Assembly: GCA_049520575.1 (NCBI GenBank)
Contig: JBEKPQ010000003.1
Span: 24,632-88,631 of the forward strand
Reading direction: 5' to 3'
Length of the DNA stretch: 64,000 nt
Origin: Thermodesulfobacteriota bacterium
Lineage (GTDB): Bacteria > Desulfobacterota > RBG-13-43-22
Part shown: piece after piece, positions 1 to 64,000 of the stretch
Layout of the letters: each line of letters begins with the position of its first letter
Numbering within the stretch: position 1 is the stretch's first letter
Notes under the pieces: model-generated
Database searches by the model: none
What the model was told of the DNA's origin: nothing
Seen by the model: only the letters and a program-made list of their open reading frames with translations
Program-made: the position numbers and the translations under genes

Positions 1-1979
1 GAAAGTGGGTTTTTCAAATCGTGAACGATAGCACTGGTCATCTGGCCAATGGCGGCCAATCGGCTATCTCGTTCACTCAAATTCCGTTCCAAACGATGCG
101 TACGCAGTTGTGCCGAAACTCTGGCCTTCAGTTCCCGGATTTCAAAAGGTTTAGCCAGGTAATCGTTGGCGCCGACCTCCAGACCCTCAACGACATTCTC
201 ACCGCCGGATTTAGAGGTAGCCAGAATTACCGGTGTCTGAGATAATGAGGGGTCTTTTCTGATCTCACGGGTGAATTCGTACCCGTCCATCCGGGGCATC
301 ATGATATCCGACACGATCAGATCCGGTACCCACCGTCTGGCCAATTCAAGACCTTCCATACCATCCTTGGCCATCTCCACCCGGTAGTCGGCCGCAAGAT
401 TGCCGGCAATGAAGGTGCGCAGGTCTGGGTTGTCATCAACCACTAATACCTTCTGAGCGTCCGGTGGTGCCGATTGCCTGATTCTCTCCGTTGCCTCCTC
501 GTGGTTCCCGAGGCGGGCACCGATAACATCAGCCAGGAGCGTTTCCTTGTGGCTCTCTGATTTTTCCTCGGAGGGATTACTGATCATAGCGACGGTCCTG
601 GCATAGGATATCTGATCCTCGCGCCGGCGACTGACGATCCGACGTCGCTCCAATACCTTGGAATCTGGTCGCTTAGGAAGCTCAATGCGGAAGGTTGTTC
701 CCTGGCCAAGCTTTGACCGGACCGTCACTTTGCCCGCATGGATCTTAGCCAACTGTTTGACCATGGCCAAACCGAGGCCGGTTCCCCCTTGACGTCTGTT
801 CATCTTGTCATCAACTTGAATGAACCGCTCAAAAATAGCCTCAAGTTTGTCCTCCGGGATACCGATGCCAGTGTCTTCGACTTCAAACCAGATAATTTCA
901 TCCTCCTCTGCGGTCCTTATCGTAATCCGGCCGCCTTCAGGAGTAAATTTGATTGCGTTGGACAGCAGATTGGCCGCCATCGTCTCGACCTTGTCCACAT
1001 CAAGGATTGTGTCTTCCATGTGGTCCGTCCCCTCCAAGACCAAATCGATCTTCCGGTTCTGCAGGTGAGGTCTGGCCGCAATCGACAGGTCCTGTAGGAT
1101 CTTGCCCAAGTTATTGTAGGCGTACTTGCCCTCAAGCTTACCGGCGTCGATTTTAGCGAAGTCGAGTAAGGTATTGACCTGACGTAACAGTCTCCGGGCA
1201 TTGGCCTCCATCGCCTCAAGCATGGGTCGTGGGTCCTGATCCTGCTTCCCCTGGAGAATCGCCTCCAGAGGTCCAAGAATCAGTGTCAGCGGGCTGCGAA
1301 GCTCATGGCTGACATTGGAGAAAAACCGCATTTTGGCCTGGTCAAGTTCCTTGAGGTCCTCATTGGCTTTTTCGATCTGCATTCGCAATTTTAGATCACT
1401 GCGCCGGTTATTTTCCCTCCTTATGGTTGCGAATATCGTAGCGACCACAGCTCCGGATATAAAGAAGAACGGGAAAATGGCCTTGTTAACCCTAACCGAT
1501 TCGGGTGGCCCGAAAAAGGCATTTATCGCAAAGTAACTCACCACAGTCATCAGTCCGCTAATAACGGTCTCCGGCATGCCCAAAGGAATAAACAGACAGA
1601 GAACGAAAATAACGACCACAATGCCGATATAATAGCTGCTGTCAAACCCGCCGATATAAGTGGTCATGATGGAGATCGACAGGGTTGTCACATAAAACTC
1701 CCATATAGAAAGAATTCCCGCAATCTTTGACCCGAATTTGGAGGAAAGTACCGCGATACCAATCAAATAGTTGAGAACCACAAAGAGCCGCAGCCCCAGA
1801 AAAGTCAGGTGGTGTTCAGGTGAGGCGATGATGTCAAGACCATAGAAACTCGCCCAAAGGAAACAACCCAGGATCAAGATGTAACGAACGCCAGACTGGA
1901 GCTGCTCTCGCCCTTCTTTTTTTAGACGCTCCAGGAAAATGGGGTCTTGTTCGATTTTTTTACTGCCTGTATCGTTCAT
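1..1979 (-). CDS. Hybrid sensor histidine kinase/response regulator, partial; the C-terminus runs off the window start. N-terminal multi-TM sensor, then HisKA, HATPase, receiver, and a second H-box (LAAIGQMTSAIVHDLKNP) at the window edge.
   Basis: Manual minus-strand translation is one open frame from the ATG (complement of 1977-1979) to position 1. Motifs seen: H-box FFSNVSHELRSPL, G-box GTGLGLAMV, receiver D-box VLVVDDNPDLR...DLIVSDIMMPRMDGYE...K. The frame is absent from the ORF track because its stop lies outside the window. Confidence 0.8.
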   Translation of the reverse strand, partial: MNDTGSKKIEQDPIFLERLKKEGREQLQSGVRYILILGCFLWASFYGLDIIASPEHHLTFLGLRLFVVLNYLIGIAVLSSKFGSKIAGILSIWEFYVTTLSISIMTTYIGGFDSSYYIGIVVVIFVLCLFIPLGMPETVISGLMTVVSYFAINAFFGPPESVRVNKAIFPFFFISGAVVATIFATIRRENNRRSDLKLRMQIEKANEDLKELDQAKMRFFSNVSHELRSPLTLILGPLEAILQGKQDQDPRPMLEAMEANARRLLRQVNTLLDFAKIDAGKLEGKYAYNNLGKILQDLSIAARPHLQNRKIDLVLEGTDHMEDTILDVDKVETMAANLLSNAIKFTPEGGRITIRTAEEDEIIWFEVEDTGIGIPEDKLEAIFERFIQVDDKMNRRQGGTGLGLAMVKQLAKIHAGKVTVRSKLGQGTTFRIELPKRPDSKVLERRRIVSRRREDQISYARTVAMISNPSEEKSESHKETLLADVIGARLGNHEEATERIRQSAPPDAQKVLVVDDNPDLRTFIAGNLAADYRVEMAKDGMEGLELARRWVPDLIVSDIMMPRMDGYEFTREIRKDPSLSQTPVILATSKSGGENVVEGLEVGANDYLAKPFEIRELKARVSAQLRTHRLERNLSERDSRLAAIGQMTSAIVHDLKNPL

Positions 1980-2079
1980 ACTTTTTTTCTCGGCAATAAG
2001 GATGATTGCAGTGGAGTGTAGTCAAGAGATCCTTTAACTTTGATATTAATAAAATTCTAACGGTAGAGATTTTCGCCTC

Positions 2080-3738
2080 CTATTCCCGCTCCTTCTTTGA
2101 TATTTTTAAAAAAAATATGATCTCCGAAGGCTCCCATATTGTTTCTATTCTGTAATCATCGCCAAATACTTTTCTCGTCAATTCCATAAACTCCAGATAA
2201 TTTCTAGGTATAAAATTCCAGTCAGCATACCAGTTATGGGGGATAGGTTCATATCTATCTTTATCCTTATGAGCAATCACCAAACATCCATTGTTAGCCA
2301 TTACCTTTTTACAGAATTCATAAAAAATAAGCAGTATTTTATCGGGCAGATAATCGGCTAATCCAATGCTATATAAAAGGTTATATCCAATAAATTTATT
2401 CACATACTTTTCATTACCGGGTCTTAATCTCAAAATATTTTCTTCTATCAAATCCAATTCTGCCCACTTAGGTTTCACTTTCATCAAACTGGCCCTGGTA
2501 TAATCCAAAGCCTCTTTATCATGGTCAATCAAAGAAAATATGACTTTCCCTTGGCATTCCATCTTTTTTTCAAACAATTCTTTGATTTCTCTGCTAGAAC
2601 CGCAGGCAGCATTCATTATTTTTAGCGTTTCATTGATTTTTACTTTTTTAATCTGCTCTTTTAATATTTTTCCCATCCCTTTTTTCCTATTTCGTACTGC
2701 CACAGCATATGCATCATCCAAAAAATATCTATCTATACCTTGTCCAATTTTCTTAGATATTAGTTTATTGTTATAAACAATTTCTATCATTTTGTAATCA
2801 CCCGGATACCCTCTTGGCTTCGTGAGAGCATGAGTCATCAATTCACTCTGATATATCCAACATCCTATGGTCTGCCTGAAAATCTCTTTAATTTTTGACA
2901 GAATCTTTCTATCTTGTATATCATTAAAAAGCAAATTGCCTTTTTCCACAATTTGGTTTATCAATTCTCTTACAACGTTCTTGGCTTCTTCCTTTTCTAA
3001 AAATCCCCTCAAAATCGCTTTCTCATTTTTTGAATATTGTCTTGCAAAGGTATTAACGTCATTTTCAAAAAAACCAATTATTTTTTGTTTTAAAATTTCA
3101 TTTAGATTCATTTTTTCAATTTGCGGTCTTACAATTTGTCTTATATATTCTTTACTCATCCAAAGCATTTTTTCTAGCGCAATTATTTTATCTTTTTCGG
3201 TGTTTATCATTAACCCGCAACGATACTTGTTCGTCAAATCATCTTTTTTTTGCCACACTACAGTTGATTGTATTTTTAATTTATCTCCGTCAATATTAAA
3301 CAAAATATCAAGCACTGCTCCTTTTGAACCTAAAAAATTCTCACTCTCGATATATATTCCACGGTTACCCATATTAAGTACTTCTGCTTCAACTTTTTTA
3401 TTTTTGCCGAAACTTTTTATTTGCGCATTAAAATTGCCAAAAATTCTAGGCGTATTTCTTCTATTTATTATCCTTCGATCCATAGAGTTTTTTCTTAGGT
3501 TTTCTCCAGGTTCGTTATGCGCAAACATTCGTCTTTCTCTATAACTTCTTCTTTCAAGCAACTTATCCATAATAATAAATTCTTCTGAGGGGGAGGTGTT
3601 CATTTCAGCGATCGCAGATCCTTCAATCGGTGAGTCTTTAAAAAAAGGAACAGACGCGATGGCCTTGCGCCTGTATGAACTACTTTCCTTCTTACTGCCT
3701 AACCAAGGCGTTGAAAGATCTTTAGAACGTTGGTTCAC
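2080..3738 (-). CDS. Hypothetical 552 aa protein in a strongly AT-rich gene (judged by eye to be well below the flanking ~50% GC). The central region is PilZ-like and the C-terminal region looks like a class I SAM-methyltransferase (motif I-like IMNAACGSS, acidic LIDHD). Likely horizontally acquired.
   Basis: Long ORF; composition sharply different from its neighbours; weak motif-level resemblance to PilZ and to MTase motif I with the post-I acidic residue. Confidence 0.55.
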   Translation of the reverse strand: MNQRSKDLSTPWLGSKKESSSYRRKAIASVPFFKDSPIEGSAIAEMNTSPSEEFIIMDKLLERRSYRERRMFAHNEPGENLRKNSMDRRIINRRNTPRIFGNFNAQIKSFGKNKKVEAEVLNMGNRGIYIESENFLGSKGAVLDILFNIDGDKLKIQSTVVWQKKDDLTNKYRCGLMINTEKDKIIALEKMLWMSKEYIRQIVRPQIEKMNLNEILKQKIIGFFENDVNTFARQYSKNEKAILRGFLEKEEAKNVVRELINQIVEKGNLLFNDIQDRKILSKIKEIFRQTIGCWIYQSELMTHALTKPRGYPGDYKMIEIVYNNKLISKKIGQGIDRYFLDDAYAVAVRNRKKGMGKILKEQIKKVKINETLKIMNAACGSSREIKELFEKKMECQGKVIFSLIDHDKEALDYTRASLMKVKPKWAELDLIEENILRLRPGNEKYVNKFIGYNLLYSIGLADYLPDKILLIFYEFCKKVMANNGCLVIAHKDKDRYEPIPHNWYADWNFIPRNYLEFMELTRKVFGDDYRIETIWEPSEIIFFLKISKKERE

Positions 3739-4531
3739 TATACTGTTCTCCTTTCATCATACCGGCAGATCGAGAATTCGAGCGCACAACTTTCATTCAA
3801 ACTTTCAAAAACTAAACCTGGACCATTGTTGACAAATGCCTTCCAACCTCAAGGATATCAATTATTCTTGTAACGGGAATGATCCCCATACACTGAGGAC
3901 AGATCCCGAGCCTCCTTAGCCGACCACATAAAAATACTAATCCGAATCCTATTCCTAAAGTAAAATCCCCCCTGCTCCCGCTTGGGGCATGACGACTTAT
4001 CTTTAGTCCATATTTTTTAATAAATTCAAGGAGTAACTCTGACTCTTTACAATAATCCTTTTAATTTATATCCTACTTTATAAGATTTGTCAATATATTG
4101 TATGTTAATTATTCTTTTACCACAATATCTTGGGGAAATCGGCTTTCTGCTGCCTTAAATTTTCCCATAGCTAATCATTTATGCTTTCGACTTTTTATAC
4201 CATTTTCCCCTTTGTTGATTATTTTTAACAGCCTTGCAAGCTGGAAGTTAAGAACCCAAATCTCCCACCTCCTGGTCAACGATTATCCATGGGAAAGCTG
4301 TATGATTTCCCAAAATAATAAATTACTTTTTCAGGAAGAAGTAATGAAAAAAATTGGCAGATGCTTGTGACTTTTTCTAACAGTTTGCGGAAAAACTCAT
4401 AATTTACAGGTTTCTCAAAAAGGCCCAGATACAAGGCGCCCGAAATTCTGAGGAATGAGGCGTACATAGAAGTACGTCGCAATGACGAAGAATGAGGGCA
4501 ACGCAGTAGACGGGCCTTTTTCAGCAACCTG

Positions 4532-6328
4532 TTAATCCGTATCTGACTTTAATACGGCCACGAAGGCGCCCTGGGGGATTTCGACCGCGCCGACCATCTT
4601 CATCCGTTGTTTGCCTTTTTTCTGCTTCTCCAGAAGCTTTCGCTTCCGGGTAATGTCCCCGCCGTAACATTTGGCGGTGACGTCTTTTCGAAAGGCCGAG
4701 ATGGTCGAGCGGGCGATAATGGCGCCGCCGATGGCCCCCTGGATGGGGATCTTGAACATCTGCCTGGGGATTTCTTCTTTAAGCCGGTCGCAGATCTGGA
4801 CCGCCCGGGCCCGGGCGCGATCGCGATGGACCATCAGGGAAAGGGCATCCACCTTCTAGCTGTTGACCAGGATATCCAGTTTCACCAGATCGCTTTCTCG
4901 ATAGCCGATCAGCTCGTAATCAAAAGAGCCGTATCCGCGGGTCAGGCTTTTTAGCTTGTCGTAAAAATCATAAATCACCTCGGCCAAAGGTAGGTCATAT
5001 TTAAGTTCCACCCGGCCCGGTGTGGGGTAATGCATCTGGGGATTCAATCCCCGACGTTCCCGGCAGAGATTCATGATATTGCCTAAATAAGTATCGGGGA
5101 TCAAAATCGTGGCCCGGATAAAGGGTTCCTCAGAGTAGTCTATGGTCATGGGATCGGGATAATATTGGGGGTTATCGACAATGACCGTCTCCCCGTCCTT
5201 GAGATGATAGCGGTACTGGACGCTGGGCACGGTCATAATGATGGCTTGGTTATATTCCCGCTCCAGGCGCTCCTGAACGATTTCCAGATGCAACAACCCC
5301 AGGAAGCCGCAGCGAAACCCCTGACCCAGGGCCGCGGAAGAATCTTTTTGATAGATCAGGGCGGCATCGTTGAGCTTGTACTTTTCCAGGGCCTCGGACA
5401 GAGACTGATAGTCCTCAGATGAAATGGGATAGATGGAGGAAAAGACCACGGGCTTGACTTCTTTGAAACCATGTAACGGCGTCGGGGCCGGATTGGTATC
5501 CAGGGTTATCGTATCTCCAATACGGGTGTCGCTGACAGTTTTGATGCCGGCGATAATATAACCCACCTCGCCGGCCGATAGTTCCTTTCGAGATTCGCGC
5601 GTCAACCGAAAAAATCCTACCTCTTCCACCAGGTAGGTAGCGCCGTTGGACATGAGACGAATCGTATCCCCGGCACGAACCGATCCGTTGAAGACCCGGC
5701 AACTGATAATGGTCCCGCGAAAAGGGTCATAATGGGCATCAAAGATCAAAGCGGTCAAGGGGGCATCCTGACTCCCTTTGGGCGCAGGAATCCGCTCGGT
5801 AATGGCCTCCAGAATCTCCTCGATCCCGATCCCTTCCTTGGCCGAACACAGCAGGGCCGATTCGGAATCCAGGCCCAGATCGTTTTCAATCTCTTCCTTG
5901 ACCCGTTCAATATCGGCCGAAGGCAGATCAATTTTGTTAATGACCGGGATGAGGGTCAGATCCTGGTCTACGGCGGCGTACATATTGGCCAAGGTCTGAG
6001 CCTGCACTCCCTGAGCGGCATCGATCAAAAGCAAGACCCCTTCGCAGGAGGCCAAGGCCCGGGAGACCTCATAGGAAAAATCCACATGTCCGGGTGTGTC
6101 GATCAGGTTCAGGTCGAATTCTTCTCCTTTTTTGTTGGTATAAGGCAGGGTGATGGTGTTGCTCTTAATGGTGATGCCCCGTTCCCGTTCGATGTCCATG
6201 GTATCCAGAATCTGATCCCGGAACTGCCGCTGGTCCACCAGCCCGGCGTATTGGATCAGACGATCAGCCAGTGTGGATTTGCCGTGATCAATATGGGCGA
6301 TAATGCTGAAATTGCGTATCTGTTTCAT
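4532..6328 (-). CDS. lepA: Elongation factor 4 (LepA), interrupted by an in-frame TAG at 4856-4858 where other LepA sequences have Glu. The N-terminal 490 aa and C-terminal 106 aa are in the same frame.
   Basis: N-terminus [24 protein letters not shown] and GTPase motifs. The C-terminal block [23 protein letters not shown] is typical of LepA. Codon-by-codon reading gives ...[22 protein letters not shown]..., which aligns with E. coli ...VLINGERVDALALITHRD. Confidence 0.85.
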
Positions 6329-6345
6329 AAATTGAAAAAGGGGTT

Positions 6346-6445
6346 AAGGATTCGAGGATTCAAGGGGCCAAGGGTTCGAGAGTTTTTACTTCCACGCTTT
6401 TCACTCCGCCCTGCGGTCCTTGAATCCTTGACCCCTCGAACCCTG
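6346..6445. repeat. Intergenic structured repeat element, copy 1. Terminal inverted repeats GGATTCAAGG (6356-6365) and CCTTGAATCC (6417-6426) flank the conserved core TTTTACTTCCACGCTTTTCACTCCGCCCTGCGGTCCTTG.
   Basis: The same core and flanking repeats recur at 55516-55615; partial copies at 52177-52250 and 58531-58600. Confidence 0.6.
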
Positions 6446-6449
6446 ATTT

Positions 6450-6893
6450 TTATGGTTTTAACAGCTTGAAACCCAAAGCCGGCTCCAACTTGCGAACCGC
6501 CGTGGTCTCCAGGAGTTCTATCAGAACCACCTCGGCCACCTGCCAAATCTTAACCCCGTTGCGGACACAGCCGGTTATAGTGGAATTCAGACGCCCTGCA
6601 GCCACATGCATGTGAAGGAGCGGAGTTCCTTCTTTATCAGGGAAGAGGGTACCGGTCCCAAAGATTTCATGGACGTCTGCCAGTTCATGGGTCATGGGAT
6701 TCACCGGACTGGCCCGCCCATCTTCCGGCCCGACCACTAAACGGCTTTGACGGTCCGCGCCACCGAGGGCAATCATGTAAGCAGCCTTAATCTCTTGTTC
6801 GACGGCAAAACGTTCAATGGTCTCGTGAAGGATCTCCCCGTCTTCCAGTCGAATGATAAAAATACGTCCCTGCCTGGCTTGTAAATATTTCAT
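6450..6893 (-). CDS. DUF296/PPC-domain protein (predicted DNA-binding, PD1-like).
   Basis: 147 aa ORF. Sequence pattern (GRLNSTITGCV..., AAYMIALGG) is typical of COG1661/DUF296 proteins. Confidence 0.55.
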   Translation of the reverse strand: MKYLQARQGRIFIIRLEDGEILHETIERFAVEQEIKAAYMIALGGADRQSRLVVGPEDGRASPVNPMTHELADVHEIFGTGTLFPDKEGTPLLHMHVAAGRLNSTITGCVRNGVKIWQVAEVVLIELLETTAVRKLEPALGFKLLKP

Positions 6894-7282
6894 AGTAAAA
6901 CCTCAAGGATAATAATTGTGGGAGAACTCAAAAATGAAGAACCACCATAAAAGAAGATACTAAGAATCCGAAAAAAAAGGAAGGGCTAATTTTCAACAAG
7001 GGTTTTTTTCTTGACCTTTCCCTGATGAGCTCCCTTGCTGGAAATCGTCTGGCGATAATAATTATTTGTCAAGATAATATTTATCATTTATAATAAGTTA
7101 AATGACCTAAAAATAGGTCAGTTGTTTTTTGACTGCTCTATAGCAGCCAAAGGCTATCGTTGGGATCCTTGATTGGATTCTTTGATTTATGTAGTTATCC
7201 AGAAAAACTTTAGAATAACTTGTTGGGGCCGGTTTGTGAACCGGCGCCCATTAGCCACCTGAATTCATGCTGAGGCGACGCA

Positions 7283-8221
7283 ATGTCCACTCAAACCCGC
7301 TCTGGGCACATTCTCCAACTTGTGAGAGAATTACTCGACGACATTGAACTAAGTCGCACGAGTCCGGAAAACCTCATACTCAAGGCGTCTCGCCTTGCTC
7401 GCTGGGTGGGAAGCGAAGAGATTCGCTATTGGCTGAAGCTTGAGATGACCGGTTACAACAACTCTAATGCTATCTCGATCAAATACATGGGGTTGACCGG
7501 CCGTTGGACCGACCGCGAGAAGAAACTAGGCTATTGGGGTCCGCTGGCACAGCAAGAGGCAACGATCATTGCCGAACGGGCCAAGCTTGCGTCTATGCGC
7601 ACCCCAGACTCTAGTAGTGAGTGGGCAGCAGCAGCAATCGGGAACGTAACCGACGTCATGACGGCATCCGCGAACCTGATTTCTCGTCTCAGTGGAATTA
7701 GGACACGAGTCCTTGGACTTCTTCATTCTTTCGTTAGCGAGATTTACTACGAGAAGGAATTCGACAGCCTTTCTGAATCAATCTTCGAGCGCTACAAGCG
7801 TGACGTCGATTCGCTCATATCTGAAAACTGTGGCGAAGTTCTGGAGAAGATTCCATCCGTGATGGATCGTCTTGTAGACGGAGATCAAGAGTCCATCTCA
7901 CAAGCCTTGGCGACTTGCAGGCGGATAATCGAGGCGTTCGCAGACTCCATATACCCTCCGACAGATCAGACCGTCGAAATCGGTGGCAACACACTGAAGC
8001 TCGACGCTTCAAAACACCAAAACAGAATAAACGCGTTCGTCCATGCCAAGACTCAGAGCCAATCTAGAAAACAACGCCTGCGGCAGAACTTGTCAAATCT
8101 CTTTGATCGCGTTTCGTCGGGTGTTCACACCGAGGTCACCGCTGAGGAGGCTCGCGCATTGTTTCTGAATACCTATCTGTTTCTTGGTGAGGTGCTGCAT
8201 GTTGGGACGTCAGGCGTCTAA
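7283..8221 (+). CDS. Hypothetical 312 aa protein with an AbiTii-like N-terminal region (abortive-infection family). Sits alone on a small inserted segment.
   Basis: N-terminus ...LILKASRLARWVGSEEIRYWLKLEMTGYNNS resembles the AbiTii N-terminal signature (KAL.LA..L...EL..W...ELNGY). Flanked by AT-rich non-coding DNA. No homologous neighbours. Confidence 0.45.
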   Translation: MSTQTRSGHILQLVRELLDDIELSRTSPENLILKASRLARWVGSEEIRYWLKLEMTGYNNSNAISIKYMGLTGRWTDREKKLGYWGPLAQQEATIIAERAKLASMRTPDSSSEWAAAAIGNVTDVMTASANLISRLSGIRTRVLGLLHSFVSEIYYEKEFDSLSESIFERYKRDVDSLISENCGEVLEKIPSVMDRLVDGDQESISQALATCRRIIEAFADSIYPPTDQTVEIGGNTLKLDASKHQNRINAFVHAKTQSQSRKQRLRQNLSNLFDRVSSGVHTEVTAEEARALFLNTYLFLGEVLHVGTSGV

Positions 8222-8399
8222 CCCCTCTGCCAACTGTACCTATCTATTGCAGGCCGCTTACGTCGAATGTTTGGGCGATAAAATAAGATTCCTGTAGAAT
8301 GGGACACTGTTAAGTTATTAAGTTTCTATGGAAGAAAAGTAGTTTTGTGTCAATACAAGAATTATACTGCGCGTCTTATGAGCCGAAATGAAATGGTGA

Positions 8400-8660
8400 T
8401 CTATAAGGAAGGTTAAAGGAACAGATGAACTCCGCCCGGAGTATAAACGGGAAGATCTTGGTGTAGGAGTCCGTGATAAATACTTTGAAGACTATAGCAA
8501 AAGAACAAATCTTATATTTCTATCCCCCGACGTAGCAAAGGTATTCACTTCTGAAGACGCGGTCAATGACACCCTACGGTCTCTCATTAATTTGGCAGAG
8601 AAACCCACAGGTCGAAAAAGTCGTTCCACTAGATCAGCCAAAAAGCGGGCTTCCCGATGA
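8400..8660 (+). pseudogene. 5'-truncated remnant of a BrnA/CopG-like type II antitoxin. Frame ...ELRPEYKREDLGVGVRDKYFEDYSKRTNLIFLSPDVAKVFTSEDAVNDTLRSLINLAEKP...* has no start codon (a stop lies immediately upstream at 8397-8399).
   Basis: Hand translation. The motif RGKY...(V/I)xLDPDVAxxF...VNxxLRxL is characteristic of this antitoxin family. No partner toxin ORF is present. Confidence 0.35.
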
Positions 8661-8711
8661 ACCTCGTGTTGCCGCTATCGGGATGAAGCAGAGATGGTAC
8701 TTTAATTTTCT

Positions 8712-9314
8712 TTAAACCAACGTAAAATCTTTTCGCAGGTGAGCTGCCTCGTTCAGACTGGCGACCGAACGTTGCCCTTTCACGGAGGCCAAAAACCGGC
8801 TGATACTGGTGTATTCCGGGGCGAAAAAAAGATATTTATCGATGCCGAGAACATGAGCGGCCCATATATTGATGATGCCGCCATGACAGACCACGGCTAC
8901 GCGCTTGCCGCCGTTTTCCCGGATGATTTTTTCCAGGCTGTCCAGGACGGTTTTTCTAAAATCCTTCAGGTTGAATAACTTTTCAAAACCGCCGCTCACT
9001 AAATCCAGCCATAGGTCATAGTATTTGGCCCTTAATTCTTCCATAGGAACATAGGCAGAGGATTGGTTGTCAAATTCGGCCACACCCGGTTCGATTTTGA
9101 TCTCAATTCCTTTGATCTCAGCCAAAAATTTTGCGGTCATGTGGGCCCGATTCATGGGGCTGCTGTAAATGGCGTCCAATTTTTCCGACTTCATCCAGCG
9201 GGCCAGTCTTTGGGCCTGTTCGATTCCTATTTCGCTCAAACCGGGATCAGCCGGAGTGCCGTCTTCTTTTTGAACCCTCAGGGGAAGGGCATGTCGAATC
9301 AATATCAGTTCCAT
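8712..9314 (-). CDS. Histidine phosphatase family protein (phosphoglycerate-mutase-like).
   Basis: N-terminal RHG-type motif LILIRHALP; ~200 aa, typical of the family. Confidence 0.7.
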   Translation of the reverse strand: MELILIRHALPLRVQKEDGTPADPGLSEIGIEQAQRLARWMKSEKLDAIYSSPMNRAHMTAKFLAEIKGIEIKIEPGVAEFDNQSSAYVPMEELRAKYYDLWLDLVSGGFEKLFNLKDFRKTVLDSLEKIIRENGGKRVAVVCHGGIINIWAAHVLGIDKYLFFAPEYTSISRFLASVKGQRSVASLNEAAHLRKDFTLV

Positions 9315-9445
9315 CGTTTCTTAGCTCTAAAAAGAGGCTGAAGACTGAAGGCTGTTAGGAAGAAAAAACCTCATTCAAAAAAGCGTTTGTCCGAAGAAAT
9401 AGCACCTTCAGTCTTCAGCCTAACAACCTTCAGCCTATTTATCTT

Positions 9446-10963
9446 CTACATCAAATCATCCCAAGCGGCCCTTTCCTGTCCATAGGGATCATCAATAATT
9501 TTAATCTTTTTGTCAAAAATAATGGTCGATCTTTTCTTAAGATCATAGGGCGGCAATGGCGGAATGGAGGCGCTATTCGGGTTTCCGGTCCTGGCAAACG
9601 ATATCCAGGTGTCCATCATGGCCCCACTTAAGGCTTCGGTTTCTTCATCTCTTTTGGGAAAGATACCAACCTCGGTATTCAAGAGAACTCCGAAAACAAA
9701 ACCCAGTTCCAGGGCGTGCATCGCCCCGTATTTACCTCCCCGAAATGGACTTTGCCAAGTGAAAAGATACATGTAGGTGTCTTTTTGATGAACACTTTGC
9801 GCTTCAGCCAGACGTATAGAGGGAATTCGAAACGTATAATCCGTGGTTAGGGCATCCATGATGTCCCTCGGTGTATTTCTGGTCTGCTGGTAAATTTTCA
9901 ATAGCTTATCGACATGACCCTCACTCTTTCCTGTTAAAGCAGCGATGGCCTTTGTTCCTTTTTCAAGCCCTTCTTGCCGAATTTTTTCCGCTTTTGGATT
10001 TAATAAATTCCATAATTTTGTTTCGTCGAGATTCGATCCAATAAATATATCGATCTCTTTAGCATAACCCTTTCTTATCGCTGAAAGGGGGTGATCGGGT
10101 AAGACCCCTCCATCTACAACCGGCCCCAGCCGCAAAGGTCGGTCTATGGAAAAACCTTCCGATTGATCGGGCATGATGGCGATCTGGGCTTTAATAATCT
10201 CTTCCGACGAGAACCGGCGAAGGGCATTGAGATCCCCTTTTGGAATCCCCAATTCTTGAAGCAACTTTTCATGGGCGCGCATGGCCGCTTCGGGATTCAT
10301 CCCCAGAGGATGGGCCGCTCCCGACTGTAAGATAGCCCTGTGAAATAATCCCTTGGCCGAGGGCATAGCCAGAAGAGTAGCTACGGCAAATCCACCGGCG
10401 GATTCACCGAAAATCGTCACGTTGTCCGGGTCTCCACCAAAACGAACAATATTTTCTTTTACGAATCGAAGGGCCGCCGTCATATCCAGCAATCCGACAT
10501 TTGAACTCGCATCCGCCTCATCCGGAAGAAACAGAAAACCGAGTACTCCCAATCGGTAGTTAATGCTGACCACAACCACATCACCCCTCAAGGCCAACCG
10601 GGTACCGTCAAGAGAAGCCCCAGTGCCGGTCACAAATGCCCCGCCATGAATAAAAAACATGACCGGGCGTTTTGCGAAGTCCAGGCCAGGAGTCCATATG
10701 TTCAAGGTTAGGCATTCCGCCTCATTTTGTACCCTTTGTCCTCCGAACATCATTTCTAAATTGGAAGCAGGTTGGGGCGCTATCGGACTGTATTCCAGGG
10801 CATCCCGCACACCGGTCCAGGGTTCAACCGGTGCCGGGGGCTTGAAGCGGGAGTTACCGTCAGGAGGTGCAGCATAGGAAATGCCTTTAAATTTAATAAT
10901 GCCTTTTCGGCCGTAACCTCGAACTTTTCCGTTGGAAGTTTCAATAATATATTCTTTTTCCAT
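9446..10963 (-). CDS. Carboxylesterase type B (para-nitrobenzyl esterase-like).
   Basis: 505 aa. Catalytic nucleophile elbow GESAGG (FGESAGGFAV) and a type-B esterase N-terminal region. Confidence 0.85.
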   Translation of the reverse strand: MEKEYIIETSNGKVRGYGRKGIIKFKGISYAAPPDGNSRFKPPAPVEPWTGVRDALEYSPIAPQPASNLEMMFGGQRVQNEAECLTLNIWTPGLDFAKRPVMFFIHGGAFVTGTGASLDGTRLALRGDVVVVSINYRLGVLGFLFLPDEADASSNVGLLDMTAALRFVKENIVRFGGDPDNVTIFGESAGGFAVATLLAMPSAKGLFHRAILQSGAAHPLGMNPEAAMRAHEKLLQELGIPKGDLNALRRFSSEEIIKAQIAIMPDQSEGFSIDRPLRLGPVVDGGVLPDHPLSAIRKGYAKEIDIFIGSNLDETKLWNLLNPKAEKIRQEGLEKGTKAIAALTGKSEGHVDKLLKIYQQTRNTPRDIMDALTTDYTFRIPSIRLAEAQSVHQKDTYMYLFTWQSPFRGGKYGAMHALELGFVFGVLLNTEVGIFPKRDEETEALSGAMMDTWISFARTGNPNSASIPPLPPYDLKKRSTIIFDKKIKIIDDPYGQERAAWDDLM

Positions 10964-11184
10964 ACGCGTTTAATCTCCTTCCATCAATCATCCCATGCCT
11001 ATTATCCCTTTGATGAACTTGTTAACCACTTATACCCGCTTGGGTCGGGCACCACGAAAAAAGAAAATTATTCTAAGGATTCAAGTCCTAGGATTCTCGA
11101 ACCAATTTTTGTACTAAAAAAGTATCAACAGATCCTTTGGTAGGCAGGATTGTACCCCGGTCTCAGATGAAGACTGTCAATGGG

Positions 11185-11406
11185 TCAGGTTTTATGACGA
11201 AAGATAATCAGTCCATGAGAAAGGTCGTAGGGAGAAACCCCGACCGTCACTTTATCCCCCTCGATGACCCGTATTTTAAACCGTTTCATCGTACCGCATA
11301 ATTTGGCTGAGATGGTGACCCCGCTCTCCAGGGTTATCGTGTAGTTTCCTCCTCCAGTGGCCTTGGTGACTTTTCCTTCAAATTTGGCTAACTCGTCTTT
11401 AGACAA
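11185..11406 (-). CDS. infA: Translation initiation factor IF-1.
   Basis: 73 aa, S1-like. GKMRK/RFKIRVIEGDKVTVGVSPYDL matches the IF-1 consensus. Confidence 0.9.
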   Translation of the reverse strand: MSKDELAKFEGKVTKATGGGNYTITLESGVTISAKLCGTMKRFKIRVIEGDKVTVGVSPYDLSHGLIIFRHKT

Positions 11407-11440
11407 TAATTATCGCTCCTTTACGGACAATCGATGAGTT

Positions 11441-11492
11441 AAAAGGATAAGAATTTAAAAAGCCTGCAACCGGATTAGCCGGTTAGCAGGCT
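11441..11492 (-). terminator. Rho-independent terminator downstream of the RRM protein gene. Hairpin AGCCTGCAACCGG-ATTA-GCCGGTTAGCAGGCT followed by a T-run on the minus strand.
   Basis: Inverted repeat with a T-rich tract immediately 3' on the coding strand. Confidence 0.5.
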
Positions 11493-11535
11493 AATAGCAG
11501 ACTTTAAATGAAATAAGTAATATTAAAATGGGGAA

Positions 11536-11883
11536 TTACCAGCGGTTGCGGCCCTGGGAGCCACCTCCTCCTCGGCCTCCTCGACCTTTCCCCTTGCCCT
11601 GACCGCCGCGGAAACCCCCTCCGCCTTCACGAGGGGCCTGAGGACGAGCATTGGAAACGGTCAGTGTGCGTCCTTCATACGCGCTGCCGTTCAGGTTTTT
11701 AATGGCTTCGGCAGCCTCTTGTTCGTTGGCCATTTCTACAAACCCGAAGCCCTTACTGAGTCCGGTTTCCCGATCGGTGATCACTTTAGCCGATTCAACC
11801 GTACCGTACGGCGTGAAAACTTGAGAAAGGATTTCATCGTTCACAGAATAAGGGAGACTACCTACATACAATTTGTTGGACAT
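11536..11883 (-). CDS. RNA-binding protein with an RRM domain and a Gly/Arg-rich (RGG) C-terminal tail.
   Basis: RNP-2 LYVGSL and RNP-1 KGFGFVEM motifs; C-terminal GGGGFRGGQGKGKGRGGRGGGG. Confidence 0.85.
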   Translation of the reverse strand: MSNKLYVGSLPYSVNDEILSQVFTPYGTVESAKVITDRETGLSKGFGFVEMANEQEAAEAIKNLNGSAYEGRTLTVSNARPQAPREGGGGFRGGQGKGKGRGGRGGGGSQGRNRW

Positions 11884-12065
11884 ACGACCTCCTTAAAGGT
11901 TTAAGTCCCTTAAAGAGGTCTTAAGCATTATGGCCGGGAACTCTTTAAAGGCATAGGGTAAATTTTTGACTTATTTATACCATATTTTCTATTTTAAAAC
12001 AATATTTTTATTAAAACAGCCCCTACAGCCCTTGGCCACGGATAATTCCCGGCCATTAGATTCCG

Positions 12066-12110
12066 CCTCTAAGAATAAAAAGCCTCTCCCTTTTTACAAA
12101 GAGAGAGGCA
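12066..12110 (-). terminator. Terminator hairpin downstream of the 4-hydroxybutyryl-CoA dehydratase-like gene (GCCTCTCCC...GAGAGAGGC followed by a T-run on the minus strand).
   Basis: 7-9 bp inverted repeat with a flanking T-tract. Confidence 0.45.
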
Positions 12111-12157
12111 CAAAAAGGTATTCTCTTTCATTTAACGGATCAGACAACGGCCTGGAA

Positions 12158-13657
12158 TTATTTTTTCACCGGCTTGCTTAAGGCCTCACGGTCCCCACCA
12201 CTCATCCCGGCAATATACTTAACCAGATTCTTTCTAGATTCAATGTCATATTGGGTAGTAATGGCGATCTGTTCCATAATCGGGGAGCCGCCGCCATGGT
12301 AGGCCCCCATTCTTTGCACACCCCCAGCCGCGGAACACAGGACATCGCCCATATACCGCCAGAATTGGGCCTGGTCCTCCACTGGTATCTTCGGATTTCT
12401 TTTGGTGTATTTGAGAAGCAGATCTTTAATATCTTTATTCATGAAATCCTTTTCATGCGGGAAGGTAGCCGCCACACCGCCGGAAACATCACAAAGGATT
12501 TCTGCTTCACGAAACACCGCTTCGCCCGTCAGACAGCGGCCGACATTACAGTAAATCGAATGGGGGATGTAGGTGCCGGGGCCATAGGGAATAAAACCAA
12601 CGCCGGGCATGTAGACCTCCGCTTTTCCCATGCTGGAAGCGGTGTATCCTGCAGCGTAACCCAATTCAGTGACCATGATGATCTCGGCCAGTTTCTCCCT
12701 GACATGGGAGGCCTTGTGAATGTTGTTCACCTCGGCTGCCAGAGCGGCGGTCCCCAAAAGAACATCGCCGAGACCCGGTTTGCAGCCTGAATAGGAGTGA
12801 CGGTGAAACAAGGCAAAAAGCAGGGCCATTGTACCCCCATGCTGCCATTCACCGGCTAAAAAGACCCTTTCCCAGGGTATAAAGCATTTGTCGAAAATTA
12901 CATAGGAATCGGTGGCCCCTTGGGAAAAACCGCGGGGGAAATCGTCCCTTTTCCTGAATCTGCGGACGGTGACGACTTGCTTCATCCCGTCCCAATCAGC
13001 GGGAACGGCGAAGGACACGGCATAGTCCTTATCTTCGGGGCGCAAAGCCCTGGTGGGAACCACCAGCACCTCATCGGCCACTGAGGCCTCTGAAATGTGC
13101 AGTTTGCAGCCGCTGACCACGATTCCGTCTTTGCGTTTTTCCAAGATCCGCAGATAGGCTTCTTTGTTCTCCTGATCGGCGGGTCTGGCCATCCGGTCGC
13201 CCTTGACATCGGTCTGGGCGCAGCAACCCACCAAATCTTCGGTCTGGAAGCGGGTCAACCATTTTTTGAAATTTTCATGATATTGGGTGGCGCCGTTATT
13301 TTGTTTGTCCGCCTCATAGGAGACATTGTAAATCGAATTAGTGGCATCGATGCCCATGCAGCGTTGGATACACCCCCCCACCTTCCCGCAGAGCAGACGG
13401 GTCATATCCTGTTTCTTGTGCAGGTCGTCGGTATTCTGATGGATGTGAGTGAATCGGCTGATCCGCTCACCCGTCAGATGAGAAACTGCGGTCAACAAGT
13501 CCTGGTTTTCCGGCTTTAACGTCTCATCAAAGGTGGTGCCGAGGGTATTAAGGCAGTCTTGCTGCTTCTCATCCAACCGGTCGATCAATTCGCCGTCGCA
13601 ATAGATATTTCGTTTCAACTTGCTCAGGCCCTGGAAATACTGTTCCTTTGTCCTCAT
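12158..13657 (-). CDS. 4-hydroxybutyryl-CoA dehydratase/vinylacetyl-CoA delta-isomerase family protein (AbfD-like; FAD/[4Fe-4S] 4-HPA-hydroxylase fold).
   Basis: 499 aa. N-terminus MRTKEQYFQGLSKLKRNIYCDGELI is typical of the AbfD family; its length also fits. Confidence 0.75.
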   Translation of the reverse strand: MRTKEQYFQGLSKLKRNIYCDGELIDRLDEKQQDCLNTLGTTFDETLKPENQDLLTAVSHLTGERISRFTHIHQNTDDLHKKQDMTRLLCGKVGGCIQRCMGIDATNSIYNVSYEADKQNNGATQYHENFKKWLTRFQTEDLVGCCAQTDVKGDRMARPADQENKEAYLRILEKRKDGIVVSGCKLHISEASVADEVLVVPTRALRPEDKDYAVSFAVPADWDGMKQVVTVRRFRKRDDFPRGFSQGATDSYVIFDKCFIPWERVFLAGEWQHGGTMALLFALFHRHSYSGCKPGLGDVLLGTAALAAEVNNIHKASHVREKLAEIIMVTELGYAAGYTASSMGKAEVYMPGVGFIPYGPGTYIPHSIYCNVGRCLTGEAVFREAEILCDVSGGVAATFPHEKDFMNKDIKDLLLKYTKRNPKIPVEDQAQFWRYMGDVLCSAAGGVQRMGAYHGGGSPIMEQIAITTQYDIESRKNLVKYIAGMSGGDREALSKPVKK

Positions 13658-13828
13658 CTTTTATCTTCCTCCTTCATTTTATCTCTTACCGATAATAAAA
13701 TAATAGTAACCAATGCTTAAAAATGTCAAGAAAAACCGTACGGCCCAATATTTTGGGTTGTATCAATAGGAATGGGTATTCTTCCGTTATTATTTTCCGC
13801 CTGAAAAGATTTTCTTTAGAATTGTCCC

Positions 13829-13858
13829 CATTATAAAAAAGGCCCGAGAAACGGGCCC
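13829..13858 (-). terminator. Terminator hairpin GGCCCGAGAAACGGGCC, flanked by A/T runs on both sides and located just 3' of tRNA-Asn.
   Basis: Perfect 6 bp stem with GAAA loop, and T-runs on both strands. Confidence 0.55.
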
Positions 13859-13870
13859 TTTTCTTATTTC

Positions 13871-13947
13871 TGGCTCCCCGGGACGGACTCGAACCGCCGA
13901 CCAAGTGGTTAACAGCCACCCGCTCTACCGACTGAGCTACCGGGGAA
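13871..13947 (-). tRNA. tRNA-Asn (anticodon GTT) with an encoded CCA.
   Basis: Hand-folded cloverleaf: acceptor stem UCCCCGG/CCGGGGA, D-arm GCUC/GAGC, anticodon stem GGUGG/CCACU around loop CUGUUAA, T-arm GGCGG-UUCGAGU-CCGUC, then discriminator G and CCA. Confidence 0.85.
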
Positions 13948-14023
13948 GAATAACAATTTTGGATTTTAGATTGCGGATTTCGGAATATTAAGAATTATAT
14001 CTTAAGCCGTTAATGAAATCAAA

Positions 14024-14998
14024 TCATTCTTCTTTGTCTTCCCTTTTAGTCTCTGCTGATCCTGTTAATGTCTCCATTTTAAGCAGCTTTTCATATTCCG
14101 CATCCACCCGTTTCTGGATGGTTTGAATCAATTCCGAGGTCAGGTGACTGAAGCGCCGCTGTTGTTTCAGATATTCTTCCACCGGTTTAAGCCTGGTATT
14201 CTTCCGGACCACATATTTTCCTTCAATCACTTCATACAATGGGAAAATATTGGTTTCCACCACCAAACGGCTGACCTCAACGGCCAGATCCGTTCCATGG
14301 TGCCAACCGGTCGGACAAGGCGAAAAGACATGAAGATAGGCTGGTCCCTGGATTAAGGCCGCTTTCTTGGCCTTGTTCATCAGGTCCAGATAATAGGCCG
14401 GTGAGGCCGTGGCCACATAAGGGATGTCATGAGCGGCCATAATGGCCGGGAGGTTCTTTTTCCAGGTTGTTTGACCGGCAGTGATTTTTCCGGCCGGTGA
14501 AGTGGTGGTCATGGCCCCGAAAGGCGTTTCACTGGAACGCTGAATACCGGTATTCATGTAGGCTTCATTGTCCAGACAGACATAAACAAAATCATGACCC
14601 CGTTCCATAGCCCCGGAAAGAGACTGGAGCCCGATATCCGCAGTTCCGCCGTCTCCGGCAAAGGTTACTACGGTAATTTTTTTCTCGGGGATTCGCCCCT
14701 TGGCCATCAAGGTCTTTAATCCGACTTCAACACCGGAGGCTACAGCCGCGGCATTTTCAAAGGCTACATGGATCCAGGGTACGGCCCAGGCGGTTTGAGG
14801 ATAGGGAGAGGAGATGATTTCCATACACCCGGTGGCGCTGACGGCAATCATGGGACTCCCGATGGCCTTGGCCACCATACGTAAGGCCAGGACCTCCCCG
14901 CAACCCTGACAGGCCCTATGTCCGAATACCAGAGGTTCTTCTTTGGGCAAGGTCTTGGGTGTAAATCTTTTAAAATCCTTTAAGTCTTCGGAAATCAT
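14024..14998 (-). CDS. porB: Pyruvate:ferredoxin oxidoreductase beta subunit (TPP-binding).
   Basis: 324 aa with a CQGCGE Cys motif and a TPP-binding region, in operon context with porA/D/G. Confidence 0.9.
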   Translation of the reverse strand: MISEDLKDFKRFTPKTLPKEEPLVFGHRACQGCGEVLALRMVAKAIGSPMIAVSATGCMEIISSPYPQTAWAVPWIHVAFENAAAVASGVEVGLKTLMAKGRIPEKKITVVTFAGDGGTADIGLQSLSGAMERGHDFVYVCLDNEAYMNTGIQRSSETPFGAMTTTSPAGKITAGQTTWKKNLPAIMAAHDIPYVATASPAYYLDLMNKAKKAALIQGPAYLHVFSPCPTGWHHGTDLAVEVSRLVVETNIFPLYEVIEGKYVVRKNTRLKPVEEYLKQQRRFSHLTSELIQTIQKRVDAEYEKLLKMETLTGSAETKREDKEE

Positions 14999-16173
14999 TT
15001 TTCTCTCACCCCGATCATTTCGTAATGCATTTCTTTCCCTGCTTTCGCATATCGTCCTGCCTTGGAGGCCATTTCGGCAAAGACCTCCACGGTCAGATCG
15101 CGTCCCCCCAGGCCGGCTACAAACTCGGCCACATAGGGCCGTTCCTTTTTCTCATAAAGGGCTGATTTGATTTCCAGACCCACCGGCCCGCCTACACCGC
15201 CCGTTACCAGGGCCCGATCCACCACGGCCAAAACCTTGGCCCCCCGAATGGCTTGAAAAATTTCCTTAAACGGAAAGGGGCGCCAGAGACGAATATGGAT
15301 CAGTCCGACCTTCTCCCCTTTTTCACGCATGGCATCCACGGCCGTCATGGCCGTCTCGGTGATACTGCCCATGGTCACCAGTAAAGTCTCGGCCCCTTTG
15401 GTCTTATAGGATTCAACCGGTTTATAAGTCCGGCCGAATAAACTTTCGAAATCCTTCCAGACCTCGGCTGCCACCTTCTCGGACCCGATCAAGGCTTCCT
15501 CGACCTGCTTTTTTACCTCGATAAAGACATCCGGACTGCCGAAGGTCCCGATGGAGACAGGCTGGTCCGGATCGAGACGCAATACAGGTTTAAAAACGGG
15601 CAGAAAACGATCAACCGTCGCCTGATCGGGCATTTCCACCGGTTCAATCACATGGCTCAAAATAAAACCGTCCAGATTGACCACCACAGGCAGTAATACC
15701 CTTGGGTCTTCAGCGATCCTGAAGGCTTGCAAGGTGAGGTCCACGGCCTCCTGGCCATTAATGGCAAATAGCTGTACCCAGCCGCAATCCCGTTGAGGCA
15801 TAATATCGCTCAAGTCGTTCCAGATATTGATCGGGGCAGAAATGGCCCGGTTGGTCACGGTCATAACCAAAGGCATACGGATGCTGGAGGCGATAAACAT
15901 GAGTTCGTGCATCAGGGCCAGCCCCTGGGAACTGGTGGCCGTATAAGTCCTTGCCCCCACGGCAGCCGCCCCTATAGCGGCACTCAAAGCCGAATGTTCC
16001 GATTCAACGGGCACAAAGGCCGCCTCAAGGTCCCCATCGGCTACCAATTCGGAAAGGTGTTCCACGATGTGGGTCTGAGGTGTAATGGGATAGGCCGAGA
16101 TCACATCCACGTTGGCCAATTTTACCGCTTCACTGACGGCAATGGAAACTTCCATGCCTTTTCGAGTGGGCAT
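14995..16173 (-). CDS. porA: Pyruvate:ferredoxin oxidoreductase alpha subunit. The likely start is the internal ATG at 16171-16173, preceded by a GGAGG RBS; the ORF-track start at 16218 overlaps porD.
   Basis: Similarity pattern of the PorA family. RBS gcGGAGGaag lies 8 nt upstream of the ATG. The alternative start gives a 4 nt overlap with porB. Confidence 0.9.
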   Translation of the reverse strand: MPTRKGMEVSIAVSEAVKLANVDVISAYPITPQTHIVEHLSELVADGDLEAAFVPVESEHSALSAAIGAAAVGARTYTATSSQGLALMHELMFIASSIRMPLVMTVTNRAISAPINIWNDLSDIMPQRDCGWVQLFAINGQEAVDLTLQAFRIAEDPRVLLPVVVNLDGFILSHVIEPVEMPDQATVDRFLPVFKPVLRLDPDQPVSIGTFGSPDVFIEVKKQVEEALIGSEKVAAEVWKDFESLFGRTYKPVESYKTKGAETLLVTMGSITETAMTAVDAMREKGEKVGLIHIRLWRPFPFKEIFQAIRGAKVLAVVDRALVTGGVGGPVGLEIKSALYEKKERPYVAEFVAGLGGRDLTVEVFAEMASKAGRYAKAGKEMHYEMIGVREK

Positions 16174-16175
16174 AA

Positions 16176-16472
16176 CTATTCTTCCTCCGCAATCATTTGT
16201 ATGGCCTTTTTGGGACATTCACGGGCACAGATACCACACCCCTTACAGTAATACGTGTTCCAGTCAAAATAGCCGTCTGTATTCTGGCTATAGGCCATAT
16301 CCGGGCAAAAGATCCAACACATCCCGCATTTAATACATTTTTCCTTATCGGTCACCGGCCGTATCTTGGAGCGCCAGTCTCCGGTTTTGAGCTGCCGGGA
16401 ATTTCCGGCTTCCAATATAGCACAACCTATGGGAACTTCTTTCCAGGGGTGAAGGGCATCTATTTTAGCCAC
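16176..16472 (-). CDS. porD: Pyruvate:ferredoxin oxidoreductase delta subunit (2x[4Fe-4S] ferredoxin).
   Basis: Two CxxCxxCxxxCP motifs (CIKCGMCWIFCP, CKGCGICARECP). Confidence 0.9.
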   Translation of the reverse strand: MAKIDALHPWKEVPIGCAILEAGNSRQLKTGDWRSKIRPVTDKEKCIKCGMCWIFCPDMAYSQNTDGYFDWNTYYCKGCGICARECPKKAIQMIAEEE

Positions 16473-16477
16473 GCTGA

Positions 16478-17026
16478 TTACTCCTTGATTATAGTTTCGT
16501 CAAAGGCCCGTTGCATGGCCTTTTTATTTCTTTCGGCAACCTTGCCGAATCGGGCATCCAAAGGCCCGTCCATGGAGTCCATACGGGAGATCCCGGCCGC
16601 CCGGATCAAGGCTCCCAACATGGTTGTATTGGTAATAGCCACTTTCATTTCTTCCACAGCGATCTTATCGGCATCCACAACCGCAAGCCGGCTTTTAAAA
16701 CCGTGATCTTTCCGGATCTGTTCCACGGTCTTGGCCGTGTTGATGACCAAAGTCCCTTTGGGTTTCAGCCCGGAGGAAACATCAACGATATCCAGCAAAG
16801 TGGGATCGAGAACCACCACGATATCCGGATGATAAATTTTTGAGCGGATGCGGATCTGAGATGGGCTGACTCGCAAGAAGGCCACAACTGGTGCTCCGCG
16901 ACGTTCCGGCCCAAAACTGGGAAAGGCCTGGGCATACTGCCCTTCATTAATAGCGGCCAGGGCTATTAATTCGGCTGAGGTAACGGCGCCCTGCCCTCCC
17001 CGACCATGAAATCGAACTTCAATCAT
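16478..17026 (-). CDS. porG: Pyruvate:ferredoxin oxidoreductase gamma subunit.
   Basis: 182 aa. N-terminus MIEVRFHGRGGQGAVT is typical of the POR gamma subunit. First gene of the porGDAB order. Confidence 0.9.
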   Translation of the reverse strand: MIEVRFHGRGGQGAVTSAELIALAAINEGQYAQAFPSFGPERRGAPVVAFLRVSPSQIRIRSKIYHPDIVVVLDPTLLDIVDVSSGLKPKGTLVINTAKTVEQIRKDHGFKSRLAVVDADKIAVEEMKVAITNTTMLGALIRAAGISRMDSMDGPLDARFGKVAERNKKAMQRAFDETIIKE

Positions 17027-17612
17027 CGCACTATTCCTTTAGTCCCTGTGAGGTTAAAACTAAAATTTGGTATATCTATTATAATAATAGTTTTGTCAAC
17101 TACTTTTTAGCTCATTGGCTTCGCGGGTCTCGAAAAGCATGGGAATTCGCTTGGTCTTTCTATAACTCTCACGGAGGAACCCAATAGTCCGCCAATATTT
17201 GTCACTCAATTTCCCGCCGTTGATTTTCATACCCACGTCCCGCTACACAGCATACTGCTCATCTTATTCGTCCGGGTTCACCAAAAATCCACGGACGTCG
17301 ACCCAGCAGGTTTTGCCACAGACACTCAGGAAATCCATTGTGCCCGGCACGCTCGCCGAATAAAGGTCCGCCCCTCTTCGGTATTACCAGTGCCTGACTT
17401 CAGTAATCCGCTCATCTTTTGTTTTGGGGTGGATGATAAAAGAGGTGGAATGATAGGGATCGGGATATATGGATTCTGTTTAATAAATTAATGCCCTATG
17501 ACGATGTGACCCCAAGATCCTCACAGCCAAGGGGAGAACCGATCTTGCCTCTTAAAGAAAGAGGCAAGATCGGAATAACTACCGGAGAAACAGAACAGAC
17601 CTTCGGAAATCC

Positions 17613-18125
17613 TTATTTGAATACCAAGGACATAGGAATCTCTTTGAGCTTGTCGCTGATCTGCTTGTCAGAGGCTACCTGGACAGTGATCATTTTTTTG
17701 TCCTTAAAAACAGCCAACTGGTAAGTGTATAACACTAACATCGGATGATCCCATTTCAACTCCAGCTCATAGGCCGGTGTGCCGTCCTTCAGTTTTATCT
17801 CTCTTTCATAAAGCGTGCTGAAATTTTTAGCCATATATTGGGTCGCAAGAAAGTCCATCACCTCTTTCGCCAAATCCTTATAAGTCTTGCCCTCGGGGAG
17901 GTCGGCCACAGCCACATCGAATGAGGTAACCTCAAAGGAATCTTGAGCCTTTCTCAATACAGAGTTTTTATTACGTGAATTAACTTCTCCCCAACTAGGG
18001 ACGGTCATAGTGAAATCAGGCGCTTTATTCACAAAAGTCGCTGCTGTTGCATTCGGGACCGGCATAAACGCCAAGATCATGATAAGACCGACCAAAACAA
18101 AAAAACCTGTTAAAATTTTACTCAT
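17613..18125 (-). CDS. Hypothetical exported protein (N-terminal signal peptide).
   Basis: 170 aa with a hydrophobic N-terminus followed by AxA (NATAA). No recognisable domain. Confidence 0.5.
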   Translation of the reverse strand: MSKILTGFFVLVGLIMILAFMPVPNATAATFVNKAPDFTMTVPSWGEVNSRNKNSVLRKAQDSFEVTSFDVAVADLPEGKTYKDLAKEVMDFLATQYMAKNFSTLYEREIKLKDGTPAYELELKWDHPMLVLYTYQLAVFKDKKMITVQVASDKQISDKLKEIPMSLVFK

Positions 18126-18512
18126 TGCCCTTCCTCCTTTTTAATATATTTATTTTTTTGATGCCTTCATAAAAATTAAATGAACAATAAGGGACACTTC
18201 CTCATTTAAATATAGTTTGAGACTTTTTCGTTTGGAAAAAGGCCTTATCTGCTCAGCTATTCATTCAACCGGCAATTAGACCTGGGAACCTATATCAACG
18301 AAAAAAAATGTTAACTTCACAAAATACAAGGATATTTATAAAGAAATTTACTCGGTAAGATTGGGTATTGGATAGTTTATAGAGGAGAAAAGGGGGAAGT
18401 CAAGGATTTTTTTGCATCGTGACAAAAAAAATTCGTTGTTCAACGTTCGTCGTTCGGGGGGAAAATTGGATCATATCCAACACACTGGAGATGATCCAAA
18501 AATAAACCCTTG

Positions 18513-19247
18513 TCACGTCAGCTCTCCCCTGATACTGATGACCTTTTCCTCCAAGGAGATCTTTTTACCTGAGGCTTGCATGGCCTTCTTGATAACGAAC
18601 GGCAGGCCGGAGCAGCAGGGGACTTCCATAACCACGGTGGTAACACTTTTAATCCCGGCTGTTTTAAAAATATCAGTAAACTTGGCGATATATTCCTGAA
18701 CGTCGTCGAACTTGGGACAGCCCATCATAACCACTTTGCCGGGAAGTAAATCTCGATGGAAATTAGGATAGGCCAGCGGGGTGCAGTCGGCAACGACCAA
18801 CAGATCGGCCCCTTTCAGAAAAGGGGCCGTCGGAGGCACCAGTTTGATCTGGACCGGCCAATGACCGAGGGTTGAAACCCGATCCGCCTGAGAGCGCGGT
18901 CGATTGGTCTCCTGACAGGTGTCGGATCCGGGAAAGCTCTGCAATTGGGTGGAAGGGCAGCCGCAGGGAAGAACAGTTGACGCTGGATTATCCGCTTTCA
19001 TCTGTTTTTCGAGATGCTCTTCCACGGCGGCTTCGTCAAAATCCTCGGCTTCCCGCTCGATGATCTTGAGGGCATCATTGGGACATTCTCCCAAACAAGC
19101 CCCTAAGCCGTCGCAATATTTTTCCGCTGTCAATCGGGCCTTGCCGTCGATCACCTGGATGGCCCCTTCAGCACAGGAAGGTACACACAGCCCGCAGCCG
19201 TCACAGCGCTCCGGAACGATCTCAATGATCTTGCGAATAATCTTCAT
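18513..19247 (-). CDS. 4Fe-4S dicluster-domain protein of the kind often found next to hcp.
   Basis: N-terminal CDGCGLCVPSC...CDGLGACLGECP ferredoxin motifs. Sits downstream in the hcp gene string. Confidence 0.65.
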   Translation of the reverse strand: MKIIRKIIEIVPERCDGCGLCVPSCAEGAIQVIDGKARLTAEKYCDGLGACLGECPNDALKIIEREAEDFDEAAVEEHLEKQMKADNPASTVLPCGCPSTQLQSFPGSDTCQETNRPRSQADRVSTLGHWPVQIKLVPPTAPFLKGADLLVVADCTPLAYPNFHRDLLPGKVVMMGCPKFDDVQEYIAKFTDIFKTAGIKSVTTVVMEVPCCSGLPFVIKKAMQASGKKISLEEKVISIRGELT

Positions 19248-19327
19248 GATGTTCCTTTCGTCTGTCTGGTCCTTTTGGTCTGTTCGATCATAGGTCTTGC
19301 TTTCAGCTTTGAGCCTTAAGCTTTCAG

Positions 19328-20056
19328 CTATTTTTGAAAAATCTTTCTCGCTAATTTTCGTCCGCTTTCGGTCAGAAATGATTTTTCAATCATTTGTTCC
19401 ATCCTGTCCGCCTGAAAGGGTTTTTCTTTTTGACTTTCTTCCAGCTTGACGATCAGGTCGGCATCATAGAGGACCCTGTAATTGGTCGTTTCCTCTTCTC
19501 TGGGATGATGGTGATGGCCGACTATATCACAAACCTCTTCAATCAATTCCCCCCGAGCACCCAATCGACTCAGGATATCCCGGGCTATAGGAGGTCCTTC
19601 TTCTTCCTGATAGCGGACGGCGGCACTCTGATATTTTTTCATTGCTTCCAGGATGCCGATATCATGCAAATAAGCCGCCGGCAGGATCACGGCCAGATTA
19701 CCTTTTTCTTCTTTGCCGATCCGTTCGGCATAACGGGCCACTTTTGTGGTATGACCGATCAAGCGAAACGCCTTTCCGAAATATTTTTTTACTTCGACAG
19801 CCACCCGGTCCTTTAAGAGGTCTTCCTTCTGGGCCAATAGTTCCGGTGGTAAATCACCAAGACACTGTTTGGCATACTGGCAATAGGAGGCACACCCAAA
19901 ATCCATCCTGGGATTCAAGAGACGGCTACCGCACTTGTTACAGCGACGGGTAGTATCGTCTTTAAAAAATTCTATGGCCTGTCCGCACTGGGGACAATCG
20001 ATTTCAAAAATGGAACCGGGTTTCCAAAAGCGGCTGTCTTGACCGGGACATTTCAT
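19328..20056 (-). CDS. HD-domain phosphohydrolase with an N-terminal zinc ribbon.
   Basis: CPQCGQ...CNKCG zinc ribbon; HD motif region AAYLHDIG and HHHH. Confidence 0.6.
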   Translation of the reverse strand: MKCPGQDSRFWKPGSIFEIDCPQCGQAIEFFKDDTTRRCNKCGSRLLNPRMDFGCASYCQYAKQCLGDLPPELLAQKEDLLKDRVAVEVKKYFGKAFRLIGHTTKVARYAERIGKEEKGNLAVILPAAYLHDIGILEAMKKYQSAAVRYQEEEGPPIARDILSRLGARGELIEEVCDIVGHHHHPREEETTNYRVLYDADLIVKLEESQKEKPFQADRMEQMIEKSFLTESGRKLARKIFQK

Positions 20057-20124
20057 GAATTTTTTCTCTTTCCGACAGGATTAACAGGATCCAAAAAAAT
20101 TCTGTAAATCCTGTCTAAATCGGG

Positions 20125-21753
20125 TTACCCTAAAATCGCCTTCAAATCATCTTCCGGGGTGCTGATGGGCATGATGTTGAAGTTCTTGACCAGCACATCA
20201 AGCACATTGGGGGTGATAAAGGCCGGCAGGGATGGTCCTAATCGGATATCTTTGATCCCCAGATAAAATAGGGTCAAGAGAATGGCCACGGCCTTTTGCT
20301 CATACCAGGACAGGATCATGGATAAGGGCAGATCATTTACGCCCACATTAAAGGCCTTGGACAGGGCTAAGGCGATCTGAATGGCCGAGTAGGCGTCATT
20401 GCACTGGCCGATATCCAACAGTCTCGGGATGCCGCCGATATCGCCCAGGTCCTTATCAAAAAATCGGAACTTTCCGCAGGCCAGGGTCAGGACCACACAA
20501 TCCTTGGGGACCAGGTCCACGAATTTAGTGTAATAATTTCTGCCCGGCTTGGCCCCGTCGCAGCCGGCCACCAGAAAGAAATGACGGATGTTCTTATTTT
20601 TAACCGCTTCGATTACCTTATCGGCCACGCCTAAAACCGCATTGCGGCCGAAACCGCAGGTGACTTGTCCGCGGTCGATATCCTCTGGAAATCCGGGCAT
20701 GGATAAGGCCTTTTCAATCACGGGGCTGAAATTTTTATCTTTGATATGCACAACACCGGGCATACCCACCAGACCGGTGGTAAAGATGTTTCCCTGATAA
20801 GATTCCTTGGGTTTCTGGATACAGTTGGTGGTCATCAGGATGGCCCCGGGAAAATCTGCAAACTCTTTGGTCTGGTTAAACCAGGCCGTTCCGAAGTGGC
20901 CGTAAAAATGGGGATACTTTTTCAGGCCCGGGTAGCCGTGTGTAGGGAGCATTTCCCCGTGGGTATAGACATAGATCTCTTTGCCTTCGGTTTGTTTCAA
21001 TATCTCTTCCAGGTCTTTCAGGTCATGTCCGGAAACCAGGAGGGCCTTGCCTTTTTTGGCTCCCAGAGGCACTTTGGTCGGGACCGGGTGTCCATAGGTC
21101 CCGGTATTGGCGGCATCAAGCAGTTCCATGGCCCTCAGATTGATCTCCCCGCATTTTAAGACCAGACCGATCCAATCATTCAGGTTCAGGGCCTTGTTTA
21201 ACGGTGCGGCCAGCCCTTCCTGAACGAAGGCATAAACCGCATCATCTTCCTGACCCAAAATCTGCGCATGGTCGGCATAGGCGCAGACGCCCTTGAGACC
21301 GTAGGTCAGGGTCCACTGCAAGGCATGGATGTCCTTATCTATGGATGGGTCGGACAGGATGCCCACGCCTTCCCCCTGGCGTATCATCCCTTCCAGTGTT
21401 GACTCCGGTTGGAGAACAGCCGGGCCTTCGATGAAATTTACCCGGCAGCCGGCGGCCTTAACCTTTTTTTTCAGGGTCTCTCGAAGTTCGACGGTCTCTT
21501 TGATGAATTCCACAAAGCGGTCCGGGTCAAAGTCCACATTGGTCAGAGTTGAAAAGGTGGCTTCACAGATAAAGACATTGACCTGCCGATCGTTCACCCC
21601 CACTTTTCTTCCTTCCAGGGCAACTAGGGACAAGCCTCGTAAGGCATAAATCAGAAGATCATGCAAAGCCGCAACTTCCGGTTGTTTGCCGCAAACCCCG
21701 ATTTTGGTACATCCTTCCCCTTTGGCTGTTTGTTCACATTGATAACAAAACAT
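20125..21753 (-). CDS. hcp: Hybrid-cluster protein / hydroxylamine reductase.
   Basis: N-terminal signature MFCYQCEQTAKGEGCTKIGVCGK; 542 aa. Confidence 0.9.
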   Translation of the reverse strand: MFCYQCEQTAKGEGCTKIGVCGKQPEVAALHDLLIYALRGLSLVALEGRKVGVNDRQVNVFICEATFSTLTNVDFDPDRFVEFIKETVELRETLKKKVKAAGCRVNFIEGPAVLQPESTLEGMIRQGEGVGILSDPSIDKDIHALQWTLTYGLKGVCAYADHAQILGQEDDAVYAFVQEGLAAPLNKALNLNDWIGLVLKCGEINLRAMELLDAANTGTYGHPVPTKVPLGAKKGKALLVSGHDLKDLEEILKQTEGKEIYVYTHGEMLPTHGYPGLKKYPHFYGHFGTAWFNQTKEFADFPGAILMTTNCIQKPKESYQGNIFTTGLVGMPGVVHIKDKNFSPVIEKALSMPGFPEDIDRGQVTCGFGRNAVLGVADKVIEAVKNKNIRHFFLVAGCDGAKPGRNYYTKFVDLVPKDCVVLTLACGKFRFFDKDLGDIGGIPRLLDIGQCNDAYSAIQIALALSKAFNVGVNDLPLSMILSWYEQKAVAILLTLFYLGIKDIRLGPSLPAFITPNVLDVLVKNFNIMPISTPEDDLKAILG

Positions 21754-21836
21754 AGCTTTCTCCTTTCTTTATGAAAGAGGCTTTTCATTCGATCAACTTG
21801 TTGCCCTTACTATAATCATTAAAGCTAAGAGCTACA

Positions 21837-21850
21837 TTGACTTAAGTCAA
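21837..21850. promoter_or_regulatory. Perfect palindrome TTGACTTAAGTCAA (FNR/CRP-type TTGAC-N4-GTCAA half-sites) about 85-97 bp upstream of the hcp start. Candidate HcpR-type operator.
   Basis: Read directly from the sequence. Position fits a class II CRP/FNR activator site for the minus-strand hcp promoter. Confidence 0.45.
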
Positions 21851-22000
21851 GAACCCAGATTTTTTTGAAAGTTAACGAACAGACGAAGAAAACCTATTTA
21901 TCCTGCCAAGAGGGATTGGATTCCGACTGGAGTCTATCCCGCACCTGATGCGGGACCAAAGTGACGAATGGAGGTCCCCTGGACTTTTTACCAACCCGTT

Positions 22001-22037
22001 TTCCTCCTTGACCCTGTCTATGCCTTATTTTATACTC
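22001..22037 (+). promoter_or_regulatory. Promoter A of the conserved family: TTCCTCCTTGACCC (-35 at 22008-22013), 17 nt spacer, TATACT (22031-22036). Drives the rSAM-GT2-PlsY-rSAM operon.
   Basis: Near-consensus sigma70 hexamers with a 17 nt spacer. Extended motif shared with four other sites in the island. Confidence 0.6.
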
Positions 22038-22066
22038 TTTTCATTCGACGCCCGAAATTGTAAAAA

Positions 22067-23575
22067 ATGGACCTCTTAAAACAGAATAAAATCCTTCTCG
22101 TCCACCCCCTGGGTTACAAGATGGAAAGGGCGGGAAAGGATGTTTCGCGGATAGCTAATATCATGCCCCCGCTGGGCCTGGCTAGCATGGCCGCCTATCT
22201 GAATAAAAAAAATATCGAGGCTGATATCGTTGACTGTTTTGCCAAGCCCTTTTCCGATCGTTTCATCAGGGATTATCTGGGTAAGGAAAAGCCCTCTTTT
22301 ATCGGTCTCAGTTGCACCACCTCGAGCTTCCTCGATGGGGTCCGCATTGCCGAAATGGCAAAAAATACCCTGCCGGGCATAAAGACGGTTTTTGGGGGCC
22401 CCCATGTCTCCGCCCTGAAAACCAAGGTCCTGGCCGATTTCCCGGAAGTGGACTTTGTCGTGGCCGGTGAAGGGGAAGAGACCCTGGCCGAACTTCTGGC
22501 CTGCGACGGAAAGATCAATGAGACGCCCCCGGTCCCCGGTATGGTCTATCGCGATAAAAATGGAATCCCGCACTTTAGCGGCTATCGGGCAAAAGGCATC
22601 GATCTCGACACCCTTCCCTTTCCAGCCTATGAAAAACTTGATGGTTATCCTCAGGCCTACAAACTGCCCATTTTCAACTATCCGACGGTCCCCAATACCA
22701 GCTGTATATCGAGCCGCGGATGCCCTTATGCCTGCAGTTACTGCGACCGGTCGGTTTTTGGGAGCAGTTTCCGTTACAATTCCGCTGAATATCTCTATGA
22801 GCACCTGAAATACCTCCATGACCGTTTTCATATCCGGCACATCAATTTCTATGACGACCAGTTCACCTTCAACCGCAAAAGGATTGAAGCCTTCACTCGG
22901 ATGATGATCGACAAACCCCTCGGGATGACCTTTAACTGTGCCGTGCGGGCCGAACATATCGATCTCGATCTGGCCAGGATGATGAAAGAAGCCGGATGCT
23001 GGATGATCAGCCTCGGTGTGGAGACCGGCGATGAAGACCTCCTGGCCCAACACCGGAAAAACCCAGACCTGAAGATGCTGGCAGAAAAGATCCGGCTGAT
23101 CCATAAAACCAGAATCCGCGTCAAGGGACTGCTCATGCTGGGTCTGCCCGGCGAAACCGACTCGAGCATCCAAAAGAGTATGGATTATGTTTTTTCCTTA
23201 CCCATCGACGATATCAATGTGTCCAAATTCACCCCCTTCCCGGGCACACCCCTCTATGAAAAGGCCCATGAACTGGGGACCTTTGAAGAAGACTGGGAAA
23301 GGATGGACTGCATGCATTTCCTCTTCATCCCCAAGGGGATGACTGGAGAGCATCTGGAAAAACTTTTCGTGAGGTTCTATCGGAAACACTTTATGCGGCC
23401 TAAGATGTTCCTCGGTTATATCGCCATGATTTGGCGTTCTCCCGACAGTTGGAAGAGGTTCCTAACCGATTTCAGAGGTTTTTTCCGGTTTGTCCGGACC
23501 GACACAAGGATTGCAGGTCCGGGAACGGAGCCGAAGGTATCGGGAAAAAAGGCTGCTTCTTTATTGGAAAAATAA
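22067..23575 (+). CDS. B12-binding radical SAM protein (class B rSAM).
   Basis: N-terminal Rossmann-like cobalamin-binding region (ILLVHPLGY...LGLASMAAYL...GLSCTTSSF). rSAM motif CPYACSYC (CX3CX2C). Confidence 0.85.
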   Translation: MDLLKQNKILLVHPLGYKMERAGKDVSRIANIMPPLGLASMAAYLNKKNIEADIVDCFAKPFSDRFIRDYLGKEKPSFIGLSCTTSSFLDGVRIAEMAKNTLPGIKTVFGGPHVSALKTKVLADFPEVDFVVAGEGEETLAELLACDGKINETPPVPGMVYRDKNGIPHFSGYRAKGIDLDTLPFPAYEKLDGYPQAYKLPIFNYPTVPNTSCISSRGCPYACSYCDRSVFGSSFRYNSAEYLYEHLKYLHDRFHIRHINFYDDQFTFNRKRIEAFTRMMIDKPLGMTFNCAVRAEHIDLDLARMMKEAGCWMISLGVETGDEDLLAQHRKNPDLKMLAEKIRLIHKTRIRVKGLLMLGLPGETDSSIQKSMDYVFSLPIDDINVSKFTPFPGTPLYEKAHELGTFEEDWERMDCMHFLFIPKGMTGEHLEKLFVRFYRKHFMRPKMFLGYIAMIWRSPDSWKRFLTDFRGFFRFVRTDTRIAGPGTEPKVSGKKAASLLEK

Positions 23576-23632
23576 CTCTTGGCCGACTCCCCTGAAGAAA
23601 CGTCTTTGCTCCCCAATATCAGAAAAGATACG

Positions 23633-24814
23633 ATGAATGGATCAGAAAGCATGAAGATAAGGCCCCTGATGGTTATCCCCGTTTACAATCACGCCGGAAC
23701 ACTGCGGGATGTGGTTGTCCGAACGCTCAGTGTCTGTAGTGATGTGCTGGTTCTGGATGACGGCAGCACCGACGGAAGCGCAGAAGTTATCAAAGGCCTT
23801 CCCATCCATCTGGTTCGGCATGAGAAAAATAGGGGCAAAGGGGCGGCGATCCTTACAGCGGCCAAGGAAGCCGGAAGGCTCGGGATGACCCATATGATTA
23901 CCCTGGATGCCGATGGGAAGCACGACCCGACCGATTTTTCCAGATTCCTTCCTGTGATTCAGGAAAATCCCCTGGCGATTGTAGTGGGGAAAAGAATCTT
24001 AAAAAACACGAAGATTCCCTTCTCGTCCCGGTTTTATAGACACTTCTCCAACTTCTGGTTCAGGGTTCAAACCGGCAGTTCCCTGAAAGACACCCAATGC
24101 GGCTTTCGGGCCTACCCGGTTGCTGTCTTAACCTGGTTGGAGCTCCACGAAAAAGGCTATTCCTTTGAAGAGGAAGTCCTGGTAAAGGCCGCCTGGGCGG
24201 GAATTCCATTCAAAGAGGTGGAGGTTTCGATAGTCTATCTACCCCCCGGCGAACGCATATCTCATTTCCGCTTTTTCAGGGATACCCTCGCCCGGGCGCT
24301 ACTTAACACGCGTCTGACGATCTGGGCCATTGCTCCCATACCGTCGAGACAATTTATGCCCTTTGAAAACGAACCGGAAAAGATAACCATCCGCCACCCC
24401 TTGCAGTCTTTGAGAATTCTTCTCAGGAGAAAAATCTCACAGTCGCAATTAGCGATTTCAGCCGGTTTTGGGGTGCTTCTCGGTACCCTCCCACTGATCG
24501 GTTTTTGGACTCTGACTATCCTCATTACAGCCAGTTATTTCCGCCTCAACAAATATGTGGCCCTGGTTGCCAGCCAACTGTGTTATCACCCTGTTGTGCC
24601 GGCCCTCTGTATCGAAGCAGGGTATTATATTCGTCACGGGAAGTTCCTCACGGAGATTTCCCTGAACACCCTCGGATATCAGGCCTTGGAAAGGATCTAC
24701 GAGTGGATCATCGGCAGCCTGGTCCTCGGGCCTCTTTTTGGAGTTTTTTTCGGCTGCCTGATCTATGTGATCACCTTTTCCCTAAAAAAGGAGAAGTCCG
24801 TTATTAATGCTTAA
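23633..24814 (+). CDS. Family 2 glycosyltransferase (DPM1-like) fused to a C-terminal DUF2062-like membrane domain. The start is probably the ATG at 23633; the ORF track begins at a TTG at 23579.
   Basis: GT2 motifs VIPVYNH...LDDGSTDGS...TLDADGKHDP. Hydrophobic C-terminal third. Confidence 0.7.
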   Translation: MNGSESMKIRPLMVIPVYNHAGTLRDVVVRTLSVCSDVLVLDDGSTDGSAEVIKGLPIHLVRHEKNRGKGAAILTAAKEAGRLGMTHMITLDADGKHDPTDFSRFLPVIQENPLAIVVGKRILKNTKIPFSSRFYRHFSNFWFRVQTGSSLKDTQCGFRAYPVAVLTWLELHEKGYSFEEEVLVKAAWAGIPFKEVEVSIVYLPPGERISHFRFFRDTLARALLNTRLTIWAIAPIPSRQFMPFENEPEKITIRHPLQSLRILLRRKISQSQLAISAGFGVLLGTLPLIGFWTLTILITASYFRLNKYVALVASQLCYHPVVPALCIEAGYYIRHGKFLTEISLNTLGYQALERIYEWIIGSLVLGPLFGVFFGCLIYVITFSLKKEKSVINA

Positions 24815-24913
24815 AGAAACACGGGCCGTTCAGAAACATCCGGACAGAGACAGCCATAACATCGGCTTAAGCCGGGGACACAAAATCTTCTGTTAGCCGG
24901 AGCGGAGGAATAA

Positions 24914-25492
24914 ATGGGAAACTTAATACTGTTGGTCCTATTGACCTATCTGGCCGCCTCGGTCAACTTTTCCATACTTTTATTTAAGATCCTCGGTAAA
25001 GGTGACCCAAGAAGTCATTTCAGCGGCAATGCCGGAACGGCGAACGTCACCAGACAACTGGGCAAACTCTGGGGCCTGCTGATCCTCCTGCTCGACATCG
25101 GACGGGCCGTAGCCTTTGCCCAAATCGGAGTTTGGTTTCTGCCTGCTCCCTTAGTGCCTTTATTAGGTCTGGCCCTCGTGGTTGGGAACCAAAAGCCATT
25201 GTTTCACGGGTTCCGAGGCGGAAAGGGGGTAGCCGGCTACCTGGGTTTCACCGCTTTGATCTCCCCCCTTGCAGCCGGAATATCTTGCCTGGTTTGGGTC
25301 CTGGTGTACGGGTTTTTCCGGGTGACCTTCATCGGATCGTTTTTTATGATTACGGTTCTGGGCCTGGGGACCGTGATGCATTACGCTTGGGCATGGTCGG
25401 TGGTTACCGCTGCTGGTTTGACCATGGTTTTAATCTTCCTGGCCCATAAATCCAACATTGCGGGTATCCTTGGTCAGCGCAGAAAAGGTTGA
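24914..25492 (+). CDS. PlsY-family acyl-phosphate:glycerol-3-phosphate acyltransferase.
   Basis: 192 aa polytopic protein carrying the PlsY signatures SGNAGTAN and FRGGKGVAG. Preceded by a GGAGG RBS. Confidence 0.7.
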   Translation: MGNLILLVLLTYLAASVNFSILLFKILGKGDPRSHFSGNAGTANVTRQLGKLWGLLILLLDIGRAVAFAQIGVWFLPAPLVPLLGLALVVGNQKPLFHGFRGGKGVAGYLGFTALISPLAAGISCLVWVLVYGFFRVTFIGSFFMITVLGLGTVMHYAWAWSVVTAAGLTMVLIFLAHKSNIAGILGQRRKG

Positions 25493-25524
25493 CCTCGCCC
25501 ATCGTCTATGATACTTTTTTTTGC

Positions 25525-26784
25525 ATGAAATTTAAATTGATCTATCCAAAATGGAAGAAGCTTAAGGGCCAGACCGAATTCCATCTTCCCCCTCACGGCC
25601 CCGTGGTCTTTGCCGCCACAATACCCAAAGAGGTGGAAATCGAATTCGTCGATGAAAATCTGGAAACCATCGATTTCAATGATTCAGCGGATTTGGTCGG
25701 GATCTCCATGATGCTGACCAGCCAGGTGAAAAGGGGCTGGGAAATTGCCGATGAATACCGGAAAAGGGGTATCCCGGTCATCTGCGGCGGCATTGCCGCC
25801 ATGCTTCATTCCGAAGAGACTTCCCAACACGGCGACGCCGTCTTCTTGGGGGAGGCGGAAGGAAGGATGGAACAGGTCTTTGATGATTTCCGGAATAACC
25901 GGCTTCGAAAGGTCTATGACTACTTGATGGATTTTCCTCCCATCGCTTCGGTCGGTACGGCCCGGCGGGATATCCTGAAGCGGGAGCTTTACAACTACAA
26001 AGGCCTCCAGATGGTCGACCTTTTTCATGCCTCGCGGGGATGCCGATTTAACTGCTATCCCTGCTGTGTCAGCTTCCTTGGAGGACGACAGTTCCGGCCC
26101 CGCCCCATGGACAAGGTCGTGGAGGAACTGGCAGCCATAGAAAACAACCGCCTCTTTATTGTTGACAATTCACTAGCCCAAGACAAAGCCTGGGAAAAGC
26201 AGCTCTTCCGGGAGATGATTCCTTTAAAAAAGAAATGGTGCTCCCACCCCATTGAAGACGATGATGAGGTCCTCAATCTGGCGGCCCAGGCCGGGGCCTG
26301 GTATGTTTATCAGGCGATCTTCGATACCTCGGACTTCATCCGCAACCGGATCAAACGTTACCACGATTTCGGTATCGGTGTCGAGGGAACCATCCTCCTG
26401 GGACTCGACCACCATACGGAGGACTATATACGCCGTCTGTTCGAATTCCTCCAGGAGGTCGAATTGGACCTGGCGGAATTTACCGTCCTGACTCCTTTCC
26501 CCCACACGCCAGCCTTCACTGACCTGCAACGGGAAGGGCGGATTCTATCCTACGATTGGAACGACTATACCTGCGACAAGGTCGTCTTCCAGCCCAAACA
26601 CATGAGTCCGGAACGCCTTCAGGAATTATACGACCAGTCGTGGGAAACCTTCTACCGTGAAAAACCCCAGTCCTACCGGATGTTCGAACTGTTCAAACGG
26701 GTCATTGCTAAGGAAATGGCTGACGGGACCTTCCGGCGTTGGCAGCCCAAGGTCAAACGGAAATTCGGCCGGGTGGGGATATAA
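25525..26784 (+). CDS. B12-binding radical SAM protein, second copy. Probable start MKFKLIYP at 25525.
   Basis: Cobalamin-binding N-domain (DLVGISMM...VICGG) plus rSAM CRFNCYPC (CX3CX2C). Confidence 0.8.
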   Translation: MKFKLIYPKWKKLKGQTEFHLPPHGPVVFAATIPKEVEIEFVDENLETIDFNDSADLVGISMMLTSQVKRGWEIADEYRKRGIPVICGGIAAMLHSEETSQHGDAVFLGEAEGRMEQVFDDFRNNRLRKVYDYLMDFPPIASVGTARRDILKRELYNYKGLQMVDLFHASRGCRFNCYPCCVSFLGGRQFRPRPMDKVVEELAAIENNRLFIVDNSLAQDKAWEKQLFREMIPLKKKWCSHPIEDDDEVLNLAAQAGAWYVYQAIFDTSDFIRNRIKRYHDFGIGVEGTILLGLDHHTEDYIRRLFEFLQEVELDLAEFTVLTPFPHTPAFTDLQREGRILSYDWNDYTCDKVVFQPKHMSPERLQELYDQSWETFYREKPQSYRMFELFKRVIAKEMADGTFRRWQPKVKRKFGRVGI

Positions 26785-26832
26785 GGCCCTCGCCCATTCC
26801 CAGGTTTTAAAGATGTTTGGTTCCCTTTTAAT

Positions 26833-27696
26833 TCACAACTCCTTAATCCATAGAAGAGGATGGAGGCGGCCCTGGGATATATCCTGCATTTGAATACCCC
26901 GGATTTCCTCACAGACAGCCCCTTGGTCATCGATAATCCAGGCATTAAAAAAAAACTGATTCTTTTCTACTCCCGTCGGAAAAACCCGGCCGGTATATAA
27001 ACCATTTTTTTTGGTTTTCTGATGAATGATCCTTTTTTCAATACCTGTTGGAAATAGGACATACTCAGTAAACCGTTGCCCCCAGATGCAAGCCACCTGA
27101 AGGGCGGCATCCAGAGGAAAGAGAGAACCGAGTCGATCATCCTCTTTTCCGCAGTCACCGCCGGAAAGATAGCCTGAAGCCTCTTCGGGCCAAAGAGAAA
27201 CCGGGCCGATGATATTTTGAAAAGCCTTCCCGAAAGGGATCAGTCCGGGGTAAACTAATTCTTTTGAAACCAAGATATCCGGTCCTTTAGGATTTTCTTT
27301 GTCCGCCAATAGCGGTGAAGCACCTGGAAAAGAATCGGCCTGAGAAAATTCCACCCGGGCATGCTCCAGGTTGCGGCTGATGCCACCGGTTTTTGATCTC
27401 ATCGAAGTCATCAGCCGTGTGGAAATACCCCCCTTGGGGGTTTGATCTATTTCGACGACAACCGGCAGATGGTGCATTTCCGGATGGATTATCAGAAAAC
27501 GGGGAAACCGGGCCTTGGTCAAACAAACCATATCCCAATTGGAAAAATGATCATGAACAACCTTGGCCAGGACATTCAAAGCCTCTGTAGCCGGCAAAAC
27601 ACACCGGCCTTCAAAGTGATGATCCAATAAATAGTCGCCGACTTCGATTTCCAGAGGACAGCGCATTTTTCCATTTAGCCGGGGAAGGATTTCCAA
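26833..27696 (-). CDS. Standalone polyketide-synthase-type dehydratase (PS-DH, double hot-dog). Start uncertain: the ORF overlaps the upstream thioesterase by 22 nt.
   Basis: PKS DH active-site signature LLDHHFEGRCVLPATE (HxxxGxxxxP); ~287 aa. Confidence 0.6.
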   Translation of the reverse strand: MEILPRLNGKMRCPLEIEVGDYLLDHHFEGRCVLPATEALNVLAKVVHDHFSNWDMVCLTKARFPRFLIIHPEMHHLPVVVEIDQTPKGGISTRLMTSMRSKTGGISRNLEHARVEFSQADSFPGASPLLADKENPKGPDILVSKELVYPGLIPFGKAFQNIIGPVSLWPEEASGYLSGGDCGKEDDRLGSLFPLDAALQVACIWGQRFTEYVLFPTGIEKRIIHQKTKKNGLYTGRVFPTGVEKNQFFFNAWIIDDQGAVCEEIRGIQMQDISQGRLHPLLWIKEL

Positions 27697-28160
27697 AGAG
27701 CAATCGTTTGGGGGTCTATGGCCACGGGAAGTCCCTTAGCATTCAGGGCGCAATGTTTGGTATATCCGATGCAAACGATCCGGTCGGTTTCCGCCTGGGT
27801 GATCAGGTAATCAAACTGCAAACGGACCCGTTCCAGGAGAGTCGGCCGGGTGTGGATCAGCATGACATCATCATAATACAAGGGAGAATAATATCCGATC
27901 CTTAAATCGATGATGGGATAAACAAAGCCGCTCGCTTCAATTTCTTTATAGGGATAGCCGAAGTCGCGCATCAAAGAGGTTCGCCCGAATTCAAAAAACC
28001 GCAAGTAATTGGCATGATAAACCACCGCTGAACGGTCCGTATCGGCATATAACGTTCTATAGGTGGAGCGATGCCAGATCAAACCAGTGGAGCGGTCGCG
28101 GATGAAGTTGGGATTGTTATTGAAAGGTTCGGGTCGGAAAGGTTTGGGACGCATCTTCAC
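27675..28160 (-). CDS. 4HBT-fold acyl-CoA/acyl-ACP thioesterase (YbgC-like).
   Basis: YADTDRSAVVYHANYLRFFEFGRTSL matches the 4HBT thioesterase consensus. ATGA overlap with the KS stop indicates translational coupling. Confidence 0.7.
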   Translation of the reverse strand: MKMRPKPFRPEPFNNNPNFIRDRSTGLIWHRSTYRTLYADTDRSAVVYHANYLRFFEFGRTSLMRDFGYPYKEIEASGFVYPIIDLRIGYYSPLYYDDVMLIHTRPTLLERVRLQFDYLITQAETDRIVCIGYTKHCALNAKGLPVAIDPQTIALWKSFPG

Positions 28161-29422
28161 ACCCCCTTGAAAATGATACAGCAGTTCGTCCCTCCAAACC
28201 CAAAGGCATTGGAAAGGGCCAATTCATAATGATGCCGACGGACTTCGTTGGGCACCACATCGATATCCGAAAATTCTGGATCAGGAAGATGATTGATGGT
28301 CGGCAATATACACCCTCTTCCCATGGCTTCGATGGTCAAGGCCGCTTCAATAGCTGCGGTGGCCCCCAAGGTGTGGCCCAATTGGGACTTATTGGAGGAT
28401 ATGGGGATTTTTTCCATGGCCTTGCCGAACACTTCGCGCAGACATTTTATCTCCGTCCGGTCCCCTTTGGGCGTAGACGTACCGTGGGCATTAATATATT
28501 GGATATCTCTCGGTTCCAAGCCTGCATCCTCAATGGTTTCTCTGATGGCCCGGACAATGGTGACGGGGTTGGGACTGGTGTAATGATAAGCGTCCGATGT
28601 CCAGCCCACACCCAAGACCTCGGCCCGGGCTTTGAGACCATAAGCCTTAATGACTTCTTCCGCCGCCAGAACCACTGCGCCCGCTCCTTCGGAAAGGACA
28701 AACCCTTTACGGTCAACACTGAAAGGGCGGGAGGCCTGGGCCGGATCCGTAAAGGCCCTATCTTTTGGGTGGACCTTGATCGTGGCATTCATATTGGCAA
28801 AGCCGTGAATCAATTCCGGAAGGATAGGGGCATCGGCCCCGCCGGCCAACACGAAATCGCAATCCCCGTCCCGGATCATTCTGGCCCCTATGCCGATGGC
28901 GTGGTTCCCCGAGGCGCAGGCCCCTTGGGGGGAAAAGATGGGACCGGTGAATTTTAGGAGCATGCCGGCCTTACCACCAGGTACATTGGCGCATAGATTG
29001 GGCAGCAGATAAGGGCTTACCCGGAGAGGTCCCCGTTGTTCCAGGTCCTGCATGGCAATTCGAAAGGCCTCCGGCCCATTTAAGGCGGAACCGATCAGGC
29101 AGGCCATTCGTGGGGAAATCTGTTCATCCATGGTAATCCCGGCGTTTTGCAGGGCTTCCTGACAGACAGCCATGGTCATGATTACAAAACCGGCGTTCCA
29201 GTTGTACACTTCTTTGGCATCGATATAATCCAGCTCCAAGGGATTCCAGTCCGGGATTTCTCCGACAATGTTGCAGGCCGATTCCACCTGACACCGGGTC
29301 ACCTTCCGGAACCCGGCTTCCCCTTTAACAGCCCGCTTCCAGGTCTTCTCAAAGGTGCTGCCCAGGGGTGTGGCCATCCCGTAACCGACAACAAACACTC
29401 TTCTGTTTTTAGGTGCCTTCAT
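28157..29422 (-). CDS. Beta-ketoacyl-ACP synthase (FabB/FabF-like KS).
   Basis: Active-site Cys in GACASGNHA; His motifs NAHGTSTPKGD and GHTLGATAAIE. Confidence 0.9.
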   Translation of the reverse strand: MKAPKNRRVFVVGYGMATPLGSTFEKTWKRAVKGEAGFRKVTRCQVESACNIVGEIPDWNPLELDYIDAKEVYNWNAGFVIMTMAVCQEALQNAGITMDEQISPRMACLIGSALNGPEAFRIAMQDLEQRGPLRVSPYLLPNLCANVPGGKAGMLLKFTGPIFSPQGACASGNHAIGIGARMIRDGDCDFVLAGGADAPILPELIHGFANMNATIKVHPKDRAFTDPAQASRPFSVDRKGFVLSEGAGAVVLAAEEVIKAYGLKARAEVLGVGWTSDAYHYTSPNPVTIVRAIRETIEDAGLEPRDIQYINAHGTSTPKGDRTEIKCLREVFGKAMEKIPISSNKSQLGHTLGATAAIEAALTIEAMGRGCILPTINHLPDPEFSDIDVVPNEVRRHHYELALSNAFGFGGTNCCIIFKGV

Positions 29423-29494
29423 GGTTCAGTGCACATCCTTTATGACTTTACCAGTTTCAACTATCCGGTGCGAGGATATTTATTCTGGCTTCAA

Positions 29495-30745
29495 TTATAT
29501 CAGCCTGCGTAAAACCAGACAGGCATTGCACCCGCCAAAGCCCAGTGCATTTTTCAAGACAAATTCTCCGCTTAATTTTCTGGCTCCCTCGGCCACACAG
29601 TCCAATTCAACATCCGGATCAGGGAGATAATTAATCGTAGGAAGCAAGGTCTCTTTGAGCAAACCTTCCATGGTGAAAATGGCCTCGATGGCGCTGGAAG
29701 CCCCCATGGCATGGCCCATTTGGGATTTATTGGCCGATACCGGAGGAAGTCGCTTTCCGAAGATATTATGCAGGGCATCAACCTCCACCTTGTCCCCTAC
29801 CTTGGTTGAAGTGGCGTGGGCGTTAATGGCATCGATATCCGAAGGTTTAATCCCGGCCTGGGCAATAGCCAGCTCCATAGACCTTTGAACCGTTTCCAGA
29901 TTGGGGGCAACGAAGTGCTTGGCATCCGAGGTCATTCCAAACCCGGCCAATTCAATGGGCGCTTTAAGTCCATGGGCGGCGGCGAATTCCGCTGAGGCAA
30001 TGATAATACAGGCGGCCCCTTCGGAAACCACGAACCCCCTGCGATTTAAGGAAAAAGGCCGGCTGGTTTTTTCGGGCGGTTCAGGCGGCTGGCCTTCTTT
30101 GGGATGATAAGCGCCGTTCATGGTGGCAAAGCCGGCAACAATCGGTTCAACCAAGGGAAAGTCAACCGCTCCTCCGATGACCACATCAGCCAGACCCTGA
30201 CGCAGGAGCATTGCCCCTGTAATCAATGAGGTGATGCCCGTTGCGCAAGCTGTGATGGTGGAAAAGATGGGTCCGGTGGCCCCGGTGAAAACAGAGACCC
30301 GTCCACCGACCATATTGATGCATGAGTTGGGGTTGGTAAAGGGATGGGGCATTTTCCCTTGGGAGACCATCAGCCGGTCCGCCTCCAACACGGCATCCAG
30401 CCCGCCGATAGCGCTGCTGAAGGTGACGGCCACGCGGGGGGCGATCTCGGGTGTAATCACCAAACCGCTTTTTTGCAGTGCGCGGTGGACGACCAGCAGG
30501 GCGTGGGGGAAAATAGGGGAAGTCCAATGAGCCATTTCCCGGGGCTGCAAAAAAGGAAAAGGTCTGGTATCAAGGGGCGGAACTTCTCCGGCCACTCTAA
30601 CCGGAAAATCGTGGGGCAAGGGAAAACGGGTTAAGGGACCTATCCCCGAGTCCCCGCGAACCGCCTTTTCCCACTGGGTTTCCCATTCCGTACCTAAAGG
30701 GGAAACGGCATCATACCCTAAAATGACTGCTTTTTTTGGTTCCAT
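29495..30745 (-). CDS. Beta-ketoacyl-ACP synthase, second copy with the catalytic Cys retained. Probable start MEPKKAVILGYD.
   Basis: TACATG active-site Cys; NAHATSTKVGD and GHAMGASSAIEA His motifs. Confidence 0.85.
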   Translation of the reverse strand: MEPKKAVILGYDAVSPLGTEWETQWEKAVRGDSGIGPLTRFPLPHDFPVRVAGEVPPLDTRPFPFLQPREMAHWTSPIFPHALLVVHRALQKSGLVITPEIAPRVAVTFSSAIGGLDAVLEADRLMVSQGKMPHPFTNPNSCINMVGGRVSVFTGATGPIFSTITACATGITSLITGAMLLRQGLADVVIGGAVDFPLVEPIVAGFATMNGAYHPKEGQPPEPPEKTSRPFSLNRRGFVVSEGAACIIIASAEFAAAHGLKAPIELAGFGMTSDAKHFVAPNLETVQRSMELAIAQAGIKPSDIDAINAHATSTKVGDKVEVDALHNIFGKRLPPVSANKSQMGHAMGASSAIEAIFTMEGLLKETLLPTINYLPDPDVELDCVAEGARKLSGEFVLKNALGFGGCNACLVLRRLI

Positions 30746-30921
30746 AAAGAGTACCCAGATTAAAAAAACCATTTGAAGAGAGAAAAATCTTTAAATTTAT
30801 GCTCTCGGGATCACCTAATGTTGAGGAGACCAGGACAGCGCTTTTTCTCTTTTCGATTGAATCGATGATGAGATCGGATTTGAATGCCGGAAAAAGCAAA
30901 CTACCGAAGTCCCACCCATAA

Positions 30922-31920
30922 TCACCAGGGGATGAAATGATACAGCTTGGCGAACATTTCATAAACTTCGATCCAGTTCTGCAAATCTTCAGTCGACCGA
31001 ATATGTTCTCTTTTATTGACCATAACCCAGCTCATATGGGCCGCCCCGTCCTTGCAGGTGGAGCAGTCCCGGCTGGCCGAAGTGCAACAGCGGTGGACCG
31101 TCTTTAAATCGGAAGCCCAGCGGATAAAATGAATCAAACGGTGGGGCTGGGGATTCCTATCGTCCAAGGATTCGGTTACAGAGGGACATTCTTTCCAGCC
31201 GAAAGGACGGCCCATCATGGTCCCTGTGGTGATGATTTGATGGTAATATTTGCTGGAAATAACCGTTTGAGGATACCGGTCCAGCATTTCATCTAGTTCG
31301 TGACGCAAGGCCGTTAGCTCTTTTTCCCGCCAGGAAAAACCTTCCACATGCTCGTCGTTTGACAAAAGCTGAAGATGGACCTTCAATCCAATATCGGCGA
31401 TTCTTTTGATGACCGGTTCAATTTTACCCACCTGCCGCGGTGTGATGGTGTACAGATAATAAGTGTAGGGGTCACCGGTATAATGCTTACTGGAAATCGC
31501 AAAGGTGTCTCTCCCCCTTAGAACCTTTTCATCTTCAGGGCTGCCCCAGAGAGAAATCCCGACCATCATATCAGGGAACCGATCCCGGGGCACTTTTATC
31601 AAGCCGTTGGTGGCGCAATAGGTCGGCAGCCGATGATAAAAGGCCTCAGCCCTGTCCAGGAAAAGCGTCGGCTCTCCGCCGATCAATATGGCCAGATTGA
31701 CGCCCCGCTCCTTTTCCCGGTCAATAAAGGCCTCCCACTTTTTTAGATCCATTTCTTCACGGGCCGCCTGGTGTTCGTTGGAGGAAAAGAAAAAACACCC
31801 CTTACAGCGCAAATTGCATTGGTTGGTAACATCATAGATAGAACTGCGAATATTTAATTTGGAAATCCTCCGATAGCGTTCGTACCAGGATGAATCTAAT
31901 AATGAACTGACAGTTTTCAT
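30922..31920 (-). CDS. Radical SAM protein with a SPASM/twitch-like C-terminal Cys cluster. Probable start MKTVSS at 31920; the longer ORF-track form would overlap the upstream paralogue by 100 nt.
   Basis: CNLRCKGC (CX3CX2C), GGEPTL, C-terminal CCTSASRDCSTC. Paralogous to the adjacent gene. Confidence 0.7.
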   Translation of the reverse strand: MKTVSSLLDSSWYERYRRISKLNIRSSIYDVTNQCNLRCKGCFFFSSNEHQAAREEMDLKKWEAFIDREKERGVNLAILIGGEPTLFLDRAEAFYHRLPTYCATNGLIKVPRDRFPDMMVGISLWGSPEDEKVLRGRDTFAISSKHYTGDPYTYYLYTITPRQVGKIEPVIKRIADIGLKVHLQLLSNDEHVEGFSWREKELTALRHELDEMLDRYPQTVISSKYYHQIITTGTMMGRPFGWKECPSVTESLDDRNPQPHRLIHFIRWASDLKTVHRCCTSASRDCSTCKDGAAHMSWVMVNKREHIRSTEDLQNWIEVYEMFAKLYHFIPW

Positions 31921-31973
31921 AAAGTCGTCCCTTAAAATCTTCTTTTTGGTTTTCTGATTTTTCGGTCCGGGGT

Positions 31974-33044
31974 TCAGGTCATCGGGGGGCTGACCGGGGC
32001 CGGACAGAGATTCTCCCCTTTGGGATACCCCATCACCCACACCGCCAGGTACGTATCCACATAATCCAGCCAAGCCTTGAAGGTGTCCAATTGACCGGCA
32101 TGACGAAAAAGACGGGCGGTGACCACAGCTGAACCTGAGGCATAATGCCGGCAGTCGTTACAATCGGTATCCGGCACACAGCAGGCCACCGACCGGTCCC
32201 ATTTTAAATCCGTTCGGTACTGTCGAAAGGACCGTCCCAGGCCAATGTCCTGAGAGGGGTTTTGTCGAGGGTACTGGCAGGCAAAAAGGTCATGCAAACT
32301 GCCGCGGTGGGTATGGGCAACGGCATTATAGGCCGAGAACAAAACCTGCTGAGGATATTTCTCCAGGAGGGCGATCATATTGTTTCTGGTTTGTTCCAGT
32401 GAATCTTCATTATGGCGTAAAGGTCCCTTATAGCCCACCGGGGAGGAAAAAACATTGAAGGTCAACTTACAATCCTCGGCCACGAGGCGTTCGGCCACCT
32501 CCCAGACCTCTCCGATATTGCTCCGGGTGAAGGTATAAACAAAAACGGCCCGCGGGTCATTCCGATAGTTTTCGATTTGTTTTTTTAAAAGATCCTTGGC
32601 TTTCCGCACCCGAAGGCTGGTTTCATCGTTGCCCCAGACGGAAATATGGATTTTATAGCCGACCGATTCCGAAATTTTTTTCAATCCGTTGGTGGCTATG
32701 CTGCCCAGCGGCATTTCCTGAAAACAAACCTCCAACAGTTCCGGAACGAGCGAGGGTTCGGCCCCGGCCAGAACCACATAGGTGATCCCCCGTTTTTTTT
32801 CGGTTTGCATCAGTTCCCGCCAGGCTTCGACCTGATTGTTTTCAACGGCAAATTGTTTTTCCCCCTCATAATAATAACAGCCGTCGCAGCGGAGATTGCA
32901 GCGATTGCTCATGTCATAGGTGGATTCCCGCAGGAAAAAATATTTTCGGACTTTCTCCCACCGCTGTCTGACTTCCGGATGGTCAAGCAGTTCGGAAAAT
33001 TTCGGTTGGTCTGGTTCCAAGGATGGCTGATGATTCATGGTCAT
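31974..33044 (-). CDS. Radical SAM protein with a SPASM/twitch-like C-terminal Cys cluster; paralogue of the previous gene.
   Basis: CNLRCDGC (CX3CX2C), AGAEPSL, C-terminal CCVPDTDCNDC. Confidence 0.75.
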   Translation of the reverse strand: MTMNHQPSLEPDQPKFSELLDHPEVRQRWEKVRKYFFLRESTYDMSNRCNLRCDGCYYYEGEKQFAVENNQVEAWRELMQTEKKRGITYVVLAGAEPSLVPELLEVCFQEMPLGSIATNGLKKISESVGYKIHISVWGNDETSLRVRKAKDLLKKQIENYRNDPRAVFVYTFTRSNIGEVWEVAERLVAEDCKLTFNVFSSPVGYKGPLRHNEDSLEQTRNNMIALLEKYPQQVLFSAYNAVAHTHRGSLHDLFACQYPRQNPSQDIGLGRSFRQYRTDLKWDRSVACCVPDTDCNDCRHYASGSAVVTARLFRHAGQLDTFKAWLDYVDTYLAVWVMGYPKGENLCPAPVSPPMT

Positions 33045-33102
33045 GGCGAATGAGTTCCTCTCAATTGCTCTACCCTAGCATCGAGATCAGGCTGCCGGAT
33101 TC

Positions 33103-33378
33103 TTAACTCCGGGCCTTAACTCTTTCCTCAACATATTCGGCGATCAAGCGAATGGTCTTCAATTTGGGATAATCGTCTTCGTCAATTACAATCTTGTATT
33201 CATCCTGTAAAACCAGAGAGATAGTGGCCAGATCCATACTATCAATTCCCAGTTCATCGATCAGGTCCAAATCAGGATTGAACGTCTCAACCGTTACATC
33301 TTCCAGTTTGAGTTCAAAAATTATTTTTTGGGCTACATTTTCAATAATGCCCTTAATTTCTCCCTTTTCAGGCATCAT
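33103..33378 (-). CDS. Acyl carrier protein.
   Basis: 91 aa; phosphopantetheine attachment motif LGIDSMD. Confidence 0.8.
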   Translation of the reverse strand: MMPEKGEIKGIIENVAQKIIFELKLEDVTVETFNPDLDLIDELGIDSMDLATISLVLQDEYKIVIDEDDYPKLKTIRLIAEYVEERVKARS

Positions 33379-33430
33379 TATCCTCCCTTTTTTATTAGTT
33401 TTCTGATTGGCTTTCCTTAAAGTAAAAGGA

Positions 33431-33466
33431 ATTATAAAATAAAAAGTAAACCGGGGTCAAGGGAAA
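33431..33466 (-). promoter_or_regulatory. Promoter E of the conserved family, on the minus strand. It reads TTTTCCCTTGACCCCGG (-35 at 33455-33460), 18 nt spacer, TATAAT (33431-33436). Drives the ACP-rSAM-rSAM-KS-KS-TE-DH operon.
   Basis: Reverse complement read by hand. The CCTTGACCCCGG block is identical to promoter D. Confidence 0.55.
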
Positions 33467-33489
33467 ATTAGTATATTGTTTGTTCTATA

Positions 33490-33518
33490 TTGACATTACC
33501 CATAGTTATAGATAGAAT
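33490..33518 (+). promoter_or_regulatory. Sigma70-like promoter TTGACA-17-TAGAAT for the dehydratase/ketoreductase operon.
   Basis: Hexamers with a 17 nt spacer about 75 nt upstream of the ATG at 33594. Confidence 0.45.
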
Positions 33519-33593
33519 TTTTCATCTTGATAAAAAGTTTCTCCAAAAGAAAAGATCTTATATTTTAAAACAGATAGTTTGGAAATAGGAAGT

Positions 33594-33986
33594 ATGCCTA
33601 CCCCCCCCGATGATTGGTTGCCTCTGGAGAAACAACGGATCACCCCTGAAGGCCGATGGGAATCGAGGGTGCGATTCGGACCCCAATCGAAGTGGTTCTC
33701 GGGGCATTTTGAAACATTCCCCTTGTTACCCGGCGTGGCCCTCCTCGCCTTGGCTTCTGAAACGCTACAAAGGCAAGCCTTTGAAAATGGTCGGCTTCTC
33801 GATGTGTTAGGCTTTTCCAGAGTAAGATTTAGGCATCTGGTTCTCCCGGGGGATGAACTGTGCATTTCTGTAGCAGCCATGCCCAGCGGTCCTGAGGCTA
33901 AACTCGATTTTCAGATAACCTGTCAGGCCAAACTCGTTGCCCATGGTTTTTTGAAGGCCCGAGAAGAAGGTCCTTTTGAACACTGA
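33594..33986 (+). CDS. FabZ/FabA-like hot-dog dehydratase with its catalytic His (ApeP-like). Start at the ATG 33594, preceded by an AGGAAG RBS.
   Basis: Motif FSGHFETFPLLPGVALLALASE matches the FabZ hFxGHFPxxPvmPGVLxxE signature. Confidence 0.75.
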   Translation: MPTPPDDWLPLEKQRITPEGRWESRVRFGPQSKWFSGHFETFPLLPGVALLALASETLQRQAFENGRLLDVLGFSRVRFRHLVLPGDELCISVAAMPSGPEAKLDFQITCQAKLVAHGFLKAREEGPFEH

Positions 33987-34011
33987 TGACTGATTCGATG
34001 GGATAAAAAAA

Positions 34012-34476
34012 ATGGAACGGAATGAATTATTTCCTGCTGAACCTCTGATCCCGCACCGTCATCTTATGAGACTCTTGGAATGGGTAAGACGACCGATCGA
34101 GAAAACCCTGCAGGCAGAAACTACCGTAAACGCCAATTGGCCTCTTCACCGGGACGGGATGGTGAATGCCGTGATATGTATCGAACTGGTCGCCCAGGCC
34201 ATCGCTGCCTTGAGAACCTGGAATAAAGGAAAAGGAGCCGAATCGCGACTTGGATTCGTAGTCGGTCTTAAAAAAGCTGAATTTTCTACCTCCAGCATTC
34301 CTGTGGGGACGAGGCTTGTTATCCATATTGCCGAGACCTATCATGTTGAAAAATATGCCGTGTATGAAGGTCAGGTCAACTCTGGGTCGGATTTCAACTT
34401 TAAAACCACAATCCAGGTCATGGAGCCGGAGGAGGAAGCCCTTTCCGAAAAAACTTTGCTGGACGGGCCGGGGTAG
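34012..34476 (+). CDS. Hot-dog-fold dehydratase partner subunit lacking the FabZ His motif (ApeI-like).
   Basis: 154 aa with hot-dog-like secondary-structure pattern. Adjacent to and co-oriented with the FabZ-like gene, as in heterodimeric dehydratase pairs. Confidence 0.5.
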   Translation: MERNELFPAEPLIPHRHLMRLLEWVRRPIEKTLQAETTVNANWPLHRDGMVNAVICIELVAQAIAALRTWNKGKGAESRLGFVVGLKKAEFSTSSIPVGTRLVIHIAETYHVEKYAVYEGQVNSGSDFNFKTTIQVMEPEEEALSEKTLLDGPG

Positions 34477-34597
34477 GGCAATGAGTTACCTTTTAAACAA
34501 GCCCCAAAAAAGATCCCCCAGTCCAATGTTAGGTAAGTCCATCCATTTCAGGTCAAGATTATTATAAACCCTTAATAACTTGTGGAGAAAAAAAAAC

Positions 34598-35335
34598 ATG
34601 GACCCTTTATCGCCCATGAAGGTTGCCCTGGTAACGGGCGGAAGTCGGGGAATCGGACGGGCTATCTGTTTGGAACTGGCAAAAAACGGCTTATATGTGA
34701 TAATCAATTTTCTTTCTAACCAAAAGGCGGCGGAAGAGACCTTGAGATTGATTCAGGAAGTTGGAGGAAGGGGCGAGACGGTCTGTTTTGACGTAGCGGA
34801 TCAAGAAGTAACGGAGAAAAGCCTTGAAGCCCTTTTAATCCGTCATGAAGGCATTGATATTTTAGTCAATAATGCCGGAGTAGCGGCAGACGGCCTTTTT
34901 TTGCTCCTGTCTAAAGAGGAATGGACCCGGGTTCTTAACACATCGTTACAAGGATTTTATAATGTCACTCAGCCTGTCCTTAAAAAGATGGTCACCAGGA
35001 ACCAAGGGGTGATTGTGATCATCTCCTCCGTTTCTGCCAGGCTCGGCCACCGCGGTCAGACCAACTATTCGGCAGCCAAGGCCGGTCTTGAAGGGGCTTG
35101 TCGATCCCTGGCCTCGGAGGTCGCCCGTCTCGGTATTCGGGTCAACATAGTAGCCCCAGGCATGATCGAAACCGAGATGATTCAAGCCATGCCCAAGGCG
35201 ATGATAAAACAGATCATCCCCATGGGTCGGGTTGGACTCCCGGAAGAGGTGGCCAAAGTTGTCCGATTCCTCTGTTCCGATGATGCCTCCTATATTACCG
35301 GTCAAGTCATCTCCGTCAATGGGGGAATGATTTAG
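34598..35335 (+). CDS. 3-oxoacyl-ACP reductase (FabG-like SDR). Start at the ATG 34598.
   Basis: TGGSRGIG Rossmann motif, NNAG, and catalytic S...Y...K (YSAAKAG). Confidence 0.85.
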   Translation: MDPLSPMKVALVTGGSRGIGRAICLELAKNGLYVIINFLSNQKAAEETLRLIQEVGGRGETVCFDVADQEVTEKSLEALLIRHEGIDILVNNAGVAADGLFLLLSKEEWTRVLNTSLQGFYNVTQPVLKKMVTRNQGVIVIISSVSARLGHRGQTNYSAAKAGLEGACRSLASEVARLGIRVNIVAPGMIETEMIQAMPKAMIKQIIPMGRVGLPEEVAKVVRFLCSDDASYITGQVISVNGGMI

Positions 35336-35442
35336 GCTGGTTCAGGGAAGGAAACTTAGCGATTTTTTCCCAAGCGTCGGCGGACAAGAGTTCTATTTTT
35401 TTGTTTTCTAAGCCAAATAAAGCCTGTTTAAATTTGACCTTT

Positions 35443-35479
35443 TTTCTCCTTGACCCAGCACTTTTCTTGCCCTATAATT
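35443..35479 (+). promoter_or_regulatory. Promoter B of the conserved family: TTTTCTCCTTGACCCAG (-35 at 35450-35455), 17 nt spacer, TATAAT (35473-35478). Upstream of the ACP-KS-PlsC-like operon.
   Basis: Consensus hexamers plus the shared TCTCC extension. Confidence 0.6.
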
Positions 35480-35558
35480 ATTTTTTTAAAATTGATCGAT
35501 CTTATTGAAGATCCTTGGTTAAAGAATTGGAAGAAGGAAGCTGTAAGATAACAAAACG

Positions 35559-35825
35559 ATGGATACCATTATGACACGGGAAGAGATAAAGAGTGAAATA
35601 TTAAAAATTCTATTCAGAGAATTTGAAATCGAAAATCCCGACTTGGATGATGATTTAAGAGAGAAGTATGAGTTCGACAGTATCGACGCCATAGAACTTC
35701 TGGTAGCGATTGAACATTTATTAAAAACAGAGCTGACTCAGGAAGAAAAAAAACAGGCCATGGATATTAGGACCATTAACCATATTTGTGATTATGTGGA
35801 AGCTTTGGCTAAAGCCAGGGCCTGA
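35559..35825 (+). CDS. Acyl carrier protein.
   Basis: 88 aa; FDSIDAIEL phosphopantetheinylation motif. Confidence 0.8.
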   Translation: MDTIMTREEIKSEILKILFREFEIENPDLDDDLREKYEFDSIDAIELLVAIEHLLKTELTQEEKKQAMDIRTINHICDYVEALAKARA

Positions 35826-35828
35826 GAT

Positions 35829-37076
35829 GTGAGTCGTTTTATGGAAAGAAGAGTCGTTATTACGGCCTGTTCTGCAATTACCCCTATTGGGCATTCCAAA
35901 AAAGAAATCGTCAATAGCCTGGTTAAGGGAATTTCCGGAGTAAAACCGCTGCGCAAGGATGATCTTCTGACCCGTTATATCCATTCAGGAGTTTTCGGAA
36001 CGGTGGATTATCCGGTTGAGTACGATTTCAAACGTCAACATCGTAAGACCATGGGACCAGTGGCCTATTATGCCTGTCAGGTGGCCAAGGAAGTTATTGA
36101 GGCTTCCGGTTTAGATAATGCGTTTATCACCTCAGGGCGCTTAGGCGTGGCCTTTGGATCAACTCATGGCAGCCCTTCGGTTCAAAGGGAGATTTATAAA
36201 ATCTTTTTCGGAGGCTCGTCTTCTGAATATTCAAACATCGGTGCCGTAGAATACCTGAAATCCATGGTTCATACGACAGCGGTGAATATCACCAAGATGT
36301 TTGGAATTACGGGGCGGGTCATTTCCTCTTCAACGGCCTGCACGACCAGCAGCCAATCCATCGGTTTTGGATATGAATCGATCAAATTTGGGATGCAGGA
36401 CGCCATGCTTTGCGGCGGGGCAGACGAATATGACACCACGACCGTTGCTGTTTTTGATAATCTTTTGGCCTGTTCAACAGCTTTTAATGAAACACCCCAT
36501 CTCACCCCTCGACCGTTTGATTCCAGAAGAGACGGTCTTGTCGTAGGAGAGGGCGCCGGGGCGGTCCTGTTGGAAGAATACGAACATGCCCGGAAACGAG
36601 GGGCAAATATCCTTGGCGAAGTCATCGGGTTTGCTTGTAACAATAACGGCGGCGATTTGATATTGCCCAATCTAAACGGAGTCACCCAGACGCTTCTACT
36701 TGGGCTCGAGAATGCCGGAATTTCTCCGGATCAGATTGATCTTGTGAGCGCTCACGCCACAGCAACCAAAATGGGGGACATTATCGAGGCCCAGGCCATT
36801 CATATGGTCTATGGGAATGCTCCCTGGGTTGTCGGCTTAAAAAGTTATATGGGGCATACCATGGCGACCTGCGGTTCCATTGAAACGATTCTCTGCCTTT
36901 ACATGATGGAAGAAGGATTCATTGCTCCGACTTTGAATCTGGATGAAGTTGATGAACGCTGTGCCATGATTCGGCATGCCCTGAAACTTCAGGAAGGCAA
37001 CATCCGGATTGCTGCCATCCAAAATTTTGCCTTTGGGGGAGTGAATACCTGCCTGATTATCAAAAAATTCGAATAG
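35829..37076 (+). CDS. Beta-ketoacyl-ACP synthase, third KS.
   Basis: STACTTSS active-site Cys region; SAHATATKMGD and GHTMATCGSIE His motifs. Confidence 0.85.
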   Translation: MSRFMERRVVITACSAITPIGHSKKEIVNSLVKGISGVKPLRKDDLLTRYIHSGVFGTVDYPVEYDFKRQHRKTMGPVAYYACQVAKEVIEASGLDNAFITSGRLGVAFGSTHGSPSVQREIYKIFFGGSSSEYSNIGAVEYLKSMVHTTAVNITKMFGITGRVISSSTACTTSSQSIGFGYESIKFGMQDAMLCGGADEYDTTTVAVFDNLLACSTAFNETPHLTPRPFDSRRDGLVVGEGAGAVLLEEYEHARKRGANILGEVIGFACNNNGGDLILPNLNGVTQTLLLGLENAGISPDQIDLVSAHATATKMGDIIEAQAIHMVYGNAPWVVGLKSYMGHTMATCGSIETILCLYMMEEGFIAPTLNLDEVDERCAMIRHALKLQEGNIRIAAIQNFAFGGVNTCLIIKKFE

Positions 37077-37159
37077 ACCAAAACGATAAAAAAGCCGGGG
37101 ATGGCCCAGATCCAAGGCGTCCAGGACGAAGGCCCGTCCCGGCCGGATATCGCGAGCCC

Positions 37160-37927
37160 TTGACCATTCCCCGATGGATTAAAGGTCCGGTTGATCTTTT
37201 GGTCACCCTATTTTTATGGGTCTATTTTACCTTTGGCTATTTCATTTTATTCTCTCCCTTTTATCTCTTTTCCTTCCTGTTCTCTGATAACCTCGAAAAT
37301 TCTTTTCAAAAAATAAATCACCGATTTTTCAAATCGTTTTTTATACTCCTGCGAATCATCACCCCCCGTTTAAACATCCGCATTGACGACGACGTTTGTG
37401 CCATTCGGTCTTCCGTTATTGTCTGTAATCATCTTTCATACCTCGATCCGATCCTTATGGTTTCTTTGTTTGAAAAACAAAAGACGGTCGTTAAAAAAAC
37501 ATTTCTGAAAGTACCCGTTTTCGGATGGGTGTTAAAAAAATCCGGGTATTTATTTTCAACGAAAGAGGAGACTTTTACCGCCCTCATGCTGGAACGTATC
37601 AAGGATATGGAAAATTATCTGTCATCAGGGGGGAATTTATTCGTCTTTCCGGAAGGTACGAGAAGCCGAGACGGGAAGATCGGGCGGTTAAACAAAGGGG
37701 CCTTTACCATTGCCAAGCGATATCATGCTCCGATTCAGGTGTTGATGATCAACCAAACGAATAAGTTATTAAAGCCGGGCAGATCCTTATTAAATACCTG
37801 TGTTCCGATTACGATTGAAGTAAAACGGATTGGAAGCATTCCTCCGGAATACACCAGCGATGGCTTATCGATTCAGAGAGTGATGGAACAGGTCAGGCAG
37901 TTTTTTGAACAGCAGCTCGAGCCATAG
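37160..37927 (+). CDS. PlsC-like lysophospholipid/1-acylglycerol-3-phosphate acyltransferase. Start codon is non-ATG (TTG at 37160); there is no in-frame ATG before the catalytic motif.
   Basis: HX4D motif CNHLSYLD and FPEGTRS block; N-terminal TM segment. Confidence 0.7.
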   Translation: MTIPRWIKGPVDLLVTLFLWVYFTFGYFILFSPFYLFSFLFSDNLENSFQKINHRFFKSFFILLRIITPRLNIRIDDDVCAIRSSVIVCNHLSYLDPILMVSLFEKQKTVVKKTFLKVPVFGWVLKKSGYLFSTKEETFTALMLERIKDMENYLSSGGNLFVFPEGTRSRDGKIGRLNKGAFTIAKRYHAPIQVLMINQTNKLLKPGRSLLNTCVPITIEVKRIGSIPPEYTSDGLSIQRVMEQVRQFFEQQLEP

Positions 37928-37947
37928 TTTTGCCTGCCTATCCGTAT

Positions 37948-37983
37948 TTCTCCTTGACCCTGCCTTTTTCTTGTCCTATACTT
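37948..37983 (+). promoter_or_regulatory. Promoter C of the conserved family: TATTTCTCCTTGACCCTG (-35 at 37954-37959), 17 nt spacer, TATACT (37977-37982). Upstream of the FAD oxidoreductase.
   Basis: Consensus hexamers plus the shared extension. Confidence 0.6.
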
Positions 37984-38126
37984 TTTTTGATCCAAAAGCC
38001 TCTTTGGGGTGCGTCGGGCAAAGCCTGGAAAATCCAGTCGGTTGAAAAGCGAGCCTGAGTTAGCCGACCGTCGGAACCGAGTTTGTTCTAAATGCCGGTA
38101 ACTGCATAGATGAAGCGAAAAATTCA

Positions 38127-39614
38127 ATGCCTACACTTCAACAGGTCCAGGAAAAGGTTCTGATCATCGGCTCGGGTATCGGCGGCCTGAGCACGGGCAT
38201 CATTTTAGCCAAGCTCGGTTTTGATGTCACCGTCATCGAAAAGAATCGACAACCCGGCGGGATGATGCGCAGCTACGCCCGCCGGGGGGTGCAATGCAAC
38301 GTTGGTCTGCATTACCTAGGCGCCCTGGATCAGGGCCAGGTTCTGCGCCGCTGTTTCGATTTTTTGGAAATTTCGGATCGGCTTCCGCTGGTTCGGATGG
38401 GGATCGAGGCGCCGGTGGACCGTTATCTTTTCACCGACAACCATCTTGGCCTCGATCGTTTCGATGTGCCCACCGGTTTTGAGGCTTACCAGGCCGGTCT
38501 GAATGCCGCCTTTCCAACCCAAAAAGCGCAAGTGGCCGCTTTGATGACCCTGCTACGCCGCGGCGCCGACCAATTTGACCGACTGTCTTTTCTATACGCC
38601 GATCAGCCGACTGAATACTGGTTCGATCAAATCGAGCCGCTGGGGGCGATTTTCGACCGTATCGGCTGTTCCCCCGGGCTGAGGGCGGTCTTCGGCCTGC
38701 CGACGGTCTTGATCGGGGTGCCGCCCGCGGTGTGTCCTCAGGTCTATCACACCATGACCCTGGGCAGCTACCTTTTGTCTGCCTGGCGCTTGGAGGGGCA
38801 CGGCGCTACTATGGCCGACGTCTGCGCCCAGCGCCTGGCCTCCTTCGGAGGAGGATTGCGTACCGGAGAGGCGGTAGTCGGCATTCGAACGGCCGACGGC
38901 TGCGTGCGGGGTGTCACCCTGGATTCGGGTGAAACCCTTGACGCCGCCATCGTCATCAGCACCATCCACCCCAAGAGGATGATCGAGTTACTGAAGCCCG
39001 ACGCCGTTAAAGCCTCCTATCGTCGGCGGATCATGGGGTTAAAGGATACCGCCGGCATGATGGCGGTGCACGCCCTGGTGCCGGCTGACCGGCACCCCGT
39101 AATTTCACACAACCTGTTCGTGGTGCAGGCCGATTCCAACGGCGACGTCCGGGACCTGATCTTTCTGCAATTGCGCTCCAGCGGCGCACCGGGGCAGAAC
39201 CTGCTGACAATGATCACCTCCGGCCATGATGAACTATGGCTGGCCTGGCAGCAGACCCGCTCCGGCCAGCGCGGTCCGGATTATCTCAAAAAGAAGCAGG
39301 ATCTGGCTCATGAAATCATTAGAAAAACAGAAAAGATAATGGGTCCCTTCCATGGGCTGGAGATCCTCGACGTCTTTACACCTTTAACCATCCGGGATTG
39401 GGTCAACAGCCCCCAAGGATCGGCCTACGGTGTAATGCGATCAAACGACCAAATGCTTTCAGCCGCATTGTTGAATCGTACGTCATTGCGAGGCCTCTTT
39501 TTGGCCGGCCAGAGCGTATTGTCCCCAGGTATTTTGGGCACAATTTTAGGTTCTTTCTCAACCGTGAAATTTATCGTGGGTTCAGAGCGGTTCGAGCGAG
39601 AGGTTCGAATATAG
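38127..39614 (+). CDS. FAD/NAD(P)-binding oxidoreductase of the phytoene-desaturase (CrtI/CrtD-like) family.
   Basis: N-terminal dinucleotide-binding VLIIGSGIGGLSTGIILAKLGFDVTVIEK...PGG; ~495 aa, typical for CrtI-like enzymes. Confidence 0.75.
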   Translation: MPTLQQVQEKVLIIGSGIGGLSTGIILAKLGFDVTVIEKNRQPGGMMRSYARRGVQCNVGLHYLGALDQGQVLRRCFDFLEISDRLPLVRMGIEAPVDRYLFTDNHLGLDRFDVPTGFEAYQAGLNAAFPTQKAQVAALMTLLRRGADQFDRLSFLYADQPTEYWFDQIEPLGAIFDRIGCSPGLRAVFGLPTVLIGVPPAVCPQVYHTMTLGSYLLSAWRLEGHGATMADVCAQRLASFGGGLRTGEAVVGIRTADGCVRGVTLDSGETLDAAIVISTIHPKRMIELLKPDAVKASYRRRIMGLKDTAGMMAVHALVPADRHPVISHNLFVVQADSNGDVRDLIFLQLRSSGAPGQNLLTMITSGHDELWLAWQQTRSGQRGPDYLKKKQDLAHEIIRKTEKIMGPFHGLEILDVFTPLTIRDWVNSPQGSAYGVMRSNDQMLSAALLNRTSLRGLFLAGQSVLSPGILGTILGSFSTVKFIVGSERFEREVRI

Positions 39615-39783
39615 TCTCTTAGGTGAAGTCGTATCCAATGCCGTCAACTTTAGTCCTTTCCTATGGTTTTCGGTAAAAATCAGGAAACACCTTTTAAGTC
39701 GCCTTTCTAATGTCCAAATGTCCCAATCGGTTTGCCTTCCTAATCTGAGTATAGGCATCCTGACTATGTATTATTTAGTGCGA

Positions 39784-39935
39784 AAATAGAGTTCGAGATT
39801 AAAACATCTATCGTCCATATTTTCATGATCGGTGGTGTCACGCCCCTGGCGAGGCATGATGGTTTAAACGAAAATAGGGATCGAGATTAAACCTTCAACT
39901 AACCCTTTTTTCATGATTGGCGGGGCGTGACGGCG
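39784..39935. repeat. Two tandem ~60 nt units (GAAAATAGrGwTCGAGATTAAAmC...TTTCATGATyGGyGG...), with the inverted elements GTCACGCCCC and GGGGCGTGAC at the unit ends. Candidate structured leader/regulatory RNA upstream of the ACP-like, ACP and acyl-CoA synthetase genes.
   Basis: Direct and inverted repeats read from the sequence; no long ORF. Confidence 0.4.
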
Positions 39936-39949
39936 TATCATGAAAAAAA

Positions 39950-40165
39950 TTGATAAAACGAATTGAATTTAGTATAAGAAAAAATATCGATAACCCCTTG
40001 AATCCTATTTTCATAGTAATAAAAAATCCTCGGCTAAAAAACCGATGGATGAATGGGACGGCTCATCTTTTTATAGACCATGAGCTGGACAGCATTGATG
40101 CTTTGGATTGGTTCGCTGCGAATGATAGATTGGCCTTTTTCAGCAACCTGTTAAGGGAAAAATGA
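39950..40165 (+). CDS. Possible short ACP-like protein (71 aa), translationally coupled to the downstream ACP by an ATGA overlap. AT-rich.
   Basis: Contains LDSIDALD, resembling an ACP Ser-attachment motif. Its C-terminus overlaps a 23 nt sequence repeated at 4513-4535, which lowers confidence. Confidence 0.3.
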   Translation: MIKRIEFSIRKNIDNPLNPIFIVIKNPRLKNRWMNGTAHLFIDHELDSIDALDWFAANDRLAFFSNLLREK

Positions 40166-40440
40166 TGAATCAACTCCTGCAAGAACTAAAACGAAAAATC
40201 GTGGAAGAGCTCCAGCTCGAAGATGTGAATCCGGATGAACTGGCCGATGACACCCCCTTCTTTGATGGAGGTCTGGGTCTGGCTTCCGTGGATCTATTGG
40301 TCCTGGTGGTCCTGGTGGAAAGAGATTATGGGGTTGAGATCTTCAGTAAGGAGTTAGGCGAGAAGGTCTTTATAACCATTTCCTCTCTGGCTGAATATAT
40401 TAAAGACAACCGGAAAAAAAGGGAGAAGGGCCAGATTTGA
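40162..40440 (+). CDS. Acyl carrier protein (ApeE/F-like).
   Basis: 92 aa; GLGLASVDLL phosphopantetheine site. Confidence 0.7.
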   Translation: MMNQLLQELKRKIVEELQLEDVNPDELADDTPFFDGGLGLASVDLLVLVVLVERDYGVEIFSKELGEKVFITISSLAEYIKDNRKKREKGQI

Positions 40441-40481
40441 TTAGAGGTTAACTTACGATCAGGCTGAATATAGGAATATCA

Positions 40482-42119
40482 ATGAAAGAAAAGCCATGGC
40501 TTAAACATTATGAAAGCCAAGTCCCCCATTCCATTGCTTATCCGGAGAGTTCCATCCAACGATTCCTTCTGGACACGGTGACCAACCACCCGGATTATAC
40601 GGCCATCTCCTTCAACGAGATCGACATAACTTACAAGGACCTGAATGAGAGGGTGAACCGGTTGGCCCAGGCCCTCCAGAAACGCGGGGTGGAAAAAGGA
40701 GACCGGATCGCCTTTCTTTTGGTGAACTCCCCGACTTATGTGATTGCCTTTTTTGCGGTCCTAAAGCTTGGGGCTATTGTGGTCAATATGAGTGTGGGAA
40801 TTCAGGGAGAAGAACTGACCCGCTGTTTGAACGACTCCGGGGCCAAGATAGTCGTCACCCTGGATCTGTTCGCCCAGAATCTCTACCAGGTGATTGGCAA
40901 AACCGGGGTGAAAACCGTCATCCTTCACTCCATATTCGGGCTGGAAAAGAAAATTTCCCTGAAAGAAGGGGCCCCTCACCCTCAGATATTCCAAAAGGTT
41001 TTATCCTCAGTCCAAACGGCAGAAGAGCCGGCGATTCGGGTTGCTTCCCAAGATGTGGCGGTGCTTCAGTATTCCAGCGGTTCCACCGGAGCACCAAAGG
41101 CGGCAACCTTGACCCACTTCAATATCGTTGCCAGTGTACTCCAGTCCGACGCCTGGATGGGAGTGGAGGAAGCCGGAAATGCAGCGGTCTTATGTGTGAT
41201 TCCTTTTTTCCACGTTTTCGGGATGTCGGCTTGTCTCCTCGTTTCCGTATTTAAAGGATATCGGATGGTCCTCCTCCCTCGAATTGACCCGATGGACATC
41301 CTCTCCTTGATGAAGATCAATGAGCATTACCAGCCCATTTCCTTCCCGGTCGTACCCAGCTTATGGGCGGCCATCCTGTCCCTACCTTCGGAGGTTGTCG
41401 GGCCCCAGCTTTCTTCCGTTCAGGTGGCTACCAGCGGAGGGGCAGCCCTCCCTGCCTGGGTTCATGACCGTTATGAAGAACTCACCGGCAGAAAAATCAT
41501 CGAGGCCTATGGGCTCTCGGAGGCCTCCGGAGCCACCCACTTCACGCCTTCACCCAGTGGCGGACCCCGAGACTCCATTGGGTTACCCTCGCCGGACACG
41601 GAGGTCAGGATCATGGACATAGAAACAGGCCAGAGAGAATGCGCAGTGAGTGAGATCGGCGAACTTGTAGTGAAAGGGCCACAGATTATGCAGGGCTACT
41701 GGAATAACCAGGACCTCACCTCAACAGCTCTGCGTAACGGATGGCTTTACACCAAGGACTTGGCTCGAATGGATGAACAGGGGTTTTTCTACCTGGTGGA
41801 CCGAAAAGATGACTTGATCATCTCCAGCGGATTCAACATCTACCCCAGTCAGATCGAAGCCGTCCTTGAAAAGCACCCCAAAATCGAGGAGGCTGCCGTA
41901 ATCGGAGTCCCTGACCGGATCAAAGGGCAGGCAATCACGGCAGTGATCGCTTTAAAAGAAGGCTTAGAAGGGGATAAAGAAGAATTTCTAAAGTACTGCA
42001 AAGAAAATATGCCTGATTATCGGGTGCCCAAAACTTTCCTCATCCGACAGGAAATTCCCAGGGATCCGGCAGGAAAGATCTTGAAGAGGATCTTAAGGCA
42101 AGAGATTAAGGCCGTTTAA
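40482..42119 (+). CDS. AMP-dependent acyl-CoA/acyl-ACP synthetase.
   Basis: AMP-binding motifs YSSGSTGAPK and GYGLSE; 545 aa. Confidence 0.85.
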   Translation: MKEKPWLKHYESQVPHSIAYPESSIQRFLLDTVTNHPDYTAISFNEIDITYKDLNERVNRLAQALQKRGVEKGDRIAFLLVNSPTYVIAFFAVLKLGAIVVNMSVGIQGEELTRCLNDSGAKIVVTLDLFAQNLYQVIGKTGVKTVILHSIFGLEKKISLKEGAPHPQIFQKVLSSVQTAEEPAIRVASQDVAVLQYSSGSTGAPKAATLTHFNIVASVLQSDAWMGVEEAGNAAVLCVIPFFHVFGMSACLLVSVFKGYRMVLLPRIDPMDILSLMKINEHYQPISFPVVPSLWAAILSLPSEVVGPQLSSVQVATSGGAALPAWVHDRYEELTGRKIIEAYGLSEASGATHFTPSPSGGPRDSIGLPSPDTEVRIMDIETGQRECAVSEIGELVVKGPQIMQGYWNNQDLTSTALRNGWLYTKDLARMDEQGFFYLVDRKDDLIISSGFNIYPSQIEAVLEKHPKIEEAAVIGVPDRIKGQAITAVIALKEGLEGDKEEFLKYCKENMPDYRVPKTFLIRQEIPRDPAGKILKRILRQEIKAV

Positions 42120-42125
42120 GAGAGA

Positions 42126-43049
42126 ATGATAAAGACCTTACTTTTCAAAACGGTCACCAAAGTTGCCTTACTTCTGGGTTCATGGCCCCTTCGATTTTTC
42201 GCCTGGTGGATATCCACCGGATACTTTTTCTTTCGTCCCTCCAGGAGGAAACTCAGTATCCAGCTCTATCAAGCCATCTTTCCCGAGCGTAAGGGCTGGT
42301 ATCATCTTTACTGTGCCTGGCGCCAGTTTCATTCCTTTGCGGCCACTTACGGAGACCGGATGGATTTTGAAAGCAGGAAAGAGGTCTTCACCTCTACGCA
42401 AGGGAGAGAAGGAATATTAGAGGCGAATAAAAGGGGTACCGGGGGGATTATCCTCATGTCCCATCTGGGCAGTTATGAGGTGGCAGCCAGCGGTTTTCAG
42501 AAATATGGCCTTAAGCTCCTGTTGATCATGGGCGAAAAGGAGGCCAGGCTGGTAGCCCGTGATCAGCGCCAGGCCCTGAAAGACCGGGGAATCTCCATTC
42601 AGGTGGCTACGGGACAAGGAGATTCTCTCATGGGAGGGCTGGAGGCGATCAAGTTTATCAGGGAAGGGGGATTCGTTTCTCTGGCCGGCGATCTGATCTG
42701 GACCGAACAGCGCTCATTTTTAACGGTAAAATTCTTTGGCCGGGAGGTGGTCCTGGCCTCGGGCCCCTATCTGCTGGCCCTGGTCTCCGGGGCGCCTCTC
42801 TTTATTTTGTTTACCTTTCGAGTTAAAAGAGGAAGACATCAGGTCATTGTCCTTCCTCCCAGACAGGTAACGGCCTCTATCCGTTCTGAAAGAGACAAGG
42901 TCCTTCAGGAGAGCGCCCAGGCCTATGCCGAGGCTTTGGAGGAGATGGTGCGCCGACATCCTTTTCAGTGGTACATCTTTGAGCCCTTCTTTCAACCTCT
43001 TCCGGCTAAATTAGGAAATTCGTCGATCGGGCTTAAAGGTCAAATTTAA
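42126..43049 (+). CDS. Lipid A biosynthesis acyltransferase family protein (LpxL/HtrB-like).
   Basis: 307 aa with an N-terminal TM segment. Conserved block GGIILMSHLGSYE is typical of PF03279-type acyltransferases. Confidence 0.65.
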   Translation: MIKTLLFKTVTKVALLLGSWPLRFFAWWISTGYFFFRPSRRKLSIQLYQAIFPERKGWYHLYCAWRQFHSFAATYGDRMDFESRKEVFTSTQGREGILEANKRGTGGIILMSHLGSYEVAASGFQKYGLKLLLIMGEKEARLVARDQRQALKDRGISIQVATGQGDSLMGGLEAIKFIREGGFVSLAGDLIWTEQRSFLTVKFFGREVVLASGPYLLALVSGAPLFILFTFRVKRGRHQVIVLPPRQVTASIRSERDKVLQESAQAYAEALEEMVRRHPFQWYIFEPFFQPLPAKLGNSSIGLKGQI

Positions 43050-43055
43050 AATAAG

Positions 43056-44810
43056 ATGGGAGACAACGAACCCAATATGGATGATAAACTTATGATGAAC
43101 GCCCTGGCCGCTGGATATGCCAGGATTGTAGTCTGGGCCGATATTCTTGATCAGATCAATGTCTACCCGGTGCCGGACGGTGATACGGGCCGGAATCTTG
43201 TCATTACTCTGAGTGCCTTGAATAATAATTCATGGACACCGGAGGCATTAATCCGTGAAGTCCTGCTCTCGGCCAGGGGGAATTCGGGAAACATCGCCTC
43301 CCGGTTCCTCTCCGGGTTTCTCCAGTGCCATACCCTTGCAACCTTGGCCGCATCAGCCGAAACGGGCCGTGATTCGGCTTACCGGGCCGTTGCCAATCCT
43401 AAACCGGGAACCATGCTTTCTCTCTTTGATGACCTGGTGACCTCTCTGAAGAAAAACTCTCCTGAAGATTCAGGTAGGTGGGTGCAAGCGGTCATCCAGG
43501 ATTTGGAAGAGGCGGTAAAACTAACCACCGAACAATTGCCCGAACTCAAGGAAGCCGGAGTGGTCGATGCAGGGGCCCTGGGTATGCTGGTCTTCCTCGA
43601 TCCCTTGTTGAACACCCTGGCCGGTCAAGTGGTGGAGCAGTCCCTGTTCATCGACGAACTCAAGGAAGTCCTCCAGCTTTCTTCCTCCTGGCAGGACCGG
43701 ACTTATCAGGGCTACTGCCTCGATGTGGTGCTCAAGGTGGAAGGGGATGAGCAAGAGGCGATGAAACAGATGTCGAATATGGGTGAATCGTTGGTGGCCA
43801 TGCCCGGGGGAGATTGGCTCAAGGTACATCTCCACGCCCCGGACCGGGAAAGGGTCCGGCAGGAACTGGCGGCCCTGGGATCCATCATCAGTTGGTCCGA
43901 AGATGATCTGTCCGAGCAGACCCTGCGGTTCAATGAGCCCAGAAAAAATCAGTGCATCCATATCATGACCGACGGCGCAGGTTCCATCACCCGGGACCTG
44001 GCTCAAGGGCTGGGCATCACCCTGCTGAACAGCTACATCACCGTGGGTCAGGTCTGCCTTCCTGAAACTTATGTGGACGCCGCCCGTCTCTTTGAGGCCA
44101 TGAGGAACGGGGCCAAAGTTTCCACAAGCCAGGCTTCCGATGCCGAACGCCTGGAGTGTTATCATAAGATCATGAAGACCTTCGATCGGGTTCTTTACCT
44201 CTGCGTAGGCTCTTTCTACACCGGGAATTACCAGGCGGTTATGAAATGGAAGGCCGACCATGACCCTGAAAACCGGATGATCGTCATAGATACCGGCGTG
44301 GCCTCCGGGAAACTCGGGTTGGCGGCCAAGGCTTCGGCCGAACTGGCCCTTCAGGTCGGCAACCCTGCGGAGGTCGTGGCCTTTGCCGAGGACGCCGTTC
44401 AAAAGGTTCAAGAATATATTTTTCTGGACAAACTGCAATTCCTGGCCGCCGGCGGCCGCATGTCCAAGACCGGGGCCTTTTTTGGGGATGTCCTTCACAT
44501 TAAACCCATCGTTAGCCCTTTCCCGGATGGGGCGCGAAAGATGGGGATTGTGAGAAGCACTCAGGAACAGGTGAAATTCGCCTTCCGTTGCCTGGAGCAA
44601 GAGCTCTCCAAAGATCGGAAATTCACACTGCTTCTCGAATACTCGGATAACCGGTACTGGCTGGAAAAAGAGATCAAACCGGAGATAGAGCGCAGATTCC
44701 CTTCGGTGAAAGTCTTTTTACAACTCCTCTCCCTCACCTCCGCCGCCCACATGGGGCCGGGTTCTTGGGGTATGGCCTTTCTTCCTGACACACTAAAAGA
44801 AGTGGAATAG
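43056..44810 (+). CDS. DAK2-domain/DegV-domain fusion protein of the fatty acid kinase FakA/YloV type.
   Basis: N-terminal INVYPVPDGDTGRNL matches the Dak2/FakA signature (LNVYPVPDGDTGTNM). 584 aa with a DegV-like C-terminal half. Confidence 0.7.
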   Translation: MGDNEPNMDDKLMMNALAAGYARIVVWADILDQINVYPVPDGDTGRNLVITLSALNNNSWTPEALIREVLLSARGNSGNIASRFLSGFLQCHTLATLAASAETGRDSAYRAVANPKPGTMLSLFDDLVTSLKKNSPEDSGRWVQAVIQDLEEAVKLTTEQLPELKEAGVVDAGALGMLVFLDPLLNTLAGQVVEQSLFIDELKEVLQLSSSWQDRTYQGYCLDVVLKVEGDEQEAMKQMSNMGESLVAMPGGDWLKVHLHAPDRERVRQELAALGSIISWSEDDLSEQTLRFNEPRKNQCIHIMTDGAGSITRDLAQGLGITLLNSYITVGQVCLPETYVDAARLFEAMRNGAKVSTSQASDAERLECYHKIMKTFDRVLYLCVGSFYTGNYQAVMKWKADHDPENRMIVIDTGVASGKLGLAAKASAELALQVGNPAEVVAFAEDAVQKVQEYIFLDKLQFLAAGGRMSKTGAFFGDVLHIKPIVSPFPDGARKMGIVRSTQEQVKFAFRCLEQELSKDRKFTLLLEYSDNRYWLEKEIKPEIERRFPSVKVFLQLLSLTSAAHMGPGSWGMAFLPDTLKEVE

Positions 44811-44877
44811 CATGATTGAGACCATCATTCTTGACCTGAAGGGCCTTTAATCTTCCTTCATCATCCTTGAGAAATCT

Positions 44878-45576
44878 TCAAAAATTTTCACAGGTGATTA
44901 GTGCAATCACCTGCCCGCCCCCTTCGCCATGACTTACCGGGTAGGTCATGGCCTTATATCTCAATATACTGGTTTCTTTTTCCACTTTTATTACCTCGAC
45001 ATCTCGAATAGCCCGAAGAAGATGCAACCTTAAAGCCTTGGCCGCCGCCTCTTTGGCCGTCCAGACCCGCATTGCGCTTTGCTTAAAATCAAGACCGGCC
45101 TTTGAAATCAGTTGTTCTTCTCTCGAGGATATAAAAAGATGTTGAATCTTAAGGATCTTTTCTGAAACTGCCTCGATATCCACCCCAATCGGATACCAGT
45201 GGGCAACAGCGACAACGAACCTGGAACTGTGGGAGGCCGAGCAATACAGTCCGCTTTCAGCCAGGCAGGGACTTAAGCCATCAGGACCAAGGGTTTCAAT
45301 GGTCCGGTCCGGTCTGTTTCCTTCAATAAGATTAAGTTGGCGGGATAAATTCTTTAATGCAATCCTGGCGGCAAAGAAACTCCTCCTTCTTCCTGGCCCT
45401 AACCTTAAGGCCTTTTCTAATTCACGCCGGGTAAGCAGTTGGTCTTCAATGGGGGAAAGGGATTCTATATCGAGGATCACCATTCCAAGACAGGCCGATC
45501 GGAGCCGCTCGATCCCCAACCAGGAGACGGAAGTCTTATTCAGTATGGGATGGGAATTTAAAACGGTTACGGACAA
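44878..45576 (-). CDS. 4'-phosphopantetheinyl transferase, Sfp-type.
   Basis: C-terminal WTAKEAAAKAL motif and upstream GIDIE-type block; 232 aa. Confidence 0.7.
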   Translation of the reverse strand: MSVTVLNSHPILNKTSVSWLGIERLRSACLGMVILDIESLSPIEDQLLTRRELEKALRLGPGRRRSFFAARIALKNLSRQLNLIEGNRPDRTIETLGPDGLSPCLAESGLYCSASHSSRFVVAVAHWYPIGVDIEAVSEKILKIQHLFISSREEQLISKAGLDFKQSAMRVWTAKEAAAKALRLHLLRAIRDVEVIKVEKETSILRYKAMTYPVSHGEGGGQVIALITCENF

Positions 45577-45809
45577 AGGTCTTCGGCTTTCTTAAAGAAA
45601 ATTATCAAAATAATATAGAAGAAGAAGTTCCTAGTCAATCCTAACATGATCCTTGACATTAAGGCGGCCTTCAATTACAAACTAAAGGGTCAGCTCTAAC
45701 AATGTTGTAGATGACCCAAGGTCACTTGAGCCCTTGAACCCTCAACCCCTTTCGACCAACTAAATGGGAGAAGGACCAAACTAAAAACCATTCCTGATTG
45801 GGTGAGAAA

Positions 45810-46244
45810 ATGCTTCCATCGATTTCGACCAGTGTCCACTTAAAAGTGCCCTATTATGATGTCGATACCATGCAGATCGTCTGGAATGGAAACTACTTTA
45901 AATATTTCGAAAGGGCACGGCAGGCCTTTTTTAGGGAACGCGGAGTTGATTTGTTGGACTATGCGAAAAAAACAGATTACGTTTTCCCGGTCATCCGCTC
46001 CATGATCAAACATATTCAGCCGTTGAGGATGGACGATGAATTCGTCTGCACCGCTATTCTTAAGGAAGCGAGAATTAGGATCGTTTTAAAATTTGAAATA
46101 AAGCTGCAGTCCAATGGATTGGTTTGTGCCAAGGGTCAAAGTGAACAAATAGCCCTCTTTTTACCGAAAAAGGAAATAGCTTTTTTAATTCCCGAAGAAA
46201 TCCGGAAGGCTTTGTTGGGCGGCGATGTTTCAATCCTCAAATGA
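45810..46244 (+). CDS. 4HBT-fold thioesterase, second copy in the island.
   Basis: VPYYDVDTMQIVWNGNYFKYFERARQAFF matches the YbgC/FadM-type consensus. Confidence 0.7.
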   Translation: MLPSISTSVHLKVPYYDVDTMQIVWNGNYFKYFERARQAFFRERGVDLLDYAKKTDYVFPVIRSMIKHIQPLRMDDEFVCTAILKEARIRIVLKFEIKLQSNGLVCAKGQSEQIALFLPKKEIAFLIPEEIRKALLGGDVSILK

Positions 46245-46388
46245 GCAATAATTTCGCCTTCGGCGGGGTCAACACTTCATTAGTCCTCAGTTTGGTCTGA
46301 GACATATCAAGCTTCTGTCCAAATCCTTCACACCTTTGCTCTTTCATTGTTGATGGACGCGAAAAAAGTCGCCGAAATCCGAATTAAG

Positions 46389-46425
46389 TCATTCCGGTCC
46401 CGCACTTGATGCGGGACCGGAATGA
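46389..46425. promoter_or_regulatory. Perfect 16 bp inverted repeat TCATTCCGGTCCCGCA-CTTGA-TGCGGGACCGGAATGA between convergent genes. It is a likely bidirectional terminator, or a regulator site. Its core TCCCGCACYTGATGCGGGACC also occurs at 21937-21957.
   Basis: Read from the sequence; a T-tract follows on the plus strand. Confidence 0.5.
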
Positions 46426-46473
46426 CAGACATAGTGACTTTTTCCGAGTTCGTCATTTAAGTTATAAATTTAA

Positions 46474-47283
46474 TCAACCGGTAGGCTCCAGGCCTTTGCC
46501 CTGCAGGACCCCGCCGTCGATCACAATTTCAGCCCCGGTAGTATAGCTGGAAGCATCGGAAGCCAAGTAAATCGCCGCACCGACTATATCGTCGGGTTGG
46601 CCGATCCGTCCCATGGGGGTCATGTTGGCCATGGCTTCCTGTCCCTTTTTAGCCTCTTCTGGAGGGAGGTGGAACCAATGGGAATTCAACATCTTGGTGC
46701 TTATCGGTCCTGGTGCGATGGCATTCACCTGAATATTAAAAGGGGCCAATTCTAAGGCGAAGGCCTTGGTTATCATTCGGACACCGGCCTTGGAAATACT
46801 ATAAACACTAACATTGCGTTCCGGGCTGAAGCCGTCAATGGAAGCGAAGTTGATAATTTTCCCACCTCCTTGCTTTTTCATCACTTTGGCAACAGCCTGG
46901 CTGGTGAAATAGAGCCCCTTCATGTTCAGGTTCATAATGGTGTCCCAGAGGCGTTCATCGGTTTCCAAAACGCTGCCCATGGCCGGGCTGGCCCCGGCAT
47001 TATTGACCAGGATATCAATTTTCCCAAACTTACCCATCACGGCATCGACCATTTTATTGATTTCTTCCATCTTGCCCAGATGGGCCTGGATAGGGAAGGC
47101 CTCTCCGCCAAAGGCCTTAATTTCTGCAGCGGTTGCTTCCAAATCGTTAATTTTGCGGCTGGTGATTACCACCCTGGCCCCGGCCTTGGCAAACCCCAGG
47201 GCAATTGCTTTGCCGATACCGCGACTGCCGCCGGTCACAATTGCGGTTTTACCCCTTAATGAAAACTTGGATAGATCAAACAT
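46474..47283 (-). CDS. Short-chain dehydrogenase/reductase (FabG-like).
   Basis: TGGSRGIGKAIA, NNAG, and YSISKAG catalytic triad region. Confidence 0.85.
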   Translation of the reverse strand: MFDLSKFSLRGKTAIVTGGSRGIGKAIALGFAKAGARVVITSRKINDLEATAAEIKAFGGEAFPIQAHLGKMEEINKMVDAVMGKFGKIDILVNNAGASPAMGSVLETDERLWDTIMNLNMKGLYFTSQAVAKVMKKQGGGKIINFASIDGFSPERNVSVYSISKAGVRMITKAFALELAPFNIQVNAIAPGPISTKMLNSHWFHLPPEEAKKGQEAMANMTPMGRIGQPDDIVGAAIYLASDASSYTTGAEIVIDGGVLQGKGLEPTG

Positions 47284-47387
47284 GATTAAACCTCCATAAA
47301 TTTATTAAACTCATTTGACAATATTAATTCCTGAAAGAAAATTATCAAGCAGAAAGTTTGAAATACTACAATAAATCAGTCCCGTTA

Positions 47388-47424
47388 TTCTCCTTGACCC
47401 CGGTGTCCTTCTTAATTTATACTC
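47388..47424 (+). promoter_or_regulatory. Promoter D of the conserved family: TTATTCTCCTTGACCCCGG (-35 at 47394-47399), 18 nt spacer, TATACT (47418-47423). Upstream of the second SDR.
   Basis: Consensus hexamers; the CCTTGACCCCGG block is identical to promoter E. Confidence 0.6.
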
Positions 47425-47466
47425 GCTCCATCCAAAAGGGAATTATTTTACAGGAGGTAGTTGAAA

Positions 47467-48219
47467 ATGGATTTTTCATTAAAAGGTAAAATTGCCCTCA
47501 TTACCGGAGCCAGTCGGGGAATCGGCCGGGTTTTAGCCCTTGGGATAGCCCAGGCCGGGGCGGATGTGGTTATTGCCAGCCGGAAACTTCCCGATTTGGA
47601 AAAGGTGGCTGAAGAGATCAGAAAAATTGGACGGAAATGTATGGCCATACCTGCCCATATGGGCCGGATAGAAGAAATCAACAACCTGGTTAAACAGGTC
47701 GTGGATGAGTTTGGGAAGATCGACATCCTGGTGAACAACGCAGCCACAAATCCCACCATGGCCCAGGCCATGGACATAGACGACCGGGCCTGGGATTCGA
47801 TTATGAACCTTAATCTTAAGGGCCTATTCTTCCTGAGTCAGGCAGTGGCCAAGATAATGAAGGAAAAAGGAGGCGGTAAAATCATCAATATTGCCTCTAT
47901 CGCCGGGATCAGTCCAGATATACTGCCAATATACTCCATCAGTAAGGCCGGGGTGATCATGGCCACCAAGGTAATGGCCCAACAATGGGCCCAGTACAAT
48001 ATCCGGGCCAATGTCGTGGCCCCAGGCATGACCAAAACCGGTTTCAGCCAACCCCTTTGGAGTAATCCGGACATCCTAAAGGCAGTAACCGGCCGAAATC
48101 CAATGGCCCGGGTAGCCGATCCAGAAGAAATGGTAGGGGCTGTTATTTACCTAGCTTCGGATGCTTCCAGTTATGTAACCGGTCAGGTCCTGGCTGTTGA
48201 TGGAGGGAGTACAATATAA
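47467..48219 (+). CDS. Short-chain dehydrogenase/reductase, paralogue of the preceding SDR and divergently transcribed from it. Start ATG 47467 after an AGGAGG RBS.
   Basis: TGASRGIG, NNAA, YSISKAG. Confidence 0.85.
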   Translation: MDFSLKGKIALITGASRGIGRVLALGIAQAGADVVIASRKLPDLEKVAEEIRKIGRKCMAIPAHMGRIEEINNLVKQVVDEFGKIDILVNNAATNPTMAQAMDIDDRAWDSIMNLNLKGLFFLSQAVAKIMKEKGGGKIINIASIAGISPDILPIYSISKAGVIMATKVMAQQWAQYNIRANVVAPGMTKTGFSQPLWSNPDILKAVTGRNPMARVADPEEMVGAVIYLASDASSYVTGQVLAVDGGSTI

Positions 48220-48828
48220 GGGATTTAAGGGTTTAGTTTAGCATATAGCTTCTCTTCGCAGAAAGGTTGGAAATCCGAAATCCGAAATACAAAATACAAG
48301 GATCCAAATTTAACTGACCAAAACCTCTGCTCACTTTTTTTCTGATTCGAAAATTGGAGCATTTTGAATTTTAAATTTGTTTCGAAATTCGGATTTCAGA
48401 TTCCGAATTTCGTTGCGGCCAACGCCCTGTATTAGCCTGTATTAGTAAAGAGAAATACACTATACTTTTTACCCCCACGGAGCGCTTTCGTTTTTGCCCG
48501 GAGAGGGGTTTACCTTTTTCCGAAATTTTAAAAAAAGTGTTGACTTTTCATAAATTGATTTGGTAAAAGGATGCTTTTTGATCATTACCATAAAAAACGC
48601 CATGCCTTGAAAAACTGCTAAGTCTTGCTGAAAATAGCACGTTCCTCCCTTTTTAAGGGGTGCAATAAAGGTCGAATCTATGTGTGGATTCAACCTGATC
48701 AATCGGAGGTTAGGGATGCATAGATCAGAAGGCACTCTTTATCTAAATAAATTTATCACACCCGGAAGTATTCCCGCGTATTTCTATATTAAAATTAACC
48801 TACAAACAATTTGAAAGGAGAAGAAACG

Positions 48829-50127
48829 ATGAAGAAGTTCAACTTTGGATGGAGCATGTTGCTCGTTGCCTGCCTGGTTGTGGTCATGTGTTTCCCGGCC
48901 TGGGGACGGACGATTAAAATCGGTGTCATCGGCAATATGCAGGGTTTGGAAGGTAGGGACCATTGGGCCGGCGCAACCATGGCCGCGGAAATTGTTAATG
49001 CCAAGGGAGGCGTTCAGGTCGGCAAGGAAAAAATGAAAATCGAGCTGGTCAAGGCCGACTCCAATGAAGATAAAAGCCCCACCGATGCCACCAATGCCAT
49101 GGAACGTTTAATGACCAAGGACAAAGTGGATTTTGTTATCGGCGGGTTCAGGACCGAGGCCGTTATACCCATGCAGGACATTGCCATGGATTACAAAAAG
49201 ATCTTTATCGGCTGCGGGGCCGCCACCGATGCGCTCTGCGATAAGGTTGGGACTAATTACAACCGTTACAAATACTGGTTCCGGGGCACCCCTTTCAAAT
49301 CCTCTCATCTGGTGAAAACCTGTTTTGCCATGGTGGGCCAAGCCTCAGGACTCATTAAGAGCGAATTGAAGGTCCCGGTCAAATGCGCTATCGTGGCCGA
49401 GAAGCTGGCCTGGACGGAAGGTATGGTCAAGGTTGCCCAAACCGTGTTGCCTAAGATGGGCATAGAGGTAGTCGGGCTCTGGCAGCCTTCCGCCCTGGCT
49501 ACGGATGTCACCGCCGAGCTTTCGGCTATCCAGAAGAGCGGGGCCAACCTAATCTTTCCCATTTTCTCCGGATCGGTTGGGATTACCTTTTCCCGGCAGG
49601 CAGGGGAACTCAAGATCCCGGCCATCCAGGTGGGCATCAATGTCGAGTCCCAAAAGGACGGTTTCTGGGAAGCCACCAAGGGTATGGGTAATTATGTCTA
49701 TACCATGAATACCTATGTCCGGGGGGTTGAACAAAATGAATTAACCAAACCATTTTTGGACCGCTTTATTAAGGAGTTTAAGACGACCCCAACCTATACG
49801 GCCGATACCTATTCCGCCATCCTCTATGCCCTGGTCCCAAGCATCGAGGCCGTTGGTAGCCTGGATACCGATAAGATAGTCACCCACCTGGAGAACGCGG
49901 TATATAAGGTCCCCAGTGGGGTCATCAAATATGAAAAGAATGCCCAAGGAGTATCGACCCATGATTTGACCTGGGGCCCGGGCTTTGAGACAGGCGTCGG
50001 CTGCCAGTGGCAGGACGGTAAACTGGTCGGGGTTTGGCCGAATCACTGGAAGGCCACACCGGATGCCCCGGAGGTCACTTATAAAGGGATGGTCGCTCTT
50101 AAACTGCCCCCCTGGATGAAGAAGTAA
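48829..50127 (+). CDS. ABC transporter periplasmic substrate-binding protein (LivK/branched-chain amino acid type). Start ATG 48829 after an AAAGGAG RBS.
   Basis: Signal peptide and a type I periplasmic binding fold; operon with permease and ATPase genes. Confidence 0.8.
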   Translation: MKKFNFGWSMLLVACLVVVMCFPAWGRTIKIGVIGNMQGLEGRDHWAGATMAAEIVNAKGGVQVGKEKMKIELVKADSNEDKSPTDATNAMERLMTKDKVDFVIGGFRTEAVIPMQDIAMDYKKIFIGCGAATDALCDKVGTNYNRYKYWFRGTPFKSSHLVKTCFAMVGQASGLIKSELKVPVKCAIVAEKLAWTEGMVKVAQTVLPKMGIEVVGLWQPSALATDVTAELSAIQKSGANLIFPIFSGSVGITFSRQAGELKIPAIQVGINVESQKDGFWEATKGMGNYVYTMNTYVRGVEQNELTKPFLDRFIKEFKTTPTYTADTYSAILYALVPSIEAVGSLDTDKIVTHLENAVYKVPSGVIKYEKNAQGVSTHDLTWGPGFETGVGCQWQDGKLVGVWPNHWKATPDAPEVTYKGMVALKLPPWMKK

Positions 50128-50257
50128 TTCAAAAACAGAATAATAGAATTCAGAAGTCAGAAGCTCCCTTCTCTAACCCTCCCCCTCAAAGGGGGGAGGG
50201 AAGGGGTGGGGGTGAAGAAAATATTTTTTTACTAATAAAATATTTTTTTGAGGCCTT

Positions 50258-51121
50258 ATGAATATAATAATTACCGGTCTAATCACAGGCAGTATGCTGG
50301 CCTTACTTTCCATCGGTTTCTCCCTGATCTTTGGGGTGGCCAAAATCATAAACCTCGCCCACACCGCCTTTTATATGGTCGCGGCATACTGTATCTATTA
50401 CTTGTCCTTCAGGCTTGGATTTAATGTCATCTTGTCCATGCTGATCGCTGTTGCAACCGTTACTCTGATCGGTTTGCTGACCTATAAGTTTGCCATCGAT
50501 CCGATACGCGAGCATGAGGCGGCGGTCCTGATTGCCACTATAGCCCTGGCCATGTTCTTTCAAGAAGTCATCCTGCAGCTCTTCACCTTTGAATACCGGA
50601 GTGTGGATTTCCTGATTCAAGGGTACTTTACTGTGGGAGACAACAAGATTTTTTATCAACAGTTGCTGACCTTCGGAGTGGTCCTGTTGATTTTGCTGGT
50701 CGTTTGGTTCCTGTTGATGAAGACCCGCTTAGGCCTGGCCATCCGTTCCACGGCCGAGGACCGGGAGGTGTCCAATCTGATGGGGATGAACGAGAGCCGG
50801 CTGGCCATGATCACGATGGGTCTTTCGGTCTGCCTGGCCGGGATTACCGGAGCGGTGATCGGACCTCTTATGGTCCTTACTCCCAACATGTGGGAGGAAC
50901 CCATGATCATGATGATGGCCGTCGTGGTGCTGGGTGGGCTGGGCAGCATCAAAGGAAGTTTTATAGGCGCTTATATTTTGGGGTTCGCCGAGGCCCTGGT
51001 GGTTTTCCTTCTCCCCACAGGGTCCTTTTTGAAGATGCCTGTGGCCTTGGTCATCATGATCCTGGTCCTGTTGATACGGCCGGAGGGCCTGTTTGGTATC
51101 GCTTTTGAGGAAGAGAGGTAA
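50258..51121 (+). CDS. ABC transporter permease (LivH-like).
   Basis: Polytopic membrane protein with a LivH-family pattern. Confidence 0.8.
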   Translation: MNIIITGLITGSMLALLSIGFSLIFGVAKIINLAHTAFYMVAAYCIYYLSFRLGFNVILSMLIAVATVTLIGLLTYKFAIDPIREHEAAVLIATIALAMFFQEVILQLFTFEYRSVDFLIQGYFTVGDNKIFYQQLLTFGVVLLILLVVWFLLMKTRLGLAIRSTAEDREVSNLMGMNESRLAMITMGLSVCLAGITGAVIGPLMVLTPNMWEEPMIMMMAVVVLGGLGSIKGSFIGAYILGFAEALVVFLLPTGSFLKMPVALVIMILVLLIRPEGLFGIAFEEER

Positions 51122-51127
51122 AAAGGC

Positions 51128-52168
51128 ATGGGTTTTGTCTTATTTTATATTAGAAAACTAGTTACACTCCTGCGAAACGAAGTGCTGGTCCTTCCCAGTC
51201 GAATCATGGTGGGCCTTTTTCTTATTGTTATACTGGGACTGCCCTTGGTAACCCAAGACCCCTATGTGGTCCGCATTGTCATTCTAACCAGTCTCTTTGC
51301 CATCCTGGCCGCCAGTTGGGACCTCCTGTCGGGATTTACCGGCCAGCTGAATTTCGGCCATGCTCTTTTCTTCGGAGTGGGGGCCTACGGCTCGGCCATT
51401 TTAAATACCCATGTTCATATTCCCCCCTGGGGAAGTGTGCCTTTGGGGGCCTTGGTGGCTGTTTTGGCCGGCCTTGTTATCGGGATCCCCTGCCTGCGTC
51501 TGAAACACACTTACCTGGCCCTGACCACCTTTGCCTTTCCGATCATCTTACTGGGGATCATCATTGCCCTGCCGGATTTAACCGGGGGTGAATTGGGGAT
51601 GTCCGGGGTAGAGCGATTCACCAGTTCCCTGATGGGCAATTATTATCTTCATGTCATAGTCATGCTGGTATTGTGTTTCATCATGTGGAAGATAACCGAC
51701 TCCAATACGGGTATTATTTTTCATGCCATCCGGGAGGATGAGCTGGCCGTAAAGGCCTCGGGGATCAACACCACCCGATATAAACTGTTGGCCTTCACCC
51801 TCAGCGGCTTTTTTGCCGGCATTTCCGGCGGACTCTATGCCCATTATATGCGGATTGCCGGACCTTCCACCCTGGCGGTCTCCATGTCCTTCCAGATTGT
51901 GATCTGGGCCATCTTCGGGGGAATAGCCACGATCTACGGCCCCATAACCGGGGTTTTTATCCTCATCCCGTTGTTGGAAGTCGTCCGGATCTGGCCCGAG
52001 TACCGCATGATGATATTTTCCGTATTCGTCCTGCTCATCCTCTTGTACATGCCCGAAGGCTTGGTCCCCTGGGTAAGGGACAAGATTGAAAAAGAATGTC
52101 CGCGGTGCAAAGTCAGAAACGTAGCACCTCGGAAATCCTGCCGGATCTGCACGGCGGATCTGGATTGA
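51128..52168 (+). CDS. ABC transporter permease (LivM-like), with a C-terminal CxxC...CxxC zinc-ribbon tail.
   Basis: Polytopic; ends with CPRCKVRNVAPRKSCRICTADLD. Confidence 0.8.
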   Translation: MGFVLFYIRKLVTLLRNEVLVLPSRIMVGLFLIVILGLPLVTQDPYVVRIVILTSLFAILAASWDLLSGFTGQLNFGHALFFGVGAYGSAILNTHVHIPPWGSVPLGALVAVLAGLVIGIPCLRLKHTYLALTTFAFPIILLGIIIALPDLTGGELGMSGVERFTSSLMGNYYLHVIVMLVLCFIMWKITDSNTGIIFHAIREDELAVKASGINTTRYKLLAFTLSGFFAGISGGLYAHYMRIAGPSTLAVSMSFQIVIWAIFGGIATIYGPITGVFILIPLLEVVRIWPEYRMMIFSVFVLLILLYMPEGLVPWVRDKIEKECPRCKVRNVAPRKSCRICTADLD

Positions 52169-52282
52169 GAAAAAAAGGATTCAAGGGATCAAGGATTCGG
52201 GGGTTCAAGTGAAAGGCGCGGAAAATAAAACCAGGGAACCCTCGCCCCAATTTATAAATTGAACTGAAAGAAGGAAGTTATT

Positions 52283-53986
52283 ATGAACCCAAAAGAAATT
52301 TATTTATCCAAACCCTGGCTGAAATATTACCCGGAAGGTGTTCCGGCCGAAGTCGAAATTCCGGAAGGATCCGTCATGGACCTCTTTGATCAGTCGGTTG
52401 AAAAATATGGAAACCGACCTTCCCTGATCTTTTACGGCAAGAAGATCACCTACCGGGAGATCAAGGATTCGGTGGACCGTCTTGCCACCGCCCTGGCCGA
52501 TTTGGGAATCAAAAAGGGAGACACGGTTGCCTTATACCTTCTGAACTGCCCTCAATATGTCATATCCTATTTTGCGATACTCAGGTTGGGGGCCAAGGTC
52601 ACCCCGATCAGCCCGGTCTATACCAGTATCGAGGTCAAGCATCAGATCCAGGACAGCGAAGCCAAGATGGCCATCTGTCAGAATATCCTCTATGACAACC
52701 TGGCCAAATCCGGGGTGCAACCGGAAAAGGTTATTTTAACCAGTATCGAAGAGTACCTTCCAACAATGAAAAAATGGTTCGGAAAGAAAACAAAAGACAA
52801 AAGTGGAAAAGAGGCCCCTTCAGTGGAATCCATTAAAGGGGCCGGGATTTACTATTTTCAGGAACTGCTGAAAAAATATCCGCCCAATCCCCCCAAGGTA
52901 ACCATTGACCCCCAGGAAGACCTGGCGGCCTTGCCCTACACCGGCGGCACCACCGGCCTGCCCAAGGCAGCCATGATAACCCATCGTAATATGGTAGCCG
53001 TTCAGAAACAAACCCGGGCCTTTTTGCCTATCCTGGAAGACGGCAAAGAGGTGATTATGGCCTTCCTGCCCTTTTTTCATATTTACGGCCAGGTCGTGGT
53101 CATGCTCTCCGGTCTGGTTCAGGGTTCGACCATGGTCCTGTTCACCACCCCGGATATAGAGGACATTTTGGAGGGTATAGAGCGTTATCAGGCCACCGGC
53201 TTCTTTGGTGTGCCCACCATGTTTGAATATCTCAAGGAATACGAGAAAACCGACCGGGTCAACTGGAAAAAGCTGAAGATGATCGTCTGCGGGGCCGATA
53301 CCTTGCATGATTCAACCGTCGAGGCCTGGGAGAAACGGACCAATTCCATAATCTTAGAAGGTTATGGGATGACCGAAACTACCTCCGTAAGTCATGGTTC
53401 ACCGCACAACCGGCCTAAGAGAGGCTCTTTCGGCGTGCCCATGCCTCATATGAAAGCGGCCATAATCGAAACCGAAGGAACGGATTTTCTCCCTGTGGGG
53501 GAAGTAGGTGAAATGATATTAAACGGCCCGAATATTATGAAAGGGTATTGGAAACGACCGGACAGCACTGAAGAATCCATGCTGGAATTGGATGGTGAGA
53601 CCTGGCTGCGCACCGGAGATCTGGTCAGCATGGACGAAGAAGGTTATTTTCACTTCTTTGACCGCAAACGGGACCTGATCAAGTATAAGGGCTATTCCGT
53701 CTTCGCCAGGCATGTGGAGGAAGTCCTTTTTCAACATCCCCAGATTAAGGCCGCCGGAGTGGTCGGGGTTCCGGACCCCAAGGTGGGCAACATTATTAAG
53801 GCCTATGTCGTTTTGGAAAGTGAGGCCAGGGGTAAGATCTCGGAAGAGGAAATAGTGGAATTTTGCAGCCAGAAACTGGCCCATTATAAAGTACCCAAGA
53901 TCGTCGAGTTCCGGGGTGAGCTGCCCAAAACCGATGTGGGCAAGGTTTCCCGGCGAGAACTTAGAGAAGAGGGTGAGGAAGTCTGA
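52283..53986 (+). CDS. Long-chain fatty acid/aromatic acid-CoA ligase (FadD-like), embedded in the liv-type ABC operon.
   Basis: AMP-binding motifs YTGGTTGLPK and GYGMTE; 567 aa. Confidence 0.85.
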   Translation: MNPKEIYLSKPWLKYYPEGVPAEVEIPEGSVMDLFDQSVEKYGNRPSLIFYGKKITYREIKDSVDRLATALADLGIKKGDTVALYLLNCPQYVISYFAILRLGAKVTPISPVYTSIEVKHQIQDSEAKMAICQNILYDNLAKSGVQPEKVILTSIEEYLPTMKKWFGKKTKDKSGKEAPSVESIKGAGIYYFQELLKKYPPNPPKVTIDPQEDLAALPYTGGTTGLPKAAMITHRNMVAVQKQTRAFLPILEDGKEVIMAFLPFFHIYGQVVVMLSGLVQGSTMVLFTTPDIEDILEGIERYQATGFFGVPTMFEYLKEYEKTDRVNWKKLKMIVCGADTLHDSTVEAWEKRTNSIILEGYGMTETTSVSHGSPHNRPKRGSFGVPMPHMKAAIIETEGTDFLPVGEVGEMILNGPNIMKGYWKRPDSTEESMLELDGETWLRTGDLVSMDEEGYFHFFDRKRDLIKYKGYSVFARHVEEVLFQHPQIKAAGVVGVPDPKVGNIIKAYVVLESEARGKISEEEIVEFCSQKLAHYKVPKIVEFRGELPKTDVGKVSRRELREEGEEV

Positions 53987-53987
53987 T

Positions 53988-54755
53988 ATGGCCGTACCAT
54001 TATTGGAGGTTGAAGGACTGACAAAAAGTTTCGGGGGATTGAAAGCAGTCAATGACATCAGTTTTCGCATGAAGCAGAAGGAAGTCATCGGCTTGATCGG
54101 ACCCAATGGCGCAGGAAAAACCACCTTGCTTCGTATGTTCACCGGGATCCTTAAACCGGATTCCGGGAGCGTCCGATTTAAGGGCAAGGAACTGGTGGGA
54201 ATGAAAACCTGGGATATCGTCAACCTGGGCGTATCCTGCACCTTCCAGAACATGAGACCTTTCCGCCGGCTACCCATCATTGCCAATGTTATGGTCTCCT
54301 GCCTGTCGCCCCGTTCCATGAAACACGGGGAGTGGGTCAAAAGAGTGGAGGCCAAGGCCTTGGATGCCTTGGAATTCGCCGGTATCTCGGATATGGCCCT
54401 GGAAAAGGCCTCAACGCTGTCTCAAGGCGATCTGAAGCGGCTGGAAGTGGCCCGGGCCGTGGCCACGGACCCGGAACTGCTCCTCTTGGACGAGCCGTTT
54501 GGGGGCCTGAGCCCGGCAGAAACCGACCTGATGGCCAAATCGATCCGGAGACTCCATAAAGGAGGACGCTTCGGACGTCTGCACAGCGAAGGTCCGGCCA
54601 TGATTATTGTCGAACACAAATTACAGCAGTTGATGAAGATCGTCGATCGCATCATTGTCCTCAACTTCGGGAATCTTCTGGCTGAAGGCAAACCTGAGGA
54701 AGTCGTCAACAACCCACAGGTCATTGAGGCCTATCTGGGTGGAGGAGGCCAGTAA
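53988..54755 (+). CDS. ABC transporter ATP-binding protein (LivG-like). Start MAVPLLEVEGL at 53988; the ORF-track start at 53916 lies inside fadD.
   Basis: Walker A GPNGAGKTT, signature LSQGDLKRLE, Walker B LLLDEP. Confidence 0.85.
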   Translation: MAVPLLEVEGLTKSFGGLKAVNDISFRMKQKEVIGLIGPNGAGKTTLLRMFTGILKPDSGSVRFKGKELVGMKTWDIVNLGVSCTFQNMRPFRRLPIIANVMVSCLSPRSMKHGEWVKRVEAKALDALEFAGISDMALEKASTLSQGDLKRLEVARAVATDPELLLLDEPFGGLSPAETDLMAKSIRRLHKGGRFGRLHSEGPAMIIVEHKLQQLMKIVDRIIVLNFGNLLAEGKPEEVVNNPQVIEAYLGGGGQ

Positions 54756-54757
54756 CC

Positions 54758-55507
54758 GTGCTCTTAGAAATCGTCCATTTAAACGTTCGTTATGAAAAGG
54801 CCGTGCTCATCAATGACCTGAGTTTGAGTGTCGATACCGGGGAACTGGTCAGCCTGGTCGGCCCCAACGGGGCCGGGAAATCCACCACCCTTAGGGCCAT
54901 CACCGGATTGGTGGCCTGGGAAAGAGAGATCAAGCGCCGGTCTACGGCTGCAGAGATCCATCTAGAAGGCACGGTGAATTTCGACGGCCAGCGGATCGAC
55001 AATATCCCGGCCCATGAAATCGTTAAGCGGGGTCTAATCCTTTGTCCGGAACGAAGAAGACCGTTTCGGGAACTGACCGTTCTGGAAAACTTAATGGCCG
55101 GGGCCTATCTATACAAGGACAAGCAAAAAAACCAGGAAAATCTGAGCAAGGTATATGATTTATTTCCGGTGCTTAAGGAGCGGGCTAAACAAATCTCCGG
55201 AACTCTTTCGGGCGGAGAACAGCAGATGCTGGCCATCGGACGGGCCTTGATGTCCGAACCGAAACTCCTGTGTATCGACGAACCTTCAACGGGTCTGGCC
55301 CCCATACTGCGGGCGGAAGTCTTCGAGAAAATACTTCAAATCAACCGTCTGGGAATAACCATCCTGTTGGTCGAACAGGAAGTCAGTTCGGTCTTTAAAA
55401 TGACCAAACGCAATTACGTACTTTCCGCTGGAAAGATTATCGCCCAGGGGACGGGCGAACAGCTAATGGAAAACGAAGTCATTCGCAAGACCTATTTAGG
55501 GCTTTAG
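54758..55507 (+). CDS. ABC transporter ATP-binding protein (LivF-like), GTG start.
   Basis: Walker A GPNGAGKST, signature LSGGEQQML, Walker B LCIDEP. Confidence 0.85.
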   Translation: MLLEIVHLNVRYEKAVLINDLSLSVDTGELVSLVGPNGAGKSTTLRAITGLVAWEREIKRRSTAAEIHLEGTVNFDGQRIDNIPAHEIVKRGLILCPERRRPFRELTVLENLMAGAYLYKDKQKNQENLSKVYDLFPVLKERAKQISGTLSGGEQQMLAIGRALMSEPKLLCIDEPSTGLAPILRAEVFEKILQINRLGITILLVEQEVSSVFKMTKRNYVLSAGKIIAQGTGEQLMENEVIRKTYLGL

Positions 55508-55515
55508 ATAAAAAC

Positions 55516-55615
55516 AGGGTTCAGGGATTCAAGGATTCCAGGATTCGAAGGTTTTAACTTCAACGCCTTCCCATCCGCCCTGCGGTCCTTGGCCCCTCGG
55601 CTCTTTGAATCCTGA
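55516..55615. repeat. Intergenic structured repeat element, copy 2. Inverted repeats GGATTCAAGG (55525-55534) and CTTTGAATCC (55603-55612); core TTTTAACTTCAACGCCTTCCCATCCGCCCTGCGGTCCTTG.
   Basis: Aligns to the copy at 6346-6445; the 18-mer TCCGCCCTGCGGTCCTTG is identical. Confidence 0.6.
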
Positions 55616-55700
55616 GCATAATTTTACTCAGTTGTGACAACCCTATCCAACTTTCCCTTTCTTTCAACAAAACAGCATTTATTTCAAATGGAGGAATCCC

Positions 55701-56279
55701 ATGAAAAAGTCCATAGGCGCAAAAACCATAGTCTATCCCACTCCCGTCTTTGTAGTGGGCACATATGACCGGGACGGCAAACCCAACGTCATGACCGCGG
55801 CCTGGGGAGGGATTTGCTGCTCTGTTCCCCCCTGCGTGGCCATCGCCCTACGAGAGGCCACCTACACTTACGGTAATCTTATGGAGCAAAAGGCCTTCAC
55901 CATCAGCCTGCCCACCGAGTCGTACCTCAAACAGGCGGATTACTTCGGCATCGCCTCGGGAAGAAACGAGGATAAGTTTGCGGTGTCAGGCCTAACGCCT
56001 GTCAAGAGCGATTTGGTGGATGCCCCTTATGTCAAAGAATTCCCTTTTGTATTGGAGTGCAAAGTGATCCACCATTACAAGATCGGTTTGCATACCCAAT
56101 TCATCGGTGAAATCCTGGATATCAAGGTGGATGAAGAGGTGCTTGGTGAGAAAGGAGCGGACATCACCAAAATCAAACCGGTCCTCTGGGCCCCGGACAG
56201 CCGGAGTTACTATGGGATAGGCCAGTTTCTGGGAAAGGCCTTTTACTTAGGACAGGAATTAATAAAGGGGAAAAAATAA
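55701..56279 (+). CDS. Flavin reductase-like protein (FMN-binding split barrel).
   Basis: 192 aa; [22 protein letters not shown] is typical of the flavin reductase-like domain. Confidence 0.7.
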
Positions 56280-56406
56280 TCTTTTTGACAGGATTAACAG
56301 GATTTTTTAATTTTTTCTTTCCCCTTTCTTCCGGAAAGGAGGAAATAAATCTTATCTATCCTGTAAATTATGTCAGTAAAAAATTTGTTATTGTGCTCGA
56401 AAAAGC

Positions 56407-57264
56407 TCAGTCCTCCAGCATTCCCCATTGTTTGAATTCGGACATAATCTCCGCCGCTTCTTTTATCATCTCGTCGATGTATTGTTTAACTGGCTTAACG
56501 GCGGTGATGACCCCAGAGGCGAGAGAATGTTGTCCGCCATGATCCATCTGATAAATCTTTTTACGGAACCCGGCGTCTAAGATATCCTGATCGACGATTT
56601 TTCCTTTCAGCTTGTCAGGAACATTAAACTCCTGCGTAGCCATGAAAGCAGTCCCCATGTATATGCCTACTGCACCCATGGCCAAAGCGGCGACAAAGCC
56701 CCGGGCATCGCCGATTCCACCGGCGGCGATTAACGGGACCCCGATCAACCGCCGGCCCATAGTCATGTTGACCAGCGTCGTGTTTTGATTCGGGTTTTTA
56801 TAACCCGTCCCTTCCAGGCCGACAATGACCACGGCATCCGGACCTTTTTGGGCAATGGATACGGCATGTTCGATCGTGGCACACTTGTGGATCCAGTTGC
56901 ATCCTTTTTCCTTAAATCTGCGCCCGATAATCGAGCCGTCATAAGCCGAAGTGAAAATGGTCCGTATGCCTTCTTCCATGGTAATCCGAACGTATTCTTC
57001 ATGATAAGCATTATCGTACTTGGTGTCCTTCATCAGGGTGAAGTTAACTGCAAAGGGTTTGTCGGTCATCGACTTGGCCCGTTTGACGTCTTCGGCAAAG
57101 GCCTCCGGATTCTTATAACAGATCGTGGTCAGAATGCCCAAGGCCCCGGCCTCGGAAACCGGTGCGGCGATTTGGGATGTTCCGGTCCCCGGCCATCCGA
57201 AAGCCCCTTGTATGATGGGGTACTTCACACCGAGCATCCTGGTCAGAACATTGTCAAACTTCAT
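56407..57264 (-). CDS. Nitronate monooxygenase family protein / FabK-like FMN-dependent enoyl-ACP reductase.
   Basis: TIM-barrel NMO signature; N-terminus YPIIQGAFGWPG; GIYMGTAFMATQE. Confidence 0.7.
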   Translation of the reverse strand: MKFDNVLTRMLGVKYPIIQGAFGWPGTGTSQIAAPVSEAGALGILTTICYKNPEAFAEDVKRAKSMTDKPFAVNFTLMKDTKYDNAYHEEYVRITMEEGIRTIFTSAYDGSIIGRRFKEKGCNWIHKCATIEHAVSIAQKGPDAVVIVGLEGTGYKNPNQNTTLVNMTMGRRLIGVPLIAAGGIGDARGFVAALAMGAVGIYMGTAFMATQEFNVPDKLKGKIVDQDILDAGFRKKIYQMDHGGQHSLASGVITAVKPVKQYIDEMIKEAAEIMSEFKQWGMLED

Positions 57265-57282
57265 TGATTTCTCCTCTCCGAA

Positions 57283-58506
57283 TTATTCTAAGGCCCCTCT
57301 TTTCCGGTCCTGTTTAAAATCCTGAATCCCAGGAACCGCGGTCATTTCTATGGCCTTTAATTTACTGCAAGACACCGCACATTGGGCGCAGCCGATGCAG
57401 CGCGCCGGATCATGTAAATGAGTATTGTTTTTTATATCCACGGTGATGGCCCCCATGGGACAAGCCAGGGCACATTTGCCGCAGTAATTGCATTTTTCAT
57501 AATCGACCCTGGGCATGAAATGAGGGGGAGCGATAACACCCGGCATGTTGAACTCCGTTATAATGCGCATCATATGACAGCAGCACCCGCAGCAGGAACA
57601 AGATGAGCCTCCTGTTTGCGGATCCTGGGCCGTGATCCAGGTCACCAGACCGTTCGCTTCGGCCTCGGCTTTGATCACCAGGGCCTCCTTCATTTCGATG
57701 CGGCGGAATTTCCCTTTTTGAATAAGACGGTCTGCGGAAATTCCCAGAGCCATACAGACTTCCTTGGGTTTCCCACAGCCCCTTCCTGCCAATTCTTCCA
57801 CGATTCGGCACTGACAAAGGGTTACCCCGAACGAGCTGTATTGGGAAAAGATTTCCTCCAGCTTGTCTGAGGGATAAGCCATGGGATTGGATACGATAGT
57901 CTGTTCTATGGGTAAGTATTTAACAGACGGCTTTAACTTCCCCCAGTAATCGGTTCCATAACCGGTCTCATAAAGGGTCTCAAACAACTCGCTGAAACGG
58001 CGGTGCCAATCCGTCAGAGTATCCATGGAGGTACGCATTAAAACCATCTCAAAAGATCCGGCCGCTAAGGGCAGATTAGTGTATTTCCGGTTTTCCCCAG
58101 AGCCGAAGCTTAACAGGATGCACTTTTCATCGGCCAGCCTTTCCAAGATCGGTTGCACTTCTTCGATGGGTCGATTGGCGGTCTTGGCTACTGATTCGGC
58201 AGTCTCTCTGGCCTTCGGTCCTATGTGCCGGGCTATCGATGCTTCCTCTTCCGTGAAGGTGTGCAACATCAAGGCGATCAGTTCATCACAGATCGGAGGG
58301 CCGGCAAGCTTTGGGCTTGCATAGACTTGGGCAATATCCAGGTGCGCTTGGGACACGCCGGGATAATCATGGATGGTCTTGACTTTTACATTTTTTCCTT
58401 TGGGTTCTCGGGGTCCGATTATCCCCTCATTGATTTGGATCATTCGATTACCAGCCTTATTAGGCATAACTTTTGTTTCCTCCTTTTTTAATGCTGTTGA
58501 CGTCAA
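57283..58506 (-). CDS. Fe-S cluster-binding protein (Cys-rich, 2x 4Fe-4S ferredoxin motifs at the C-terminus; possibly a DUF362-type Fe-S protein).
   Basis: CSCCGCCC cluster; CNYCGKCALACP and CIGCAQCAVSC ferredoxin motifs. Confidence 0.55.
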   Translation of the reverse strand: MTSTALKKEETKVMPNKAGNRMIQINEGIIGPREPKGKNVKVKTIHDYPGVSQAHLDIAQVYASPKLAGPPICDELIALMLHTFTEEEASIARHIGPKARETAESVAKTANRPIEEVQPILERLADEKCILLSFGSGENRKYTNLPLAAGSFEMVLMRTSMDTLTDWHRRFSELFETLYETGYGTDYWGKLKPSVKYLPIEQTIVSNPMAYPSDKLEEIFSQYSSFGVTLCQCRIVEELAGRGCGKPKEVCMALGISADRLIQKGKFRRIEMKEALVIKAEAEANGLVTWITAQDPQTGGSSCSCCGCCCHMMRIITEFNMPGVIAPPHFMPRVDYEKCNYCGKCALACPMGAITVDIKNNTHLHDPARCIGCAQCAVSCSKLKAIEMTAVPGIQDFKQDRKRGALE

Positions 58507-58909
58507 AAATGACGGCTGGGTAAAAAGATAAGAATTGAGAATCCAGAATTCAGGGGTGAGAATTCAGAATGAAACTCTTAACTTTTAATTCTAAGTTTAA
58601 AATAATAGATTCAGTTGCCATCGTCAAATGTTTTTATTGAACCTGATTAATCAAAAGCTGTTCCTGGATTAAAGCAACCCTGAAGGAATATTTGATGGGT
58701 TTTCTTTCTAAATGAAAAAGGGTAAATGTTGCCTCAAAGGAGTCACCTAAGATAAAAAAATAGATCATAGCCGGCAGATTAACTTCCGTGTTGCATGGTT
58801 AAAAAGAATGAAGTATTGTTATTAAGGATATCACTATAATCTTGACCTAATAGAAAATTTAGGAGGTGTTTAGCTGAAAGTCAAAAAGGTAATACGCGGC
58901 TGTCTGATT

Positions 58910-59524
58910 TTGGCTGCGTTGCTCATTATTTTCTTTTTTTGTTACCAACCCATCTTAAGAGGAACAGCGGGCTATTTGGCCCCCTCTGAAGAGGGAAAGG
59001 CTGAAGTGGTCATTTTGGAAGGGGTTCAGGTGGTCTCAGAAGGAGGCGTAGCCACAGGGATAGAGTTAATATTCAACAGGCAGGCCGCTCGCCTGATCGT
59101 GGTCATTCATCGGACTCCCAGAAAAGAGGAACCCTTTGCCCTTCCCTTAAATTATGCTCAACTGGTTAAAAAAGAACTGGAGGCACGGGGCCTTAAGAAA
59201 GATCAATTCCTGATGATAACTGTCCCTGTTATTCATCCGATTACTTTGAACGAGGCTAAATTGGTATTGGCCGAACTGGAACAATTAAAAGTACAGAGCG
59301 CCATCTTACTTTCCGAGGGATTTCACACCCGTCGGAGTATTGGGGTTTATCGGCAAGAAGGGGCGAAATTTCGGATGCATATTATTCCTCGGCCCTATTA
59401 TATTTCCTATCAGCTAAATAATTGGTGGCTCATCACCGATGGTGTTAGGGCCTTTGTCACCGAATATCTAAAGCTTGGTTATTATCTGCTGAGAGGATAT
59501 CTTTCTATAAAGAGCGCTTTTTAA
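58910..59524 (+). CDS. DUF218/YdcF-SanA-like protein. Start codon uncertain: TTG at 58910, and an AGGAGG RBS sits upstream of an in-frame CTG at 58874.
   Basis: Conserved DUF218 block ILLSEGFHTRRS and an N-terminal hydrophobic segment. Confidence 0.55.
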   Translation: MAALLIIFFFCYQPILRGTAGYLAPSEEGKAEVVILEGVQVVSEGGVATGIELIFNRQAARLIVVIHRTPRKEEPFALPLNYAQLVKKELEARGLKKDQFLMITVPVIHPITLNEAKLVLAELEQLKVQSAILLSEGFHTRRSIGVYRQEGAKFRMHIIPRPYYISYQLNNWWLITDGVRAFVTEYLKLGYYLLRGYLSIKSAF

Positions 59525-59569
59525 ACGAACAAGATAACCTTTTACTTCTCTCCATTTTGGGGGTGACGC

Positions 59570-60214
59570 ATGAAGAAACAAAAAATAATTAAAAGCCGAA
59601 AGAGAAGGAGGAAAAAATTTTTACCCCTATCCGTTCTTGGCTTTTTTATCCTCCTGGCCGGAACAGCATTCAGTCAGGATATTGACTGGACGCCTCCTCC
59701 TTGGGGATTGAATCTGGAAGAATTAAATAAGGCCTTTAAGGATAAAAATAAAACCGACCTGATCAGAGAAGACAAAGACCGGTCTGAAATTGAACTCCAA
59801 TATAGACCGGACAAGTCCATAAAGTTCAGAAGGGGAAAGGTAACAGCTCTGCTTGGTTCAACGGATCCCTCAACCCATGGCCGTCTTTACGGATACTCTT
59901 TCGAAGGGAAATTTTTCGGCAGAGCTATTTTTTTTAAAGATCACCCCGAGTTCTTCCCGGAAACGGTCAACAGAATCTTAAAAGAAAAATATCCTCAGGG
60001 AAAGATTATCCGAACTTTTGGCACGACTCGTAGTCTCTCTTTATTTGAATATAAATCGGATCAATTATATGTTTTTTCAAGCGAAAAAGGCGTTTTTTAT
60101 TATGACCCGTATATTCTGGAAAAGGTTGTTAAAATAGAGCAGGGACAGATCGAAAAGGAAGAACAAAAAATTGAAAAAGAAGTGAAGGATAACAACCTTT
60201 ACAGGCACTATTGA
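59570..60214 (+). CDS. Hypothetical secreted protein.
   Basis: 214 aa with a basic n-region, a hydrophobic signal peptide and AFSQD. No recognisable domain. Confidence 0.5.
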   Translation: MKKQKIIKSRKRRRKKFLPLSVLGFFILLAGTAFSQDIDWTPPPWGLNLEELNKAFKDKNKTDLIREDKDRSEIELQYRPDKSIKFRRGKVTALLGSTDPSTHGRLYGYSFEGKFFGRAIFFKDHPEFFPETVNRILKEKYPQGKIIRTFGTTRSLSLFEYKSDQLYVFSSEKGVFYYDPYILEKVVKIEQGQIEKEEQKIEKEVKDNNLYRHY

Positions 60215-60268
60215 TCCCCTTTATCATCCATATCCATCAATTCAAAAATAAGATAAAAAAAATCCCTC

Positions 60269-62947
60269 ATGACCAATTGGGTGGCCACAACTACGGAAGA
60301 CTTGCAGGCTAAGGTTGTTGCCGAAGCCGATGAACAAACCTTGATCCTGACCTCCGGTGGAAGGCTGGCCCGGCAGTTGCGTCATGCCTTTCGCCTGGAT
60401 CGGATAAAAAAAGGCCAGTCCGGCTGGCTGCCCCCTAAGGTCCTGAGCCTGAACGCCTGGATTGAAGAAACCTGGCGTTCTTCCTGGCCGGAGGAGACCC
60501 CGGCCTCTCCCATAAAAATTATTGAGCTCTGGGAAAAATCGGTTCAAATGCTCGATCTGCCTGAGGGGCTTACAGCAGATATCCCGCTTTATCAAGCCTT
60601 AGATGAAACCTTTTACGCCAAGATACGAGATAAAGTACCTCCCATAAATAACGGTTATGAAACTCCTCTCTTGTCCTGGCGGGAAGAGATCTTTAGAAGA
60701 TTTGAAAAATTGCTTCTTGAACAAGGCCTGATCCATCCTTCAACACTCCCGATAAAAGTCCTTGACGAAAAAATCATCAAAGCTCGACCCCGGCCGGGGA
60801 AGATTTTTCTCCTGGGCTTCGCATTCCCGGCCCCCATCGAGACGGACTTACTTAAGTTTTTAAAAAAAAATTTCAAGGCGGTTTCCTGCCTATCTAAAAT
60901 AAATCAGGAACCGGCCCTTTCAGCCGTCAGTCTTCCCAATCAAGAAGAAGAGGTGGCCTGGCTCAGTGAGCAAGTTTTATGGGAGGCCCAACATACCCCC
61001 CTGCATCGGATCGGGATTGTCGTGCCCAATCTTTCCCAGTATGCCCCGGATCTGTCTTCGGCTTTCAGGGAACTCATCGGCCCTATGATCTTTGAGCAGA
61101 CGGGAAATTACAATATCTCCCTGGGTCAACCCCTGCTGGACCAGCCGTTGATCCAGGCCGGACTCCTGCCCTTACGCTTTTTCCTGGAAGGGGAACCCCG
61201 TGTCCTGCTCCTTTCTTTGCTCTTGTCCCCGTATTATCGGGCCTGGGAAGCCCATCGCCCCCTCCTGTCCCAGGTGGCCCAGGCCGACCGGATCTGGCGG
61301 AAGCATTCTGTTGATGCGGGATTGGATGCCCTCCTGAAAGGTCTTGTTCATGAACATTCTTTGGGCTTATCCGGTCACAATCTCCAGGGAATCTCCCTGG
61401 ATTCCCTAATCCGATTGAATCAACACCAACAGACGGCTGCCGAATGGGTGGCTTCTCTTGAACAATGCTGGCAGGGCCTCGGTTTCCCGGTCATAACCTT
61501 AGCGGGCGAGGCAACCCTATATAAAGACCTTAAGAAAATCCTGAAGAATTTGGCCAATGATTTAAACACCAAGCTTCTGGACGGCTTTCAGTTTTTTGCC
61601 TGGTTGAAACACCTTCTCAGTCAAACCCTGGTCAATGAACCCGGTTATGAACAAGCAGGGATACAGGTCCTAGGTCTGATCGAGGCCAGGGGCCTGGCCT
61701 TTGACCGCCTCTTCCTGGCCGGCATGTCCAAAGGCAGTCTGCCTCAGCCGGTTCGCACCTTTCCCTTTCTTGGCCCGGAAGAACGAAGGCAGGTCCAGGG
61801 GGCCACCTTAAAAAGCCAGTTTGATTTTGCCCGGATCGCTTTTTCTCTTCTTAAAACCCTTTCCCCGAAAATGACGCTGACCCGGCCGCAAGAGGAAAAG
61901 GGAGATCCCTTGCCTCCTTCCCCATTTTGGCCGGCCCATTCCGAAGAAGAGAAAAGAAATTATTGGACGGTCCCAGGGCATGTCTGGCCCAGGGCCGAAT
62001 GGCTTAAACAAACCCTTCAAGGCATACAAAGTTATCCTAAAACCTATCCCCTCCACGATTCGGAACCCGCCCTGGACAAATCGATTTCCAACCTTTCCGT
62101 GACCTCTTTGGAAACGTTTTTGGCCTGCCCCTTTAAATTTTTTACCGAGCGGATGCTGCGAATCCTTTCTCTGGATGAAATAACCATAGGCATTTCTCCT
62201 TTAGAAAGGGGAGAGGTCTTACATAACCTCATGGCCTTGATTACCAAAACCCTGCGGCAGCAGGCAATCTCTCTCCAAGATCAAGAGGTCATAAAAAAGG
62301 CTGTTGATCGGTGCATTCAGGAGGTCTTCAAAGAAAAAGCCGAAAAACCGCACTGGCAGGTGGAAAAAAGGAGACTGATCGGCGAAGAGGAAGGTTTGGG
62401 CGGGATACTGGGTGCCTGGCTGGAGCAGGAAAGACAGCGATGGGATAAAGGCTGGCGATGGGAAAGGGAAGAGGTTTCTTTCACAGATCTTAGTTTTCCG
62501 TCTTGGTCGTTTTCCGTTCAAGGTCGCATCGATCGTATTGATTTTAACGATGCCCTGAACGAGGCCTGTTGTTGGGATTACAAGACCGGCAGTCTCCCCT
62601 CTACCAACGACATCGTCAAAAATTTTTTGGCCCCGCAGTTGCCTTTGTATCTCCTGGCCTTGATCACCCTGCCTGAATTGAAGATAGAAAACCTGGCGGG
62701 AATCAGGGCCGGCTATGTCGGTCTCAAATCAGAAGGGGAATTGTCTGTGTCAGATCCTTTGAAAGAGACCTCGGCTTGGGAGGCTTGTTTGCCGGTCTGG
62801 GAAAAAGAAATCAGCCTGGTCGGAGAAAAATTAAAGGCCAGTCAATTTCCGGCCGACCCGAAGCCTGTGCCCAGAGGTACGAATGAGGGGGCCTGTACCT
62901 ATTGTCCTTATAGAAGTTTATGCACCTATTGGAAGAAAGGCTCATAG
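60269..62947 (+). CDS. AddB-like PD-(D/E)XK nuclease subunit with a C-terminal Fe-S Cys cluster.
   Basis: 892 aa; RecB-type nuclease motif ...WDYKTG...; four Cys (CPFKF...GACTYCPYRSLC). Followed by a UvrD-like helicase gene. Confidence 0.7.
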   Translation: MTNWVATTTEDLQAKVVAEADEQTLILTSGGRLARQLRHAFRLDRIKKGQSGWLPPKVLSLNAWIEETWRSSWPEETPASPIKIIELWEKSVQMLDLPEGLTADIPLYQALDETFYAKIRDKVPPINNGYETPLLSWREEIFRRFEKLLLEQGLIHPSTLPIKVLDEKIIKARPRPGKIFLLGFAFPAPIETDLLKFLKKNFKAVSCLSKINQEPALSAVSLPNQEEEVAWLSEQVLWEAQHTPLHRIGIVVPNLSQYAPDLSSAFRELIGPMIFEQTGNYNISLGQPLLDQPLIQAGLLPLRFFLEGEPRVLLLSLLLSPYYRAWEAHRPLLSQVAQADRIWRKHSVDAGLDALLKGLVHEHSLGLSGHNLQGISLDSLIRLNQHQQTAAEWVASLEQCWQGLGFPVITLAGEATLYKDLKKILKNLANDLNTKLLDGFQFFAWLKHLLSQTLVNEPGYEQAGIQVLGLIEARGLAFDRLFLAGMSKGSLPQPVRTFPFLGPEERRQVQGATLKSQFDFARIAFSLLKTLSPKMTLTRPQEEKGDPLPPSPFWPAHSEEEKRNYWTVPGHVWPRAEWLKQTLQGIQSYPKTYPLHDSEPALDKSISNLSVTSLETFLACPFKFFTERMLRILSLDEITIGISPLERGEVLHNLMALITKTLRQQAISLQDQEVIKKAVDRCIQEVFKEKAEKPHWQVEKRRLIGEEEGLGGILGAWLEQERQRWDKGWRWEREEVSFTDLSFPSWSFSVQGRIDRIDFNDALNEACCWDYKTGSLPSTNDIVKNFLAPQLPLYLLALITLPELKIENLAGIRAGYVGLKSEGELSVSDPLKETSAWEACLPVWEKEISLVGEKLKASQFPADPKPVPRGTNEGACTYCPYRSLCTYWKKGS

Positions 62948-62971
62948 CCCCTAGCTGAAAGCTCAAAGCCA

Positions 62972-64000
62972 ATGACCGAGGCACTACCAGATCTTTCCAT
63001 ACGTAAGCAAGTCCTATCTCCCGAAGGAAGCTTTCATGTGGAGTCTCCGGCCGGGGCCGGGAAGACCTCTCTGCTGACCGCCCGTTTTATCCACCTGTTG
63101 GCCCAGGTCAATCACCCCCGGGAAATCCTGGCCCTGACCTTTACCAACAAGGCGGCCAACGAGATGCTGGAAAGGGTCCGGACTATCCTCCAACAGGCAG
63201 AGAATGGTGATGCATCCGAATCCGACTGGATGAATGACCTCCTCGTCGTGGCCAAAAAGGCTTTAAAGAAACACAGGACTCACCAACACCTTTTTCTGGA
63301 CCCTGACGGCTTGCAGATCACCACCTTTCATAGCTTCTGCAGTCAGATCATCAAACAGGCCCCGGTCGAAGCTCAAGTCCCTTTAGAAATAGTAATCCTG
63401 GCCGAGGAAGAACAGGATGAATTGATCTACGAATCTCTCGGCCGCAGCCAACAGGTCCTGATGGCCCTGTCTCCAGCAGACCCCCTTCGAAAGGCTTTGG
63501 AAAAGGCCCTTCTTTTTTCAAACAATAATTGGCAGGCCCTTTCCTCCGACTTGGCTCAACTCATTGCCCAGAGAGACCTGCTGATGGACCTGTTTCAAAT
63601 CGTCCGTACCAACCCCGATCCGGATAAGTTGGATCAGGTCTTAAGGGAACGTCTGGGATTTTTGATCAGCCGGCACCTTCAGTCACTAAAGGTCCAATTG
63701 GAATCCCAAGAACTTGGCCGGCAGTGGAATGCCTTCAGCAACCATCTGATCCTGAAAAAAGCTGGGGCATCCGCTCAGATACCTGACGCTATGCCTGGAG
63801 GCGACTGGACCAATCTGCCGGTCTGGCAGGGGATTGCCGAGTTGTTCACCACCAAAGCCGGTTCGGCCCGCAAATCATTCGGTCCCACAAACGGGTTTTA
63901 TTCCGGCTTTAAACAAACACCCTGGGCGCATCATATTGAATCCCTGCCCCAGCCGATCCTGGAATGGCTTCAAAAGATAAAAACATTTCCTTCCCGGCCA
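62972..64000 (+). CDS. UvrD/REP-family helicase (AddA/RecB-like), partial; continues beyond the window end.
   Basis: Walker A ESPAGAGKTSLLTARF and motif Ia ILALTFTNKAANEM. Confidence 0.8.
   Translation, partial: MTEALPDLSIRKQVLSPEGSFHVESPAGAGKTSLLTARFIHLLAQVNHPREILALTFTNKAANEMLERVRTILQQAENGDASESDWMNDLLVVAKKALKKHRTHQHLFLDPDGLQITTFHSFCSQIIKQAPVEAQVPLEIVILAEEEQDELIYESLGRSQQVLMALSPADPLRKALEKALLFSNNNWQALSSDLAQLIAQRDLLMDLFQIVRTNPDPDKLDQVLRERLGFLISRHLQSLKVQLESQELGRQWNAFSNHLILKKAGASAQIPDAMPGGDWTNLPVWQGIAELFTTKAGSARKSFGPTNGFYSGFKQTPWAHHIESLPQPILEWLQKIKTFPSRP

Follow-up and report, generated by a model that had tools for sequence, protein, structure and literature searches.

The fusion of an AbiTii domain to a HEPN domain of the 'c2405' type, occasionally with a helix-hairpin-helix (HhH) domain at the C-terminus, was described computationally in 2013, together with a highly conserved glutamate in the AbiTii domain (Anantharaman, Makarova, Burroughs, Koonin & Aravind 2013, PMC3710099). 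No experiments on the AbiTii-HEPN family were found in the literature searched. The AbiTii domain is also part of AbiT of Lactococcus lactis, which is made up of two genes, AbiTi and AbiTii (Bouchard et al. 2002, reviewed in PMC13064643).

The locus considered here belongs to a stretch of 64,000 nucleotides from a Thermodesulfobacteriota metagenome-assembled genome (MAG), referred to as the window. Between a PCC/DUF296 gene and a histidine phosphatase gene it encodes a 312-aa protein whose architecture, set beside c2405 by published description, matches AbiTii + c2405 HEPN. The features of the locus are summarized in Table 1. Since a live Abi-HEPN module adjoins a dead BrnT-type toxin-antitoxin (TA) module, the islet is a composite, and we consider it probable that the site is a small cargo hotspot holding a live AbiTii-HEPN gene and an unrelated, dead brnT-antitoxin pair.

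Table 1. Coordinates of the features at the locus (window positions).
Feature	Position	Strand	Remarks
PCC/DUF296 gene	6450-6893	minus	PF03479, E 1.5e-21
Intergenic segment	6894-8711		1818 bp, between PCC/DUF296 and His_Phos_1 genes
Backbone intergenic DNA	6894-7040	none	outside the insert; 5' of PCC gene, probable promoter region
AT-rich left end of insert	7046-7250	+	source DNA not matched; promoter, palindrome, hairpin
Sigma-70-like promoter	7066-7094		TTGTCA-17-TATAAT, promoter scan score 11/12
Perfect palindrome	7103-7120		TGACCTAAAAATAGGTCA; T-run after it
GC-rich hairpin	7228-7245		GCCGGTTTGTGAACCGGC; predicted fold 7224-7250, -12 kcal/mol, z = -3.6
AbiTii-HEPN gene module	7251-8271	+	ORF + 32-bp leader + 50-bp tail
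Ribosome-binding site	7271-7274	+	GAGG, in leader
AbiTii-HEPN ORF	7283-8221	+	312 aa, intact; Pfam and PADLOC matches
AbiTii N-terminal domain	7316-7816	+	aa 12-178, PF18864
Long connecting helix			between AbiTii and C-terminal domains
C-terminal HEPN-like domain	7838-8200	+	~aa 186-306, four helices
R-x5-H motif	8108-8128	+	R276-V-S-S-G-V-H282; HEPN Rx4-6H type, junction of last two helices
AT-rich spacer	8272-8354	none	gene module to brnT remnant
brnT 3' remnant	8355-8416	+	last 20 codons; 1-nt deletion near 8367; stop TAA 8414-8416
Antitoxin pseudogene	8403-8660	+	full-length, 85 codons; start ATG -> ATA at 8403-8405
Short intergenic stretch	8661-8711	none	ends at stop codon of convergent histidine phosphatase gene
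His_Phos_1 gene	8712-9314	minus	PF00300, E 6.7e-30

A variable insertion site

The initial annotation had proposed an inserted segment of ~1.8 kb, and the comparison with related loci bears this out. In two relatives (L024 and L025) the flanking genes lie only ~130-170 bp apart and the site is empty, while two others carry different cargo, namely PIN-VapC with a MazE-type antitoxin (vapBC) in L018 and DUF4160 with DUF2442 in L023. So, the stretch between the PCC and His_Phos genes is an insertion at a variable site. On the left side, backbone homology detected by blastn picks up at window position 6926 for L024 and at 7025 for L018; on the right side, positions 8625-8720 align with L023 4492-4397 at 77% identity, an alignment that takes in both 8625-8660 and the short intergenic stretch. 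No convincing repeats, direct or inverted, were found at the ends of the insert, the best pair being 14 nt long with 86% identity (7138-7151 versus 8629-8642), and no Rfam elements were found within 6800-8800.

The flanks are AT-rich, as had been noticed, with a GC content of 0.34-0.40 at 6850-7300 and 0.42 at 8200-8650, compared with 0.50-0.55 in the neighbouring genes. The AT-rich left end was similar to none of the loci compared, nor to Rfam. The palindrome seen there at about 7105-7125 is real and its position is now corrected; TGACCTAAAAATAGGTCA occurs once in the window, where 0.08 copies are expected by chance, and folds with z = -3.5. The hairpin reported upstream of the ORF is likewise present, and with its extended fold it abuts the gene module. 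The promoter, the palindrome and the hairpin are assigned putative roles only.

The AbiTii-HEPN gene and its two domains

The resemblance of the N-terminus of the 312-aa protein to AbiTii was substantiated by profile search: residues 12-178 correspond to positions 1-186 of the 189 of PF18864 (E 1.3e-18; 68.3 bits, the cut-off being 27.6), and the PADLOC AbiTii model gave 8.2e-21. The same Pfam family was matched by 42 of 43 divergent homologues (27-51% identity), a set in which Glu54 and Arg74 are invariant. Homologues are abundant: 965 were collected, the best 120 of these being 68-100% identical, and the 50%-identity clusters among the homologues had 1157 representatives. With an intact ORF and dN/dS values of 0.16 versus L037 and 0.055 versus L038, indicative of strong purifying selection, the gene appears to be functional. 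Amino-acid identity stays at ~70% across phyla although synonymous sites are saturated, a conservation unusual for a defence gene, which could reflect a different, more constrained role. A phage origin was also considered and rejected, as tblastn against 50,697 phage records gave no match.

Structure prediction (AlphaFold2, AF2) reached a pLDDT of 82.8 with the whole protein and of 88.7 with the C-terminal domain, which is modelled as a four-helix bundle. The C-terminal half of the protein is HEPN-like. The domain was matched by no Pfam or NCBIfam family, and neither single-sequence nor profile search returned PDB sequence homologues. Residues 148-305 match a 392-aa protein of an Alteromonas plasmid, annotated as HhH-domain-containing. 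Concerning the R-x5-H motif, conservation of R276, G280 and H282 is at least 90% in the 43 divergent homologues and complete among 36 close ones; in the divergent set, no positions of the domain are better conserved than these three, E289 and N247-R248.

It could be argued that the helical bundle of the C-terminal domain is not catalytic and serves in binding or oligomerisation, so that the protein would sequester or block a conserved cellular or phage component instead of cleaving RNA. We regard this as unlikely, because the top-conserved positions across homologues of only 27-51% identity are precisely those of the motif with E289 and N247-R248, and because the motif lies at the junction of helices 3 and 4, ~70-75% along the domain, like in HEPN toxins. 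The position in those toxins was estimated from residue numbers in the names of PDB entries 7ae8 and 7ae2 (R102/H107, in chains of 141-152 residues).

A gene that stands alone

The copy of the gene in L037 is 95.98% identical to that of the window over 1021 nt (blastn), with limits exactly at 7251 and 8271; its context is unrelated and no other DNA is common to both. The alignment with the L039 copy, of 70% DNA identity, likewise starts at 7251. In many phyla there are homologues of 70-96% identity, present as single genes and often in defence islands, and in several contexts the neighbours include Gabija-like OLD/UvrD, CBASS, an nSTAND NTPase, ParDE or Phd/YoeB. A constant partner gene was not found in ~10 homologue contexts (Aliarcobacter, Halomonas, Vibrio, Chitinibacter, Streptomyces and metagenomic), and the insert holds no other intact ORF. 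A 153-aa ORF upstream of the P0006 copies was tried as a candidate partner and discarded, being unrelated to the 'endonuclease VII' ORF upstream of the Streptomyces copy. As L037 shares only 7251-8271 and no neighbour is common to the contexts, the gene stands alone and travels as a self-contained single gene.

A gene-sized mobile unit would be explained by an integron gene cassette, being the gene itself or its ancestor, that ended up at a site outside integrons (a 'SALIN'/attG-type insertion). Both the insertion of cassettes by IntI at genomic GWT sites and isolated cassettes are documented (bioRxiv 10.1101/2022.09.11.507474), and a Vibrio campbellii homologue (72% identical) appears to be an integron cassette: it lies between repeated attC-like elements, flanked by three copies of a ~126-nt repeat (first bases GCTTAAC, last GGGCGTTAAGA) with cassette-like spacing. 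L037, L039, L012 and L046 have a GTTRRRY heptamer upstream of the start codon, at a distance of 20-35 nt, and an RYYYAAC heptamer coincides in part with the stop codon in the window, L037, L038, L039, L007 and L046, although the heptamers do not count as independent observations for the window, L037 and L039.

At the 3' end of the window ORF, what is found of an attC site is only the pattern RYYYAAC...GTTRRRY at 8216-8315, and ~0.4 such pairs per 2 kb are expected by chance. This candidate forms no hairpin (-4.5 kcal/mol, z +1.5, worse than shuffled sequence), and the 5' core is degenerate (ATTAGCC). Moreover, the module is not set against the backbone but flanked by 205 bp and 83 bp of unmatched DNA, the latter being the spacer, which matches neither L037 nor L040 nor the other loci compared, and a crude motif scan of the 64 kb window found no tyrosine recombinase. 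The cassette origin of the window copy is thus a doubtful proposition. Slightly more doubtful still is its widest form, in which AbiTii-HEPN would be a pan-bacterial defence cassette of one gene, with integrons as its main vehicle, and the window copy a decayed SALIN-type insertion that killed a resident brnTA; spread by integrons would account for both the precise gene-sized mobility and a range from Campylobacterota to CPR bacteria.

The dead brnT-antitoxin pair

Downstream of the gene module, window positions 8355-8665 are 91% identical (286/313, E 1e-125) to L040 3952-4264, an intact paralogous brnT-antitoxin pair found elsewhere in the same MAG, whose toxin is a PF04365 BrnT_toxin. Both the ATG -> ATA change of the antitoxin gene and the loss of 1 nt from the brnT remnant can be read off this alignment. 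The remnant, located just upstream of the antitoxin gene, is absent from the initial annotation; it is recognisable only through the DNA identity to the intact paralogue, since frame 8282-8413 gave no Pfam match and BLASTP against the Kovacikia BrnT gave nothing. An earlier placement of the remnant at a 'VEWDTVK' stretch was abandoned, the DNA alignment starting at 8355; that stretch and 'YRWDP' (~7160) are coincidental.

The antitoxin had been described as a start-less, decayed fragment of BrnA/CopG type. It is indeed start-less and decayed, but it is no fragment, being a complete gene with a mutated start codon, and the BrnA/CopG identity is not supported, no Pfam or NCBIfam model matching it, BrnA and CopG included. 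It can be called BrnA-like only from its place beside a BrnT-type toxin and from its sequence pattern. Frame 8400-8660 contains no ATG, GTG or TTG start, and 4 nt upstream of the ATA there is a TGA in frame. TGA/TAG recoding, an idea suggested by this TGA and by a TAG in lepA, was dropped for the antitoxin because the plain ATG start of the paralogue is downstream of the TGA. The pseudogene product is 86% identical to its intact paralogue (P0271, same MAG), with 10 amino-acid changes, one of them G->D in the conserved VRGKY motif, and a dN/dS of 0.47; against the ORF that follows BrnT in a Kovacikia plasmid, its identity is 47%. Of brnT, no more than the last 20 codons persist in the window, with no PF04365 match, so that the overlapping upstream toxin gene is absent and the module is a remnant rather than a working member of its class.

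The adjacency of the AbiTii-like gene and a decayed antitoxin on the same strand had suggested an orphaned effector, that is, a toxin of a former pair in which the downstream, decayed BrnA-like gene would have been the antitoxin. In favour of such a pairing, cognate antitoxins exist for some HEPN toxins. However, the partner of this antitoxin is BrnT, for the same antitoxin gene overlaps the 3' end of a PF04365 gene in L040, L041, L042 and the Kovacikia plasmid, and the last 20 brnT codons sit between the two supposed partners. Furthermore, the antitoxin occurs in none of the ~10 AbiTii-HEPN contexts, where the gene is self-contained, and the 96%-identical L037 copy shares nothing past 8271. 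On this sequence evidence, the pairing is extremely improbable and essentially refuted; the AbiTii-HEPN gene and the brnT-antitoxin pair would never have been partners.

Proposed history and meaning

Returning to the composite islet, most of brnT was lost and, to judge from the adjacency of the two modules, probably upon the arrival of the DNA bearing the Abi gene; once the toxin was gone, the antitoxin would have become dispensable and could lose its start codon. As to the surviving gene, its family points to a module for abortive infection, or a toxin module, that consists of one protein. Holding the HEPN domain inactive until a phage-derived cue is detected may be the task of the AbiTii domain, in which Glu54 and Arg74 are invariant; the HEPN domain, with R276/H282 as putative catalytic pair, would then cleave RNA, and the infected cell would be arrested.

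Features of this kind are known, and the locus is an ordinary case of cargo turnover, albeit one that is cleanly resolved. It exemplifies a tiny chromosomal hotspot turning over TA and defence cargo and leaving datable scars (start-codon loss, truncated toxin gene), and its analysis corrects a tempting reading as an orphaned toxin. AbiTii-HEPN, abundant, strikingly conserved, with a predicted catalytic motif (R276/H282) and a possible integron link, is a reasonable and inexpensive candidate for defence validation. Should the integron reading be true, cassettes would seed small defence hotspots in genomes without an integron, and the constancy of the protein sequence would point to an invariant cellular target, which the protein monitors or attacks.

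Comparison with known systems

The c2405 fusions (PMC3710099) and the protein have several traits in common: at the N-terminus, an AbiTii domain ~180 aa long in which a Glu is conserved; at the C-terminus, an alpha-helical domain of HEPN type in which a His is conserved; and bacterial, stand-alone occurrence in defence contexts. The paper lists c2405, however, as 'conserved H but lacks R', whereas in the subfamily considered here conservation is at least 90% for Arg276, which precedes the His by six residues. When the gene was searched by blastn against E. coli genomes, no match was obtained.

L. lactis AbiT has in common with the window gene the AbiTii domain, for which abortive infection is the sole phenotype tested. 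It differs in consisting of two genes, with an AbiTii devoid of HEPN and the nuclease-like part in AbiTi, while the window lacks AbiTi and has a single gene in which a HEPN-like domain is fused on. The L. lactis AbiTii is 213 aa long.

The decayed pair resembles BrnT/BrnA type II TA modules in that the intact paralogue presents a PF04365 BrnT gene followed by a small overlapping antitoxin gene, and this arrangement is kept in the window by the brnT 3' end and the complete antitoxin gene. It differs in that both genes are inactivated in the window, and in the antitoxin itself, of 85 aa with the motif ELRPEY...VRGKY...LxPDVAKVF...VNxALRSLI and no BrnA model match.

Finally, the site is like the defence/TA integration hotspots between core genes in that the same gene pair flanks either nothing or varied small cargo, and in that no integrase is present. 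It departs from the known hotspots in being very small (0.1-1.8 kb), in housing one module at a time, and in that remnants of the previous occupant stay, as seen in L023, with an antitoxin tail, and in the window, with that of brnT.

Composite islet at a cargo hotspot

The islet between the PCC/DUF296 and histidine phosphatase genes is a composite at a small hotspot, where a functional gene coding for an AbiTii domain and a HEPN-like domain (AbiTii-HEPN gene) lies beside a dead brnT-antitoxin module. The interval measures 1818 bp, as expected from the segment of about 1.8 kb with a 312-aa ORF described in the initial annotation. That observation is confirmed, since the ORF, the start-less frame, the AT-rich ORF flanks (GC 0.34–0.42 versus 0.50–0.55 in the adjoining genes), the palindrome and the hairpin were all recovered.

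Features of the PCC/DUF296–phosphatase interval and its neighbours (window positions)
Feature	Position	Strand	Remarks
PCC/DUF296 gene	6450-6893	minus	left neighbour of interval
Near-consensus sigma-70 promoter, TTGTCA-17-TATAAT	7066-7094	plus	11/12, promoter scan
Palindrome TGACCTAAAAATAGGTCA	7103-7120		one occurrence in window; 0.08 chance matches expected
GC-rich hairpin	7228-7245		predicted fold reaches 7224-7250
Sole long ORF (AbiTii-HEPN gene)	7283-8221	plus	312 aa
brnT remnant	8355-8416		last 20 codons, 1-nt deletion; alignment to L040
Antitoxin-like open frame	8400-8660		no ATG, GTG or TTG start
Antitoxin pseudogene	8403-8660		complete, 85 codons; ATA where L040 has ATG start; alignment to L040
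Histidine phosphatase gene	8712-9314	minus	right neighbour of interval

Loci of relatives were picked via the PCC protein (genome collection) and the phosphatase (metagenomes), and mapped with tblastn and blastn. Two of them are empty, with ~130 bp (L024; flanking proteins 86% and 83% identical in amino acids to those of the window) and ~170 bp (L025; 75% and 73%) between the phosphatase and PCC genes. Two others carry different cargo there: L018, with full synteny (carboxylesterase, phosphatase, PCC, LepA), has 1.4 kb with PIN-VapC and a MazE-type antitoxin (Pfam), and L023, the closest relative (89% DNA identity), has a DUF4160 and DUF2442 pair. Homology to L024 ends at 8711 and picks up again at 6926, that to L018 picks up again at 7025, and L023 is homologous from the phosphatase gene as far as 8625. 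These breaks delimit an insert at ~7040-8710, in line with the insertion that had been proposed. With its differing TA and defence cargo, the site is a small hotspot. Neither an integrase nor convincing terminal repeats were detected at the insert. The PIN-VapC and MazE/AbrB-type pair of L018 (4903-5480) occupies exactly the same PCC-His_Phos site.

The palindrome and the GC-rich hairpin fold more strongly than shuffled sequence (z about -3.5 for both). The palindrome and a T-run sit at the predicted transcription start, after the sigma-70-like promoter, and may serve as an operator or weak bidirectional terminator, or form a 5′ stem-loop. The end of the hairpin is the AbiTii-HEPN module boundary (7251). 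The two stretches 7046-7250 and 8272-8354 had no match among the fetched loci, and an Rfam search of the interval DNA detected no element.

A separate observation concerns lepA (4532-6328, minus strand), which has an in-frame TAG at 4856-4858 ('...DILVNS*KVDALS...'), with Glu in loci L018 and L019. In L001, an independent JGI contig, gene callers likewise split lepA into 490-aa and 106-aa products. The TAG may reflect recoding or an error of assembly, or be a true nonsense mutation.

Dead brnT-antitoxin module

In a tblastn search of plasmids, the antitoxin-like frame matched a 47%-identical 70-aa ORF overlapping the 3′ end of a PF04365 BrnT toxin gene on a Kovacikia plasmid. A large protein search gave P0271 (85 aa, 86% identical), which is encoded in the MAG that also contains the window. 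P0271 is the antitoxin of an intact pair, locus L040, where brnT (115 aa, PF04365) and the antitoxin gene overlap by 14 nt. By blastn, window 8355-8665 aligns with L040 3952-4264 at 91% identity (286/313, E 1e-125). The initial annotation of a decayed antitoxin fragment was thus right as to decay and loss of the start, but the gene is complete and not a fragment. Compared to the L040 copy it carries 10 amino-acid replacements, including G to D in the conserved VRGKY motif, and its dN/dS of 0.47 is consistent with relaxed constraint. The whole module is a pseudogene remnant. A brnT origin of 8282-8354 as well was supported neither by Pfam, nor by BLASTP against Kovacikia BrnT, nor by the L040 alignment.

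The window and L023 have 8625-8711 in common, a stretch that takes in the final 12 codons of the antitoxin gene. In L023 (4457-4492, corresponding to window 8625-8660) the DUF2442 ORF tail '...SAKMRASR*' is the leftover antitoxin 3′ end, a scar of the previous occupant in frame with the new cargo. From this common 3′ end we infer the order of events at the PCC-His_Phos site: brnTA probably occupied it earlier, in the common ancestor of both, and was later overwritten differently in each.

Stand-alone AbiTii-HEPN gene

The AbiTii-HEPN gene is functional and stand-alone. Its dN/dS is 0.16 versus the 96%-identical copy of L037 and 0.055 versus the homologue of L038, and synonymous sites are saturated versus an 83%-identical protein. 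DNA similarity to L037 is confined to 7251-8271 (ORF, 32-bp leader and 50-bp tail); outside these limits L037 is unrelated, its next gene resembling an OLD/AAA-type ATPase. No common neighbour was found across the compared contexts, many of which are defence/TA islands: Aliarcobacter (Gabija-like OLD and UvrD genes, nSTAND NTPase, resolvase), Halomonas (CBASS with Cap15 and CD-NTase, ParDE, Phd/YoeB), Vibrio (IS element, PLD-family gene), Chitinibacter (insertion between hrpA and a glyoxalase gene), and Streptomyces and Acinetobacter plasmids. Given the absence of a common neighbour and the gene-sized unit shared with L037, this is a self-contained single-gene module that travels alone and not the orphaned effector initially proposed. 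A search of phage genomes gave no homologue.

The leader (7251-7282), TTAG(C/A)CACCTGAA(T/C)TC...GAGG..., is kept in L037 and in L039, whose ORF has only 70% DNA identity. This suggests a conserved 5′ element, e.g. a ribosome-binding context or an old cassette boundary. Upstream of its copy, L037 has a 23-bp perfect palindrome, GTTATATACAG-T-CTGTATATAAC, and two more CTGTATATA(A/T) half-sites (about 95-125, 190-200 and 235-250), an operator-like array not present in the window.

Integron lead

On a Vibrio campbellii chromosome (L044), a ~126-nt repeat occurs three times (7856-7985, 10025-10152 and 11029-about 11155), bracketing an AbiTii-HEPN homologue (8001-8939, IS element inserted after it) and neighbouring genes. 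The repeat starts with GCTTAAC and ends with GGGCGTTAAGA, with RYYYAAC/GTTRRRY-type ends and cassette-like spacing. By comparison with VCR/attC consensus sequences this homologue appears to be an integron cassette, and the locus resembles a chromosomal array of such cassettes. Four further loci have a GTTRRRY heptamer 20-35 nt ahead of the start codon, and six loci, among them the window (GTCTAAC), have an RYYYAAC heptamer across the stop codon. The RYYYAAC...GTTRRRY pair of the window (8216-8315) formed no hairpin in a folding test. The 5′ core, ATTAGCC, is degenerate, and backbone DNA does not directly adjoin the module. There are documented cases of isolated cassettes that went into genomic GWT sites (bioRxiv 10.1101/2022.09.11.507474). 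A decayed integron cassette is therefore possible in the window, an unproven lead and not a result; the gene may have been mobilised in this manner.

Protein conservation and comparison with known systems

The suggestion of an AbiTii-like N-terminus is supported by HMM search, with PF18864 matching residues 12-178 (E 1.3e-18), a hit that clears the curated threshold by a wide margin, and by a match to the AbiTii model of PADLOC (8e-21). The C-terminal 130 residues had no match in Pfam, NCBIfam or PDB sequences. AlphaFold gave pLDDT 82.8 for the whole protein and 88.7 (pTM 0.81) for the C-terminal domain alone, modelled as a four-helix bundle with a beta-hairpin insert and an R-x5-H motif at the helix 3/4 junction.

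A word-indexed search found 965 homologues, the best 120 being 68-100% identical; a protein from a Thermodesulfobacteriota MAG is identical. Hosts among the matches listed were Thermodesulfobacteriota, Hydrogenophaga, Paraburkholderia, Vibrio, Photobacterium, Halomonas, Aliarcobacter, Chlorobiaceae, Limnocylindrales and a Candidatus Uhrbacteria genome. An exhaustive search gave 1157 representatives of 50%-identity clusters. Across 43 divergent members (27-51% identity), Glu54 and Arg74 of the N-terminal domain and R213, R214, N247, R248, R276, G280, H282, E289, Y298 and E303 of the C-terminal one are invariant or nearly so. With its R-x5-H spacing, R276-VSSGV-H282 falls within the HEPN Rx4-6H type. 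An alignment of 36 proteins that span six or more phyla has a mean column identity of 78%, with indels almost absent and nearly all members 310-312 aa long. Such constancy, despite saturated synonymous sites, is unusual for a defence gene; what sets this protein apart is its high cross-phylum conservation together with possible integron dissemination. The protein may act as an RNase, with the AbiTii domain perhaps sensing phage.

The gene belongs to a kind already known computationally. A fusion of AbiTii with the HEPN family c2405, and a highly conserved glutamate in the AbiTii domain, were described by Anantharaman et al. (PMC3710099), and this literature settles the classification. Both accessory features reported there are seen in the family: the Glu, which as Glu54 is invariant, and an HhH-bearing homologue, an HhH-annotated Alteromonas plasmid protein that aligns with residues 148-305. 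There is one discrepancy, as c2405 is said to lack the Arg (PMC3710099) that is conserved here. A literature search, in which AbiTii was named in just three papers, found no experimental work on the fusion. Lactococcal AbiT consists of two genes and its AbiTii has no HEPN domain (PMC13064643), whereas here there is one fused gene.

Follow-up and report, generated by a model that had tools for sequence, protein, structure and literature searches.

Five near-identical elements in a lipid-synthesis island of a Thermodesulfobacteriota bacterium are probably sigma70/RpoD-type promoters belonging to a stereotyped class that is recurrent in this lineage. The same extended promoter also precedes unrelated genes here and in relatives, which points to a common promoter type and not to a private switch of the island. 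The elements lie in a 64,000-nt stretch of DNA (the window), and all five were found again at the places where the sequence-only reading had put them.

Five putative promoters with an extended -35 region

The five sites are as follows.

Promoter A (putative), 22002..22036, + strand: TCCTCC-TTGACC-C, 17-nt spacer, TATACT; hexamers match at 10/12 positions
Promoter B (putative), 33431..33466, - strand: TTTCCC-TTGACC-C, 18-nt spacer, TATAAT; hexamers 11/12
Promoter C (putative), 35444..35478, + strand: TTCTCC-TTGACC-C, 17-nt spacer, TATAAT; hexamers 11/12
Promoter D (putative), 37948..37982, + strand: TTCTCC-TTGACC-C, 17-nt spacer, TATACT; hexamers in the 10/12-11/12 range
Promoter E (putative), 47388..47423, + strand: TTCTCC-TTGACC-C, 18-nt spacer, TATACT; hexamers 10/12

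Within the window, the strict pattern TYYYCCTTGACCC-N16-TATAMT matched at A, C and D, and TYYYCCTTGACCC-N17-TATAMT matched at B and E. Dinucleotide-preserving shuffles of the window (n = 100) gave 0.00 matches for the N16 pattern and 0.00 for the N17 pattern. The 9-mer CCTTGACCC occurs eight times in the window, against 0.88 expected; its three surplus copies are not promoters, those at 5896 and 41107 lying within coding regions and that at 6426 within a repeated hairpin element.

All five sites are located 30-145 nt 5′ of a start codon on the same strand. The -35 hexamer is TTGACC throughout (5/6 against TTGACA), the -10 hexamer is TATAAT in B and C and TATACT in A, D and E, and the spacer of 17 nt (A, C, D) or 18 nt (B, E) fits the 17 +/- 1 nt criterion. 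The hexamers had been described as sigma70 consensus, and this was borne out as near-consensus, with 10-11 of 12 positions matched and the sites ranking among the best sigma70-like matches of the island. None of the five carries a TG extended -10 (TG at -15/-14) or an A/T-rich UP element (-40 to -60); the conserved upstream part is T/C-rich, and upstream conservation ends ~12 nt 5′ of the TYYY block. Conservation beyond the hexamers, which had also been claimed, is real across the five sites, except that copy A has CCT and not YTY before CCTTGACCC. The 12-mer CCTTGACCCCGG, said to be identical in D and E, is instead shared by the second and fifth copies, B and E (33451-33462 on the minus strand, and 47392-47403).

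According to Pfam matches, the island encodes ketosynthase (KS) pairs, three ACPs, ApeI/ApeP-like dehydratases, FabG-like SDRs and a 4HBT thioesterase, together with GT2-DUF2062, LPLAT acyltransferases, radical SAM enzymes and a phytoene-desaturase-like oxidoreductase. Promoter A is found 30 nt 5′ of an ATG (22067), ahead of an operon for B12-radical SAM, GT2-DUF2062, PlsY and B12-rSAM-like proteins (Pfam). Promoter B is situated 52 nt 5′ of an ACP gene (33378-33103), after which come two radical SAM, two ketosynthase, 4HBT thioesterase and PS-DH-like genes (Pfam), and promoter C is 80 nt 5′ of an operon for ACP (35559), ketosynthase and acyltransferase (Pfam). Promoter D begins 20 nt past the acyltransferase stop codon, 144 nt 5′ of the phytoene-desaturase-like gene (38127), and E lies ~43 nt 5′ of an SDR (FabG-like) gene (ATG 47467), with a second SDR gene divergent from it.

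Hexamers are invariant in orthologous promoters

Promoter A is kept in three relatives, L008 (92% protein identity), L009 (84%) and L087. In these orthologues the 13-nt -35 block and the -10 hexamer are unchanged while spacer and leader vary, and the L009 alignment begins at window position 21999, the left edge of the motif. Orthologues of B were found in L157 and L159, and three of seven flank positions vary among them; the L157 orthologue reads CTC-TTGACC-T, and thus the flanking C bases are not invariant. Promoter C is identical in L157, whose whole island has 93% nucleotide identity to the window, and absent at the equivalent position of L158 and L159. The orthologue comparison covers A to D, the L008 sequence ending just short of site E. 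Across the orthologous promoters of A, B and C the hexamers are invariant, and spacers and leaders vary.

The promoter class precedes unrelated genes on metagenome contigs

A scan of metagenome contigs returned at least 121 matches, including at least 50 distinct TATACT-type sites, 5′ of unrelated genes. Those behind the matches listed encode an LsrF-like aldolase, thiolase, PurL, an RRM protein, LysR, Fic, DUF488, a LarA-like protein and others. Three of the nine protein clusters looked up bore the source names Deltaproteobacteria bacterium RBG_13_43_22, Desulfatiglandaceae and Thermodesulfobacteriota. The matches are tied to the organism of the window at phylum level only.

Among the matches listed, TATACT-type and TATAAT-type sites differed in three features, none of which was part of the search pattern. 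AAAG at +7 to +22 was present in 23/50 TATACT-type against 6/41 TATAAT-type sites (p = 0.0016), TCTTnTC or TTCTT further downstream in 14/50 against 0/41 (p = 0.0002), and a TTATTT-like spacer end in 12/50 against 1/41 (p = 0.005). The spacers of the window's 17-nt-spacer sites (A, C, D) are as close or closer to those of foreign promoters than to one another: that of A is identical to the spacer of the foreign promoter L134 at 14/16 positions and to those of C and D at no more than 9/16, and that of D matches the PurL promoter of L115 at 12/16, as it does C.

On contigs bearing the class, secondary sites are rare (3 in 228 kb), and the class is thus a minority of promoters. This scarcity might be expected if the class were set by a global factor and not by RpoD alone, be it a lineage-wide transcription factor, a specialised sigma factor or an RNA-binding protein recognising the 5′ end of the transcript, with the island forming part of a broad regulon that includes aldolase, thiolase and purL. 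Conservation does exceed the usual sigma70 contacts, taking in CTTATTT at the end of the spacer and CCATCAAAAG-N4-5-TTCTTATCA within the transcript, and the LsrF-like aldolase gene carries a class promoter in three different organisms. However, both hexamers and their spacing fit canonical sigma70, no shared function unites the downstream genes, the window's five sites are without most of the leader motif (partial matches in C, D and E only), and there is so far no candidate factor. We therefore regard a global factor as unlikely.

A sixth copy in the same genome and enrichment in the island

Contig L160 belongs to the same genome, being 99.99% identical to window positions 50269-64000. It carries a sixth copy 7 kb past the end of the window (L160:20969, TTCTCCTTGACCg-N16-TATAgT), which has two mismatches to the strict pattern and is positioned 55 nt 5′ of an amidohydrolase gene. 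The site is kept in a 93% relative, L163, full leader consensus included, and the amidohydrolase gene looks horizontally acquired. Counting against the reading as a recurrent class, 78 kb of this genome yielded no other copy outside the island, ~100 kb of DNA surrounding the island in relatives yielded only orthologues of A, B and C, and the other putative promoters of the window are plain TTGACA types set in A/T-rich DNA. The density of five sites per 25 kb in the island compares with roughly one per 50-100 kb elsewhere, a roughly ten-fold enrichment. Given this enrichment, coordinated high expression of the island is still plausible; the enrichment could also be explained by a class-specific factor.

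An island-specific operator is very improbable

The sequence-only reading had taken the -35 flanks (TCTCC 5′, CCCCGG/CCCTG 3′) for an operator bound by a dedicated activator or repressor, which would make the rSAM, KS/ACP, desaturase and SDR units one island-specific regulon. Five sites within 25 kb, all at lipid-island operons where none is expected, would suit such a model, as would the enrichment over the surroundings and the invariance of the 13-nt -35 block in the three A orthologues, the adjoining intergenic DNA being unalignable in L009. Nevertheless, the same flanks, spacer consensus and even leader recur at unrelated genes, both elsewhere in this genome and in further organisms, and the motif is not restricted to functionally linked genes. 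By inspection, the aligned sites contain no dyad and no clear direct repeat, TYYYCCTTGACCC is not self-complementary and the recurrence of YCTTR is weak. No regulator gene is present in or beside the island: a Pfam search of ORFs from 22 to 48 kb found no HTH or other DNA-binding domain, and the nearest HTH gene is ~25 kb distant, on L160. Moreover, L157 has other bases in place of the flanking Cs of B, and the cluster's more distant versions (L010, L165, L158) lack such a promoter. Five other island operons lack the motif and have plain TTGACA-type promoters instead. We consider a dedicated operator very improbable. Co-regulation survives only in part: similar expression of the island operons is plausible, and an island regulon acting through a dedicated site is unsupported.

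Promoter D is most likely a recent gain

Promoter D had been assigned a transcription unit of its own. No terminator-like site was found in the 20 nt between the acyltransferase gene and D, which suggests that D serves the C operon from within, as an internal or secondary promoter, and is not clearly a unit of its own. It was absent from the orthologous intergenic region in all three relatives compared (L157, L158, L159), and it lies in a block confined to the window's lineage.

Intergenic block, 37928..38112, + strand: ~185 nt, carrying promoter D and its leader

This block marks a junction, the island DNA before it being 93% identical to L157 and the desaturase gene after it only 84%, and blastn breakpoints fall on either side, at 37923 and 38113. 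The D leader is not unusually structured (z = +0.62), and an Rfam search of it gave no match. From these alignments, D is most likely a recent, lineage-specific gain.

Such a gain raises the question of whether the sites are similar through common descent only, one promoter having been copied within the genome and its spacer and flank bases being neutral leftovers. The location of D at a recombination junction, in a block that three orthologous loci lack, is in keeping with propagation of this kind, as are the best local alignments within the window (C-D, 88% over 34 nt; B-E, 87% over 30 nt) and a pair of promoters on L103, 4.8 kb apart, with identical -10 hexamer and leader. Desulfobacterota are known to contain large families of promoter repeats, including one of 93 copies in Desulfurivibrio alkaliphilus (PMC3488235). 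On the other hand, the same consensus is kept in organisms of 40-59% GC and at orthologous promoters amid diverged DNA, which argues for selection. The window pairs also fall short of the 50 nt at 80% identity that the published criterion sets as its minimum (PMC3488235), and there are no terminal repeats and no target duplications, conservation stopping ~12 nt 5′ of the motif. Descent by copying alone is accordingly an improbable account.

A stereotyped promoter and its possible recruitment

The stereotyped housekeeping class to which the sites probably belong has a consensus that begins with a T-run and YYCC abutting the 5′ side of the -35 hexamer, with C immediately 3′, followed by a pyrimidine-rich spacer, often CTTATTT-ended, and a -10 hexamer that is usually TATACT. 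Many members share a conserved transcript start consisting of CCATCAAAAG, 4-5 nt and TTCTTATCA. RNA polymerase holoenzyme would initiate ~7 nt 3′ of the -10 hexamer; initiation would probably be strong and need no dedicated regulator. The island operons may share the class through a need for high expression, through its repeated recruitment to newly assembled or acquired genes, or both; examples of recruitment could be the lineage-specific gain of D, promoter C, which is common to L157 only, and the sixth copy at the amidohydrolase gene.

More speculatively, the ~80 bp module as a whole (T-run, YYCC-TTGACC-C, CTTATTT, TATACT and the leader motif) might be a distinct cis-regulatory unit found throughout the Thermodesulfobacteriota lineage, either read by a dedicated global factor or serving as a plug-in promoter, taken up repeatedly to activate genes that have lately been acquired or rearranged. 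We offer this as a tentative possibility. Were the plug-in version true, the island, the D insertion and the amidohydrolase gene would be candidate recruits.

Comparison with known promoters and regulons

The canonical sigma70 (RpoD) promoter of E. coli and B. subtilis is TTGACA-N17-TATAAT. The five sites resemble it in matching 5/6 positions at -35 and 5-6/6 at -10, in their 17-18 nt spacing, in their A/T- or pyrimidine-rich discriminator and in their position 30-145 nt 5′ of start codons. They differ in that the sixth -35 base is invariably C, six bases 5′ and one base 3′ of the -35 hexamer are constrained (TYYYCC...C), pyrimidines dominate the class spacer, in which CTTATTT recurs as the end, and the -10 hexamer prefers TATACT. 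The lack of a TG extended -10 and of an A/T-rich UP element sets them apart from promoters of those two types.

Lipid-synthesis regulons with a promoter operator include those of FapR (Bacillus), FabT (streptococci), FadR and FabR (E. coli) and DesT (Pseudomonas). Their operators are HTH-bound inverted repeats confined to lipid genes, and the regulator is usually encoded in or near its regulon. As in these systems, several lipid operons of the island have a common promoter-region sequence; unlike them, the sequence lacks symmetry, is accompanied by no regulator gene and also occurs at non-lipid genes. In its genes only, and not its promoters, the island resembles FAS-II clusters of aryl-polyene-like or 'ladderane-type' kind (Pfam ApeI/ApeP families; cf. 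Rattray et al. 2009, PMC2649909).

Putative Mobile Promoters (Matus-Garcia, Nijveen and van Passel 2012) are recognised by alignments of 50 nt or longer at 80% identity or higher, and large families have been reported in the Desulfobacterota Desulfurivibrio and Geobacter (PMC3488235). Like them, the window sites are highly similar and located 5′ of non-homologous genes, the first genes downstream encoding B12-rSAM, ACP, ACP, desaturase-like and SDR proteins, of which only the two ACPs are mutually homologous. Copies also appear to have been gained at new positions (D, C and the amidohydrolase gene). In contrast to Putative Mobile Promoters, the similarity between window copies is sub-threshold, covering 30-34 nt in local alignments or reaching 76-83% over 47-51 nt without gaps (C-D, 83% over 47 nt; A-D, 76% over 51 nt), and this family is conserved between organisms, a pattern that speaks for a functional consensus rather than for recent copying.

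Five predicted promoters of one type in the lipid-synthesis island

The source organism is an uncultivated Thermodesulfobacteriota bacterium that occurs in peat and sediment metagenomes; the window has a GC content of 48.9%, and its 22-48 kb region encodes a lipid or polyene-type island. At five places (copies A to E, in order of position) the same element was found, consisting of a T-rich run, YYCC, TTGACC, a further C, a pyrimidine-rich spacer and TATAAT or TATACT.

The five predicted promoters and the strict patterns that match them
22002-22036, + strand: promoter A, TYYYCCTTGACCC-N16-TATAMT
33431-33466, - strand: promoter B, TYYYCCTTGACCC-N17-TATAMT
35444-35478, + strand: promoter C, TYYYCCTTGACCC-N16-TATAMT
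37948-37982, + strand: promoter D, TYYYCCTTGACCC-N16-TATAMT
47388-47423, + strand: promoter E, TYYYCCTTGACCC-N17-TATAMT

Neither the N16 nor the N17 pattern matched shuffles of the window, and the 9-mer CCTTGACCC is present in eight copies where 0.88 would be expected; on these two counts a chance origin was rejected, and the five-copy observation of the sequence-only reading was borne out. The three extra copies of the 9-mer lie within coding sequence (5896 and 41107) or within a repeated hairpin element, which explains the match at 6426. The five sites top the list of a plain sigma70 scan, matching 10-11 of the 12 hexamer positions, and show no symmetry, A/T-rich UP element or TG extended -10. 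Two details of the earlier description required correction: the 12-mer CCTTGACCCCGG, assigned to the fourth and fifth copies, is common to the second and fifth, and copy A carries CCT, not YTY, before the core.

Operons of the island and their promoters
From 22067, + strand: B12-radical SAM, GT2-DUF2062, PlsY, B12-rSAM-like; promoter A
From 33378, - strand: ACP, two radical SAM enzymes, two ketosynthases, 4HBT thioesterase, PS-DH-like; promoter B
From 33579, + strand: ApeI-like and ApeP-like dehydratases, FabG; TTGACA-N17-TAGAAT at 33490
From 35559, + strand: ACP, ketosynthase, acyltransferase; promoter C
From 38127, + strand: phytoene-desaturase-like oxidoreductase; promoter D
From 40162, + strand: ACP, AMP-ligase, LpxL-like acyltransferase, FakA/DegV fusion; weak TTGATA-TATAAG
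From 45576, - strand: PPTase; TTGACT-TATTAT
From 45798, + strand: 4HBT thioesterase; TTGACA-TACAAA
From 47283, - strand: SDR; weak TTGATA-N16-TAATAT at 47348
From 47467, + strand: SDR; promoter E

Roughly half of the operons thus have the element; at the others, the promoter-like sites are of the ordinary type. Promoter D starts 20 nt past the stop codon of the acyltransferase gene, and the interval contains no terminator-like site; D is predicted to act inside the C operon as an internal promoter rather than to begin a unit of its own. No island ORF encodes a DNA-binding domain. The conserved flanks had been taken as the site of a common regulator; a regulator specific to the island that reads them is the least likely explanation, given a motif devoid of symmetry and an island devoid of a regulator gene.

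Conservation and gain of the sites among relatives

The closest relative by B12-rSAM protein (L008, 92%), on a 1.15-Mb contig, has kept promoter A and is without window 26.8-40.1 kb, the segment with B, C and D. This 13.4-kb segment (26786-40151) encodes KS pairs, rSAMs, ACPs, ApeI/ApeP-like proteins, FabG, an acyltransferase and a desaturase-like protein. It is present in another relative (L157) with other genomic surroundings, at 93% nucleotide identity over at least 28106-37923, where the fetched stretch stops; on this comparison it behaves as a transferable or recombining module. In L157, C is identical, B is present and the desaturase gene is only 84% identical. A block of ~185 nt containing D and its leader is missing from L157, L158 and L159, so that the window's lineage would have gained D at a recombination junction. 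L157 alone shares C with the window.

In A, the 13-nt -35 block and the -10 hexamer are unchanged in L008, L009 and L087, and the spacer and leader vary; the alignable DNA of L009 begins exactly at the left edge of the A motif. The flanks of B and its orthologues read CCC-TTGACC-C, CTC-TTGACC-T and CCC-TTGACC-C, variation that suggests a pyrimidine preference rather than a base-specific operator. None of the more distant cluster versions (L010, L158, L165) carries such a promoter.

A further site in the same genome

One fetched locus (L160) matches window 50269-64000 at 99.99% identity and extends 8.9 kb further right. At L160:20969-21060, ~7.2 kb past the window's right end, it carries TTCTCCTTGACCg-N16-TATAgT, then cttcccttAAAAAGtaAGTTCTTCAAAT, 55 nt upstream of an amidohydrolase gene. 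With the exception of one 93% relative, the nearest homologues of this gene do not exceed 70% identity and the source-named ones come from other phyla, so that it looks horizontally acquired. In the 93% relative (L163:9908-10000) the promoter is kept with the full leader consensus, and the gene neighbours differ. To the left of the window, 5.1 kb of the same genome, reached via a lepA fragment, contains no site, and an extension query with window 2080-3738 gave no match in the same genome. The 78 kb of same-genome DNA therefore holds six sites, the five strict ones of the island and a relaxed one outside it. Metagenome contigs that carry the stereotyped class (C-flanked TTGACC, 17-18-nt spacer, mostly TATACT) have few additional sites (3 in 228 kb). 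On these counts the class is a minority of promoters, perhaps one per 50-100 kb, and the island is enriched for it about ten-fold.

The class at unrelated genes

A metagenome scan with the correct pattern gave at least 120 loci, with 91 distinct sites among the matches listed; these counts apply to those matches and are not genome-wide frequencies, most samples holding the source organism lying outside the coverage. As an off-spacing control, CCTTGACCC followed by 14 N (15-nt spacer) gave 26 scattered single matches in the genome collection. Only one listed match (L087) is an orthologue of A, the remainder being other loci. The TATACT sites (50 of the 91 distinct sites listed) form a recognisable family, which shares with the window sites features outside the search pattern: a T-run, in many cases a G eight bases ahead of the core, a spacer with 71% pyrimidine bases and frequently CTTATTT at its end, a C after the -10 hexamer, and CCATCAAAAG at about +1 to +15 (compare TATACTcgctCCATCCAAAAG in E and TATACTttttttgATCCAAAAG in D). 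Among the matches listed, TATACT features are enriched relative to the 41 TATAAT-type matches (p = 0.0016, 0.0002 and 0.005).

The genes downstream of the listed matches are heterogeneous: LsrF-like aldolase and thiolase (three organisms each), PurL, an MTA-phosphorylase-like protein, an RRM protein, LysR and PAS-LuxR regulators, Fic, DUF488, a LarA-like protein, aldo/keto reductase and metallo-beta-lactamase-fold proteins. Named sources of class loci are Deltaproteobacteria bacterium RBG_13_43_22, Desulfatiglandaceae and Thermodesulfobacteriota, and two loci (L134, L152) also carry intergenic repeat families of the window. Of the claim that the island is one regulon, what stands is that five same-type promoters precede its operons; the flanks are not island-specific, as they also occur at unrelated genes.

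A comparison of the 17-nt spacers (A, C and D) found that of A identical to the L134 spacer at 14 of 16 positions, against at most 9 of 16 to C and D, and that of D identical to the PurL promoter at 12 of 16, equal to D against C.

In a distant organism, a metagenome contig of 59% GC has the strict motif (L111:858-892) before an operon of LpxL-like acyltransferase and B12-rSAM-like genes, with proteins 23-32% identical to those of the window; no other foreign match listed has a lipid-related gene.

The leader of the transcript

Many class promoters have a conserved predicted transcript start, CCATCAAAAG, 4-5 nt, TTCTTATCA, at about +1 to +35; its carriers include L160:20969-21060, L163:9908-10000 and, among the loci listed in the metagenome scan, L103, L116, L071, L076, L096 and L134. 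In L103, two promoters 4.8 kb apart are identical in -10 hexamer and leader. The conserved leader has no obvious structure, that of D is no more structured than shuffles, and Rfam gave zero matches in the window and in ten family loci. When AAAR-N3-6-YTCTTRTC was sought in all lineage loci, the only promoter-associated match was the L163 amidohydrolase promoter; other matches (window ~35400, - strand; L164 ~11937) do not lie behind a class promoter.

Other repeats and an interrupted lepA

A 29-nt element with a perfect hairpin (TCCCGCA-N5-TGCGGGA) is found at 21937-21965, in the intergenic region from which hcp and the rSAM gene diverge (36 nt upstream of promoter A), and at 46398-46426, between the 4HBT and SDR genes, which converge; it may represent a repeated hairpin element or else a palindrome to which a protein binds. 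A 55-nt tandem direct repeat (39781-39835 and 39869-39923, 76% identical, 88 nt apart) lies upstream of the ACP/AMP-ligase operon, within the island junction. One repeated intergenic element (6347-6446, 52176-52205, 55516-55615) consists of 8-nt GGATTCAAGG-like periods and then their complement, giving a long hairpin, with similar copies in L152 and L158. A second family shares the 29-mer TAGAnnGGCCTTTTTCAGCAACCTGTTAA, 93% identical at 4389-4535 and 40126-40154; L008, L157 and L134 contain relatives of the longer of the two, at 4389-4535. The translation GTPase gene lepA is broken by one in-frame TAG (…DILVNS*KVDAL…) at 4853-4855 (- strand), between ORFs 4856-6328 and 4532-4852, which is also present on an independent JGI contig (L164); this could reflect a pseudogene, read-through or recoding.

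A probable promoter class of the lineage and its relation to known promoter families

The simplest reading, which we hold to be probable, is that the five sites would be housekeeping-sigma promoters of a stereotyped class used across the lineage, their likeness beyond the hexamers being a property of the class and not of the island. Such a reading is in keeping with a motif that lacks symmetry, an A/T-rich UP element and a TG extended -10, with an island that has no regulator gene, and with copies gained at new positions (D, C and the amidohydrolase gene). A global factor that defines the class would account for a conserved spacer end and transcript start, which exceed the usual sigma70 contacts; we consider it unlikely.

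The five sites provide credible operon starts for an unusual lipid/polyene-type island of an uncultivated peat and sediment bacterium, and they also mark its recently assembled parts. Conservation beyond the hexamers within one window is insufficient for inferring a dedicated regulator; unrelated genes from the lineage have to be part of the comparison. A more interesting lead than the single sites is the stereotyped promoter-leader module across Thermodesulfobacteriota, and a true lineage-wide class could help to predict highly expressed genes and to build expression tools in Desulfobacterota.

The element is of a kind already known, that of strong sigma70-type promoters; a literature search for the motif or for promoter maps in Desulfobacterota found nothing specific. 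The window sites resemble the 'promoter propagation' families of Matus-Garcia et al., the largest of which, with 93 copies, is in Desulfurivibrio alkaliphilus (Desulfobacterota) (PMC3488235). Mobile promoters are defined there by alignments of 50 nt or longer with no less than 80% identity (PMC3488235), which the window copies do not reach. The consensus is kept between organisms, which argues for a functional consensus and not only recent copying.

Follow-up and report, generated by a model that had tools for sequence, protein, structure and literature searches.

Gene clusters of the "ladderane-like / aryl-polyene-like" lipid type have been on record since Rattray 2009, and the analogy with ladderane synthesis has already been drawn for deltaproteobacteria (PMC2649909). 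The parallel clusters in Kuenenia contain a glycosyltransferase, a phytoene desaturase, FabZ, ACPs, FabG, two adjacent radical SAM (rSAM) genes, an acyl ligase and several FabF genes, and two B12 rSAMs are located elsewhere in the genome (PMC4790861, PMC2649909). A similar cluster occurs in Desulfotalea, where no ladderanes were found, only acyclic polyunsaturated hydrocarbons (PMC2649909).

The window, i.e. the whole stretch of 64,000 nucleotides that was analysed, carries four rSAM genes within a fatty-acid-building gene cluster that is real and widely conserved. The host is a Syntrophales bacterium, related to sulfate reducers, and not an anammox organism. Relatives come from MAGs of Smithella, Syntrophaceae and Syntrophus, and in the closest locus, L002, rS1 is 96% identical. 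The cluster belongs to the long-known type introduced above; the type itself is not new, and what is new is that the window holds a variant of it. The explanation that we favour, with modest confidence, is a composite of two separately conserved modules, joined in the window and dedicated to lipid biosynthesis. Directly observed are the gene identities and motifs, the fold class, the synteny and modularity, and a natural fusion.

The four radical SAM genes

A sequence-only reading had placed four rSAM genes in the window, and all four are real. Their open reading frames, 22067-23575(+), 25489-26784(+), 30922-32073(-) and 31974-33044(-), each match Pfam Radical_SAM and carry a CxxxCxxC motif (in gene order CPYACSYC, CRFNCYPC, CNLRCKGC and CNLRCDGC). 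These genes, and the two that lie between the B12 genes, are:

22067..23575, plus strand: B12A, class-B (cobalamin-binding) rSAM, 502 aa, CPYACSYC; Pfam B12-binding 86.8 bits, Radical_SAM 81.8 bits
23579..24814, plus strand: GT2 glycosyltransferase with a C-terminal DUF2062 membrane domain; Pfam Glycos_transf_2 76.3 bits, DUF2062 40.1 bits
24914..25492, plus strand: PlsY-like acyl-phosphate:glycerol-3-phosphate acyltransferase; Pfam G3P_acyltransf 109.5 bits, NCBIfam PlsY equivalog 89.4 bits (under the 137.2 cut-off)
25525..26784, plus strand: B12B, probable cobalamin-binding rSAM, CRFNCYPC; weak Pfam matches; ORF opens at 25489
30922..31920, minus strand: rS2, small rSAM, 332 aa, CNLRCKGCFFF, C-terminal CCx6CxxC; Pfam Radical_SAM 30.5 bits
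31974..33044, minus strand: rS1, small rSAM, 356 aa, CNLRCDGCYYY, C-terminal CCx5CxxC; Pfam Radical_SAM 32.9 bits

None of the four reaches the NCBIfam cut-off of a curated family (HpnJ, HpnR, BchE, Tes, anSME, NirJ, MoaA, TIGR04072). The sequence-only reading had named one outcome that would count against it, that all four are cofactor-maturation enzymes; none clusters there, with scores far below cut-off.

Two of the genes had been called cobalamin-dependent. This is clear from Pfam for B12A. For B12B the Pfam matches are sub-threshold (B12-binding 29.8 versus 32.1 bits, Radical_SAM 22.1 versus 29.5 bits), yet its homologues (74-94% identical) all have precomputed PF02310, and the CRFxCYPC cluster motif is kept in 120 of 120. 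As these homologues are 417-420 aa long, B12B probably starts at M13 (25525).

B12A has homologues across the Thermodesulfobacteriota that are 67-93% identical. Its top NCBIfam matches are HpnJ, over the full length (199.5 bits, cut-off 577.6), and BchE (176.7 bits, cut-off 481). Only 3 bp separate it from the GT2-DUF2062 gene, whose product is nearest to the polyprenyl-phosphate glycosyltransferases PpgS, AglJ and ArnC, all below cut-off. Such a gene always follows B12A, directly in L087 and L088 and two genes downstream in L089, and P0529 is a natural single-protein fusion of B12A, GT2 and DUF2062. HpnI, HpnK and HpnJ work on a sugar head group (PMC13459092), and B12A, by analogy with HpnJ, may have a glycosyl head group as its substrate. 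The class-B assignment had been taken to indicate methylation of the acyl chain, which is one option and not the sole one. HpnJ and BchE are non-methylating; these best matches and the pairing and fusion with GT2-DUF2062 speak for head-group chemistry of B12A at least as much as for mid-chain methylation. The two B12 genes flank the GT2-DUF2062 and PlsY-like genes, as had been described.

The two small genes are indeed adjacent paralogues (26% identity over the full length, E=2e-33) that share CNLRCxGC, followed by YYY in rS1 and FFF in rS2. The 383-aa rS2 ORF (30922-32073) probably has its true start at M52 (31920), giving 332 aa and matching its relatives. The invariant cysteines (in rS1 C49, C53, C56, C288, C295 and C298) and the GxE SAM motif are all retained in both proteins. 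The label "SPASM-type" had to be dropped: no Pfam SPASM domain is matched even at E<=10, and the sole conserved C-terminal motif is one Cx6CxxC. The core of the proteins is of the SPASM/twitch clade, and the nearest folds of rS1 are SkfB, anSME, viperin and BlsE. The AF2 model of rS1 has a pLDDT of 88 and is least confident in the C-terminal part (53-85), therefore the reading of one auxiliary cluster leans mainly on the conserved cysteines. Only 480 representatives related to rS1 turned up among 1.84 billion.

A core module around the small pair

The small pair belongs to a minus-strand operon, ACP1-rS1-rS2-KS2-KS1-TE1-PS-DH, at 26.8-33.4 kb (module 1). Besides rS1 and rS2 it comprises:

26833..27696, minus strand: PKS-type double hot-dog dehydratase (PS-DH), HxxxGxxxxP motif (DHHFEGRCVLP in the translation); Pfam PS-DH 27.1 bits
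27675..28160, minus strand: TE1, YbgC/4HBT hot-dog thioesterase; TIGR00051 80.9 bits (above the 68.7 cut-off)
28157..29422, minus strand: KS1, FabF-like ketosynthase by Pfam; intact Cys-His-His triad C169, H313, H350
29495..30772, minus strand: KS2, FabF-like ketosynthase by Pfam; intact Cys-His-His triad C176, H319, H354
33103..33378, minus strand: ACP1, dedicated ACP heading the operon; Pfam PP-binding 33.7 bits, DSMD serine motif

KS2 resembles canonical FabF (270 bits) more closely than it does the 9s5h chains (141-151 bits).

Synteny was compared in 57 loci that have an orthologue of the 356-aa rS1, from Syntrophales, Desulfocapsa and MAGs labelled Myxococcota and Spirochaetota. An adjacent rS2 is present in 55 of these and ACP1 adjoins rS1 in 54; KS2 (46), KS1 (42), TE1 (39) and PS-DH (36) come next, and 24 have a PlsY-like gene after the core module. 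In 32 of the 57, the examined stretch includes one or more B12-rSAMs. The rS2 orthologues are 58-96% identical across MAGs labelled as several phyla, and 72-80% identical in Desulfocapsa loci and MAGs labelled Myxococcales or Spirochaetes. This grouping of small rSAMs with ACP and KS genes is beyond chance. Further afield, P0128 (41% identical) adjoins an ACP within a glycan cluster, and a P0273-type pair sits in KS-KS-rSAM-rSAM-ACP-KS; there is no ACP near the remote homologues in Alphaproteobacteria (24-38% identical).

The synteny largely refutes the idea that the rSAMs are housekeeping enzymes, for cofactor or protein maturation, that lie beside fatty acid synthesis (FAS) genes by coincidence. 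The small pair keeps its ACP and KS neighbours in MAGs labelled as several phyla, B12A and B12B are always in lipid-type clusters, and all family scores are far under cut-offs. Against this stand weak N-terminal similarities to MoaA, NirJ, PqqE and anSME-type families, and a closest relative that lacks the B12 block at this site; we give coincidence almost no credence. KS, ACP, dehydratase and thioesterase genes surround the rSAMs, as had been claimed. Since the rSAMs sit inside an ACP/KS/DH/TE lipid pathway and are inherited together with it, the proposed chemistry on an ACP- or lipid-bound chain is reasonable.

The same neighbours bear on whether the rSAMs act only after assembly, on the tails of finished membrane phospholipids, in the manner of Tes/GDGT-MAS, Mss and GrsA/B. 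Tail-to-tail coupling (giving membrane-spanning lipids), ring formation or mid-chain methylation would then be the outcome, with the FAS genes supplying substrate only. We consider this unlikely. Scores for Tes reach just 22-29 bits where the cut-off is 450, and the gene most tightly and consistently linked to the small pair is the ACP, ahead of the two KS genes. Pfam shows no membrane-related domain in rS1 or rS2, and we know of no Tes or Mss gene that is embedded in a FAS operon.

An aryl-polyene-like second module

Module 2 consists of B12A-GT2/DUF2062, B12B and the following genes:

34012..34476, plus strand: ApeP/FabZ-like hot-dog dehydratase; Pfam ApeP-like 22.7 bits (below the 27 cut-off), weak FabZ match
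34580..35335, plus strand: FabG 3-oxoacyl-ACP reductase; NF004200 304.8 bits (above the 273 cut-off); resembles the flexirubin reductase FlxB (299.7 bits, under 340)
35559..35825, plus strand: ACP2; Pfam PP-binding 33.4 bits
35829..37076, plus strand: KS3, PRK09116-type ketosynthase; NF006587 394 bits (below the 470 cut-off); best solved relatives 4ewg and 7f27
37160..37927, plus strand: PlsC-type 1-acylglycerol-3-phosphate acyltransferase; Pfam Acyltransferase 74.6 bits, TIGR00530 73.8 bits (below 102.95)
38127..39614, plus strand: phytoene-desaturase-like flavin amine oxidase; Pfam Amino_oxidase 63 bits; CrtD and CrtI below cut-off
40162..40440, plus strand: ACP3; Pfam PP-binding 31.7 bits
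40482..42119, plus strand: FadD-like AMP-forming acyl ligase, the probable loader of ACP3; Pfam AMP-binding 299 bits; long-chain fatty-acid ligase models 447 bits, below cut-off
42126..43049, plus strand: LpxL/PIM-type lipid acyltransferase; Pfam Lip_A_acyltrans 50.2 bits
43056..44810, plus strand: FakA(Dak2)-DegV fusion, fatty-acid kinase-like; Pfam Dak2, FakA-like_M and DegV; DegV domain model 143.6 bits (above the 99.7 cut-off)
44878..45576, minus strand: 4'-phosphopantetheinyl transferase (PPTase); Pfam ACPS 49.6 bits
45798..46244, plus strand: TE2, second 4HBT thioesterase; Pfam 4HBT 37.1 bits

The PlsY, FakA, PlsC, ApeP and KS3 scores are all under curated equivalog or gathering cut-offs.

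The four rSAMs are not one unit. They fall into two separately conserved modules that the window joins, and the exact set of four is found only here and in L003 and L005. L002 is without the B12A-B12B block at this site, and the rS1/rS2 core is found without the window's aryl-polyene-like genes, e.g. in L001 and L045; the core and the B12 rSAMs do not always go together. Elsewhere, B12A and B12B are conserved members of aryl-polyene-like clusters whose other genes include ApeI/ApeP-like dehydratases, MMPL and LpxL-like acyltransferases; L085-L087 have LolA as well. TE2 adjoins B12B and FakA/DegV in L085 and L086, and thioesterase, FakA/DegV, PlsY and PlsC recur together in relatives.

These relationships raise the alternative that the product is an aryl-polyene or flexirubin-type pigment, an outer-membrane-anchored polyene lipid that the rSAMs only decorate, methylating or desaturating either the starter or the polyene itself. 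The ApeP-like dehydratase, FlxB-like FabG, PRK09116-type KS3 and GT2-DUF2062 would fit, as would the LpxL- and PlsC-type acyltransferases, an acyl ligase with its own ACP, the thioesterases, the clusters in which B12A and B12B orthologues occur, and the apparent lack of an enoyl reductase in the core. However, LolA and MMPL genes, seen in those related clusters, are missing from the window, the ApeP-like match is below threshold, the ligase resembles fatty-acid rather than aryl-acid ligases, and the rS1/rS2 core also occurs without such genes. We know of no described aryl-polyene cluster that includes FakA/DegV or PlsY. We regard a pigment as an improbable product.

Is a ladderane, or a ladderane precursor, made here as in anammox bacteria? 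Beyond the Kuenenia parallels, many relatives of the core have a bona fide TIGR04072 'rSAM_ladder_B12' gene directly upstream (400.6 bits for the copy in L001, above the 360 cut-off). The window's own B12 genes fail this model, B12A at 94 and B12B at 41 bits. All three ketosynthases retain the two histidines of the triad and a candidate active-site Cys (in KS3 the histidine motifs were found by pattern and the Cys, STACTTS, by eye from the translation), and they differ in the catalytic triad from amxFabFmut (bioRxiv 10.64898/2026.05.19.726425). The host is a Syntrophales bacterium, no anammox genome is among the 80 loci listed in the genome scan, and Desulfotalea yielded no ladderanes. We regard ladderane synthesis as very unlikely; the ladderane analogy was apt, if already published, and the window lacks both the TIGR04072 rSAM and a KS with a dead catalytic triad.

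A proposed two-module pathway

Returning to the two-module lipid pathway, which as a whole we regard as somewhat probable, we infer all of its substrates and chemical steps. KS1 and KS2 would elongate an acyl chain on a private carrier, ACP1, with hot-dog dehydratases generating enoyl intermediates. rS1 and rS2, each with a SAM-cleaving cluster and one auxiliary Cys motif, and twitch-type-like in this respect, may take hydrogen off the ACP1-tethered chain; the radical would be oxidised via the auxiliary cluster, leaving either a C=C bond or a new C-C bond, the latter as a ring or a cross-link.

Module 2 would be an aryl-polyene-like assembly and anchoring system. Here the FadD-like ligase is predicted to put a carboxylic-acid starter on ACP3, for extension by KS3, FabG and the dehydratase. 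B12A may partner the GT2-DUF2062 membrane glycosyltransferase in head-group chemistry of the HpnI/HpnJ kind or in C-methylation, and B12B could perform a further cobalamin-dependent step. FakAB is established to produce acyl-phosphate for PlsY. A thioesterase would release the acid, FakA/DegV would convert it to acyl-phosphate, the PlsY-like enzyme would load the acyl group onto glycerol-3-phosphate, and the PlsC- and LpxL-like enzymes would complete the lipid.

Next to ACP1 is a divergent intergenic region:

33379..34011, no strand: divergent intergenic (promoter) region between the ACP1 and ApeP/FabZ-like dehydratase genes

A 124-aa ORF in this region (33506-33880) has an S/R-rich translation and no family match, and is probably not a gene. 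Promoter-like sites lie directly upstream of ACP1 and of B12A: the divergent region has two, 33460-33431 (minus) and 33490-33518 (plus), each 11/12, and the site ahead of B12A is at 22008-22036.

The lipid cluster and its host

The four radical SAM (rSAM) genes within a lipid cluster, first noticed in a sequence-only reading, are a real and non-random feature. Ten genes occupy 22,067-33,044, and the cluster reaches about 46.2 kb, well past this interval. Two starts were moved, to the probable positions 25525 (B12B) and 31920 (rS2), because homologues of B12B are 417-420 aa long and relatives of rS2 332 aa. The minus-strand genes of the interval converge on the plus-strand ones.

22067..23575 (+): B12A, cobalamin-type rSAM, 502 aa
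(+): GT2-DUF2062 gene
(+): PlsY-like gene
25525..26784 (+): B12B, cobalamin-type rSAM, 431 aa as the ORF opening at 25489
(-): PS-DH, PKS-type dehydratase
(-): TE1, 4HBT thioesterase
(-): KS1 and KS2, two FabF-like ketosynthases
30922..31920 (-): rS2, small rSAM, 332 aa
31974..33044 (-): rS1, small rSAM, 356 aa
Beyond rS1: acyl carrier protein ACP1, a 630-bp divergent promoter region, ApeP/FabZ-like dehydratase, FabG, ACP2, ketosynthase KS3, PlsC-type acyltransferase, phytoene-desaturase-like flavoenzyme
Further on: ACP3, FadD-like ligase, LpxL-type acyltransferase, FakA(Dak2)-DegV fusion, PPTase, second thioesterase (TE2)

Membership of the radical SAM superfamily was judged by the CxxxCxxC cluster motif together with the Radical_SAM domain, and all four proteins are members. 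A motif check of the translations finds CxxxCxxC in all four, and in B12B it is kept in 120 of 120 homologues. The Pfam domain (PF04055) scores above gathering in B12A, rS1 and rS2 and below it in B12B (22.1 against 29.5 bits). Assignment of all four to well-characterised cofactor families had been named as the result that would count against the sequence-only reading; since none of the four reaches a curated NCBIfam cut-off, this is not what we find. Its interpretation of the cluster is right in part; the label of two enzymes as SPASM-type falls. The cluster is a variant of a known but unexplained kind, and it reveals no new kind of system.

The closest homologues come from Smithella, Smithellaceae, Syntrophaceae and Syntrophus MAGs, which places the host in the Syntrophales; an origin in an anammox planctomycete is rejected on the same grounds. 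The rS1 of a Danish MAG locus (L002) is 96% identical. On the left, 12158-21753 holds anaerobe housekeeping genes (an HpaB / 4-hydroxybutyryl-CoA-dehydratase-family protein, tRNA-Asn, 2-oxoacid:ferredoxin oxidoreductase subunits and a hybrid-cluster protein). The last of these also flanks B12A in another locus (L003), and marks the left border of the cluster.

Among the accessory enzymes, KS1 and KS2 have an intact Cys-His-His triad, and KS3 has both His motifs and a candidate active-site Cys. KS2 scores 270 bits against canonical FabF and 141-151 bits against the 9s5h chains, and is thus nearer to the former. A FakA/FakB-PlsY route requires a Dak2-type kinase, a DegV fatty-acid-binding partner and a PlsY acyltransferase. 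All of these Pfam domains are present in the window, with DegV above its domain cut-off (143.6 against 99.7 bits) and the FakA and PlsY equivalog scores below theirs (112 against 975 and 89.4 against 137.2 bits). The ApeP-like match scores 22.7 bits, under the cut-off of 27.

The cobalamin-type enzymes

Class B rSAM enzymes have an N-terminal B12-binding domain (PF02310) ahead of the rSAM core. By this domain criterion B12A is a class B enzyme and B12B probably one, with cobalamin binding predicted from sequence. B12A scores 86.8 bits against a cut-off of 32.1; B12B scores 29.8 bits on the window sequence alone, and its homologues carry precomputed PF02310 matches. Neither reaches the equivalog cut-offs of HpnJ, BchE and HpnR or the 360 bits needed for TIGR04072, and HpnP is not among their NCBIfam matches.

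NCBIfam scores of the cobalamin-type rSAM proteins, in bits (family; B12A; B12B; cut-off). B12B scores at most 54 against any family.
HpnJ; 199.5; 48.5; 577.6
BchE; 176.7; 39.2; 481
HpnR; 81.1; 30.6; 650
TIGR04072 rSAM_ladder_B12; 94.3; 41.2; 360

Among curated families B12A matches HpnJ and BchE best, both of them non-methylating class B enzymes, and does so along almost the entire protein. With scores at a third of the two cut-offs, it is an orthologue of neither. HpnJ acts after the glycosyltransferase HpnI and the deacetylase HpnK on a lipid sugar head group (PMC13459092). A similar coupling or fusion links B12A with GT2-DUF2062, and in related loci B12 rSAMs occur together with a polysaccharide deacetylase. 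The fusion is natural: P0529, an 873-aa JGI metagenome protein, joins a B12A-type B12/rSAM protein to GT2 and DUF2062, and is 'Rosetta-stone' evidence that the adjacent B12A and GT2-DUF2062 genes work together. By analogy with HpnJ, and given this coupling, B12A may act on a glycosyl head group rather than on the acyl chain; a role as a methylase is possible. Among the window ORFs examined none was identified as a hopanoid gene, and the window has no polysaccharide deacetylase.

The AF2 model of B12B (pLDDT 60.6) was too poor for a fold search. An Rfam scan of the window found no cobalamin riboswitch or other RNA element, its sole match being a tRNA.

The small pair

The small enzymes rS1 and rS2 are true paralogues, aligning end to end at 26% identity (E=2e-33). 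This confirms the relationship proposed from their shared CNLRCxGC motif, which is followed by YYY or FFF. Both also carry a C-terminal CC-x5/6-C-xx-C. A SPASM domain (PF13186) has seven C-terminal cysteines (CX9-15GX4C ... CX2CX5CX3C ... C) and two auxiliary clusters. A Pfam search finds none in rS1 or rS2 even at E<=10, and only Cx6CxxC is conserved rather than the seven cysteines, so we reject the SPASM assignment. Across 33-36 diverse family members the three SAM-cluster cysteines are invariant, as are C288, C295 and C298 (Cx6CxxC), with the adjacent C289 of rS1 near-invariant.

The twitch enzymes (SkfB, BtrN and MoaA) have a truncated SPASM-like C-terminal domain with one auxiliary Fe-S cluster. 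The nearest known enzymes are of the twitch/SPASM clade (SkfB, anSME, BlsE, MoaA and SuiB; Tes/GDGT-MAS), with about 220-250 of 356 residues aligning. A further difference lies in the carrier, apparently an ACP for rS1 and rS2, as against a peptide, a sugar or a finished lipid. Models of PapB, ScmE, Tes, NirJ, MoaA and anSME match the pair at 15-37 bits, in the N-terminal cluster region only. Both proteins fall short of the NCBIfam cut-offs for Tes (450 bits), anSME (349), NirJ (515), MoaA (284) and PqqE-type families.

The family is small, with 480 representatives related to rS1 among 1.84 billion in a full HMMER pass. A homologue with 41% identity (P0128) adjoins an ACP gene in a glycan cluster, and a pair of the P0273 type lies within a KS-KS-rSAM-rSAM-ACP-KS array. 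No ACP was found near the Alphaproteobacteria loci of remote homologues, whose neighbours offered no clue to the chemistry; nor did the transporters and DUFs at another remote locus (L061). Cluster look-ups of 20 distant representatives of the family returned no anammox names.

Two of these distant settings can be described further. At 10001-11255 of L082/L083 the P0128 gene overlaps the start of the ACP gene, among sulfotransferases, GT47 and GT61 glycosyltransferases, WcbI and an epimerase, with IS21/IS66 transposases adjacent; this is an ACP-coupled rSAM in a non-FAS setting. In a Planctomycetota MAG (ARS63; L075, 2492-8079) two LplA/LipB-type lipoate/biotin-protein-ligase-like genes bracket three rSAM genes in a row, of which the third is a 29-35% relative of rS1 and rS2. 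Here, in a system not yet characterised, this rSAM family is once more found together with acyl-protein ligases.

Two modules in related loci

The window proteins were compared by tblastn with 80 loci, one genome per species, and several metagenome loci. The cluster is modular. The first module runs ACP1-rS1-rS2-KS2-KS1-TE1-PS-DH, frequently with PlsY after it. An rS1 orthologue (at least 57% identity) is present at 57 loci; of these, 55 have rS2, 54 ACP1, 46 KS2, 42 KS1, 39 TE1, 36 PS-DH and 24 PlsY, and these counts are minima because many contigs are incomplete. Carriers include Syntrophales, Desulfocapsa and MAGs labelled Myxococcota and Spirochaetota/Leptospirales; rS2 is 72-80% identical in Desulfocapsa loci and in MAGs labelled Myxococcales or Spirochaetes.

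About half of the 57 loci have three genes ahead of the module: one small and FabZ-like, one polysaccharide-deacetylase-like and one for a B12 rSAM. The B12 rSAM of L001 (6664-8013) passes the TIGR04072 'rSAM_ladder_B12' model (400.6 against 360 bits). Upstream, some loci also have an additional ACP, KS genes and a phytoene-desaturase-like gene, an arrangement that looks like anammox 'Cluster I', kuste3603-3608 (bioRxiv 10.64898/2026.05.19.726425). A genome scan limited to one peptide pattern gave no anammox genomes among its loci.

The core also occurs in other company. One MAG (MFD02416.bin.2.107) has two ACP1-rS1-rS2 copies (L006 and L009), with 85% and 82% identity to the window. After the rS pair of L006 come a B12B-like gene (26%) and a ligase-like gene in place of KS2-KS1-TE-DH. 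At four loci (L033, L037, L042 and L055) of MAGs labelled Myxococcales or Deltaproteobacteria, GT2 directly follows rS1-rS2, with no KS pair there; this GT2 is 40-43% identical to the window GT2-DUF2062, and LpxL-like and ACP genes lie farther on.

The second module holds both B12 genes of the window. Orthologues of B12B (74-94% identical) lie in ApeP-KR-LolA-x-B12B-4HBT-FakA/DegV-GT2 arrays in the two loci examined, one of which has MMPL and LpxL-like genes farther along. Those of B12A (67-93% identical) were viewed in a Syntrophorhabdaceae locus, a Syntrophotaleaceae locus and one metagenome contig. The first two read MMPL-ApeI-4HBT-KS-CLF-B12B-(third B12 rSAM)-B12A-GT2/DUF2062-LpxL-ACP-KS-KS, with LolA upstream in one. 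On the contig, two extra genes separate B12A from GT2/DUF2062 and there is no clear LpxL-like gene. LolA is present in three of the five clusters with a B12A or B12B orthologue.

The three B12A loci just described (L087, L088 and L089) each have, at about 5.2-9.5 kb, three consecutive B12-binding rSAM genes: one B12B-like, one of 445-451 aa that is 33-40% identical to the TIGR04072 member, and one B12A-like. The trios lie inside aryl-polyene-like clusters with MMPL, and in L087 also LolA. L089 encodes a 590-aa fusion of alpha/beta-hydrolase, rSAM and SPASM between B12A and GT2.

The window is a mosaic of the two modules. Its nearest relative (L002, 93% DNA identity) is collinear only over 26.8-39.7 kb and is without the B12A-B12B block at the same site. 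L003 and L005 have all four rSAMs, but are without the 33.4-40.15 kb block and GT2. Among the loci compared, the exact quartet occurs only in these two and the window, while at least one B12 rSAM is nearby in 32 of the 57 rS1-orthologue loci. Another 2+2 set is seen in some Syntrophaceae loci (L028 and L040), where rS1 and rS2 accompany a B12A-like gene and a TIGR04072-like B12 rSAM with 53-54% identity to that of L001.

Comparison with known systems

FASII clusters with rSAM, phytoene-desaturase-like, acyl-ligase and GT genes have been described in Kuenenia, with a strikingly similar gene order in Desulfotalea, Geobacter and Pelobacter; ladderanes were not found in Desulfotalea (Rattray 2009, PMC2649909). 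The genes are kuste3335-3352, kuste3603-3608 and kuste2802-2805 in Kuenenia (gene list in Javidpour 2016, PMC4790861) and DP1853/DP1855 in Desulfotalea (PMC2649909, PMC4790861). The antiSMASH 'ladderane' BGC type is reported in non-anammox phyla, including Desulfobacterota and Myxococcota, with function unknown (PMC9902471).

By ingredient list the window has much in common with these clusters: several FabF-like KS and ACPs, FabZ-like dehydratases, FabG, a phytoene-desaturase-like flavoenzyme, an acyl ligase, a glycosyltransferase, two adjacent non-B12 rSAMs and B12-type rSAMs. There are also differences. Relatives of its core carry the ladderane-type B12 rSAM TIGR04072, whereas the window is without a member and has instead the B12A/B12B pair of the aryl-polyene-like module. 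Anammox 'Cluster I' is defined by a KS/CLF-like heterodimer, amxFabF2/amxFabFmut, in which one FabF without Cys-His-His lies beside an active one (bioRxiv 10.64898/2026.05.19.726425); no such dead-triad KS was found among KS1, KS2 and KS3. The window adds an explicit Fak-PlsY-PlsC installation set of FakA/DegV, PlsY-like, PlsC-like and LpxL-like genes.

Aryl polyene (APE) clusters are recognised by ApeP/ApeI dehydratases, a KS/CLF pair, LolA-like and MMPL export genes, and GT and LpxL-like acyltransferases. With APE/flexirubin clusters the window shares ApeP/ApeI-like dehydratases, an FlxB-like ketoreductase, a PRK09116-type KS, a 4HBT thioesterase, an acyl ligase and ACP, LpxL- and PlsC-type acyltransferases and a GT2 enzyme. 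It differs in that its ligase is FadD-like and that neither LolA nor MMPL occurs among the scanned window ORFs, though related loci have them. We know of no described APE cluster with rSAM enzymes, FakA/DegV or PlsY, and we found no characterisation in the literature of rSAM-containing aryl-polyene-like clusters in Desulfobacterota.

Jaw5 is a HemN-like enzyme in which a second SAM is the methylene donor, and rS1 and rS2 are of a different rSAM clade. Jaw5 and C10P, rSAM cyclopropanases on carrier-bound enoyl intermediates of jawsamycin-type polyketides, are a precedent for an rSAM that modifies a growing carrier-tethered ketoacyl chain during elongation (PMC13459092).

Proposed chemistry and its significance

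The gene identities and motifs, the fold class, the gene order with its modules and the natural fusion are observations; the steps that follow are proposals drawn from them. Because an ACP is the most constant neighbour of the small pair, we infer that rS1 and rS2 act on an ACP1-tethered chain, which would be built by KS1/KS2 and hot-dog dehydratases. Enzymes of the twitch/SPASM clade typically couple hydrogen abstraction with oxidation through an auxiliary cluster, so the likeliest outcome would be either C-C bond formation or desaturation. The product may then pass from acyl-ACP to free acid (TE1 or TE2), acyl-phosphate (FakA/DegV) and glycerolipid (PlsY-like, then PlsC-/LpxL-like). The genes for this route travel together in relatives.

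A more far-reaching hypothesis, which we offer tentatively and hold to be rather unlikely, is that rS1 and rS2 are a new class of ACP-dependent, twitch-like rSAM enzymes that introduce a ring, a cross-link or an anaerobic desaturation into a non-isoprenoid acyl chain while it is growing. They would thereby give rise to a so-far-undetected class of membrane lipid, widespread among Syntrophales and Desulfocapsaceae, which are anaerobic, and among MAGs labelled Myxococcota and Spirochaetota, and mechanistically linked to the anammox ladderane clusters. If true, ladderane-linked lipid chemistry could be studied in culturable organisms.

No enzyme of a ladderane cluster has been tied to a product, and progress is blocked because anammox bacteria can be neither grown in pure culture nor genetically manipulated (PMC10139942, PMC9821293). 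The ACP-rSAM-rSAM-KS-KS-TE-DH module occurs in lineages with cultured members (Syntrophus, Desulfocapsa and Desulfotalea relatives), and in relatives of the window it is often preceded by a ladderane-type B12 rSAM. Its product would show what the 'ladderane-like' BGCs across anoxic metagenomes make, and could reveal new radical chemistry on carrier-bound fatty acyl chains. The finding broadens a recognised puzzle and defines it more sharply; what chemistry the small pair performs is an attractive, testable question.

Other features of the window

The interval 56407-58506 (-) holds a FabK-like gene (NMO family, 285 aa; 151 bits against a cut-off of 453) and, next to it, one for a 407-aa protein whose C-terminal domain is a 2x[4Fe-4S] ferredoxin. 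The FabK-like protein may be an enoyl reductase for the cluster, or may be unrelated.

GC content falls sharply to 34% in the stretch 2001-4000, from about 50% in the rest, and both GC and AT skew are strongly negative there. The stretch, perhaps inserted from a foreign source, covers a 552-aa ORF (2080-3738, -) with weak PilZ and methyltransferase matches. Close by, at 7283-8221, is a gene of the AbiTii abortive-infection type.

The divergent 630-bp intergenic region between ACP1 and the ApeP-like gene (33379-34011) has strong promoter-like sites in both directions. A 124-aa ORF within it (33506-33880) was considered as the small FabZ-like gene that precedes ACP1 in relatives, and rejected because it has no similarity to the FabZ-like protein of L001, no family match and a composition that is not protein-like. 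Its translation is S/R-rich, yet L002 and L006-L010 have tblastn matches to it with 70-83% identity, which shows that the DNA itself is conserved.
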